DNA of 33,577 nucleotides from Alistipes sp. (GTDB taxonomy: Bacteria > Bacteroidota > Bacteroidia > Bacteroidales > Rikenellaceae): assembly GCA_017501025.1 (NCBI GenBank), contig JAFVXS010000246.1:1-33577 (forward strand). Direction: 5' to 3'. Shown in pieces: positions 1 to 33,577 of this stretch. Both the position numbers and the translations under genes were made by a program. Positions within the stretch are counted from its first letter, which is position 1. Each line of letters opens with the position of its first letter. The notes under the pieces are model-generated. The model searched no databases, was not told the origin of the DNA, and saw only the letters and a list, made by a program, of their open reading frames with translations.

Positions 1-575
1 ATTACAAGTACTACACACGTCGTGTCAATTCGATTATTATGCCTATCGTTTGGCAACCTCACGTCTATATGTTCCACAACCACTTGCGAGTGTATCTCGA
101 AGCGGCAGCAACATTCTCGTACAACTTTGCCTCGACCTTCGAAAATCGCGAGCCTTACACCTTCGCCAGCAGCACGGGCAGTGGCACCGATGTCATAGCG
201 GGCAAATACGAGATGCGTAGCGAACGTGATAACCGACTCTGCTTCGGTTTGGCAGGCGGTGGCGGTATCGACTTAATATTCAAGCAATTGGAGGTGGGCG
301 TAAGAGTCCGTTACGATTTTGGCTACTCCGACATTCTGCGAAATCGAAACAAATACTACGATAATGGTCTCGACCAACAGACCTCACCGGGCGAAAATCC
401 GTTCTGGCTTACGCCGATACGCTCCCCACTCGACAACCTCTCGATAAGCCTCCGCATAGGTTACCGCATAGGCAAGGAGGGTTTCAAAGAGTGGACGGCA
501 CCTAAAAAACCGCGTATTCCAAAAGAAGAGCGAAAGAAACGTCGTGACCGACACATATTCAAATACGCACTTTAA
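1..575 (+). CDS. Outer-membrane beta-barrel (porin/PorT-like) protein, 5'-truncated by the window edge
   Basis: Frame is open from the window start (YKYYTRRVNSIIMPIVWQP...). Alternating amphipathic strands (GLAGGGGIDL, VGVRVRYDFGYSDI, LSISLRIGY) are typical of Bacteroidota OMP beta-barrels. Confidence 0.6.
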   Translation, partial: YKYYTRRVNSIIMPIVWQPHVYMFHNHLRVYLEAAATFSYNFASTFENREPYTFASSTGSGTDVIAGKYEMRSERDNRLCFGLAGGGGIDLIFKQLEVGVRVRYDFGYSDILRNRNKYYDNGLDQQTSPGENPFWLTPIRSPLDNLSISLRIGYRIGKEGFKEWTAPKKPRIPKEERKKRRDRHIFKYAL

Positions 576-593
576 CGAAAATTTTAGAACATT

Positions 594-932
594 ATGGAGA
601 ATACACGTCAGCAAAAAATCGCAAAACAGATACAACGCGATATAGCCGAAATTCTGCAACACGACCACTCGACAATGCTTCGAGGCACGCTCGTAACGGT
701 AACAACCGTGAGAGTATCGGTCGATTTGGCGTATGCAAAAATCTACATCAGCATCTTCCCATTCGAGAAGGCCGCCGAGACTCTCGCACTTATCGAGAGC
801 CAAGCCCGTGCCATTCGTGGAGCACTCGGTCGAAGAATGAGAAATCAGGTTAAGACAATTCCGGAGTTGCAGTTCTTTATCGACGACTCGTTGGAGTATA
901 TCGAAAATATCGACTCGCTTTTGGCAAAATAG
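594..932 (+). CDS. rbfA: 30S ribosome-binding factor A
   Basis: MENTRQQKIAKQIQRDIAEIL, VTVTTVRVSVDLAYAKIYIS and IPELQFFIDDSL are RbfA motifs; 112 aa. Confidence 0.96.
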   Translation: MENTRQQKIAKQIQRDIAEILQHDHSTMLRGTLVTVTTVRVSVDLAYAKIYISIFPFEKAAETLALIESQARAIRGALGRRMRNQVKTIPELQFFIDDSLEYIENIDSLLAK

Positions 933-948
933 TACCCACACAGAGGTT

Positions 949-2166
949 ATGAAGTGGTTTTTCGCATACCGATACCTTATATCGCACAAGTCGCGTTCGG
1001 TGATAAACATCATCACCCTGCTCTGCATTGTGTCGGTAGCCGTACCACTTGCCGCAATGATTATACTTTTGTCGGTATTCAATGGCTTTGAGACGCTTGC
1101 CCGACAGATGTACGACCGTGCGGATGCCGACCTCGAAATCGTACAACGCAACGACAGAGAGCCTTCGGAGATTTTTGAAATCGGAGCAGAAAATCGACAA
1201 AAAATACTCGACGTCGAGGGTGTTGATGCCGCAGCGTTCGTCATCGAACACGAACTACTATTGCAATATGGCGATGCGTTTATGCTCTCCGATGTGCGAG
1301 GTGTCGATGCAGCCTATTTCGATGTTGTAGTGCCGAGTGAGGGCGAAATTCGCGATTATGCAGAGTTGGAGTTTGGCGAAATCGACCGAGCCATTATCGA
1401 CAACTATATGGCTTATACGCTGGGTATCTCGACATTGGCAGACAGCCGACTGCAACTGCAAACCCTCGGACGCAGCGAAATCGGTTCGATGTTGCCGATG
1501 CGAGGTATTCGCAGCCGACAACTACACATTGCAGCCATCAAAAACTCGTTGGAGCAGGAGAAGCACCACGCAATCGTACCTCTGCATACGATGCAGCAAC
1601 TCTACGATACAAATCGTGCAACGACAATCGCAATACGCACCTCCGATGGTAACCTATCGGCGATAAAGACCGCATTGGAGAGTCTTGCAGGCGAGGGGGC
1701 TTCGGTACGTACCCGCGACGAGAAGAATGCACTCTTCTACGCCATTATGCGATACGAGAAGTGGGCGATATTCTTCGTGGCACTCTTGGTGTTGATTATC
1801 GCATCGATGTCGATTATCGGCTCGGTGATTATGCTGATAACCGAGAAACGCAACGAGCAGATAACACTGCTTTCGATTGGTTGCAACCACCGCTTTATTC
1901 GCGATATATTTGTCTGCGAGGGTCTGCTGATTGCCGCCTTCGGTGGGGCAATAGGCACCATTATCGGCATTGCGACTATCGCCATACAGCACTATTTCGG
2001 GGTGTTGAAACTGCCCGAAAACGGATTTATTATCGAGAACTATCCCGTAGAACTACATCTGAACGACGTAGTTATCACATACGTTGCATTTACGGTCATC
2101 GCCCTTGCAGCATCGTACATTGCAACACGCAAAATGATTAAAAACAGAGAGTTATGCAGCGAATAG
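949..2166 (+). CDS. FtsX/LolC-E family ABC permease (probable lipoprotein-releasing system)
   Basis: N-terminal FAYRYL..KS..VINIIT, TM helix then LSVFNGF, periplasmic domain, C-terminal 3-TM FtsX domain (EKRNEQITLLSIG, IENYPVEL). Follows rbfA. Confidence 0.85.
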   Translation: MKWFFAYRYLISHKSRSVINIITLLCIVSVAVPLAAMIILLSVFNGFETLARQMYDRADADLEIVQRNDREPSEIFEIGAENRQKILDVEGVDAAAFVIEHELLLQYGDAFMLSDVRGVDAAYFDVVVPSEGEIRDYAELEFGEIDRAIIDNYMAYTLGISTLADSRLQLQTLGRSEIGSMLPMRGIRSRQLHIAAIKNSLEQEKHHAIVPLHTMQQLYDTNRATTIAIRTSDGNLSAIKTALESLAGEGASVRTRDEKNALFYAIMRYEKWAIFFVALLVLIIASMSIIGSVIMLITEKRNEQITLLSIGCNHRFIRDIFVCEGLLIAAFGGAIGTIIGIATIAIQHYFGVLKLPENGFIIENYPVELHLNDVVITYVAFTVIALAASYIATRKMIKNRELCSE

Positions 2167-3032
2167 CAGTAGCACTTATAGCGGCAACAATCGCAATGTT
2201 GATGAGCATCGGTTGCTCGTCCCAGCGAAGTATTCCCGACGACGAGTTGGCAGAGATTCTACACGATGTCTATCTGACCAACGCCTATATCAACGTCCAT
2301 CCGTTTGAACTCGATTCGGTAGCGATTTACGAGCCTATTCTGGCACGATACGGCTACTCGGTCGAGGATTTCAAATATACGATAGGTAGTTTTTCGCGAC
2401 GCAAGAGTGCCCAACTCGGTACCGTGCTGCGTGATGCAGAGACTCTGTTGTTGGAGCAGACCAAAATTTTAGACAAGCAGGTTGTAATTCTCGATACGAT
2501 TCGCGATGTTGCCGTGCGTACCTATCGCCGCACAATTCGACAAGATTCGCTGATTGAGGCTAAAAAGTTGGCAGACACACAGAAACTGCACATCCGTATT
2601 TCGCCTCTCTATCCGGGCAACTATACCGTAAAGTTCAATTACGAGAACGAGGAGGAGGCGGGAAAAGAGCCACTACGAGGTGCTATGTATCTCATTTGTC
2701 ACGACGGAAGTCGCCGAAGCAACTATATGTACAATTTGCAAGAGAAGGACTTTGTTCGTCGCAACTTCGTTGTCGATAGTTCGCACAAAGAGTTGGTCAT
2801 CGACCTGCGTATTCGCAAGAATGAGCCTCGCAGCAAGAAGAGCAAGAAACGCCGTAAGGTTGCCCCAAATCTGACAATTCGCAATTTCAATATCGAGTAT
2901 ATCCCTGACGAGAAGGTGGCTATCGACTCGCTGCTCCGTCAATGGATTGATGTAAGAGTTTTCGACGATGAGTTCTTCTGCACTCCGCAAGATAGCGTCG
3001 CACTTGGCAGCGACTCGCTACGGGTTGATTAG
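2154..3032 (+). CDS. DUF4296-domain lipoprotein
   Basis: Lipobox MSIG-C. IPDDELAEILHDVYL and IYEPILARYGYSVEDFKYTI match the DUF4296 pattern. Confidence 0.75.
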   Translation: MQRIAVALIAATIAMLMSIGCSSQRSIPDDELAEILHDVYLTNAYINVHPFELDSVAIYEPILARYGYSVEDFKYTIGSFSRRKSAQLGTVLRDAETLLLEQTKILDKQVVILDTIRDVAVRTYRRTIRQDSLIEAKKLADTQKLHIRISPLYPGNYTVKFNYENEEEAGKEPLRGAMYLICHDGSRRSNYMYNLQEKDFVRRNFVVDSSHKELVIDLRIRKNEPRSKKSKKRRKVAPNLTIRNFNIEYIPDEKVAIDSLLRQWIDVRVFDDEFFCTPQDSVALGSDSLRVD

Positions 3033-4128
3033 GCGACCTCTGCTGACCATCGAGGCTGCAACACACCGCATCATAGCAATCGAGCAGTATGCCGACGCTG
3101 CATCGCTCGACCGTATGCCGCAGGTAGAGTTCTACGACGGTGTGCTGTGTTGTGGTTTTGTCAATGTGCATTGCCACTTGGAGTTATCCTATCTCAAAGG
3201 GGCAATAGAGGAGGGTTGCGGACACGGAGAGTTTGCCCGACAGATGGGCTTGCAACGCAACAAGGCGACTCTCGAAGAGCGAATAGTGGCGGCTGCGGCT
3301 GCCGACAGAGCGATGTGGGAGGAGGGAATCGATGCGGTAGGCGATATCGTAAACAGCAACGACTCGTTCGAGGTCAAGTCGCAAAGCCCGATACACTACC
3401 ACTCGTTTGTCGAGAAGTTCGGACTACGCCAACCAAACAGCGATATCTGCCGCACGTTGTTGCACTACCCCGAAACATCGCTGACTCCACACTCGATATA
3501 TTCGCTCAACGATGCAGAGTTTCGCTCGGCAATCACGACAAATGACCCAGCCCCACTCTCAATTCACTTTATGGAGTCCGCGGCCGAACGCGAGCTATTC
3601 CTCGGCAAAGGTTCGCTCTATGAGTGGTATCTCCGCGAAGGTTTCGAGTGCGACTTTCTTGGCTACACGTCGCCTGCAAATCGACTTACGCAGTGCGTAC
3701 CACCTACGAAAAGCACAATCTTGGTACACTGCACCGATATAGACCAACGCGACATAGAGCAGATTGCATCGCACTTTACATCGAAGGTCTATTGGGCTCT
3801 GTCACCCCGCTCAAATCGCTATATCTCGAATTGCGAGCCGTCGAGTTACCGACTTCTGCGTCAATCGAGTGCCACCATCTGCATAGGCACCGACTCGCTC
3901 GCATCGAACCGCTCACTGTCGATGGTCGAGGAGCTTAAACTATTCAAGGATGTTCCCCTTGCCGAGTTGCTGCAATGGGCGACGTTCAACGGTGCCGAGG
4001 CTCTGGGGATAAGCGACCGCTACGGCACTTTGGAAGAGGGGCGATGCTCTTCGTTGGTACAGATTTCGGGCATAGACCTCTCGACGGAGCAACTTACCGA
4101 ACACTCCACCGCCCGCAGAATCATATAA
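2968..4128 (+). CDS. Amidohydrolase-family metalloenzyme, candidate aminodeoxyfutalosine deaminase
   Basis: GFVNVHCHLELS (HxH metal site), PHSIYS, IHFMES, LVHC, IGTDSLASN, ATFNGAEALG. The substrate assignment is inferred from mqnE in the same window. Confidence 0.75.
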   Translation: MSSSALRKIASHLAATRYGLIRRPLLTIEAATHRIIAIEQYADAASLDRMPQVEFYDGVLCCGFVNVHCHLELSYLKGAIEEGCGHGEFARQMGLQRNKATLEERIVAAAAADRAMWEEGIDAVGDIVNSNDSFEVKSQSPIHYHSFVEKFGLRQPNSDICRTLLHYPETSLTPHSIYSLNDAEFRSAITTNDPAPLSIHFMESAAERELFLGKGSLYEWYLREGFECDFLGYTSPANRLTQCVPPTKSTILVHCTDIDQRDIEQIASHFTSKVYWALSPRSNRYISNCEPSSYRLLRQSSATICIGTDSLASNRSLSMVEELKLFKDVPLAELLQWATFNGAEALGISDRYGTLEEGRCSSLVQISGIDLSTEQLTEHSTARRII

Positions 4129-4142
4129 ATATAAGGTATCGG

Positions 4143-5918
4143 CTACTTGCGACGATGTGCAACCGTTGCCCGACGTTGATTTCGGGTAGGCGACGGTGTC
4201 GATGATTTTTGTCGCTTGTCGAAGAAGTAACTCTTTTGGCGACGCTTCTCCTCCTGCGTACGTGCCGTATAGAGTTTTTGGTGGGTATATGGGTTTTCGC
4301 CCGTATAGAACATTACGGATGATAGTGTCATAGGTGTCGGTGTCAAATCCTGCACCTGCTCCAACGTAAAGTGCAGTCGTCCCAGCACCTTCGATGCCAA
4401 AGCCTTCATATCGTTCTCACGACAAGCCGGATGCGACGATATAAAGTATGGTATCAGTTGGTATGGACGGTTTAACTCGCTGCAAATTCGCTTAAATGTG
4501 GCGTTCAACTCCTCGAACAACGAGAAGGATGGCTTACGCATAGCAGCCAACACGGCATCCTCGGTATGCTCGGGTGCAACTTTCAAACGTCCCGATGTGT
4601 GGTGTGCGATGACCTCACGCAGATACTCCTCGCCATCGAACAAGTCGTAGCGGATACCACTGCCGATGTAGGCGTGTTTCACACCCTCAACGCTACGCAC
4701 CTTACGATACAACTCGATGAGTGGGCGGTGGTCGTTATTCAGATTTGGGCAACGACGCGGATGGAGGCACGATGGACGATGGCACTTTTGGCACAACTCT
4801 TTGTTACGCCCCGACAGACCATACATATTTGCCGATGGCCCTCCAATATCGCTGATTGTACCTCGGAACGACGGCATAGCCACCACTCGTTGCACCTCTC
4901 GCAAGATGGACTCCTCGCTACGAGATGCGATAAACTTGCCCTGATGTGCCGCTATGGTGCAGAACGAACATCCTCCAAAGCAACCACGATGCACCGCTAT
5001 CGAGTGTTGAATCATTCGCCACGCAGGAATCTCGCCACGCTTATCGTATCGCGGATGGGGTGCTCGCTCGTATGGCAACTCGGCAGCGTAGTCCAACTCG
5101 GCAGTTGTCAGCGGTGTGTGCATAGGATTTACTACGACAAATCGTTCGCCCACCTGCTCAACCAATGTGTGTTGCGGTTCGAGAAGATTACTCTCTCGCT
5201 CTATCGTTACGAAGTTCTCGCCAAAGGCCTGTTTCGACTGTTGCTGCTCCTCGAACGAGTGCAGACGGATGAGCTGTTGCGATGAGGCAATTCGCTCGAC
5301 GTGGGCTGCATCTGCCACGTACGCCACCTGTCGCAACGCACGCAAACGCTTGGCATTAAAACCGTTACGCATTGCTCGTGCAACCTCTCGCACGGTGCGT
5401 TCGCCCATTCCGTACAACAGAAAATCGGCTCCGCTATCGACCAAAATCGATGGATGCAACGTATCGCTCCAATAGTCGTAGTGGGTCAATCGTCGCAACG
5501 AAGCCTCGATACCGCCAATCAGAACAGGCACCGAAGGGTACAACTCTTTGAGTATCTTGGTATAGGTTATGGTCGCATAGTCGGGGCGGAAACCGGCCTT
5601 GCCATCCGCCGTATAGGCATCGTCGCTACGCAGTCGGATATTTGCCGTATAGTGATTGACCATCGAGTCCATAGCACCTGCCGTAACACAGAAGCACAAT
5701 CGGGGCACGCCCAACTTACGAAAATCTCGCAAATCGTCACGCCAATTGGGTTGTGGCACAACAGCCACACGATAACCCTCCGCCTCGAAGAGTCGCGACA
5801 CGACAGCCGCCCCAAATGCAGGGTGGTCAATGTAGGCATCGCCCGTAATCAGGATTATATCGGCACAATCCCAACCCAACGCCTGCATCTCCTTAACGGT
5901 TGTCGGTAGAAATCCCAT
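4143..5918 (-). CDS. ygiQ: YgiQ (UPF0313) family radical SAM protein
   Basis: FLPTT..EM..LGW, TGDAYIDHPAFG, GAMDSMVNHYTA, HRGCFGGCSFC (CxxxCxxC), DIGGPSANMY, SGRLKVAPEH. Confidence 0.95.
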   Translation of the reverse strand: MGFLPTTVKEMQALGWDCADIILITGDAYIDHPAFGAAVVSRLFEAEGYRVAVVPQPNWRDDLRDFRKLGVPRLCFCVTAGAMDSMVNHYTANIRLRSDDAYTADGKAGFRPDYATITYTKILKELYPSVPVLIGGIEASLRRLTHYDYWSDTLHPSILVDSGADFLLYGMGERTVREVARAMRNGFNAKRLRALRQVAYVADAAHVERIASSQQLIRLHSFEEQQQSKQAFGENFVTIERESNLLEPQHTLVEQVGERFVVVNPMHTPLTTAELDYAAELPYERAPHPRYDKRGEIPAWRMIQHSIAVHRGCFGGCSFCTIAAHQGKFIASRSEESILREVQRVVAMPSFRGTISDIGGPSANMYGLSGRNKELCQKCHRPSCLHPRRCPNLNNDHRPLIELYRKVRSVEGVKHAYIGSGIRYDLFDGEEYLREVIAHHTSGRLKVAPEHTEDAVLAAMRKPSFSLFEELNATFKRICSELNRPYQLIPYFISSHPACRENDMKALASKVLGRLHFTLEQVQDLTPTPMTLSSVMFYTGENPYTHQKLYTARTQEEKRRQKSYFFDKRQKSSTPSPTRNQRRATVAHRRK

Positions 5919-5944
5919 ATTTTTTCGTTTTTCGCTGTTAACAA

Positions 5945-6002
5945 TTTTTTACAGACCCCCTCCGCTTCGCTCGTCCCCCTAACTTCGGGGGACAATAGTT
6001 TT
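5945..6002 (-). repeat. REP-like double-hairpin repeat, copy 1
   Basis: ttttttacagaccccctccgcttcgctcgtccccctaacttcgggggacaatagtttt, identical to 6550-6607. Stem gtccccc/gggggac with a 7-nt loop. Confidence 0.9.
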
Positions 6003-6099
6003 TATTATCACAAGAGTTTGCCCTCCCTAAAAGGTTGTAGTTCCCAAAATGTTTTCCTCCCTAAAATGTTTTCATTTCCCAAAGCGGCTTTTCTTTTTT

Positions 6100-6150
6100 C
6101 TATTCCTCCCCCAAGTTAGGGGAGGTGCCCGTTAGGGCGGTGGGGTCTGT
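6100..6150 (+). repeat. REP-like double-hairpin repeat, diverged inverted copy
   Basis: ctatt-cctcccc-caagtta-ggggagg-t-gccc-gtta-gggc-ggtggggtctgt has the same layout as the reverse complement of copies 1 and 2, with compensatory stem changes. Confidence 0.85.
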
Positions 6151-6155
6151 TCGCC

Positions 6156-6539
6156 CTATTTTATATTCATCTTACGTTCCTTAACAACTCGCCGAATCTC
6201 TGCAATAACCTCCTCCGAATATTTATAAAGAGTGCTATTCTCGAAACGCAAAACTACAATATTGTGTTCGTTGCTCAAATATTCGGCACGACTCCAATCA
6301 TAGTCAGCACCACCTTCCGTATAGTGCACAGCTCCGTCCAACTCAATACACAGCCGTACTTCCGGACTGTAAAAATCTAAAATATAGGGTCCTATGCTAA
6401 ACTGCCGACGAAACTTAACACCCTCAACTTGTTTATCTTTCAACATTTTCCACAAAGCAACCTCCGCCGCAGTACTATTATTTCGCAGTTCTCTACGTTG
6501 TTGGCTTTGAGCCTTTTGATTATGCGTACGATGTTTCAT
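6156..6539 (-). CDS. DUF559 / YcjD-like (Vsr-like PD-(D/E)xK) endonuclease-domain protein
   Basis: RRELRNNSTAAEVALW, KFRRQFSIGPYILDFY, LCIELDGAVH and VLRFEN are hallmark DUF559 motifs. Visibly more AT-rich than the flanking genes. Confidence 0.92.
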   Translation of the reverse strand: MKHRTHNQKAQSQQRRELRNNSTAAEVALWKMLKDKQVEGVKFRRQFSIGPYILDFYSPEVRLCIELDGAVHYTEGGADYDWSRAEYLSNEHNIVVLRFENSTLYKYSEEVIAEIRRVVKERKMNIK

Positions 6540-6549
6540 CGCTGTTCTT

Positions 6550-6607
6550 TTTTTTACAGACCCCCTCCGCTTCGCTCGTCCCCCTAACTTCGGGGGACAA
6601 TAGTTTT
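6550..6607 (-). repeat. REP-like double-hairpin repeat, copy 2
   Basis: Exact 58-bp direct repeat of 5945-6002 (offset 605 bp), just upstream of the DUF559 start. Confidence 0.9.
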
Positions 6608-6715
6608 GCCGCCCTGCGGCAAAGGCTACACCGATAAGGGTTGTTAAGGGTTGTTAGCGGTATTCTCTGCCACCGACCTTACCCGACCTTATTCAACCTT
6701 ATCCTCGGCGGCTTT
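6605..6715 (+). repeat. Modular clamped tandem-array element, copy A (head + Z + Y modules)
   Basis: Head hairpin tttgccgc-cct-gcggcaaa; Z array taagggttgt x2; Y array gaccttaccc/gaccttattc/aaccttatcc between gccaccga and tcggcggc. Confidence 0.8.
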
Positions 6716-6728
6716 TTATCCGCTACTG

Positions 6729-6736
6729 CAAAGATA
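6729..6736 (-). promoter_or_regulatory. Bacteroidota sigmaA -7 box (TAtcTTTG) facing DUF559/ygiQ
   Basis: caaagata on + is TATCTTTG on -, matching the TAnnTTTG consensus. Overlaps the left end of the 6732-6853 element. Confidence 0.55.
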
Positions 6737-6853
6737 GTGAATAAAAAGATGAAGTTCAAGGCTTGCGAAACCCGAAAAACCGCAGCATACTTGCCGTATG
6801 TGAGGATTTTGAGGGTGAGCGTAACGCAGAAATTCGCTTTTTATTCGCTATCT
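6732..6853. mobile_element. MITE-like long imperfect hairpin element E1 (122 bp)
   Basis: Terminal inverted repeats agatagtgaataaaaag / ctttttattcgctatct (16/17). Nested internal stems around catac-ttgcc-gtatg. Mobility is inferred. Confidence 0.65.
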
Positions 6854-6860
6854 ACTCCCG

Positions 6861-7994
6861 CTATGCGTTCTGTACACTCTTCGAGTAGTTATCCCATCGC
6901 TCGATGACCGTTGCAAAATCTGTCGGAATAGGCGACTCGAAGGTCATCTCCTCGCCGGTCGTCGGATGCACAAAGCCCAACATTCGGGCGTGCAGGGCGT
7001 GACGAGGCATTATCTCGAAGCAATTTTCGATAAACTGCTTATACTTCGAGAAGGTTGTTCCCTTCAAAATCTTATCGCCACCATATCGCTCGTCGTTGAA
7101 CAACGGATGACCTATATACTGCATATGAACACGAATCTGATGCGTACGTCCCGTTTCGAGTCGGCACTCGACCAACGTCACATAGCCGTAGCGTCGCAGC
7201 ACTTTGTAGTGCGTCACGGCGTGCTTACCCTCCGAGCCGTCGGCAAAGACATACATCTGGTGGCGATTACGCGGATTACGACCGATATTGCCCGTAATCG
7301 TACCCTCGTCATCCGCCAGATTACCCCAAACCAACGCCACATAGCGACGACGTGTAGTATGCTCGAAGAATTGGCGTGACAGTTTGTTGCAGGCAACCTC
7401 ATTCTTGCCGACAACCAATATTCCCGATGTATTTTTGTCTATACGATGCACCAAACCCGCACGCTCGTTGCCCTGCTGGAACATCGGATTATCCTGCAAA
7501 TGGAAGGTCAGGGCATTAACCAACGTGCCACAGAAGTTGCCGTGTCCCGGATGAACGCACATTCCCGCCTCCTTGTTTACGACAATCACATCGTCATCCT
7601 CGTAGAGGATATCTATCGGAATATCCTCGGGTGTAAGTGCCACCTCGTAGCGTGGGTATGCCATACGCAACGAGATTTGGTCGAACGGTTTAATCTTGTA
7701 GGAGGCCTTCTGCGGGCGGTTGTTCACAAAGACATTACCCTCGTCGATTGCTGTCTGGATGCGATTGCGGGAGCAGTTCTCCATATGCATCGACAGATAC
7801 TTGTCGAGTCGCATCATCGACTGACCCTTATCAACCGTCACCGCAAAGTGTTCGTAAAGTCCGTGTTCGTCGGGGGTATGATCGCCCAAAAAACGACGAG
7901 GCTCCGCGGCGACAATATCGTCATCGTCGTCGAGCATCGCTCCTTCGTCGATATCTACCTCCGCATCGACCAATATATCCTCCTGATACTCCAT
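6861..7994 (-). CDS. rluD: RluA-family 23S rRNA pseudouridine synthase (RluD-like)
   Basis: S4 domain (RLDKYL..SRNRIQ), VVNKEAGMCVHPG, catalytic VHRIDKNTSG, LETGRTHQIRVH, ALHARMLGFVHP. Acidic N-terminal extension. Confidence 0.92.
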   Translation of the reverse strand: MEYQEDILVDAEVDIDEGAMLDDDDDIVAAEPRRFLGDHTPDEHGLYEHFAVTVDKGQSMMRLDKYLSMHMENCSRNRIQTAIDEGNVFVNNRPQKASYKIKPFDQISLRMAYPRYEVALTPEDIPIDILYEDDDVIVVNKEAGMCVHPGHGNFCGTLVNALTFHLQDNPMFQQGNERAGLVHRIDKNTSGILVVGKNEVACNKLSRQFFEHTTRRRYVALVWGNLADDEGTITGNIGRNPRNRHQMYVFADGSEGKHAVTHYKVLRRYGYVTLVECRLETGRTHQIRVHMQYIGHPLFNDERYGGDKILKGTTFSKYKQFIENCFEIMPRHALHARMLGFVHPTTGEEMTFESPIPTDFATVIERWDNYSKSVQNA

Positions 7995-8003
7995 AATCTC
8001 GAT

Positions 8004-8966
8004 TTAGAAAAACTCCTGTTCAGCAGCACTCCTGCCTACGGTATGCACCTCTTGACGGACACGATTGAGCGAATCCAAACGCTGCACCTCACGCAACGAG
8101 TCTGCCGCAATCTTGGCGAGTTGCAACATCTCCATACGCTCGTTTTCTGCCGCGACAGCCCTCTCTATCGCCTCTGCCGATTGTGTCAGTCGCATCGAAA
8201 CCCTCGTACCGAACTCCACCAACGAATCCTGCGATATCGATTGCTCACAAACTCGGGCATCGCTCTGGTTTTGTAGCGTAACATCGCTCTCGAAGATGAC
8301 TTCACCAACATTCAAACCCATCTCCCACAAGCGACTTTTCGCCTCGAAAAGGTGACGACCCAACAACATCGGAACGGCTGTAACATTCTCGCCGGCACTA
8401 ACACCTACGGTCAAAGTGATACCACTGCCCTGCTCCGCCATAACTGCTGCCGAATCGGGCAAAATCTGCTCACCGTTGTAGTGTTGTGCCAAGACATAGT
8501 TGGTTGCTATATCATCCGTATAGACCAACTCTTTGATGGTAAAGCCGACACTCTCCAATATACTCTTTGCCTGACGCAACGAACGCTCGGCAACATAAGG
8601 CACTGCCATTCGACGTTGTGCCGAGGCGTTGATGGTAACATAAATCTTACGCCCCTTCTTTACAAAAACCTCCTTGTGTGGAAGTTGGTCCAAGACCGTT
8701 CCGCCTGCAACATTGCGAACATAGAGAGAGTCGTTGATTACCACCTCCAAACCACAATGCGAGGCGTAATACTCGGCATCGTCGATATGCAGACCCACCA
8801 AATTTGGCACGCTTTGACGTGTGCCGTGACGTGTGCCGATAGTCAGCATAATGTGCGAAAGTATCAGCAAAGCTGCCACAAAACAGACAATCCACAAAGC
8901 GTGTCTTATGATTGTGTGACGTGACAGCCACCCATTAACCTCTGTCGTTCTACGCTTTTTAGCCAT
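8004..8966 (-). CDS. PASTA-domain membrane protein
   Basis: N-terminal TM helix, TRHG, three repeats starting VPNLVG / VPYVAE / VPMLLG. Lies upstream of rluD, as is common in Bacteroidota. Confidence 0.88.
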   Translation of the reverse strand: MAKKRRTTEVNGWLSRHTIIRHALWIVCFVAALLILSHIMLTIGTRHGTRQSVPNLVGLHIDDAEYYASHCGLEVVINDSLYVRNVAGGTVLDQLPHKEVFVKKGRKIYVTINASAQRRMAVPYVAERSLRQAKSILESVGFTIKELVYTDDIATNYVLAQHYNGEQILPDSAAVMAEQGSGITLTVGVSAGENVTAVPMLLGRHLFEAKSRLWEMGLNVGEVIFESDVTLQNQSDARVCEQSISQDSLVEFGTRVSMRLTQSAEAIERAVAAENERMEMLQLAKIAADSLREVQRLDSLNRVRQEVHTVGRSAAEQEFF

Positions 8967-8971
8967 ATCTT

Positions 8972-10051
8972 TTATCGTTTTATCTCGTTATAGTGCGTAT
9001 CTCGCTCCACCGCACGAAATCCCGCTGTACGACACATCTGCTCGATTTCGGCAATGGTAATCATCGGACGCACATCCGCAGCACCTGCCATCGAATATAT
9101 CTTTGTCGAGTCGTCAATCGTACCATCCACATCATCGGCTCCGAATGCCAAAGCCAACTCCGCCACCTGCTTGCCATACATAACCCAATAGGCCTTTATG
9201 TGGGGAATATTATCCAAAATTATGCGGCTCATAGCCAATGTACGCAAATCATCCGTTACGGAGGTCTCGCCAATCGACGACATCTCATTATGGCGACTGC
9301 GGTACTTCAACGGAATAAATGCGTTAAATCCGCCCGACAAATCCTGTTGATGACGCAGACGCAAAAGATGGTCGATGCGATGTTCCACCTGCTCGATATG
9401 TCCATACAACATCGTTGCATTCGACGAAATACCCAATCGGTGTGCTGCTCCGTGCAGTGCAAGCCACTCTTCGGCGGTACACTTCTTCGGGCAGATGCGT
9501 TGTCGCAGTACCTCGTCAAAAATCTCGGCACCTCCGCCCGGGATAGACTCCATACCAGCCTCTTTCAACAACGACAAGCCCTCCTCCAACGATAAACCTG
9601 CCTTGCAAATCATATGGTGCAACTCCGCTGCCGTAAAGGCCTTGATACAGACATCGGGCATAATGCGGGCTATATTGCGAATCATATCGGCATAGTAGTA
9701 GATATCGCGGTCGGGATGAACTCCACCGACGATATGTATCTCGGTAGCACCACTATTACGACGGCTCTCGACATCCCGCAAAATCTCATCCATCGAGTAG
9801 TCCCAACTACCCTCTTCACCACGACGACGGCGATAGGAGCAGAACTTGCAGTCGAAGATACAGACATTCGACGGCTCGATATGGAAATTGCGGTTATAAA
9901 AGACCTTATCGCCACTCTTGCGACGTTTCAGTTCGACAGCCAACTCCGCCAAATGCCACAACGGAGCCTCACGCCACAGTATCAGTGCCTCGGCTGCATC
10001 GATACGCTCGCCACCGCTGACCTTTGCTACTACTTTATCGAGTGATGTCAT
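8972..10051 (-). CDS. mqnE: Aminofutalosine synthase MqnE (CofH/MqnC-family radical SAM)
   Basis: NRNFHIEPSNVCIFDCKFCSY, EIHIVGGVHP, KAFTAAE, SIPGGGAEIF, NATMLYGHIE, HIKAYWVM, GADDVDGT, ERDTHYN. Confidence 0.85.
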   Translation of the reverse strand: MTSLDKVVAKVSGGERIDAAEALILWREAPLWHLAELAVELKRRKSGDKVFYNRNFHIEPSNVCIFDCKFCSYRRRRGEEGSWDYSMDEILRDVESRRNSGATEIHIVGGVHPDRDIYYYADMIRNIARIMPDVCIKAFTAAELHHMICKAGLSLEEGLSLLKEAGMESIPGGGAEIFDEVLRQRICPKKCTAEEWLALHGAAHRLGISSNATMLYGHIEQVEHRIDHLLRLRHQQDLSGGFNAFIPLKYRSRHNEMSSIGETSVTDDLRTLAMSRIILDNIPHIKAYWVMYGKQVAELALAFGADDVDGTIDDSTKIYSMAGAADVRPMITIAEIEQMCRTAGFRAVERDTHYNEIKR

Positions 10052-10052
10052 A

Positions 10053-11183
10053 CTATTTCGGTGCTTTGCGATAGAGATAAATTCCGACCATCAAAAAGAG
10101 TACGTTCGGCAGCCACACTGCCAATGCAACAGGCATAGAACCACCCTTTGCAAACTCTTCGAATACTCGTGTCAGCATAATATACGAGAAACAGAGTGCT
10201 ATACCGATACCGAGGTGTGCACCCGTTCCGCCTCGCACCTTACGCGACGAGAGCGATACGCCAATCAGTGTCAGGATAAACGTTCCGAATGGATAGGCAA
10301 AGCGGGTATGGTGTTCAACCTCAATCTGTCGGAGCGAATCGGAGCCCTTCGACCGCTGCTGCTCCAAGAAGGTGTTCAGTTCGACAATATTCATCGTTTT
10401 TAGCAGCTCGCCCAAACGACCCAACTCCACAACATCGAGGTTGATAATCGTATCGAGATTACGCTGCTGCACAAAGCTCTCGTTACCCTCCTTGTCGAAC
10501 GTACGCTCGGTATATCGCTGACCACTCCAACGCTTTGTTTCGGGATTAAATCGAACATCCGATGCCTCCAATACTGCCACCACACGATTATTTTCGAAAC
10601 GCTCCAACACAAAGAATGACGCCACCGAACTCGACTTGCTGAAACCTCGAATATAGGCAAACGTTCCCGGCTCGATTTGGCGGTAGATATGGCGGTCGTA
10701 CTGCTCACGGGCTCGACGTGGGATATACTTCTGCTCGAATGCCACGCAATCCTGCTGCGAGATAGGTATCAACCACAGACTCATAACCAACGATATGGTG
10801 GTAATGATGGTCGCACCAACAAAATATGGCCACATCAATCGACGGAAACTCATACCACCCGACAACATCGCCACAATCTCGGTCTGATACGCCAGCTTCG
10901 AGGTAAAGAAGATTACGGCAATAAAGGTAAAGAGTGCCGAGAATTGATTGACAAAGAATGGTATAAACTTCAAGTAGTAGTCGAAAATCACAGCCGATAC
11001 GGGAGCGTGTGTCGCCGTAAAGTCGTCAATCTTCTCGACATAGTCAAAGACCACAACCACGACGATAATCATCGCTATCGCAAAGAGATATGTTCCGACA
11101 AACTTGCCGATAATATAGCGGTCCAAAATCTTCAAGCCCGGAAACCAGGATTGTCGTGCGTTATATTCGGGTTTCATTGCCAT
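10053..11183 (-). CDS. LptF/LptG LPS export permease
   Basis: KILDRYIIGKF, TEIVAMLSGGMSFRRL, FAYPF..ILTLIGVSL, AVWLPN. Confidence 0.9.
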   Translation of the reverse strand: MAMKPEYNARQSWFPGLKILDRYIIGKFVGTYLFAIAMIIVVVVVFDYVEKIDDFTATHAPVSAVIFDYYLKFIPFFVNQFSALFTFIAVIFFTSKLAYQTEIVAMLSGGMSFRRLMWPYFVGATIITTISLVMSLWLIPISQQDCVAFEQKYIPRRAREQYDRHIYRQIEPGTFAYIRGFSKSSSVASFFVLERFENNRVVAVLEASDVRFNPETKRWSGQRYTERTFDKEGNESFVQQRNLDTIINLDVVELGRLGELLKTMNIVELNTFLEQQRSKGSDSLRQIEVEHHTRFAYPFGTFILTLIGVSLSSRKVRGGTGAHLGIGIALCFSYIMLTRVFEEFAKGGSMPVALAVWLPNVLFLMVGIYLYRKAPK

Positions 11184-11205
11184 AGTTATCTGCTCTTTTC
11201 AAATT

Positions 11206-12336
11206 TTACAATCGTTGCGAAAGGCGTACCACCATCTGCTCCTTCCACTCGGCAAAGTCGCCTGCCAAGATATGTTTGCGAGCCTCGCCAACAAGCCACA
11301 AATAGAATCCCACATTGTGCATCGAAGCGATTTGAGCCGCCAGCATCTCGCCACATACTACCAAATGGTGAAGATATGCCTTCGTATAGCACCTATCGAC
11401 AAAGGTTGTACCCGCAGGGTCGATAGGCGAAAAGTCGTTCTCCCACTTTTTGTTGCGGATATTTATCACGCCCTCACTCGTAAAGAGTTGTCCGTTGCGT
11501 CCGTTGCGGGTAGGCATCACGCAATCGAACATATCCACACCTCGGGCAATACCCTCCAAAATGTTTATCGGAGTACCTACACCCATCAGATAGCGTGGCT
11601 TATCCTGTGGCAGAACAGCATTTACAACCTCAATCATCGCATACATAACGTCGGTCGGCTCGCCTACTGCCAAACCACCAATAGCATAGCCATCGGCATC
11701 GTACTGCAAGACATTCTCCGCCGCCTTTGCTCGCAAATCGGCATAGCAACACCCCTGAACAATCGGGAACAACGACTGCGAGTGTCCATATTTAGGCGAG
11801 GTCTTGTGATACTGATTGAAACAACGCTCCAACCAACGCTCGGTCAGTGCCAACGACTTTGCGGCATAGTCACGCGGAGCATCCCCCGGAGGGCACTCGT
11901 CGAATGCCATCATAATATCGGCACCGATAGTTCGTTCGGTATCAATCACACTTTCGGGTGTAAAGAGGTGACGCGAACCGTCGATATGCGATTGGAAGTG
12001 ACAACCCTCCTCCTTCAAACGACGACACGCCGCCAGCGAAAAAACCTGAAATCCGCCACTGTCGGTGAGCATAGGTCGCTCCCACGACGAGAAGCGATGC
12101 ACACCACCCGCCTCCTCCAAAATCTTCATTCCGGGACGCAGGTAGAGGTGGTATGTATTTGCAAGGATGATTTGTGCCTTGACCTCATCGACCATATCGC
12201 GATGGAATATGCCCTTCATCGCAGCAGCAGTACCCACAGGCATAAAAATCGGAGTCTGCACCGTACCGTGGTCGGTCGTAAAGCTGCCCGCACGAGCAGC
12301 CGTTTTACTATCTTTACACTCTAAAACAAACTTCAT
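11206..12336 (-). CDS. tgt: Queuine tRNA-ribosyltransferase
   Basis: TPIFMPVGT, LANTYHL, LTDSGGFQVFSL, MAFDEC, IGGLAVGE, YLMGVG, DMFDCVMPTRNGRNG. Start placed at ATG 12336 (MKFVLECK). Confidence 0.97.
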   Translation of the reverse strand: MKFVLECKDSKTAARAGSFTTDHGTVQTPIFMPVGTAAAMKGIFHRDMVDEVKAQIILANTYHLYLRPGMKILEEAGGVHRFSSWERPMLTDSGGFQVFSLAACRRLKEEGCHFQSHIDGSRHLFTPESVIDTERTIGADIMMAFDECPPGDAPRDYAAKSLALTERWLERCFNQYHKTSPKYGHSQSLFPIVQGCCYADLRAKAAENVLQYDADGYAIGGLAVGEPTDVMYAMIEVVNAVLPQDKPRYLMGVGTPINILEGIARGVDMFDCVMPTRNGRNGQLFTSEGVINIRNKKWENDFSPIDPAGTTFVDRCYTKAYLHHLVVCGEMLAAQIASMHNVGFYLWLVGEARKHILAGDFAEWKEQMVVRLSQRL

Positions 12337-12342
12337 AGCGGA

Positions 12343-12350
12343 CAAAGATA
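12343..12350 (-). promoter_or_regulatory. -7 promoter box (TATCTTTG) of tgt
   Basis: caaagata on +; 6 nt upstream of the tgt ATG. Confidence 0.6.
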
Positions 12351-12423
12351 GTGATTTTCCTACAATATGACAACTCGCCAAGCAACTATTTAGTTGCTTG
12401 ACACAAAATTGGTCAAAACCTGC

Positions 12424-13323
12424 CTAAAATGACATTGGGGCTTTGATGGTCGGATGGGGGTCATAACCCTCCAATGTGAAGTCCTCGAAACGGAAGTCGA
12501 AGATTGACTTCACATCGGGGTTGAGCTTCATCACCGGCAACTTGCGAGGCTCGCGTTGCAACTGCTCGGCGGCCTGTTCCAAGTGGTTGAGATAGAGGTG
12601 TGTATCGCCCATCGTATGGATAAACTCACCCACTCCCAAACCACAAACCTGTGCAATCATCATCGTCAGCAGTGCATACGATGCGATATTGAACGGAACA
12701 CCCAAAAACGTATCACACGAACGCTGGTAGAGTTGGCACGACAGACGTCCGTCGGCAACATAGAATTGGAACAAGACGTGACAAGGCGGCAGTGCCATAT
12801 CCTCGATATCGGCAACATTCCACGCCGAGACAATCATACGACGCGAATCGGGATTTTCACGAATAGTACGCACAACATCGGCAATCTGATCTATTGCCGA
12901 GCCGTCGAGTCGTCCCCACTGTCGCCACTGATGACCGTAAACGTGGTTCAAATCGCCGAAACGATAGCCCTCGATTGGCGAGTCGATACCCTCCGATGCT
13001 GCCTTCAAAAACTCCTCTCGGGTTACGGGCAATACACTATGGCGGCAACACAACTCGTTGTAGTAGCGGTATGCGTCGTTATCCCAGATATGCACATCGT
13101 TATCGACCAGATATTTGATGTTGGTATCGCCCTTCAAAAACCACAACAACTCGTGGATAATACCTCGCAAAAAGACACGCTTGGTGGTAAGCAACGGGAA
13201 GCCCTCGTTCAAATCGAATCGCATTTGGTGACCAAACACGCTCTTTGTTCCCGTTCCTGTGCGGTCACTCTTGACCGTACCCTCGGTGGTAATGCGTTTC
13301 AGAAGGTCGAGATACTGTTTCAT
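12424..13323 (-). CDS. thyA: Thymidylate synthase (long form)
   Basis: [60 protein letters not shown]. Confidence 0.97.
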
Positions 13324-13341
13324 ACGGAATAACGCTATTTA

Positions 13342-14073
13342 TTACTCAAAATTTTTCTGCTCAACGTTGCCCTCCCCATCAATCTGCACATAGTTCGGAC
13401 AGCTATGCCAATCGCCCATAAAACGCACTTTGTACGACGGAGTATCAAACGCTGCCGTAGCGTGCATATGTCCAAATATGAAGAGGTCGATTTTATGCTC
13501 TGCCGCATAGCTCTCGGCATAGTCACACAGTGGTTGCAAGTGTGCCTCGTAGTTGGAGTCTTTGTGCGATTTTCGGGAACATCCGCTCCACCAACAACCA
13601 AATTTCAATGCGAGGTCGGGGTGAATAAGCCACGCAAACAGAAATCGCAATACACGCGAACGGAAAACCCAATTAAGCAGTTTCAACAATGGTTGTCCGT
13701 TGATATTCATATTGTCGCCGTGAGCCACGAACAGTCGAAGATTTGCAACCGAAAACTCTTGTGGTTTTTTGTAAAGTTCCACACCGCACTCTCGTTGCAG
13801 ATAGTCGCACTGCCACATATCGTGATTGCCCGTAAGATAGACTATTCGCACGCCCTTATCGTGAAGAGCGGCCAATCGTCCCAACACCCTCACAAAACCC
13901 TTTGGAACAACGCGATTATACTCAAACCAAAAGTCGAATATATCGCCAACCAAAAAGAGCATCTCCGCATCGTCGGCAATAGTATCGAGCCAACGACAAA
14001 ACCGTTGCTCGACTGTGCGTGCATCCTCCGCAGCACCGCCTCCGAGGTGTATATCCGATACGAAGTAGTACAT
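13342..14073 (-). CDS. lpxH: UDP-2,3-diacylglucosamine diphosphatase
   Basis: Calcineurin-like motifs SDIHLG, GDIFDFW, GNHD, HGD, GHMH, GDW. Confidence 0.85.
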   Translation of the reverse strand: MYYFVSDIHLGGGAAEDARTVEQRFCRWLDTIADDAEMLFLVGDIFDFWFEYNRVVPKGFVRVLGRLAALHDKGVRIVYLTGNHDMWQCDYLQRECGVELYKKPQEFSVANLRLFVAHGDNMNINGQPLLKLLNWVFRSRVLRFLFAWLIHPDLALKFGCWWSGCSRKSHKDSNYEAHLQPLCDYAESYAAEHKIDLFIFGHMHATAAFDTPSYKVRFMGDWHSCPNYVQIDGEGNVEQKNFE

Positions 14074-14084
14074 AGTGTATTGAT

Positions 14085-15215
14085 TTACAGCAATTTGTCA
14101 AGTTCGGTTTCGAGGGCTTTGCTATACAGATTTCTGCCCACAATCTTTCCGTCTCGGTCGATAAGGTAGTTTGTCGGCAGACTGCGAACATTGTAGTTAC
14201 CCACAATCGGAGACTTCTCGCCACAGAAATCGCACACCGAAATCCACGGCAAATCCTGCTCCTGCACCGCCTTAATCCAAGTCGCCTTCATCGTGTCGAG
14301 TGACACCTGAAAAACTTGGAAACCCTTATCGGCATAACGGGCATAAATCTCCTTCAAATCGGCATTCAGCGCATTGCTGTTACCCAACTCTGCCGACCAG
14401 AAATCGACCAATATAACCTGACCTGCCAACGACGAGAGTTGTTGCTTGTCGCCATAGATGTCAAACGCCTCGATTTCGGGATAATCACGCTCCTTAATCG
14501 ATTGAAGCAGCGATGTTTGTGCCTCCATACGGGCAACATCGTTGCACAACTTTATGAGATATGGCGACTCGGGATAGCTCTCCTCAACAGCATCGGCAAC
14601 GGTTCGATAGTATGTCAAGTCGGTCAGAGCATCGACCAAATTCATCTCGCCAGCCAGACGCTGATAGAGAACATAGACCGCTGCAAGAGTGTGCTTGTTG
14701 GCGATGATAAACGATATCTGGTCGCGTTTGATTTGGAGATAAGTTGCATTGTAGCTGCGTGCAATTTCGGGTTTGGTCTGCTCGTCGGCCTGACCATACT
14801 CTACCGCCTTCTGTTGCAAGGTACGAACACCCTCAACGTAGCCCTTATTAAACTCGTGCAACAACTCCGATTCGCGAGAGCCACTGACCGTATAGTTTGC
14901 CAAGACGCTACCCAACGAGTTGAGCACGATATCGTCGCCACCCTTTACGAGCAACGGTATTCGCTCGTTGCGACACACCAAGTGATAGATAGTAGGTGTC
15001 TGTGCGACATTTTTCAGAGCAAAGCGGTAGGAGCCATCGTTTGCCAAAGCGACCGAATCAATCATCTTCTCGCCCGCAGGGGTCGATTGTTCGAGATAGA
15101 TTTTATCGACACTGACGCCTATCAGTTTTCCCGATATTACGGCATCGCTGTTTTTGCACGATACAAAGCTCAAAACTATTGATAGCAGCAGTGCTGCCAA
15201 AGCGGTTTTCTTCAT
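14085..15215 (-). CDS. DUF4369 + TlpA/thioredoxin-fold lipoprotein lacking CxxC
   Basis: Lipobox FVS-C. C-terminal LSSLAGQVILVDFW...VSLD...LPWISV...YNVRSLPTNYLIDRDGKIV. Confidence 0.8.
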   Translation of the reverse strand: MKKTALAALLLSIVLSFVSCKNSDAVISGKLIGVSVDKIYLEQSTPAGEKMIDSVALANDGSYRFALKNVAQTPTIYHLVCRNERIPLLVKGGDDIVLNSLGSVLANYTVSGSRESELLHEFNKGYVEGVRTLQQKAVEYGQADEQTKPEIARSYNATYLQIKRDQISFIIANKHTLAAVYVLYQRLAGEMNLVDALTDLTYYRTVADAVEESYPESPYLIKLCNDVARMEAQTSLLQSIKERDYPEIEAFDIYGDKQQLSSLAGQVILVDFWSAELGNSNALNADLKEIYARYADKGFQVFQVSLDTMKATWIKAVQEQDLPWISVCDFCGEKSPIVGNYNVRSLPTNYLIDRDGKIVGRNLYSKALETELDKLL

Positions 15216-15301
15216 AAAAGATGTTCTAAAACTTCGTAAAAATAGTCATTTTCCCTTAAAACGACAAATTCTTGCCATCTATTGTGTCGAAGAGACACCT
15301 A

Positions 15302-15982
15302 TTAACGCCCCTGTTGCTGATTGCGATGGTGATTTTTTGCGGTGTGTGTTCGCTGTTGGGTCTTCTGTTTCGACTTCTGCTGCTGTCGTTTTGCACCCTT
15401 TGCCGATTGATGCTGCTGATGGTTGTTTTTGTAGTCGTTTCGGAGCAAATTCAGAGCATTTTCATCGAGTTCGATACCATTTCCGGACATTGTACGTATA
15501 TCCTTTATAATCACCTCGTTATTCGGGTGGTCGAGGTTGTATTCGAAGCTCTTGATACGCATATATCTCGCGATATTATCGACCGCATTACGCACCCCCT
15601 CGGCATTGTCGCTATGAGCCAAAAATTTGAGCAGACGCGCAACATACTTGCCATAGTGTTTGAACGATATTTTGCTCTGCGGGTATGGCATCGGATGGGG
15701 CTTAACCATAACACTCTCGCGAGTAGGGAGAGCGTATGGGCTATCGACATCCAACTGAAAATCAGACATTATGAAGAGGTGGTCCCACAGTTTGTGGGTG
15801 AAATCTGCCGTATCACGCAACAGCGGATTGAGATTTCCCATAACGGCAATTACCGCCTTTGCCTGACGTGTTCGCTCGGTGCGGTCCTCGATTTCGAGCA
15901 ACGAATCGACCATCTCCTGAATATGGCGACCATACTCGGGCAGATACAATTTTCGACGTGTGTAGTTATAATTTTTTTTCAT
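15302..15982 (-). CDS. DUF4290-domain protein
   Basis: YNYTRRKLYLPEYGRHIQEMV, KLWDHLFIMSDFQLDVDSPY, HYGK; basic, Gln-rich tail. Confidence 0.9.
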   Translation of the reverse strand: MKKNYNYTRRKLYLPEYGRHIQEMVDSLLEIEDRTERTRQAKAVIAVMGNLNPLLRDTADFTHKLWDHLFIMSDFQLDVDSPYALPTRESVMVKPHPMPYPQSKISFKHYGKYVARLLKFLAHSDNAEGVRNAVDNIARYMRIKSFEYNLDHPNNEVIIKDIRTMSGNGIELDENALNLLRNDYKNNHQQHQSAKGAKRQQQKSKQKTQQRTHTAKNHHRNQQQGR

Positions 15983-16139
15983 AAAAATAGTGTGAAATCA
16001 ACCCAACAAAAACGGGTAAAATCATACCCTAAAAAGAGTATTGAGGCATCTCATTTGGGTTGAATTTGAGATTGCTGTCGCAAGCGACGTGCAGTACGCA
16101 ACAATGGCGTTATCTCGAAACAAAACTGTAATTTTGATG

Positions 16140-16147
16140 CAAATATA
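16140..16147 (-). promoter_or_regulatory. -7 promoter box (TATATTTG) for the DUF4290 gene
   Basis: caaatata on +, in the divergent intergenic region. Implies a ~150-nt leader. Confidence 0.5.
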
Positions 16148-16172
16148 TATATTTTTTTTCAAGCGAGCAACT

Positions 16173-17324
16173 ATGACTAAAATTTTACTTGTCGAGCACT
16201 CAAAAAGTGTGCGAAACAACCTACGTGAACGATTGGAATTTGAGGGTATCGCAACCGATATTGCGAACGATGGCGCGGCAGCTGCCGAGCTATGTCGTGC
16301 GGGCAATTTCGATTTGATGCTCATCGACGATATCGAGCCTCTTCCCGAAGCCGAAATACCGATGATTGTACTATCGACCACCAATAGTTTGGACGGAGCC
16401 ATCGACGCCCTGCACAAAGGGGCTATCGACTTTATTACCAGACCGATAGATATGAATCGGCTACTCACCACCATTCGTCGCACAACCGCTACGGATGGCG
16501 ACCGTGAAACCACTCGTCGTTCGGCTGCCACACCTCGTCACGTTCGTCGTTCGGCAGCCCACTCTTCCACAACTATCGAGCCGATTGTGGGCGACTCCGA
16601 AGCAATCAGACAGGTACGCCGACTAATCGATAAAGTTGCCCCATCCGAGGCTCGAATTTTGGTCACGGGCGAGAACGGAACCGGCAAGGAGTTGGTTGCC
16701 CGATGGCTCCACGCAAAGAGCCGTCGTGCGGAGCAACCGTTCGTCGAGATAAACTGTGCAGCGATACCATCCGAACTGATTGAGAGCGAGTTGTTTGGTC
16801 ACGAACGAGGAGCCTTTACATCTGCCATAAAACAGCGTAAAGGAAAGTTCGAGCAGGCGAACGGCGGCACACTCTTTATGGACGAAATAGGCGATATGTC
16901 GGCAGCGGCACAAGCGAAGGTTTTGCGAGCGTTGCAGGAGCGGAAAATTTCGAGGGTTGGCTCCGACCGCGACATCGAGGTCGATGTCCGCATCATCGCC
17001 GCCACGAACAAAAATCTCCGCGAAGAGATTGCGGCAGGTCGGTTTCGCGAAGACCTCTACCATCGTTTGAGTGTAATTATCATCGGCGTACCGCCACTCC
17101 GAGAGCGAAGAGGCGATATTCCTCTACTCGTAGAACACTTTATCGAGCAGATTTCGCAAGAGGAGGGCGTAGCACCAAAACCTATCGAAAAGTGTGCTCT
17201 CGAACGTCTGACAATGTTGGATTGGAGCGGAAATGTCCGCGAATTGCGAAACGTGGTCGAACGTCTTATGGTGTTGAGTGGCGATACGATTACACTCGAC
17301 GATATAGAACAATACTGCCAATAA
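16173..17324 (+). CDS. NtrC/NtrX-type sigma54-interacting AAA+ regulator with degenerate receiver and no HTH
   Basis: GENGTGKE, ESELFGHERGAFTSA, GTLFMDEIGDM, RIIAATNK, FREDLYHRL, WSGNVRELRN. Start placed at ATG 16173 (MTKILLVE). Confidence 0.88.
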   Translation: MTKILLVEHSKSVRNNLRERLEFEGIATDIANDGAAAAELCRAGNFDLMLIDDIEPLPEAEIPMIVLSTTNSLDGAIDALHKGAIDFITRPIDMNRLLTTIRRTTATDGDRETTRRSAATPRHVRRSAAHSSTTIEPIVGDSEAIRQVRRLIDKVAPSEARILVTGENGTGKELVARWLHAKSRRAEQPFVEINCAAIPSELIESELFGHERGAFTSAIKQRKGKFEQANGGTLFMDEIGDMSAAAQAKVLRALQERKISRVGSDRDIEVDVRIIAATNKNLREEIAAGRFREDLYHRLSVIIIGVPPLRERRGDIPLLVEHFIEQISQEEGVAPKPIEKCALERLTMLDWSGNVRELRNVVERLMVLSGDTITLDDIEQYCQ

Positions 17325-17416
17325 TATCGTAGGCAGCCGATGTGGCTATCGCCGATACGACATTTATGACGACGCTTTGCTTTACGACGGCGGGATTACA
17401 GCCCTTAATAACGAGT

Positions 17417-17512
17417 TTGCTGCTTTGCAGCAACGGCTTTGCCGATGACGGTTGTTAAGGGTTTTCTGCCCGTCCCTAAACTCGCTAACTTCTCTAAACT
17501 CCCTTCACGGCA
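17417..17512 (+). repeat. Modular clamped tandem-array element, copy B (head + short Z + X)
   Basis: Head hairpin ttgctgc-ttt-gcagcaa then cggctttgccga; gacggttgttaagggtt; X array tccctaaac/tcgctaact/tctctaaac/tccct between tgcccgt and acggca. Confidence 0.7.
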
Positions 17513-17585
17513 CCGCTAACCACCATTCTTGACGCCATTTTTTCATATTTTCCGCCCATCTTTTTGTCATTGCAATTATATTCGC

Positions 17586-17593
17586 TATCTTTG
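17586..17593 (+). promoter_or_regulatory. -7 promoter box (TATCTTTG) of the TonB receptor gene
   Basis: Exact TAnnTTTG match 9 nt before ATG 17603. Confidence 0.6.
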
Positions 17594-17602
17594 CCATAAT
17601 TT

Positions 17603-19951
17603 ATGGCAAGATATATCGATATACGGAACCGTTTGGTCGGAGCAGTCACTCTCGTTTTGCTGCTCTTTGCTGGACAATTTGCAGCCAATGCCGACAACTT
17701 GCCATATACAACGCATCACGCAACATTGCTCGGTGCCGACACCCTTGTATCGATGCAGAGTATCGAAGTGAGTGCCATCAAACAGAACGACTCGGCTTTG
17801 GAGGCGGCATCGACCACCACCCTCAACGCCAAAGAGGTTGAACAGAGGGCAATATATGGCGTAAAAGATGCCCTGTCACACGCCCCCAACCTCTTTATGC
17901 CGAACTACGGCTCACGAATGACCTCGTCGATATATGTGCGTGGTATGGGCACCCGTATCGAGCAGCCTGTCGTGGGTCTGAATATCGATAACCTACCCGT
18001 AGCCGACAAAAATATGTACGATGTGTTGTTGCCCGATATCGAGCGAATCGAAATCATCCGAGGTCCGCAATCGACGCTCTATGGCCGCAATACTATGGGT
18101 GGCGTGATAAATCTCTATACCACCTCGCCACTGCAATATCAGGGTGTCCGCATAGCCGGCGAGTATGGCTCACGCAACGAGTATCGTCTGGCACTGTCGG
18201 CATACAACCGCTTCGGCAACAATGTCGGATTGTCGATTGCCACACAATTCTCGCACAGCGACGGTCACTTCCGCAACACATATAACAACCGATTGTGCGA
18301 CCACGAAAAGAGTGGCGATGTCCGCATAAAATTTCAATATCGTCGCAGTGCTTTGAGTATCGACAACGTAACGTGGCTATCGACCGTAAAGCAGGGAGGT
18401 TATCCATACGCCTATATGGGTTCGCTCTCGGCAACAGAGCCATATCCTGACCTTATCGGCAAGGTGTGCTACAACGACGAGGCTTCGTATCGTCGCATCG
18501 GCATCAACGACTGTCTGACCATTCGATACGATTGGCAAAAGGTCTCGTTAGCATCGACCACAAGCTATCAATATCTGGACGACAAGATGGTGCTTGACCA
18601 AGATTTTCTGCCACTCTCGATATTTACGCTCGAACAGGCAAAACGTCAGCACGACGTTACCGAGGAGTTGATACTCCGTTCCCGCTCATCGTCGCCCTAT
18701 CAATGGCTGTGCGGAGCGATGCTCTTCTACAAAAACCAGCAGATGTCGGCTCCCGTAGAGTTCCTCAAAGAGGGTATCGACCGACTGATTCTCGAAAACG
18801 TAAATAAACATAGCGGCTACGACGGCACCTACCATTGGGGACGAGAGGATGGCTCGCTCGGCGAGACGTTGTGGCTCGGCAGCGACTTTATGACCCACAC
18901 ATTTGGTGCGGCACTCTATCACCAATCGTCGTACCGCCTCAACCGTTGGCTCTTTACGTTGGGTCTGCGTTTCGACTACGAAGGTGTACAGATGCGGTAT
19001 CGTAACCGTGCCGACTACTACTATACCGCCTTCCCGAACGACAGCAGCAAAAATATCAACGAGGTGCATCAAACAATAGACGATAGCGATATCCTTTCGC
19101 AGCGTTTCTTTGAGATACTGCCAAAGCTCTCTGTTGCCGTAGAGTTGGGACAAAAGCACCAACACAAACTCTACCTCTCGGCATCGAAGGGCTACAAGGC
19201 TGGTGGTTTCAATACGCAGATGTTCTCGGAGGTGTTGCAACGACGCATACAGGACCAGATGGGTATGGCTGCCGACCTCGATGTCGAAAATATCATAAAA
19301 TATAAGCCCGAGGAGAGTTGGAATATCGAGTTGGGCGGACATTTTGAGAGTCGCGATGCACAATTTTCATCCGATATTACGTTATTCTGGATAGAGTGTT
19401 TCGACCAACAGCTGACCGTATTCCCCGCAGGTACTACTACGGGACGAATGATGACCAATGCAGGACGCTCACGCAGCGTAGGCGTGGAGGCGGCTTTGAA
19501 GTGGCAACCTCACAAGAACGTAGCCATCGCCGCTTCGTATGGCTTTACCGATGCACGTTTCCGCCGCTTCGTAAGTGGCAAAAACGACTATCAGGGAGAG
19601 TTTGTGCCATACGCACCACAACACACCCTCACTGCTCGTCTGAACTATCGGATACCACTACGTTCCGAGTGGTTGGATTCGGTAGAGTTGGGCATATCGC
19701 TCAACGGAGCAGGTCGCATATATTGGAACGAACGCAACGACTTCTCGCAGCCGTTCTATGCTTTGGTCGATGCCTCGGCACGCCTTAACGGAGCAAATTG
19801 GGCGGTAGAGATATGGGCTCGAAATCTGACAGACGCTCGCTACGACACCTTCTATTTCGAGTCGATGAGTAACAGATTTTTACAATGCGGACGACCTCTG
19901 ACCGTAGGCATCAGAGCCTCGATTGAGTTGTTCGCAAACCGAAGTGAATAA
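17603..19951 (+). CDS. TonB-dependent outer-membrane receptor (non-SusC type)
   Basis: Signal peptide; plug motifs IYVRGMG and IERIEIIRGPQSTLYGRNTMGGVINL; SKGYKAGGFN, YKPEES.NIELG, TNAGRS.S.GVE, WARNL.D.RY. Confidence 0.92.
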   Translation: MARYIDIRNRLVGAVTLVLLLFAGQFAANADNLPYTTHHATLLGADTLVSMQSIEVSAIKQNDSALEAASTTTLNAKEVEQRAIYGVKDALSHAPNLFMPNYGSRMTSSIYVRGMGTRIEQPVVGLNIDNLPVADKNMYDVLLPDIERIEIIRGPQSTLYGRNTMGGVINLYTTSPLQYQGVRIAGEYGSRNEYRLALSAYNRFGNNVGLSIATQFSHSDGHFRNTYNNRLCDHEKSGDVRIKFQYRRSALSIDNVTWLSTVKQGGYPYAYMGSLSATEPYPDLIGKVCYNDEASYRRIGINDCLTIRYDWQKVSLASTTSYQYLDDKMVLDQDFLPLSIFTLEQAKRQHDVTEELILRSRSSSPYQWLCGAMLFYKNQQMSAPVEFLKEGIDRLILENVNKHSGYDGTYHWGREDGSLGETLWLGSDFMTHTFGAALYHQSSYRLNRWLFTLGLRFDYEGVQMRYRNRADYYYTAFPNDSSKNINEVHQTIDDSDILSQRFFEILPKLSVAVELGQKHQHKLYLSASKGYKAGGFNTQMFSEVLQRRIQDQMGMAADLDVENIIKYKPEESWNIELGGHFESRDAQFSSDITLFWIECFDQQLTVFPAGTTTGRMMTNAGRSRSVGVEAALKWQPHKNVAIAASYGFTDARFRRFVSGKNDYQGEFVPYAPQHTLTARLNYRIPLRSEWLDSVELGISLNGAGRIYWNERNDFSQPFYALVDASARLNGANWAVEIWARNLTDARYDTFYFESMSNRFLQCGRPLTVGIRASIELFANRSE

Positions 19952-19986
19952 GTATAGAGTTATTGATAATAAATTTTTGAAAAGCT

Positions 19987-20490
19987 ATGAAAAAGATTCT
20001 TTTGATTGCCGCAGCACTCTTTGCGGCCGTAGGATGTATGAAGGATGATGGTCCTAACCAAAAGTGGGAGCGTACGCTCGATGCTGTCGCCGTTACGGTA
20101 AACACCACAACCGATGTTAAGTTTGAGGACCAAATCGAGGTTAGAATTATTCAGGACGACGTTACAAAGAGTTCGTTGTCGTTCGAGTTGAAGGGTATTC
20201 AGTTTGTTCCGATGATGCCTTCGGTAAACTTTATGTTGTTAAACCTTCCTTTTAAGCTCTACGACCACAAGGGCGACACAACCGACCCTCTCTACAACTC
20301 GTGGGTATTCAACGAGGCACAAGTTGTTCCACAAGTAGGCGGTGTTGAGCGAACAGACTACACTATGCACAACGTAAAGGGTAACTTCTCCGATACGGGT
20401 CTTAAATTGGAGTTTGACGTAAACTTTGCAGGAGCTGTTTACCACGCAACAATCGACACATCGATAGAACTTGAAGAGGAGGAGAAGTAA
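19987..20490 (+). CDS. Small beta-rich lipoprotein (calycin/lipocalin-like), probable receptor partner
   Basis: MKKILL...AAVG-C-MKDD lipoprotein signal with acidic residues after the Cys; IQFVPMMP motif; directly downstream of the TonB receptor. Confidence 0.6.
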   Translation: MKKILLIAAALFAAVGCMKDDGPNQKWERTLDAVAVTVNTTTDVKFEDQIEVRIIQDDVTKSSLSFELKGIQFVPMMPSVNFMLLNLPFKLYDHKGDTTDPLYNSWVFNEAQVVPQVGGVERTDYTMHNVKGNFSDTGLKLEFDVNFAGAVYHATIDTSIELEEEEK

Positions 20491-20491
20491 A

Positions 20492-21346
20492 ATGCGTAGC
20501 GAGTATATCCCATACGTCGATAAGCTGATAGAGTTGGCTATCGAGGAGGATTTGGGCGATGGCGACCACACCTCATTGTGTTGTATCCCTGCGACCGAAC
20601 GCGGACGTATGCGTCTGCTCTGCAAGGAGGAGGGTATTATTGCCGGTATCGAAGTTGCCGAGCGTATTTTGAGTCGTCTCGACAGTTCGGTGCAGATTGA
20701 GAAGATTCTTGCGGATGGCGACCGTGTAAAGCCGGGAGATGTGGCATTCTATGTCGAGGGTCGTTTGCAGTCGTTGTTGCAGGCAGAGCGTATTCTGCTC
20801 AATGTTATGCAGCGAATGAGTGGCGTAGCAACGCAGACCGCAATCTATGCCGACCGCATTGCCGACCTCCACACCAAAGTTCTCGATACCCGCAAAACAA
20901 CTCCAGGTATGCGAGTATTGGACAAGATGGCGGTAAAGATTGGCGGTGGCGAAAATCACCGTATCGGCCTCTTCGATATGATTCTGCTCAAAGATAACCA
21001 CATCGACTTTGCAGGAGGTGTGCGTCAGGCGGTAAGCGGAGCAAAACAATATCTCGCCGAGCGTAACAAAAACATCCCAATCGAGTGCGAGGTGCGTACG
21101 CTCGAAAATATCGACGAGGTCTTTGCTGCGGGCGGTTGCGACCGTATTATGTTCGACAACTTCTCGGTTGAGCAGACACGTTTGGCTGTCGAGAAGGTGG
21201 CGGGTCGTTGCCAAACCGAATCGAGTGGCGGTATCACACTCGACACGCTGCGTGACTATGCCGAAACGGGTGTCGATTTTATCTCTGTTGGTGCTTTGAC
21301 CCACCAAATCAAGTCGCTCGATATGTCGCTTAAAGCGTGCGAGTAA
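20492..21346 (+). CDS. nadC: Nicotinate-nucleotide pyrophosphorylase (carboxylating)
   Basis: EDLGDGDHTS, AERILLN, LDTRKTTPG.R, NHRIGLFDMILLKDNH, ECEV, IMFDN, ESSGGI, ISVGALTH. Start at ATG 20492. Confidence 0.97.
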   Translation: MRSEYIPYVDKLIELAIEEDLGDGDHTSLCCIPATERGRMRLLCKEEGIIAGIEVAERILSRLDSSVQIEKILADGDRVKPGDVAFYVEGRLQSLLQAERILLNVMQRMSGVATQTAIYADRIADLHTKVLDTRKTTPGMRVLDKMAVKIGGGENHRIGLFDMILLKDNHIDFAGGVRQAVSGAKQYLAERNKNIPIECEVRTLENIDEVFAAGGCDRIMFDNFSVEQTRLAVEKVAGRCQTESSGGITLDTLRDYAETGVDFISVGALTHQIKSLDMSLKACE

Positions 21347-21385
21347 CCAAAAACAGAGAGCATATACACTCTTTAATAAATTCGA

Positions 21386-23344
21386 ATGATGAGTCGCCTG
21401 AACGAGTCACAACTACCATATCCGTTGTGGAACATATACCGCATAGTGCTTATCTATGCACTGTTTATGGTGTGTCGTATTGTCTTCACACTCTACAATC
21501 TCTCTGCTTTCGGGGAGTTTGAGGGGAGTGAGATATGGGATTTAGTGGTCGGAGGTCTGCGTTTCGATACGATATCGATAGCCTATGCGTTCAGCTTGTG
21601 GGCATTGATGGCATTTCTACCGCTGAAAATTCGCAGCGAGAGGTGGTATCGCAACGCAATGTTCGGCTGCTATATGGTCGTTGTGGCGATATGTGTGGCT
21701 GTAAATTTTGCCGATGCAATCTACTTTCGCTATGTTCAGAAGCGATTTACTGCCGAAGAGATATTCTTTGCCGACAACTCCAACTCGCTACAACTCATAG
21801 GCAAATTTGCCATCGAAAATCTGCACTTGGTAGCAATCGGCATCGCCCTGATTCTCGTAGTTGGGTGGGCATATCGTCGCAATAAGGTGCCGATGGTACT
21901 ACTTCGCGGTATCTACTACTATATCGGCTCGCTACTGCTGTTGTTGGTGGTAGTTGCCATCGCCATAGGAGGTATTCGTGGCGGCTGGACCCGTATGGCA
22001 CGTCCGACGGCTATCCCATATTCGCTGAAATTTGCCCGTACGGGAGCCAAAGCCAATATAGTATTGAGCAATCCGTTCTGCATTATCCGTACCGCAGGCG
22101 ACAGCAAAGTTGCCGTTCCGCAATACTTCGACGAGGCTGAACTCTCGCAAATCTATCAGCCATACCACTACCCCGCACCGAGCGACGATGGCTCGTCATT
22201 CTATGGGACAGAGCGCCCGAATATCGTTGTGATGGTATTGGAGAGTATGTCGGCAGAGCACTCCGCCCTACTGCGTCCCGATATCTATTCGCGAGAGGGA
22301 GAGCCGAAAGAGGGCTACACACCATTCCTCGACTCGCTTATGCAGCACAGCCTCTGCTTCGAGCGGATGTATGCCAACGGAAAACGCTCGATTCAGGCGC
22401 TGCCCTCGGTGTGGGCATCCATTCCGTCGCTCGATAAGCCGTTTGTGCTGATGAGTGAATCGCTCGGAGAGAGCCGCCCCCTGCCAAAAATAGTTGCAGA
22501 CGAGGGCTACTCAACAACCTTCTTCTGCGGCTCGGAGCGTGGCTCGATGGGTTTCGATGCCTATGCTCTCTCGGCAGGCTTCACGCGATGTGTCAGCAAG
22601 GAGGATTACGAGGCTCGGTATGGAACAGATGACTTCGATGGCTATTGGGGCATCTGGGACCACCGCTTTATAGACTTTATGGGCGAAGAGATTGGTCAAA
22701 TGCAGGAGCCATTCCTCGCCTCGATATTTACCACCACGTCGCACCATCCGTTTGTCACTCCCGACGATTGGAAAGCTATTTTGCCACAGGGCAAGACCCC
22801 TATGCAACCTTGTGCCGCATATCTCGACCGAACACTCCGTAATTGGTTTGAGAAGTATCGCTCGGAGGAGTGGTTTAAGCGTACAATATTTCTATTTGTT
22901 GCCGACCACGTATCGTGCGAACGTTACGACGAACTGACTCAACTATCGCCGGGTGATTTGCACGTCATCGGCTTTATATACAAGGGCGATGGCTCGTTGC
23001 AGGGACGATATACTGCCCCCGCATCGCAAATCGACCTTATGCCGACTCTGCTCGGTCTGATGGGGTATGCCAAGCCATATTTCGCATACGGTCGCGATTT
23101 GAATAGTGAGAGTCGCTTCAAAGAGGTTGTGGTGTGGGATAACGAGCTCTTCAAAGCATTTGATGAGTCATACTCCTACATCTTCAACAACGACAAAATC
23201 GAGGAGGTGCGAACAGCCGACGGCAGCCAAATCGCTACGGAGCAGCCCGACTCGGCAGCACTCGCCCAAACCGAGCAACGCATCAAGGCCTATATTCAGC
23301 AGTACTATCGCCACATAGAGCAGAAGAGCTATGTGGTGAGGTAG
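21386..23344 (+). CDS. LTA synthase family / sulfatase-like membrane phosphotransferase
   Basis: Five N-terminal TM segments with GLRFD; NIVVMVLES, YTPFLDSL, ANGKRSIQA, TTTSHHPF, FVADH, SQIDLMPTLL. Confidence 0.88.
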   Translation: MMSRLNESQLPYPLWNIYRIVLIYALFMVCRIVFTLYNLSAFGEFEGSEIWDLVVGGLRFDTISIAYAFSLWALMAFLPLKIRSERWYRNAMFGCYMVVVAICVAVNFADAIYFRYVQKRFTAEEIFFADNSNSLQLIGKFAIENLHLVAIGIALILVVGWAYRRNKVPMVLLRGIYYYIGSLLLLLVVVAIAIGGIRGGWTRMARPTAIPYSLKFARTGAKANIVLSNPFCIIRTAGDSKVAVPQYFDEAELSQIYQPYHYPAPSDDGSSFYGTERPNIVVMVLESMSAEHSALLRPDIYSREGEPKEGYTPFLDSLMQHSLCFERMYANGKRSIQALPSVWASIPSLDKPFVLMSESLGESRPLPKIVADEGYSTTFFCGSERGSMGFDAYALSAGFTRCVSKEDYEARYGTDDFDGYWGIWDHRFIDFMGEEIGQMQEPFLASIFTTTSHHPFVTPDDWKAILPQGKTPMQPCAAYLDRTLRNWFEKYRSEEWFKRTIFLFVADHVSCERYDELTQLSPGDLHVIGFIYKGDGSLQGRYTAPASQIDLMPTLLGLMGYAKPYFAYGRDLNSESRFKEVVVWDNELFKAFDESYSYIFNNDKIEEVRTADGSQIATEQPDSAALAQTEQRIKAYIQQYYRHIEQKSYVVR

Positions 23345-23355
23345 GTATGTCACTG

Positions 23356-23543
23356 CGAAGGGAGTTTAGGGAGTTTAGAGAGTTTAGGGAATTTAGAGAG
23401 TTCAGAGAGTTCAGAGAGGGCGACCAAAGCCGCCGAGGATAGGGTCAAATAAGGTCAAGTAAGGTCTTTTAAGGTCAGATAAGGTCGGCGGCGGGAAACA
23501 CCGCTAACGCCTCTAACGGCTCTAACGCCCCTAACACCCCTTA
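23356..23543 (-). repeat. Modular clamped tandem-array element, copy C (inverted; Z + Y + X)
   Basis: On +: agggagttt-type 9-mer x6+ (23359-23418); taaggtcnnn 10-mer x5 (23440-23486) between gccgccga and tcggcggc; ctaacgccy-type 9-mer x4 (23504-23539). Confidence 0.88.
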
Positions 23544-23556
23544 TATACATATATAT

Positions 23557-23602
23557 AAAAATAGATTGGGGAGCAACCGAAACTGCTCCCCAATCCTATT
23601 TT
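23557..23602. terminator. Bidirectional intrinsic terminator between the convergent sulfatase and mdh genes
   Basis: 12-bp perfect stem gattggggagca / tgctccccaatc, 8-nt loop, A-run on the left and T-run on the right. Confidence 0.85.
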
Positions 23603-23616
23603 ACAAAAGCCCGATA

Positions 23617-24570
23617 CTACAAAGCACCAATTTCGTACAAAGCACCATTTACGGCACGTACTGCGTCAGCCGATGCAGCGAACTTCGCCTTCTCGTCATC
23701 GGTGAGGTCGATCTTAACAATCTTCTCAACACCCTTCTTACCCAATACAACAGGTACGCCCAAGCAGATATCCTCCTGACCATACTCGCCTTCGAGCAAT
23801 ACCGAGCAAGGAACGATAGCCTTGGTGTCGTTTACGATAGCATCAACAACCGATGCTCCCGCTGCACCCGGTGCATACCAAGCCGAAGTACCCAACATCT
23901 TTGTAAGGGTAGCACCACCAACCATAGTGTCGGCAGCAACCTGCTCCAACTTCTTCTTCGAGATGAGCTTTGTTACAGGCACACCCTTAATCGAAGCCTT
24001 CGATACGAGAGGAATCATAGTAGTATCGCCGTGACCGCCGATAACCATACCATCGATATCCTGAATACCGGCACCCGAAGCCTTCGAGAGGTAGCAACGG
24101 AAACGCGACGAATCCAATGCACCACCCATACCGATAATGCGACGCTTTGCAACACCCGAAGCCTTCAATGCAAGGTAGGTCATTGTATCCATAGGGTTCG
24201 AGATGATAACGAAGATAGCCTTTGGCGACCACTTGATAGCGTTCTCAACAACACCCTTAACAATCTTTGCGTTGATACCGATCAGCTCCTCACGAGTCAT
24301 ACCCGGCTTACGAGGAATACCCGAAGTGATAACGATAACATCCGAGTTTGCGGTTGCCTTGTAACCCTCTGCATCGAGAGCAGTTACACCTACCAACTTG
24401 GTCTTGTAACCGATGGTAGCCGATGCCTGGAACATATCCAACATCTTACCCTCGGAGAGACCCTCTTTGATATCTACCAAAACAACTTCGCTCGCAATAC
24501 CGCGGCAAGCCAATACATTAGCACAGGTTGCACCAACCATACCTGCACCTACAACTGTAACTTTTGACAT
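23617..24570 (-). CDS. mdh: Malate dehydrogenase
   Basis: VTVVGAGMVG, TSGIPRKPGMTREEL (MDH Arg), ISNPMD, LDSSRF, IGGHGD, GTSAWYAPG. Confidence 0.96.
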   Translation of the reverse strand: MSKVTVVGAGMVGATCANVLACRGIASEVVLVDIKEGLSEGKMLDMFQASATIGYKTKLVGVTALDAEGYKATANSDVIVITSGIPRKPGMTREELIGINAKIVKGVVENAIKWSPKAIFVIISNPMDTMTYLALKASGVAKRRIIGMGGALDSSRFRCYLSKASGAGIQDIDGMVIGGHGDTTMIPLVSKASIKGVPVTKLISKKKLEQVAADTMVGGATLTKMLGTSAWYAPGAAGASVVDAIVNDTKAIVPCSVLLEGEYGQEDICLGVPVVLGKKGVEKIVKIDLTDDEKAKFAASADAVRAVNGALYEIGAL

Positions 24571-24611
24571 AACTTTTTGATATTTTAGAATTGTTTGAAA
24601 ATTTCAATCCG

Positions 24612-24995
24612 CTATTTTGCAATGAAAGCAGCATAGTCCTCTGCCGACATCAGAGCCTCAACCTCCGACGCATCCGACATACGCACCTTAATCATCCAAC
24701 CCTCGCCGTATGGGTCACTATTGACCAATGCAGGGTCGGCATCGATTGCAGCATTAACCTCCTCAACCGTGCCCGATACAGGAGTAAAAGCATCCGATAC
24801 GGTCTTGACAGCCTCGATTGTTCCGAAAACATCGCCGGCAGCCAAAGTCTCGCCCTCGGTAGGGATGTCCACAAATACGATATCGCCCAACTCGCTCTGG
24901 GCAAAATCTGTAATGCCGATATAGGCATACTCGCCCTCCACACGACACCACTCGTGGTCGTTGGAGTACTTCAAATTCGATGGTAAATTAGCCAT
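24612..24995 (-). CDS. gcvH: Glycine cleavage system H (lipoyl carrier) protein
   Basis: YSNDHEW, IGITDFAQSELGDIVFV, IEAVKTVSD (lipoyl Lys), NSDPYGEGW. Confidence 0.97.
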   Translation of the reverse strand: MANLPSNLKYSNDHEWCRVEGEYAYIGITDFAQSELGDIVFVDIPTEGETLAAGDVFGTIEAVKTVSDAFTPVSGTVEEVNAAIDADPALVNSDPYGEGWMIKVRMSDASEVEALMSAEDYAAFIAK

Positions 24996-25045
24996 AACTT
25001 ATATATGTTTTTGCGTTGTTTGCTCGCAGATGTACTAAATTCGTG

Positions 25046-25053
25046 CAAATATA
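25046..25053 (-). promoter_or_regulatory. -7 promoter box (TATATTTG) for gcvH-mdh
   Basis: caaatata on +, ~50 nt upstream of the gcvH ATG, in an AT-rich spacer. Confidence 0.55.
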
Positions 25054-25121
25054 ATAATTTTTTTGCGATATTGTTATTTTCATAACAATTTTACATTACA
25101 TTCGCCCGTTTTCTCCGTTTT

Positions 25122-25853
25122 TTACGATTTTTGCCCGCCAATTACGAACTCTATCTCTTTGAAAAGGAACGACTCTCGCCCATAGGCATCGCTCTCGATG
25201 ATAAGTTCTCCGTGCGGCATAACCTCACAGAGCCGACCCTCGAACGGTGTTCCGTCGGCACGTCGATACGGAGCCTTTATGCCTCGTCGATAGAGTCGCG
25301 AATTGTACTCCTCGCAAAGGGTTGCCGCATCGTCCGCTTTCAGAGCATCGTAACGCCGTGTAAAAGCTCGCTGGAAGCAGCATAAAACCTCCTCCAAATC
25401 GAGTCTTCGTCCCAACTCCAACGCCATAGAGGTCGGGTTGGGCAGAGCATCCGAAAAACTTTGCTGATTGACATTTATTCCGATGCCGACAATCGTGCGT
25501 TGCAGTATTGCCGAAATCGACTGATGTTCGATAAGAATACCCACGATTTTGTTGTCGCCGACGTAGATATCGTTGGTCCATTTTACGGAGGTTTCGAGAC
25601 CGTACTCCGCGAAGATATCACAGAGCGATAATGCTATGGTTTGCAACAACTTAAACTGCTCCGTAGTGGGCAAAAATGTAGGCGTCAGCACCATCGAAAA
25701 TGTGAGATTTTCGCCCGCAACACTCTCCCACGAATGACCCCGCTGACCACGCCCCGCAGTCTGTCGTCGGGCAACGATGATATCGCCCTCCGAATAGCGA
25801 AAATCGCGGGCCTCATCGTTGGTTGATTGAAGTGTATCGAAGTGGTAAATCAT
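25122..25853 (-). CDS. birA: Biotin-protein ligase (no N-terminal HTH)
   Basis: STNDEA, QTAGRGQRG..W, VKWTNDI, KIVGILIE, GIGINVNQ. Start at ATG 25853 (MIYHFDT). Confidence 0.93.
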   Translation of the reverse strand: MIYHFDTLQSTNDEARDFRYSEGDIIVARRQTAGRGQRGHSWESVAGENLTFSMVLTPTFLPTTEQFKLLQTIALSLCDIFAEYGLETSVKWTNDIYVGDNKIVGILIEHQSISAILQRTIVGIGINVNQQSFSDALPNPTSMALELGRRLDLEEVLCCFQRAFTRRYDALKADDAATLCEEYNSRLYRRGIKAPYRRADGTPFEGRLCEVMPHGELIIESDAYGRESFLFKEIEFVIGGQKS

Positions 25854-25869
25854 ACTTTTTTTTATTTTT

Positions 25870-26121
25870 TGCGGCAACAGCTTCGCCGAAAAGGGTGATT
25901 AAAGGTGATTAAAGGCTGTTAATGGCGTTTTCGGCAGCCGCCCTTACTCGACCTTATCTGACCTTACCCGACTTTACTTGACCTTATTCTCGGCTGCCGC
26001 CGTGGTCGCTCTCCCTAAACTCCCTAAACTCCTTAAATTCCCTAATCTCCCTATTGCGGCGCCGCCTTTGGTCGCCCGTCCTAGTAGTCCTAGCTGTCCT
26101 ATTTGTCCTATTGCGGCGACC
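25870..26121 (+). repeat. Modular clamped tandem-array element, copy D (head + Z + Y + X + W)
   Basis: tgcggcaacagcttcgccga; aaaggtgatt-type 10-mer x3; gaccttannn 10-mer x5; ctccctaaa 9-mer x5; gtcctannn 9-mer x4; GC-rich inverted linkers. Confidence 0.9.
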
Positions 26122-26138
26122 CGTGGGCAAAGCCCACT

Positions 26139-26182
26139 TGACCATCGCAACAAACCCGTACGAAGGAGGCAAAGAGCTTATA
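26139..26182 (+). repeat. Partial (right-arm) duplicate of element E2
   Basis: 41/44 identical to 26262-26305. Confidence 0.85.
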
Positions 26183-26191
26183 CCTCAACCC

Positions 26192-26317
26192 CTAAATCGA
26201 TTTTAGAAGAGGCTTTGCAACGCTCTCGGGATTGGGGCGGTGGGAGCATACTCTCTGTATGTGACCATCGCAGCAAACCCGTACGAAGGAAGCAAAGACC
26301 TTATAAAATCGATTTAG
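26192..26317. mobile_element. MITE-like long imperfect hairpin element E2 (126 bp)
   Basis: Perfect 14-bp terminal inverted repeat ctaaatcgatttta / taaaatcgatttag; nested stems around catac-tctct-gtatg; right end overlaps the dapD stop codon. Mobility is inferred. Confidence 0.65.
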
Positions 26318-27144
26318 ACAGATACTGCAAAATCCCTTAATGCCTCATTCAAAGTTGTCTTCTTATCGGTCGATTCTTTACGCTGACCAATAATAAGAGC
26401 ACAAGCAACATTGTAGGTACCACAAGGGAACTCTTTCGGATAAGTGCCTGCGATAACGACAGAGCGAGGTGGAACGTAGCCTTTATAAGTTACGGGTTCC
26501 GAGCCTGTTACATCGATAATATGAGTTGAGCCGGTGATTACCACATTCGAGCCGATAACCGCCTCGCGGCAGATATGAGCCCCCTCAACCACAATGGCAC
26601 GCGAGCCGATAAAGCAGTTGTCCTCGATAATTACGGGAGCAGCCTGCACAGGTTCCAAAACGCCACCGATACCTACTCCGCCCGAAAGATGCACATTTTT
26701 GCCGATTTGGGCACACGAGCCTACGGTTGCCCAAGTATCGACCATCGTACCGCGATCGACATAAGCACCGATATTGACATACGACGGCATCAAGACCACC
26801 GATGGCGCTATAAATGCTCCGTAACGAGCTACGGCGTGGGGCACTGCACGCACTCCGAGCTGATGGAAGTCGTGTTTCAGTTCCATTTTATCGTACCACT
26901 CCAACTCTCCCGCACGCATAGTACGCATCTTTTGGATAGGGAAGTAGAGAATTATCGCCTTCTTCACCCACTCATTCACCTGCCAAGAGCCATCGGCAAG
27001 CGGCTCGGCACATCGCAACACTCCCTTATCGACAGCCTCGACTACCCGACGAATTGCATCCTTAACATCGTCGCGTTCAAGCATTTCGCGATTTACCCAA
27101 GCCTGTTCGATAGTCTGTTGTAAGGTTAAAAATTTACTCTCCAT
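26314..27144 (-). CDS. dapD: Tetrahydrodipicolinate N-succinyltransferase
   Basis: WQVNEWVKKAIILYF, MPSYVNIGAYV, DTWATVGSCAQIGKNVHLSGGVGIGGVLEP, GYVPPRSVV. Start at ATG 27144 (MESKF). Confidence 0.96.
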   Translation of the reverse strand: MESKFLTLQQTIEQAWVNREMLERDDVKDAIRRVVEAVDKGVLRCAEPLADGSWQVNEWVKKAIILYFPIQKMRTMRAGELEWYDKMELKHDFHQLGVRAVPHAVARYGAFIAPSVVLMPSYVNIGAYVDRGTMVDTWATVGSCAQIGKNVHLSGGVGIGGVLEPVQAAPVIIEDNCFIGSRAIVVEGAHICREAVIGSNVVITGSTHIIDVTGSEPVTYKGYVPPRSVVIAGTYPKEFPCGTYNVACALIIGQRKESTDKKTTLNEALRDFAVSV

Positions 27145-27180
27145 ATTTTTATGCCTAAATAAATTACACGTCTCTTTGCA

Positions 27181-27229
27181 CAAAGATAGTTATTTTTTCT
27201 TAAAATTTATATAAATTTTAGTAACTTTG
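27181..27229. promoter_or_regulatory. Back-to-back divergent -7 promoter boxes for dapD (-, 27181-27188) and the peptidase operon (+, 27222-27229)
   Basis: caaagata (TATCTTTG on -) and TAACTTTG on +, with a 20-bp A/T palindrome between them. Confidence 0.65.
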
Positions 27230-27254
27230 CTCCGTTAAACCCATTTGAACGAGT

Positions 27255-29402
27255 ATGAAATTTAGACAAATTGCACTGATAGCCGCTATTATCGGCACCT
27301 GCTTCGTTGTCGGATACGGCATCGGCTACGTTATCGGAATGTGTATGAGAACAGAGATTGAATATCCGCAAACCGCCAAAGAGGAGGTTTCGGACAACTA
27401 CTTCGGCACTATCGTTGCCGACCCTTATCGCTGGTTGGAGGATGATACGAGCGAGCGTACTGCCGAGTGGGTACGTCAGCAGAATAAGGTTACGTTCGAC
27501 TATCTGGCAGATATCGATTGTCGCGACAAGATTCGCGACCGACTCACTGCATTGTTGGACTACCCTACGCAGAGTGCACCCGTAAAGAGTGGCGATTGGT
27601 ACTACATCTCCCGAAACAGCGGATTGCAGAATCAGAGCGTAATCTATCGTCGTCATTCGCTCGACGAGGGGTGTGAAGAGGAGGTATTTTTCGACCCTAA
27701 CACTCTCTCGGAGAACGGTACGGTGGCGTTGCACTCGGCTTCGTTTACCAAAGATGGCTCGCTATTCGCCTACTCGCTTGCATCGGCTGGCTCGGATTGG
27801 GTGGAGATTTTTGTGAAGGACACCAAGACGGGCGAGCTTCTCCCCGACCATATCAAGTGGGTGAAATTTTCGGGCGTTTCGTGGACAAAGGATGGCAAGG
27901 GCTTCTATTATAGTGCCTACGACGAGCCTTCGGGAGCTATGTATTCGGCTCAAAACACAAATCAGAAGGTGTATTTCCACCGCATAGGAACACAGCAAAA
28001 GGATGACAAACTAATTTTTGCAGACCCTGCAAATCCACTCCACTACCACTCGGGAGGTGCGAGCGAGGATGACCGCTGGGAGTTCATCCAATCATCGGCA
28101 GGCACTTCGGGCTCACAAATTCTCTACCGCAAAAAGGGCGTAGGTCGTTTCAAGGTCCTCTTCAAAGGGTGGGATTACGACTACTCTATTTTGGACTGCT
28201 ACGACGATGTGGCTCTTGTGATGACCAACGAGGGTGCCCCAAATTATCGTCTGTTGAGCATCAATCTGCGAACAAAGGAGATTAAGGAGGTTATTGCCGA
28301 GAGCGAGTCGTTGTTGGAGGGTGTCAGCACCGTAGGCGACTATCTCTTTGCACACTATCTGGTCGATGCCCAAAATCAGGTATTGCAGATGGATCGCAAC
28401 GGTCGTATCATTCGTGCCGTAGTGTTACCTATTATCGGCTCGGTGGGTGGTTTCGACGGCGAACGCGAGGATAAGGATTGCTACTACACCGTAACAAACT
28501 ACACCCCTCCGGGAAATATCTATCACTACGACATCGAGAGCGGCAAATCGACTCTCTATGCCCCATCGCAGGTGAAGTTCGACACTTCGAACTACGTTAC
28601 CGAGCAGATATTCTTCGAGAGCAAAGACAAGACCCGTATTCCGATGTTCGTGTCGCACAAAAAGGATATCAAACTCAATGGCAAAAACCCTTGCTACCTC
28701 TATGGTTACGGTGGTTTCCAAATCAGCCTTACGCCTTCATTCTCATCAGCTATGGCGGCATTTATGGAGCAGGGCGGCATCTATTGCGTAGTAAATCTGC
28801 GTGGCGGCAACGAGTATGGCGAGGCTTGGCATAAGGGAGGTATGTTGGAGAATAAGCAGAATGTGTTTGACGACTTTATCGCCGCTGCCGAACACCTTAT
28901 CGCAAAGGGTTATACCTCGTCGAAGAAGTTGGCTATCGCCGGAGGCTCGAACGGAGGTCTGCTGGTGGGTGCCTGTATGACACAACGTCCCGATCTCTAT
29001 GCCGTAGCCATTCCGCAGGTAGGCGTATTGGATATGTTGCGTTACCACCGCTTCACCATCGGACACGGCTGGGTGGTTGAGTATGGCTCGTCGGATGTCG
29101 AGGAGCAGTTCAACTATCTCATAAAGTACTCGCCACTCCACAACTTGCGTGAGGGTGTAGAGTACCCTGCAACCCTTATCACAACGGGCGACCACGACGA
29201 CCGTGTTGTTCCGGCTCACTCGTTCAAATTTGCAGCAACATTGCAAGCTGCACAGGCGGGCGAACGACCTACGCTTATCCGCATCGAGACCGACGCAGGT
29301 CACGGAGCGGGCAAACCTACACAGAAACGAATCGAAGAGATGAGCGATATCTTCGCCTTTATCTTCGAGAACACCGATACAAAATATCGCAAAATCGAGT
29401 AA
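27255..29402 (+). CDS. Prolyl oligopeptidase (S9A)
   Basis: VADPYRWLED, beta-propeller region, LYGYGGF, NLRGGNEYGEAWH; catalytic GGSNGG, HDDRV and GHGAG; hydrophobic N-terminal export or anchor segment. Confidence 0.95.
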   Translation: MKFRQIALIAAIIGTCFVVGYGIGYVIGMCMRTEIEYPQTAKEEVSDNYFGTIVADPYRWLEDDTSERTAEWVRQQNKVTFDYLADIDCRDKIRDRLTALLDYPTQSAPVKSGDWYYISRNSGLQNQSVIYRRHSLDEGCEEEVFFDPNTLSENGTVALHSASFTKDGSLFAYSLASAGSDWVEIFVKDTKTGELLPDHIKWVKFSGVSWTKDGKGFYYSAYDEPSGAMYSAQNTNQKVYFHRIGTQQKDDKLIFADPANPLHYHSGGASEDDRWEFIQSSAGTSGSQILYRKKGVGRFKVLFKGWDYDYSILDCYDDVALVMTNEGAPNYRLLSINLRTKEIKEVIAESESLLEGVSTVGDYLFAHYLVDAQNQVLQMDRNGRIIRAVVLPIIGSVGGFDGEREDKDCYYTVTNYTPPGNIYHYDIESGKSTLYAPSQVKFDTSNYVTEQIFFESKDKTRIPMFVSHKKDIKLNGKNPCYLYGYGGFQISLTPSFSSAMAAFMEQGGIYCVVNLRGGNEYGEAWHKGGMLENKQNVFDDFIAAAEHLIAKGYTSSKKLAIAGGSNGGLLVGACMTQRPDLYAVAIPQVGVLDMLRYHRFTIGHGWVVEYGSSDVEEQFNYLIKYSPLHNLREGVEYPATLITTGDHDDRVVPAHSFKFAATLQAAQAGERPTLIRIETDAGHGAGKPTQKRIEEMSDIFAFIFENTDTKYRKIE

Positions 29403-29410
29403 CACCACAG

Positions 29411-30667
29411 ATGAAAGTTTACAAATTCGGAGGTGCATCCGTAAAAGATGCAGCAGGAGTTCGCAACCTGCACAAGATTATCGAGGGCGAGAGCGAGTTG
29501 TTCGTCATCGTCTCGGCTATGGGCAAGACCACAAATGCTTTGGAGCGTGTCTTCGAGGCGTATCGTGACGGCAATATAGAGGCTGCAAAGGGCGAAATAG
29601 AGAGTATCACAGCCTATCATCAGGCGATTATCGACGACCTCTATGGCGAGCAACACACCATACCACAGGTGGAGTCACTGATTGCCGAGTTGCACCGTTT
29701 TATCGAGAGCGTGCCGTTCGACGCATCGCGTGCCGAGGAGCGTTACGACCGCACGGTGGCATTTGGCGAGCTTATCTCGACAACCATAATTTCGGAGTGG
29801 TTGGCATCAGTGGGCGTAGCAAACCATTGGATTGATATGCGACGCTGCTTTGTTACGCAGTTCCGCCACAAGGATGCAAATGTGCTGATGGATGAGTCGG
29901 CTCCGCTGTTGCGACGCGAGGTTGCAGGCTCTATGGCACGAGTATTTATCGGACAGGGTTTTATAGGCTCGGCAGCCGATGGCTCGACGACGACCCTCGG
30001 ACGTGAGGGCTCGGACTACTCGGCAGCAGTTGTAGCACATATTCTCGATGCCGAATCGATGACCGTATGGAAGGATGTTGCCGGTATTCTGAATGCCGAC
30101 CCAAAAATTTTTGAAGATGCAAAGAAGATAGACTTCCTCAACTACGTCGATACCATCGAGTTGGCTTACAGCGGTGCCCAGATTATCCACCCAAAGACCA
30201 TAAAGCCGCTCCAAAACAAGCAGATTCCGCTCTATGTCCGCCCATTTTCGGATAAGAGTGCCGCAGGTACACGCATCGATGCAGAGGCTGCGAATGTCAC
30301 CACACCGATTATCATCCTGAAACGCAACCAATCGCTCTTAACACTGCGTTCGCGTGACTTGTCGTTCGTGTTGGAGGAGCGATTCCCGATAGTATTTTCG
30401 ATTTTGGAGCGTTTCCGCATCAAGACCAACCTCATCCACAACACTGCGGTAGCGTTGAGTCTGTGTACCGAGGAGAGTTGGCACCTTACAGAGGCTGTTC
30501 AAGCATTGCAAGGCGAGGGTTTCGATGCGACAATCAATGCAAATGTCGAGCTGCTGACCATACACCACCACAATCCGGAGTGTTTGGCAAAGTATGCCGA
30601 ATCGGAGCGTAACCTTATCAGTCAGACAACACCCGAAACGGTGCGTATTGTACGAAGCAAAGAGTAG
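29411..30667 (+). CDS. lysC: Aspartate kinase
   Basis: KFGGASV, VSAMGKTTN, FGELIST, QGFIG, TLGREGSDYSAA, WKDV.G..NADP, GAQIIHP. Confidence 0.94.
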   Translation: MKVYKFGGASVKDAAGVRNLHKIIEGESELFVIVSAMGKTTNALERVFEAYRDGNIEAAKGEIESITAYHQAIIDDLYGEQHTIPQVESLIAELHRFIESVPFDASRAEERYDRTVAFGELISTTIISEWLASVGVANHWIDMRRCFVTQFRHKDANVLMDESAPLLRREVAGSMARVFIGQGFIGSAADGSTTTLGREGSDYSAAVVAHILDAESMTVWKDVAGILNADPKIFEDAKKIDFLNYVDTIELAYSGAQIIHPKTIKPLQNKQIPLYVRPFSDKSAAGTRIDAEAANVTTPIIILKRNQSLLTLRSRDLSFVLEERFPIVFSILERFRIKTNLIHNTAVALSLCTEESWHLTEAVQALQGEGFDATINANVELLTIHHHNPECLAKYAESERNLISQTTPETVRIVRSKE

Positions 30668-30676
30668 AGATATACG

Positions 30677-31579
30677 ATGTCGAACTACCACACACCCGTA
30701 CTGCTTAACGAAGCTATCGACCTGCTCAATATCAAGGGGGATGGCACCTACGTCGATTTGACATTCGGCGGAGGCGGTCACTCACGTGCCATATTGGAGC
30801 AGTTGGGTAGCAGTGGCAGACTTTACAGTTTCGACCAAGATAGCGACACAAAGGCAAATGCTCCCGATGATGAACGTTTCCACTACGTCGAGAGCAACTT
30901 CCGCTGGCTGCGTTCCGCCCTGCGACTACGTGGCGTAGAGCAGGTGGATGGCATATTGGCCGATTTGGGCGTATCGTCGCACCACTTCGATGCAGCGTGG
31001 CGAGGCTTCTCGTTCCGCAGCGATGCACCACTCGATATGCGAATGAATCAGCGTGGTGGCGAGAGTGCTGCCGATGTGGTAAACAATCGCTCGGAGGAGG
31101 AGTTGAGCGAAATCTTTGCCCAATATGGCGAGTTGCAGACAACGTGGAAGATAGCCTCGTGCATAGCCCGTAGTCGTGCCGTAGAGCCTATCCGCACAAC
31201 GCAGCAGTTGTGCCGTGCCGTCGAGCGTTGCACCCCAAAGCACGACGAGGCGAAGTTCCTCACAAAGCTCTTTCAGGCACTCCGCATCGAGGTCAATGGC
31301 GAGATGGAGGCTTTGAAGATGGCTCTCGAACAGAGTCTGAAAGTGTTGCGACCGGGCGGACGACTTGTTGTGATTGCATACCACTCGCTCGAAGACCGCA
31401 TCGTAAAGAACTTCCTGCGTAGCGGTAATACGGCAGGAGCCATAAAAGAGGACTTTTTCGGACGACGAGAAGTGCCTTTCGAGGTCATTACACGCAAAGC
31501 CGTTGTGCCGACAGCCGAAGAGATTGAACGCAACCCTCGTTCGCGTTCGGCAAAGATGCGTGCTGCCGAGAAACTTTAA
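30677..31579 (+). CDS. rsmH: 16S rRNA m4C1402 methyltransferase
   Basis: YHTPVLL, DLTFGGGGHS, LADLGVSS, RGFSF, PLDMRM, FQALRIEVNGE, YHSLEDR, NPRSRSAKMR. Confidence 0.97.
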   Translation: MSNYHTPVLLNEAIDLLNIKGDGTYVDLTFGGGGHSRAILEQLGSSGRLYSFDQDSDTKANAPDDERFHYVESNFRWLRSALRLRGVEQVDGILADLGVSSHHFDAAWRGFSFRSDAPLDMRMNQRGGESAADVVNNRSEEELSEIFAQYGELQTTWKIASCIARSRAVEPIRTTQQLCRAVERCTPKHDEAKFLTKLFQALRIEVNGEMEALKMALEQSLKVLRPGGRLVVIAYHSLEDRIVKNFLRSGNTAGAIKEDFFGRREVPFEVITRKAVVPTAEEIERNPRSRSAKMRAAEKL

Positions 31580-31596
31580 TCGATGAAAGAACAACT

Positions 31597-32100
31597 ATGA
31601 GCCGATACGACGATAACGAATTTTTGACCGACTCTGCCGAGGAGATTCGCGAACGTGAGCAGCAGGAGATAATCCGTCGCACCGTACGCGAAGAGATTGA
31701 CCGTATCGCCGCAGACGACACCGCATCGACAGATGATGAGGCGGAGGACGAGGCGGAGGCAGAGAGCAATACCCCAAAGTGGATTAGCACGCTTGGAGCA
31801 ATCTTCTCGGGCGAGATTTTGGTGCGTGAGCGTATGAAGGGCGGCTACAACTATCTGCTCTATATCGCAATGCTCTATCTGGCAGGTATCGTTATCATCT
31901 TCTCGTCGCTGCACCTCGAAATCACACGCAACCGCCTCGCCAAAGAGGTAGGTCTGCTACGCGAAAAGTCGTGGCGAATGACCGAAGAGCGAAATGCCCG
32001 CACCTCGCACTCGGCTATCGTTCGCAGTATCAAGGAGCGAGGGTTGGATTTGACCGACCCCAAAAAACCTATCACCATCGTAAAGGAGGAGGAGCGATGA
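31597..32100 (+). CDS. ftsL: FtsL-like cell division protein (Bacteroidota FtsL_2)
   Basis: Lies between rsmH and the PBP gene; single TM helix followed by a coiled coil; acidic N-terminal extension. Confidence 0.7.
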   Translation: MSRYDDNEFLTDSAEEIREREQQEIIRRTVREEIDRIAADDTASTDDEAEDEAEAESNTPKWISTLGAIFSGEILVRERMKGGYNYLLYIAMLYLAGIVIIFSSLHLEITRNRLAKEVGLLREKSWRMTEERNARTSHSAIVRSIKERGLDLTDPKKPITIVKEEER

Positions 32101-33577
32101 ACGAACTCAAAAAGCGGATACAGGCAGATATCATCGGCAGAATGAAGTGGATTCATCTGGCTTTGGTCCTCATCACCTTCGTCATCTTCGGACGATTGGT
32201 GTGGATTCAGTATGCCGACTCGACAATCGCCACCGTATCGGAGCGTCTGCACAAGAGTATTATCACGAAACGCACCGTACGCTCGCGACGTGGCTCGATA
32301 CTCTCACGCGACGGTCAGGTCTTGGCAACCTCCATATTCCGCAACTCCATCGCCATCGACTTCGGCAGCGAGGGTTTCGACAACACCGAGCGATTTCTGG
32401 ACGAGGCCGATTCGCTTGCAAAGATGTTGGAACGCCACTTCGGAGTACGCAAAGCGAAGGAGTACTTTGCACAGATGAAGTCGTTACAACGCTCTTCACG
32501 CAAGCAGATTGAGACAGGTACGACTACGGTTCGCTACTCGAAGGGCTTTTTCGAGGAGATGTTCGGCATTAAAAATTGCGACTCTGTAAAGAAATTATAC
32601 ACCACAAAACGCACCCACACCTCGACAAAACTATTTGGCGAGGTCGATGACAACGAGTGGGAGGTTCTCTCGACATATCCGATACTCAACGGCTCGCTCG
32701 GTACGGTGATGTTGCACGAGCGTATCGATTCGCGAATCTATCCGCAAGGCAATCTTGCCCGTCGTGTCATCGGACGCACCGACCGCAAAAGCCCATACGG
32801 TATCGAGTACGCCTATCGCGACTCGTTGGCGGGCGAAGATGGCTACGATTGGGTGCAGTATGTTGCCCGTAACTTCTACGCCACCTATACCGACCGAGAG
32901 CATCGTCCGAAGAGTGCCGTAAATGGTATGGACATCGTCACAACACTCGATATCGATGTTCAGGATGTTGCCGACAGAGCCTTGCGTGAATCGCTTGCAA
33001 AGCACGCCGGTATTTGGGGTACAACAATCGTTATGGAGTGTGCAACGGGCGATATTTTGGCAATGGTCAATCTGGAACGAGGAGCGGATGGCGAGTACTT
33101 CGAGGGTCGAAACTACGCTATCGGAGGACGTATGGAGCCCGGTTCGACCATAAAACTCGCTACGACAATCACGCTGCTCGACGATGCAAAGATGTCGCCG
33201 ATGAAACGGTATCACTCCGGTTTGGGAGGCATAGTGAAGGTTACGAACCATAGCAAAATACAGGATTCGCACCCTATCGGCAAGCCGACCAAGGGTCGCA
33301 TTACGCTCGAAACGGCATTTGCAGAGTCGGCAAACGTCTATTTTGCCAAAGCGGTGAACGAATACTACAAGGATAATCCGCAACGCTATGTCGATGCTCT
33401 GAAACGCCTGCACCTCCACGAGCGGGTCGGTTTCGAGGAGTTTGGCAGCGTACAGCCTCTGATGCCTTCGTACGAGAAGCGAATAAATTGGTCGGGCTCA
33501 ACACTCTGTCGTCTTGCCTACGGTTATGGTTTGGAGGTGACACCGCTCAACACCATAACGCTCTACAACGCCATAGC
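32097..33577 (+). CDS. ftsI: Class B penicillin-binding protein FtsI/PBP3, 3'-truncated by the window edge
   Basis: Not in the ORF track because it has no stop in the window. ATG 32097 overlaps the ftsL stop (ATGA). MNELKKRIQ..., TM helix, RRGSILSRDG, TTLDIDVQ, in-frame MEPGSTIK (SxxK, ATG 33132), ESANV (SxN), AYGYG. Confidence 0.9.
   Translation, partial: MNELKKRIQADIIGRMKWIHLALVLITFVIFGRLVWIQYADSTIATVSERLHKSIITKRTVRSRRGSILSRDGQVLATSIFRNSIAIDFGSEGFDNTERFLDEADSLAKMLERHFGVRKAKEYFAQMKSLQRSSRKQIETGTTTVRYSKGFFEEMFGIKNCDSVKKLYTTKRTHTSTKLFGEVDDNEWEVLSTYPILNGSLGTVMLHERIDSRIYPQGNLARRVIGRTDRKSPYGIEYAYRDSLAGEDGYDWVQYVARNFYATYTDREHRPKSAVNGMDIVTTLDIDVQDVADRALRESLAKHAGIWGTTIVMECATGDILAMVNLERGADGEYFEGRNYAIGGRMEPGSTIKLATTITLLDDAKMSPMKRYHSGLGGIVKVTNHSKIQDSHPIGKPTKGRITLETAFAESANVYFAKAVNEYYKDNPQRYVDALKRLHLHERVGFEEFGSVQPLMPSYEKRINWSGSTLCRLAYGYGLEVTPLNTITLYNAI

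What the first reader, a model, noticed from the sequence alone, without database searches (positions are those of the whole stretch)
5945..6607. DUF559 nuclease cassette bracketed by REP-like repeats: candidate RAYT/REP-analogous element using a different nuclease fold
Seen: a 127-aa, AT-rich DUF559 gene is flanked by inward-pointing inverted copies of a ~50-bp GC-rich motif, ending 16 nt before its ATG (6556) and 5 nt past its stop (6150). A third copy (5945-6002) is an exact 58-bp direct repeat of the upstream copy, 605 bp away. Recombination between the direct repeats would excise a 605-bp circle (gene + inverted copy + one repeat) and leave a single repeat ahead of ygiQ. Established: REP sequences are normally paired with HuH Y1 RAYT transposases, whereas DUF559 has a Vsr-like PD-(D/E)xK fold and no assigned mobility role that I know of. 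Inference: the nuclease recognises and spreads these hairpins, and the exact repeat points to a recent insertion. This is one of the two best candidates in the window for an undescribed system.
Basis: partly seen in the sequence, partly recalled or inferred. Interest (0 to 1): 0.78.

Follow-up and report, generated by a model that had tools for sequence, protein, structure and literature searches.

The report
Triplex-repeat-flanked DUF559 nuclease cassette
A small predicted DNA-cutting gene sits between short repeats predicted to fold into a three-stranded DNA knot, the same pairing recurs across bacteria and beside E. coli ycjD, and the enzyme is likely the missing partner that spreads these long-unexplained repeats.

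Summary
The repeats are not REPs. They have BoxC/intrastrand-triplex architecture: a hairpin plus a mirror-image third strand. That fold flanks 63 of 80 homologues against 2 of 61 distal controls, and 21 of 30 independently picked loci against 1 of 25. The third strand covaries with the stem. E. coli ycjD (38% identical) lies 168 nt from a published BoxC copy.

The rluD-ygiQ spacer lacks the cassette in 15 of 15 scorable congeners. The protein has a Vsr-like fold with no HUH motif or conserved tyrosine, so it is not a RAYT.

The unit needs correcting: the gene-less element is a two-type doublet (5951-6150 here), and the 58-bp repeat is a common terminal redundancy, not evidence of a recent insertion at a single repeat.

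Against: this genome shows almost no spread, and in two high-copy relatives the doublets ride in an unrelated MITE. That the nuclease mobilises the repeats is inferred (about 55%). No searchable paper links them. This scan reported the pairing on other DNA before (118 notes).

The parts
6156..6539 (-). DUF559 (YcjD-family, Vsr-like fold) endonuclease gene, 127 aa; conserved D55, E66, D68, H72, D81, R84
6550..6607 (-). Upstream type-A repeat, core 6556-6599: 7-bp hairpin 6578-6598, 9-nt linker, mirror third strand giving 6 predicted triplets; the purine strand is the minus strand; tail faces the gene
6105..6150 (+). Type-C repeat: 7-bp hairpin, linker holding a 4-bp hairpin, mirror third strand giving 7 of 7 predicted triplets; the purine strand is the plus strand; tail faces the gene
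5945..6002 (-). Third copy, type A, core 5951-5994; exact direct repeat of 6550-6607
5951..6150 (.). Gene-less C-A doublet (200 bp) with a perfect 9-bp terminal inverted repeat at 5951-5959 / 6142-6150; the same doublet stands alone at many sites in congeners
6003..6104 (.). AT-rich doublet spacer with a degenerate 34-bp tandem unit (6008-6041, 6042-6075); one unit fewer in run X1 and one more in run X3
5932..5944 (.). Extension of the direct repeat (matches 6539-6549 with a 2-nt gap): the duplicated unit includes the leader up to the DUF559 start codon
4143..5918 (-).
6861..7994 (-). Host flank: RluD-type pseudouridine synthase gene

Best explanation
This is a DUF559 gene set between BoxC-like repeats predicted to fold into intrastrand DNA triplexes, and the encoded Vsr-fold protein is likely the cognate nicking enzyme that, with host repair, would copy the gene-plus-repeat unit and gene-less repeat doublets to new sites. 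Shown: the association, the two repeat types, the doublet, patchy sites, terminal redundancy, the conserved predicted active site and the absence of HUH/Tyr. Inferred: the G-rich strand folds when single-stranded (for example at a replication fork); the protein binds the fold and nicks beside it; lacking a catalytic tyrosine it cannot hold and rejoin ends, so host recombination or slippage completes the copy and leaves partial tandem duplications such as the 58-71-bp repeat here. It moves rarely and then persists vertically, as described for RAYTs.
For: A structure-only detector finds the fold within 200 nt of 63 of 80 homologues (67 with one mismatch), against 2 of 61 distal windows and 1 of 1600 shuffles. 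In 30 Pfam-picked loci it finds 21 of 30 against 1 of 25. Third strands mirror their own stems in 115 of 280 strand-wise hairpins; swapped tails give a mean of 40 and a maximum of 55, and the parallel reading gives 49. The base facing a stem A is A 63, T 58, G 14, C 11, as purine-motif triplets allow. E. coli ycjD is 38% identical (E 1.5e-16) and lies 168 nt from TMECO no. 9 of PMC4666352. In the genus, 12 of 13 genomes with a full-length DUF559 match carry the pattern against 32 of 187 others; in the order, 24 of 73 against 19 of 127; kin are not independent. The site is empty in 15 of 15 scorable congeners. The 13 close homologues in this genus occupy about 9 different intergenic sites. The closest one (79.5%) is doublet-gene-doublet at another locus. 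In-frame cassettes sit inside long host genes that look like tRNA synthetases and restriction-modification subunits (identified by eye). dN/dS is about 0.06 against the closest homologue. E66, D68 and H72 are conserved in 39 of 39. Repeat linker type clusters on the protein tree: 9 changes against 21.7 shuffled (shows clustering only).
Against: No binding, cleavage or movement has been shown. This genome has no A- or C-type copy away from the locus and only two copies of another subtype (58% complete). In G059 and G129, two of the three highest-copy congeners, the doublets examined lie mostly inside an outer element with its own inverted ends; 3 of 9 such elements have an exact 8-9-bp flanking duplication and 2 more have one mismatch, so another transposase probably amplified them. 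G188 (14 matches) and G067 (7) have no DUF559 found. At order level, 18 of 43 pattern-positive genomes have no DUF559 match, and 49 of 73 gene-positive genomes lack this narrow pattern. 17 of 80 homologue loci have no perfect motif. Repeat orientation around the gene varies, and no fixed target site or element end was found. PMC4666352 found no stable triplex in vivo or in duplex DNA. Shared sites across species show long vertical residence.
Confidence: 0.55

Rival explanations
1. The nuclease recognises the repeats but as a repair or clean-up enzyme: it resolves the triplex or hairpin replication blocks. The repeats spread by slippage and by unrelated transposases, and the gene hitchhikes between them.
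For: Doublets ride inside an unrelated MITE-like element in G059 and G129. Repeat-rich genomes without a detected gene exist. A non-DUF559 gene is also bracketed by such repeats in G270. Vsr is a repair nickase (PMC3239194). Purifying selection and single copy fit a host function.
Against: A repair gene need not sit within 200 nt of its substrate in about three quarters of loci, occupy about 9 sites in one genus or insert in frame with repeat ends into long host genes.
Confidence: 0.25
2. One reading: a 605-bp circle (gene, inverted copy, one repeat) recently integrated at, or excises from, a single resident repeat.
For: The exact 58-bp repeat. The duplicated unit is permuted among loci (A-gene-C-A here; C-A-gene-C-A in G134; C-gene-C-A in G001 and G129), which a circular or concatemeric intermediate could give. 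Unitigs cannot exclude a circle.
Against: No congener spacer holds a single repeat. The redundancy here includes the gene's own leader, and in L001, G104 and G358 it includes gene ends, which points to tandem duplication with later loss. DUF559 lacks any recognised recombinase residue.
Confidence: 0.1
3. The repeats act as RNA (terminators or stability hairpins) and DUF559 acts on RNA, like RAP-domain proteins of the same fold.
For: Foldseek ranks mitoribosome proteins next to 3hrl and 3r3p (their RAP identity is recalled). The type-A hairpins score as terminator-like on the antisense strand.
Against: Covariation fits a purine-motif triplex, which PMC4666352 says cannot form in RNA. The same paper cites no promoter or terminator activity for the E. 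coli copies. No Rfam match. Orientation to the gene varies.
Confidence: 0.07
4. The duplication is an assembly artefact or the association is chance.
For: The genome is a fragmented assembly (265 contigs). No public contig spans the whole locus.
Against: Run X2 has one contig from the third copy through the gene to the upstream copy (5973-6578); X4 bridges gene and upstream copy; X14 and X15 bridge ygiQ and the third copy. The same layout occurs in another species. Controls are near zero.
Confidence: 0.02

Closest known systems
BoxC / PIT / TMECO intrastrand-triplex repeats (Holder et al. 2015, PMC4666352; seen: passages, sections 16, 18, first part of 20, Table 1; supplement not searchable)
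   Same: C-rich stem, loop, G-rich stem, linker and mirrored G-rich third strand; intergenic; inverted pairs always join two different types; one copy lies beside ycjD.
   Different: Stems are 6-7 nt rather than 9; the linker is 9-13 nt with an extra hairpin rather than 3 nt; the sequence does not match the TMECO pattern. The paper reports no mobility gene near the motifs and its main text was not returned by the ycjD or DUF559 searches.
REP / REPIN / RAYT (Bertels and Rainey 2011, PMC3337134, abstract and section 5; Di Nocera et al. 2013, PMC3733652, passages)
   Same: One short gene flanked by hairpin repeats; gene-less inverted doublets elsewhere; heterodimers; usually single-copy gene under purifying selection.
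   Different: Vsr-like fold, no HUH motif, no conserved tyrosine; no GTAG tag; three-stranded rather than simple hairpin ends; cassettes also insert in frame into genes.
DUF559 / YcjD / NGO0050 (PF04480, PDB 3hrl; Steczkiewicz et al. 2012, PMC3424549, passages)
   Same: Sequence and fold (E 1.7e-15; Foldseek E 1.5e-7).
   Different: No function or repeat link is given in the passages seen; the clade is listed there as 'No HGT observed'.
EDxHD homing endonucleases, I-Bth0305I (Taylor et al. 2011, PMC3239194, passages; PDB 3r3p)
   Same: Vsr-like catalytic domain that drives mobility by cutting and host repair (Foldseek E 3e-3, TM 0.62 by query length).
   Different: No N-terminal NUMOD DNA-binding domain, no intron or intein; the gene is tied to its own folded repeats rather than to an intronless allele.
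Caulobacter CIR and rhizobial RIME repeats (CIR seen only through Delihas 2008, PMC2229807, passages; Chen and Shapiro 2003 not held; RIME recalled)
   Same: About 110-bp intergenic two-arm repeats joined by a linker, mobility unexplained.
   Different: Sequence relation not tested here. I recall that Chen and Shapiro noted a small conserved ORF between separated repeat halves; this could not be checked and would be partial prior art.

Membership tests
DUF559/YcjD | PF04480 above the curated cut-off | tested here: met
   99.6 bits against 20.6
DUF559/YcjD | Vsr-like fold with conserved acidic and histidine residues | tested here: met
   AF2 pLDDT 89; Foldseek 3hrl E 1.5e-7, 3r3p E 3e-3, Vsr 1vsr only E 0.85; D55, E66, D68, H72 in 39 of 39
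DUF559/YcjD | Nuclease activity | not testable with these tools
   No assay; none found in the papers searched
RAYT / IS200-605 TnpA | HUH motif | tested here: not met
   No HxH in the catalytic region; the script found no H-x-H anywhere. No PF01797 hit in the protein or in the 58%-complete genome
RAYT / IS200-605 TnpA | Conserved catalytic tyrosine | tested here: not met
   Y52 in 13 of 39, Y57 in 25 of 39, Y80 in 13 of 39; their invariance reflects the search peptide
REP / REPIN | Gene flanked by repeats, with gene-less inverted doublets elsewhere | tested here: met
   Met in congeners; not seen elsewhere in this genome
REP / REPIN | Unpaired GTAG or CGTC end tag | tested here: not met
   No GTAG; type A contains CGTC but GTC is paired in the stem and type C lacks it
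BoxC / TM intrastrand-triplex repeat | Hairpin plus mirrored purine-rich third strand | tested here: met
   7 of 7 triplets in type C, 6 in type A; covariation across loci
BoxC / TM intrastrand-triplex repeat | TMECO sequence pattern (9-nt stems, 3-nt second loop) | tested here: not met
   Pattern against the sequence: same architecture, not TMECO itself
BoxC / TM intrastrand-triplex repeat | Triplex formation by CD or NMR | not testable with these tools
   ViennaRNA cannot model triplexes; it gives the hairpins only
EDxHD homing endonuclease | N-terminal NUMOD DNA-binding domain; intron or intein host | tested here: not met
   127-aa single domain, only PF04480, free-standing intergenic gene
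DDE insertion sequence / MITE | Terminal inverted repeats with a fixed short target duplication | tested here: inconclusive
   9-bp inverted ends on the doublet, but no duplication beside them here; duplications occur only around a separate outer element in some congeners

The most novel reading that the evidence does not exclude
DUF559/YcjD proteins are the mobilising enzymes of an undescribed, pan-bacterial class of elements whose ends are single-strand DNA triple helices: a 127-aa Vsr-fold nuclease reads a three-stranded shape rather than a sequence, and spreads both its own cassette and gene-less BoxC-type doublets without any HUH, DDE or tyrosine chemistry.
Probability: 0.45. Interest if true: 0.9.

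Novelty: new variant of a known kind. Interest (0 to 1): 0.72.

Why it matters
BoxC repeats have been known since the 1990s without an origin or partner enzyme; the fullest study seen found no mobility gene beside them (PMC4666352). DUF559 has no assigned role in the papers searched. Tying the two gives a direct test in E. coli K-12 with ycjD and its 23 triplex motifs. If true, it would add a new chemistry for repeat-based mobile DNA, a biological role for intrastrand DNA triplexes, and possibly a very small structure-specific nuclease. This locus adds a gut Bacteroidales subtype with two fixed end types and a defined doublet.

Tried and rejected
Runs X14 and X15 have contigs on both flanks, including the ygiQ-to-third-copy junction, but no cover over 6188-6483. 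No contig joins across the gap, so this is not counted as evidence of a gene-less allele; it is only worth checking with raw reads.

Circle junction or excision: only unitig contigs were available. They end 30 letters into the repeated copy, so they cannot tell an integrated cassette from a circle plus one repeat. Short joints at 5991-6001/6095-6103 and 6606/6099 carry other letters between their sides and most likely come from doublets elsewhere.

Rfam: 0 matches at E up to 5. Two-strand folding z-scores are weak (-1.2 to -2.6), so plain hairpin stability does not explain the conservation.

High copy number in G059 and G129 was rejected as evidence for DUF559-driven spread. An IS1595-type partner for that outer element (end motif recalled) was not found in 5 genomes. 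A cleavage site from half-hairpin junctions: only two related examples, both in G104, break at the start of the loop; too few to use.

The 7-nt detector misses type A, so its counts are lower bounds. The order-level pattern is narrow. The control for the direct-repeat count used windows with different spacing. Four of 19 congener loci held only one flank gene and were dropped; in three further genomes other genes lie between the flanks, with no DUF559 hit.

Literature: ten searches found no paper linking DUF559 or ycjD to BoxC or triplex repeats. Chen and Shapiro 2003 is not held, and the Holder supplement, which lists flanking genes, could not be searched; both may bear on novelty. Also read as passages: PMC1189080 (YcjD related to Vsr) and PMC12817139 (ycjD stands where eefRABCD is missing). 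Place look-ups of earlier notes were empty. No complex prediction was sent.

Full report
Observation. The coordinates are right. A 127-aa DUF559 gene lies at 6156-6539 on the minus strand between an RluD-type and a YgiQ-type gene. It is AT-rich: GC 0.41, GC3 0.375 against 0.57-0.62 in its neighbours. The 58-bp repeat at 5945-6002 and 6550-6607 is exact, and with one gap it runs on to the A of the start codon. The inverted copy at 6105-6150 shares the 9-bp end and the hairpin layout but is a different sequence type.

Anatomy of the repeat. On its G-rich strand each copy reads: C-rich stem, 7-nt loop, G-rich stem, linker, second G-rich tract, short end. The second tract is the mirror image of the G-rich stem: 7 of 7 positions in type C and 6 in type A. 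This is the layout of a purine-motif intrastrand triplex, as described for E. coli BoxC/TMECO (PMC4666352). I tested it across homologues. Hairpins were collected without regard to the tail; 115 of 280 strand-wise entries (each hairpin is counted on both strands) had a perfect mirror tail. Swapped tails gave a mean of 40 and a maximum of 55 in 2000 rounds, and the parallel reading gave 49. Rare stem classes keep their own tails: 7 of 13 against 4 of 267 for one, 10 of 24 against 7 of 256 for another. With the register fixed on G positions only, the base facing a stem A was A 63, T 58, G 14, C 11. Related loci inflate these counts, but the pattern holds in separate classes. The triplex itself is predicted, not measured.

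Association with the gene. Of the 80 best of 566 homologue loci, 63 have the fold within 200 nt of the gene and 40 on both sides. Distal windows gave 2 of 61 and shuffles 1 of 1600. Thirty loci chosen by Pfam score across the order gave 21 of 30 against 1 of 25. E. coli ycjD is 38% identical. It has a degenerate copy at its stop and, 168 nt downstream, TMECO no. 9 of the published table. In 200 congeners, 12 of 13 genomes with a full-length match carry the pattern against 32 of 187 others; the reversed control pattern hit 4 genomes. The one exception is a distant 31% match. Across the order the figures are 24 of 73 against 19 of 127. Kin are not independent.

Mobility. The rluD-ygiQ spacer is 945 nt here and 21-158 nt, without gene or motif, in 15 of 15 congeners where both genes fell in the locus. 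Thirteen close homologues in the genus sit at about 9 different sites, and several sites are shared by two or three species. So the cassette moves but then stays. In the order set about a dozen copies sit in frame inside long genes, with repeat-encoded peptides at both ends. The gene is under purifying selection (dN 0.11, dS 1.9 against G134; dS is near saturation).

The unit. In congeners the two types occur as gene-less doublets of about 130-190 nt, hairpin to hairpin, with the 9-bp ends outermost. Here 5951-6150 is such a doublet. The closest homologue (79.5%) is doublet-gene-doublet at another locus, the doublets 99% identical over 163 nt. This locus is the same layout minus the upstream C half. 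Direct repeats of 40 nt or more straddle the gene at 33 of 117 loci, against 0 of 106 imperfect controls. Some include the gene's own start or end, and G358 also duplicates about 45 bp of the downstream host gene. The 58-bp repeat is therefore best read as terminal redundancy from partial tandem duplication. Orientation around the gene varies: tails inward on both sides in 23 of 80, hairpins inward in 6, mixed in 11.

Reads. Eight runs from eight studies were laid, all as contigs; one may be the window's source. Six cover the gene. One contig runs from the third copy through the gene into the upstream copy; others bridge two of the four junctions by the 31-letter rule. The 34-bp spacer unit varies in number. 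No record spans the locus.

Protein. The model (pLDDT 89) matches NGO0050 (3hrl) and the catalytic domain of homing endonuclease I-Bth0305I (3r3p); Vsr itself scores weakly. D55, E66, D68, H72 and R98 are invariant in 39 sequences not chosen by the search peptides. There is no HUH motif and no conserved tyrosine. Vsr-type enzymes nick DNA, and I-Bth0305I spreads by cutting followed by host repair (PMC3239194).

Mechanism and counter-evidence. The most likely reading is a cognate nickase that recognises the folded single strand and relies on host repair to copy cassettes and doublets (0.55). The steps from association to binding, nicking and spread are inferred. Against it: this genome shows no other A or C copy; the doublets examined in G059 and G129 ride mostly in a separate MITE-like element with 8-9-bp flanking duplications; G188 and G067 have repeats but no detected gene; a different gene is bracketed by such repeats in G270; and the published work saw no stable triplex in vivo. 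A repair role with hitchhiking is the main rival (0.25).

Novelty. The repeat class and the protein family are each known. Their pairing was not found in ten searches, and the main paper states that no mobility gene lies near the motifs. An older paper that I recall may mention an ORF between related repeats could not be read. It works like REPIN/RAYT but fails that family's defining tests, so I class it as a new variant of a known kind. I reached the BoxC/triplex reading before opening earlier notes; the scan holds 118 matching findings on other DNA, which are not independent support.

Noticed in passing
window 6738-6834: A separate repeat of about 96 bp that folds as an imperfect hairpin; about 18 loci in this genome and many copies in congeners; no Rfam match; partner unknown.
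   Followed up: partly
window 6605-6715; also 17416-17470, 23426-23508, 25860-25997: A second repeat family: a short GC hairpin plus 10-bp tandem units, about 15 loci in the genome. It abuts the upstream type-A copy where the C half is missing, and abuts a type-A copy in G067.
   Followed up: partly
L148, L162, L167-L172, L185, L187 (G059, G129, G188): A MITE-like element of 158-184 nt with 13-bp or longer inverted ends and 8-9-bp A/T-rich flanking duplications that carries the triplex doublet, or in L185 a different hairpin cargo; no IS1595 transposase found in 5 genomes.
   Followed up: partly
G000 C194:250-290 and C212:1955-1990: Two solo triplex motifs of a short-linker subtype elsewhere in this genome, one within a tRNA-gene-like tandem region; a partial tail at C14:3131-3150.
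   Followed up: no
L118, L128, L129 (G104): Tandem truncated cassettes in which the gene breaks off and joins exactly at the start of the type-C loop, a possible cut or slippage point.
   Followed up: partly
L229 (G358): Doublet-gene-doublet with about 45 bp of the downstream host gene start and about 22 bp of the DUF559 3' end duplicated on the left side.
   Followed up: partly
L225 (G270): Arrays of the same repeat class bracket a 155-aa gene that is not DUF559.
   Followed up: no
L196-L199, L201, L202, L204, L206, L210-L212, L216, L222: DUF559 cassettes inserted in frame in long genes that look like IleRS, ValRS, LeuRS and restriction-modification subunits, with repeat-derived peptides at the ends (host names by eye).
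   Followed up: partly
window 17473-17506, 23357-23433, 25996-26053: A third small repeat family of 9-bp tandem units in intergenic spacers.
   Followed up: no
window 26139-26182 and 26262-26305: A 44-bp direct repeat at 93% identity, 123 bp apart, just downstream of the dapD-like gene.
   Followed up: no

Follow-up and report, generated by a model that had tools for sequence, protein, structure and literature searches.

The four repeat copies (A to D) found in a 33,577-nt stretch of Alistipes DNA, hereafter the window, are built from short tandem arrays of five kinds of module. For each kind we found a match in the arms on either side of one clade of "suffix" genes that encode a four-helix bundle (TIGR02436/TIGR04258). 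That every module arms a different clade of one family was missed by the preliminary description of this DNA. On balance, we favour the reading that A to D are mosaics of tandem arrays matching the inverted arms of five clades, likely gene-less and non-autonomous cassette derivatives, whose modules probably passed from one dispersed copy to another when shared linkers recombined. The mobile cassette for these arms has no recognisable transposase. The copies, and a separate neighbouring element, are arranged as follows.

Copy A, 6605..6715: palindromic head (6605-6634); two Z10 units on the plus strand (6635-6654); hairpin spacer; three Y10 units on the minus strand (6672-6701); tail.
Copy B, 17416..17512: head (17416-17445); degenerate Z10; three to four X9 units on the minus strand (about 17470-17504).
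Copy C, 23356..23543, inverted, between the convergent sulfatase and mdh genes: six X9 units on the plus strand (about 23358-23420); GCGACCA linker; five Y10 units on the plus strand (23440-23489); spacer; four Z9 units on the minus strand (23498-23541).
Copy D, 25867..26121, between birA and dapD: head (25867-25889); three Z10 units on the plus strand (25890-25919); five Y10 units on the minus strand (25937-25986); five X9 units on the minus strand (26009-26053); four W9 units on the minus strand (26075-26110).
DUF559 element, 5945..6607, minus strand, a separate neighbour: gene at 6156-6539; identical 58-bp direct repeats at 5945-6002 and 6550-6607; inverted copy at about 6100-6150.

Re-reading the window confirmed these four copies and the module order first proposed for them, except that the single Z module of that proposal is in fact two, Z10 in copies A and D and Z9 in copy C, which match different gene clades. 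The units are non-palindromic 9-10-mers in tandem, not 20-60-bp imperfect palindromes, and the linkers between modules are small hairpins. As had been argued before, the copies are not CRISPRs, since 24-47-bp repeats with unique spacers are absent from A to D; also, the window gave no Rfam match. We found no evidence that the telomere-like reading of X has any significance. Folded on its own, copy D reaches a stem z of only -1.6, and many mosaics combine arms of different kinds, which precludes a long stem.

The expectation of many copies genome-wide was borne out in the Alistipes-like assembly that contains the window (G000; 1.23 Mb, 58% complete), where a module-specific scan returned 96 arrays in 43 clusters compared to 1, 0 and 0 in three shuffles. 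Likewise, arrays of at least four units with a TARR core numbered 68 in this assembly and 2, 0, 2, 0 and 0 in five shuffles. The family comprises five module kinds (Z9, Z10, Y10, X9 and W9), with four rather than five as the commonest unit count per array, X being the exception. With 73 of the 96 arrays having a period of 9, most do not fit the helical-turn spacing proposed earlier, and the same period counts against the phased binding on double-stranded DNA that had been suggested. Among 53 pairs of neighbouring arrays, 21 were head-to-head versus 3 tail-to-tail. A right linker, GCGACCA, is common to W (17/38) and X (17/23) and was found at 0/21 Y arrays. Since repeats break assemblies, with 13 of the 43 clusters lying at contig edges, cassettes are probably under-counted in MAGs.

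G000 has two four-helix-bundle genes, one (C93) lying between inverted Z9 arms and the other (C30) beside X arrays, which places the partner protein in a candidate class named earlier (small helical-bundle/Avd-like). The C93 protein scores 61.7 bits against TIGR04258 (cut-off 40), 27.6 against TIGR02436 (cut-off 24) and 28.6 against PF05635, below the cut-off of 33.8. Its inverted Z9 arms fold to a predicted stem of ~41 bp closing the gene (z -7.55), and the cassette lies between pepP and mqnB, not in a 23S or 16S rRNA gene. C30 is a gene fragment, 95-98% identical to X-armed homologues, with X arrays downstream. The genes for W, Z10 and Y were not found in the 58% of the genome that G000 represents; among homologues from elsewhere, Y10 arms flank L072 and L255, Z10 arms flank L056-L064 and W9 arrays flank L084, L086, L091, L150, L156 and L184. 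No catalytic domain is known in the four-helix-bundle protein.

This association extends well beyond G000. First, 110 of 122 homologues have arrays no more than 200-220 nt away, compared to 1/122 in coding controls, 1/27 downstream of mdh and 45/805 downstream of G000 ORFs, and 79 of 121 homologues have inverted arms above the null. Second, two further results overstate independence, as gene and arrays are both common to kin: units of one type group together on the protein tree (26 changes against a shuffled mean of 72.7, 0/200; quick tree method, unit labels from our own patterns with 53/129 "other" and a few mislabelled), and arrays of four 9-mers occur in 118 of the 124 gene-positive genomes of the genus versus 48 of the 251 gene-negative ones. 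Some gene-negative genomes, mostly incomplete MAGs, are array-rich, with up to 91 matches; G141 (90% complete) has 31 Y matches and no four-helix-bundle gene, and G127 (98% complete) has 57 Y matches and only an X-clade gene. Scanning metagenomes for start codons preceded by Y arrays gave 42 loci, one with the gene (L255), the remainder being mostly unrelated or eukaryote-like repeats. Mutual information between residues and bases in 38 representatives pointed to no consistent column, with noisy phasing and confounding by kinship.

Comparing strains and species, we observed that the arrays are not fixed across species, in line with the preliminary reading: at each of the 13 sites compared, the sister species G256 differs in presence or module content. 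At site A, the whole rSAM-rluD interval (~940 bp) corresponds to ~26 bp in G256; site B carries a Z9 module instead; site C reads W1-Y5-Z4, with X exchanged for W within one linker frame, a swap seen also at C43; and site D is without the X and W modules. In G256 we also found the Y-armed cassette of L072 and L255 in an internally deleted form, ~350 bp being lost between short microhomologies. A search for empty sites in relatives, advised earlier, showed that, of the 11 other relatives in which both birA and dapD could be seen, 7 have 9-25 nt between the two. Unit number, another point proposed for checking, varies too, as run X2 is without one 9-bp X unit at 23395 in copy C. At the stop codon of the sulfatase gene, a contig of run X1 departs from the window and continues for 1655 nt of unlike sequence. 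Apparent joints between C and D reflect cross-mapping of repeats and were set aside.

The Z9 cassette itself is absent in three of the four sequencing runs with DNA of this species. The pepP-mqnB site is empty in all seven relatives retrieved and filled in G005, G226 and G247, 652 nt in the filled allele replacing 25-26 nt in the empty one. No target-site duplication was found at the C93 site, the only one resolved. RNA run X19 and DNA run X1 carry one and the same empty allele, so the X19 form is not a product of RNA excision. Repeated loss or ordinary exchange of alleles would also account for the filled and empty pattern.

The C93 protein is predicted to adopt an S23p/Avd four-helix bundle resembling Xcc0516 and Avd (pLDDT 91.4). 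Top structural matches of the model were 2gsc (Z 14.9, rmsd 1.7, 110 aligned), 2rld (Z 12.3) and 8ub7, with Z of 11.9 and 11.2 against Avd. Foldseek with this model returned nothing at E <= 0.001 and a PDB sequence search with the single protein gave no meaningful match; a PDB search by profile gave 2gsc at E 0.052. Structures have been solved in the S23p/IVS four-helix-bundle family, but to our knowledge no function is known for it.

The predicted Avd fold, together with the IVS-like stem around C93, could speak for a rather unlikely RNA route, whereby the stem of the transcribed cassette and arms would be excised as an rRNA intervening sequence (IVS) is, and the Avd-like protein would recruit a reverse transcriptase in trans for copy-back into DNA. 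In the available parts of the sources, Avd is the reverse transcriptase partner in diversity-generating retroelements (DGRs; bioRxiv 10.1101/2023.10.23.563531), and the Coxiella IVS, which contains tandem heptamers, is a substrate of RNase III (PMC4990558). However, RVT_1 was not matched in G000, G256, G255 and G185 (all incomplete), and neither the lack of target duplication at C93 nor the X19 empty form favours this route. The reiterative templated synthesis suggested earlier is not supported: RVT_1 (PF00078) has no match in G000 nor in three of five other array-rich genomes, the other two having one (all incomplete), and the units within single arrays are heterogeneous.

The genomic position of the arrays raises another possibility, in our view unlikely, that the four-helix-bundle protein is an RNA-binding regulator and the arrays are selected as 3'-end stability or processing signals rather than being selfish. 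Nearly all clusters are intergenic, with 3 of the 43 inside ORFs, and convergent gene pairs are enriched (14/28 clusters versus 51/245 in the background). However, selfish REP-type repeats have a convergent-gene bias too, the sites differ throughout between sister species, and the gene is polymorphic between strains and decayed in G256. It is similarly improbable that another enzyme, a DUF559 nuclease or a HUH/RAYT-type transposase, moves hairpin-linker units on which the four-helix-bundle genes and arrays ride along. The hairpin linkers would suit such an enzyme, and a DUF559 arm abuts copy A and also sits inside a mosaic of G256, a species without the element at 5945..6607. Against this, there is a single DUF559 gene, a candidate named before; the repeat at its flanks is a different one that occurs just twice in G000, and the gene does not account for the arrays; Y1_Tnp (PF01797) has no match in G000 (58% complete); and the arm unit follows the four-helix-bundle clade across several Bacteroidales families. 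Finally, neutral VNTR-like decay, with arrays made by slippage and spread by ectopic recombination only, is very unlikely. The unit-number change in run X2, the deletions seen between direct linkers (C66) and the persistence of arrays where the gene was not found would fit it, but the inverted arms around four-helix genes in 110 of 122 loci, the clade-specific units and the mere 6/124 gene-positive genomes without 9-mer arrays would be left unexplained.

Returning to the gene-less cassette derivatives, the earlier idea of a non-autonomous element is supported. The arrays are likely REPIN/BIME-like non-autonomous arms, shuffled by recombination and probably bound by a cognate pentamer. Each protein would form a pentamer, like its solved relatives, and bind a cognate array of four to five units on its purine-rich strand, as RNA or ssDNA, each subunit taking up about one unit. 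Once bound, it would bring in the recombination or repair machinery of the host, which would copy an arm or a whole cassette, and the copies would enter new intergenic sites without target duplication. Slippage would change unit number, and several clades passing through one lineage would let arms accumulate and recombine into BIME-like mosaics. Tentatively, we propose a transposase-free class of bacterial mobile element, in which Avd-fold pentamers would recognise their own 9-10-mer arrays and drive copying of the gene and of gene-less arms, the mosaics being a record of five elements swapping modules.

If true, the S23p/IVS family would gain a function and the dispersed short tandem arrays of Bacteroidales would be explained; we know of no driver for such arrays in bacteria. 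A single genome here offers five types of unit, each with its protein clade, as well as both filled and empty alleles in one species and an intermediate of deletion, which makes cognate binding and DNA movement directly testable. Moreover, small proteins with exchangeable short-repeat specificity would serve as a nucleic-acid-binding scaffold.

We found no description of this system in the literature covered, which takes in few subscription papers; new at this locus are a mosaic drawn from five clades, swaps of modules and a site that is empty in some strains. The cyanobacterial STRR/SDR repeats are likewise dispersed short tandem arrays with inserted mini-hairpins, but they are heptamers from a different phylum. 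The C93 protein resembles Avd of DGRs in its predicted fold (Z 11.2-11.9), but has a helical insertion and a C-terminal suffix, and its neighbours are pepP and mqnB, without an adjacent reverse transcriptase, template or variable repeat. As far as the available part of the source goes, Avd binds flipped-out RNA bases between protomers, and its pentamer (PDB 4dwl, 8ub7) uses the same residues of different protomers to read RNA bases (bioRxiv 10.1101/2023.10.23.563531). REP/REPIN-RAYT systems and BIMEs, as the accessible portions of two reports present them (PMC3116915, PMC3733652), also have partner genes each flanked by its own repeat class, and genome-wide intergenic inverted doublets with higher-order mosaics; in contrast, the units here are tandem 9-10-mers instead of 20-60-bp palindromes, the partner is a four-helix bundle and not a HUH tyrosine transposase, and the mosaics mix arms of several clades. 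The arrays here resemble REPIN/BIME in forming inverted doublets and mosaics that are dispersed across intergenic regions, some of the sites being empty in relatives.

The closest known case is the rRNA intervening sequence of Coxiella. According to the available part of PMC4990558, in which Leptospira is also cited as having an ORF-bearing 23S rRNA IVS, the Coxiella burnetii IVS with its S23p ORF shares with the present cassette the fold and family (TIGR02436, with a weak PF05635 match), inverted ends that pair into a long stem with the gene in its loop, strain-variable short tandem repeats beside the ORF and a patchy distribution. RNase III excision is described for the Coxiella IVS (PMC4990558, same part); the cassette here is known from DNA alleles and a predicted stem. 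Unlike the IVS described there, it lies between or is fused to protein genes and not in rRNA, and it adds the TIGR04258 suffix, arms of 9-10-mers and dozens of gene-less mosaics.

Both the four mosaic arrays (A to D) that the preliminary description placed in the window and its expectation of many more genome-wide hold. By using a module-specific scan of the assembly (G000; 1.23 Mb, 58% complete, with the window as contig C181), we found 43 clusters made up of 96 module arrays, against 1, 0 and 0 in shuffled sequences, and a generic scan for TARR-core arrays of at least four units gave 68, against 2, 0, 2, 0 and 0. By unit type, these were W9 (38), X9 (23), Y10 (21), Z9 (12) and Z10 (2). Four units is the modal number for W (26/38), Y (10/21) and Z9 (7/12), and five for X (11/23). 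Three of the 43 clusters lie within ORFs and 13 at contig edges, while convergent gene pairs enclose 14 of the 28 clusters having ORFs on both sides (background 51/245). Among 53 adjacent array pairs, 21 are head-to-head and 3 tail-to-tail. Linker sharing among modules is selective: GCGACCA lies 3′ of 17/38 W, 17/23 X and 0/21 Y arrays, and GCCGA 5′ of 16/21 Y and 5/12 Z9 arrays. We also noticed that the exact composite of three W units plus linker has 13 copies in G000 but was present in 0/60 relatives drawn, with a two-unit form found twice in the sister species G256, indicating that linkers are lineage-specific. No Rfam family matched the window.

A partner gene lies on contig C93 of the same assembly:

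G000:C93:1825-2922 (= L001:667-1764), minus strand: four-helix-bundle 'suffix' gene, with TIGR02436 and TIGR04258 matches above cut-off

This gene is inserted after pepP, fused in frame to mqnB, and flanked by two Z9 arrays that mirror each other. The cassette replaces the native mqnB start, giving a fusion of 365 aa whose Pro/Asn/Ala linker is encoded by the downstream arm; G005, G226 and G247 have similar long open frames. A closing stem of ~41 bp is predicted for the transcript (z -7.55, 20 shuffles). The structure nearest to the protein model (pLDDT 91.4) is Xcc0516 (2gsc; Z 14.9, rmsd 1.7, 110 aligned); BT_0352 (2rld) scores Z 12.3 and Avd 11.9 (8ub7) or 11.2 (4dwl), helical bundles without relationship also reaching 11.2. 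A second such gene is truncated at the edge of contig C30 and followed by X arrays, its 42 residues being 95-98% identical to X-armed homologues.

We then compared arms with protein clades. Of 142 homologue loci examined, 140 had a match of at least 140 residues, leaving 129 after removal of 11 duplicates; flank tests used 122 loci with at least 150 nt on both sides. In 110/122 loci, 70 of them on both sides, a tandem array of 7-12-bp units stands no more than 200-220 nt from the gene. Controls gave 1/122 for the gene interior, 1/27 for the stretch that follows mdh in relatives, and 45/805 for stretches following long ORFs in G000. Upstream and downstream flanks matched as inverted repeats in 79/121 loci and as direct repeats in 66/121 (threshold, 95th percentile of mismatched pairs). 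Two layouts occur, either compact arms immediately around the ORF, or hairpin doublets flanking it, together with a promoter-like stretch ahead of the start. Unit type clusters on a quick protein tree (26 changes against a shuffled mean of 72.7, 0/200), in which 53 rows are labelled 'other', a few labels are wrong and kin have labels in common. Each window module matches its own clade:

Z9 clade: L053-55, L057
Z10 clade: L056, L058-61, L063, L064
Y10 clade: L072, L255
X9 clade: L092-94, L175
W9 clade: L084, L086, L091, L150, L156, L184

The mosaics are built of arm units from five cassette clades. Elsewhere in the genus (375 genomes), 118/124 gene-positive genomes and 48/251 gene-negative ones had 9-mer arrays of four units; G255, one of the six gene-positive exceptions, has 70 Y10 matches and a Y-armed gene. 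However, G141 (90% complete) has 31 Y matches with no four-helix-bundle suffix gene found, and G127 (98% complete) has 57 with only an X-clade gene found, which argues against a strict dependence of arrays on the gene.

Small hairpins separate arm units in some clades (L037, L090, L139, L147, L152, L154, L165, L219), and the G000 mosaic linkers are hairpins equal in size to those interrupting such arms. L221 (G247:C51:42940-43383) is a divergent four-helix-bundle gene without family motif or arms; the corresponding position in G099 holds a Z10-armed gene that precedes one for a cyclophilin-like protein. In G314 (C58), two tandem cassettes of different clades (L086, L089) stand ~400 bp apart with adjoining arrays.

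The arrays are not fixed across species, which the preliminary description had named as one contrary outcome: G256, 95% identical to G000 at mdh, differs at 4/4 window sites. At site A, the entire interval, which in G000 spans ~940 bp and contains the DUF559 cassette, measures ~26 bp in G256; site B has a Z9 module, site C reads W1-Y5-Z4 instead of X6-Y5-Z4, and site D misses X and W. Two signs proposed there for checking, empty sites in relatives and varying unit number, were both seen. Among 11 other relatives with birA and dapD in view, the gap is 9-25 nt in seven and holds different arrays in two, and copy C has one X unit fewer in sequencing run X2. Of 18 G256 loci chosen for their arrays, nine were alignable to G000 and all nine differed (three alignments being poor): at C43, W4 in G000 is X5 in G256 between identical linkers, and at C66 a block was lost between direct linkers. 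A selected regulatory role of the arrays would fit the bias toward convergent genes but not this rapid turnover. Copying driven by a reverse transcriptase is less likely than copying by host recombination: the incomplete assemblies of G000, G256, G255 and G185 gave no RVT_1 match, and those of G314 and G127, also incomplete, gave one.

Other repeats lie in the window:

Window 5945-6607: DUF559 gene between two 58-bp direct repeats of identical sequence, with a further copy inverted; whole unit missing in G256
Window about 6716-6860: imperfect palindrome of ~130 bp with ACGTATGTGAG core, without Rfam match
Window 26139-26305: a pair of 44-bp direct repeats following dapD, with 93% likeness and a spacing of 123 bp

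We take the first to be like the boxC/DUF559 pairing of enterobacteria; its arm also occurs within a G256 mosaic (L209). The ACGTATGTGAG core has 10 copies in G000, with kindred elements downstream of mdh in several relatives, and G256 has a duplicated unit similar to the post-dapD repeats. In run X1, a contig matching the sulfatase gene departs from the window at the stop codon (23344); its next 1655 nt do not resemble copy C and may represent a larger insertion at site C in that strain. The mosaic at G000:C23:799-960 may have truncated a gene, the sister species still coding there (L199; alignment poor). Heptamer arrays occupy the birA-dapD, pepP-mqnB and rSAM-rluD sites in other species of the genus (L103, L227, L276).

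Run X2, G005, G226 and G247 carry the C93 cassette; runs X1, X4 and X19 lack it, as do 7/7 relatives retrieved (10 searched). The empty allele has 25-26 nt with the native mqnB start where the filled one has 652 nt, and comparing the two revealed no target duplication. Excision from RNA as the source of the empty form is ruled out, because the RNA run (X19) and a DNA run show the same allele. A Y-armed cassette is whole in L255, while in G256 ~350 bp were lost between short microhomologies, a step toward arms without a gene.

Cassettes and mosaics are gained and lost, modules are swapped within a constant frame, and unit number slips. To account for this we lean slightly towards copying by host recombination, in which the four-helix-bundle protein, presumably a pentamer as its relatives are, would bind one strand of its cognate 4-5-unit array; such binding would lead to copying via host recombination, and recombination over common linkers would build the mosaics. 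Avd offers a precedent, with flipped-out RNA bases inserted between protomers (bioRxiv 10.1101/2023.10.23.563531). A residue-to-base code between protein and arm unit could not be shown; the origin of the arrays is explained, their chemistry is not.

In the literature searched, which covered few subscription journals, no paper described arms of four-helix-bundle genes or G000-type mosaics. The cassette is built like ORF-bearing rRNA intervening sequences (IVSs) but lies outside rRNA. In Coxiella, the IVS is closed by a terminal stem of 28 bp, is cleaved by RNase III, and has variable-number tandem heptamers ahead of its S23p ORF (PMC4990558). S23p-type genes are also inserted in cas operons, the available text mentioning no arms (PMC3936711). 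The population structure resembles that of REPIN/RAYT and BIMEs (PMC3116915), but the arm-flanked gene is not a RAYT, the 58%-complete assembly gave no RAYT match, and the units are non-palindromic. The family is therefore a member of neither IVS nor REPIN/RAYT; it is real, and joins an IVS-type cassette to a REPIN/BIME-type spread.
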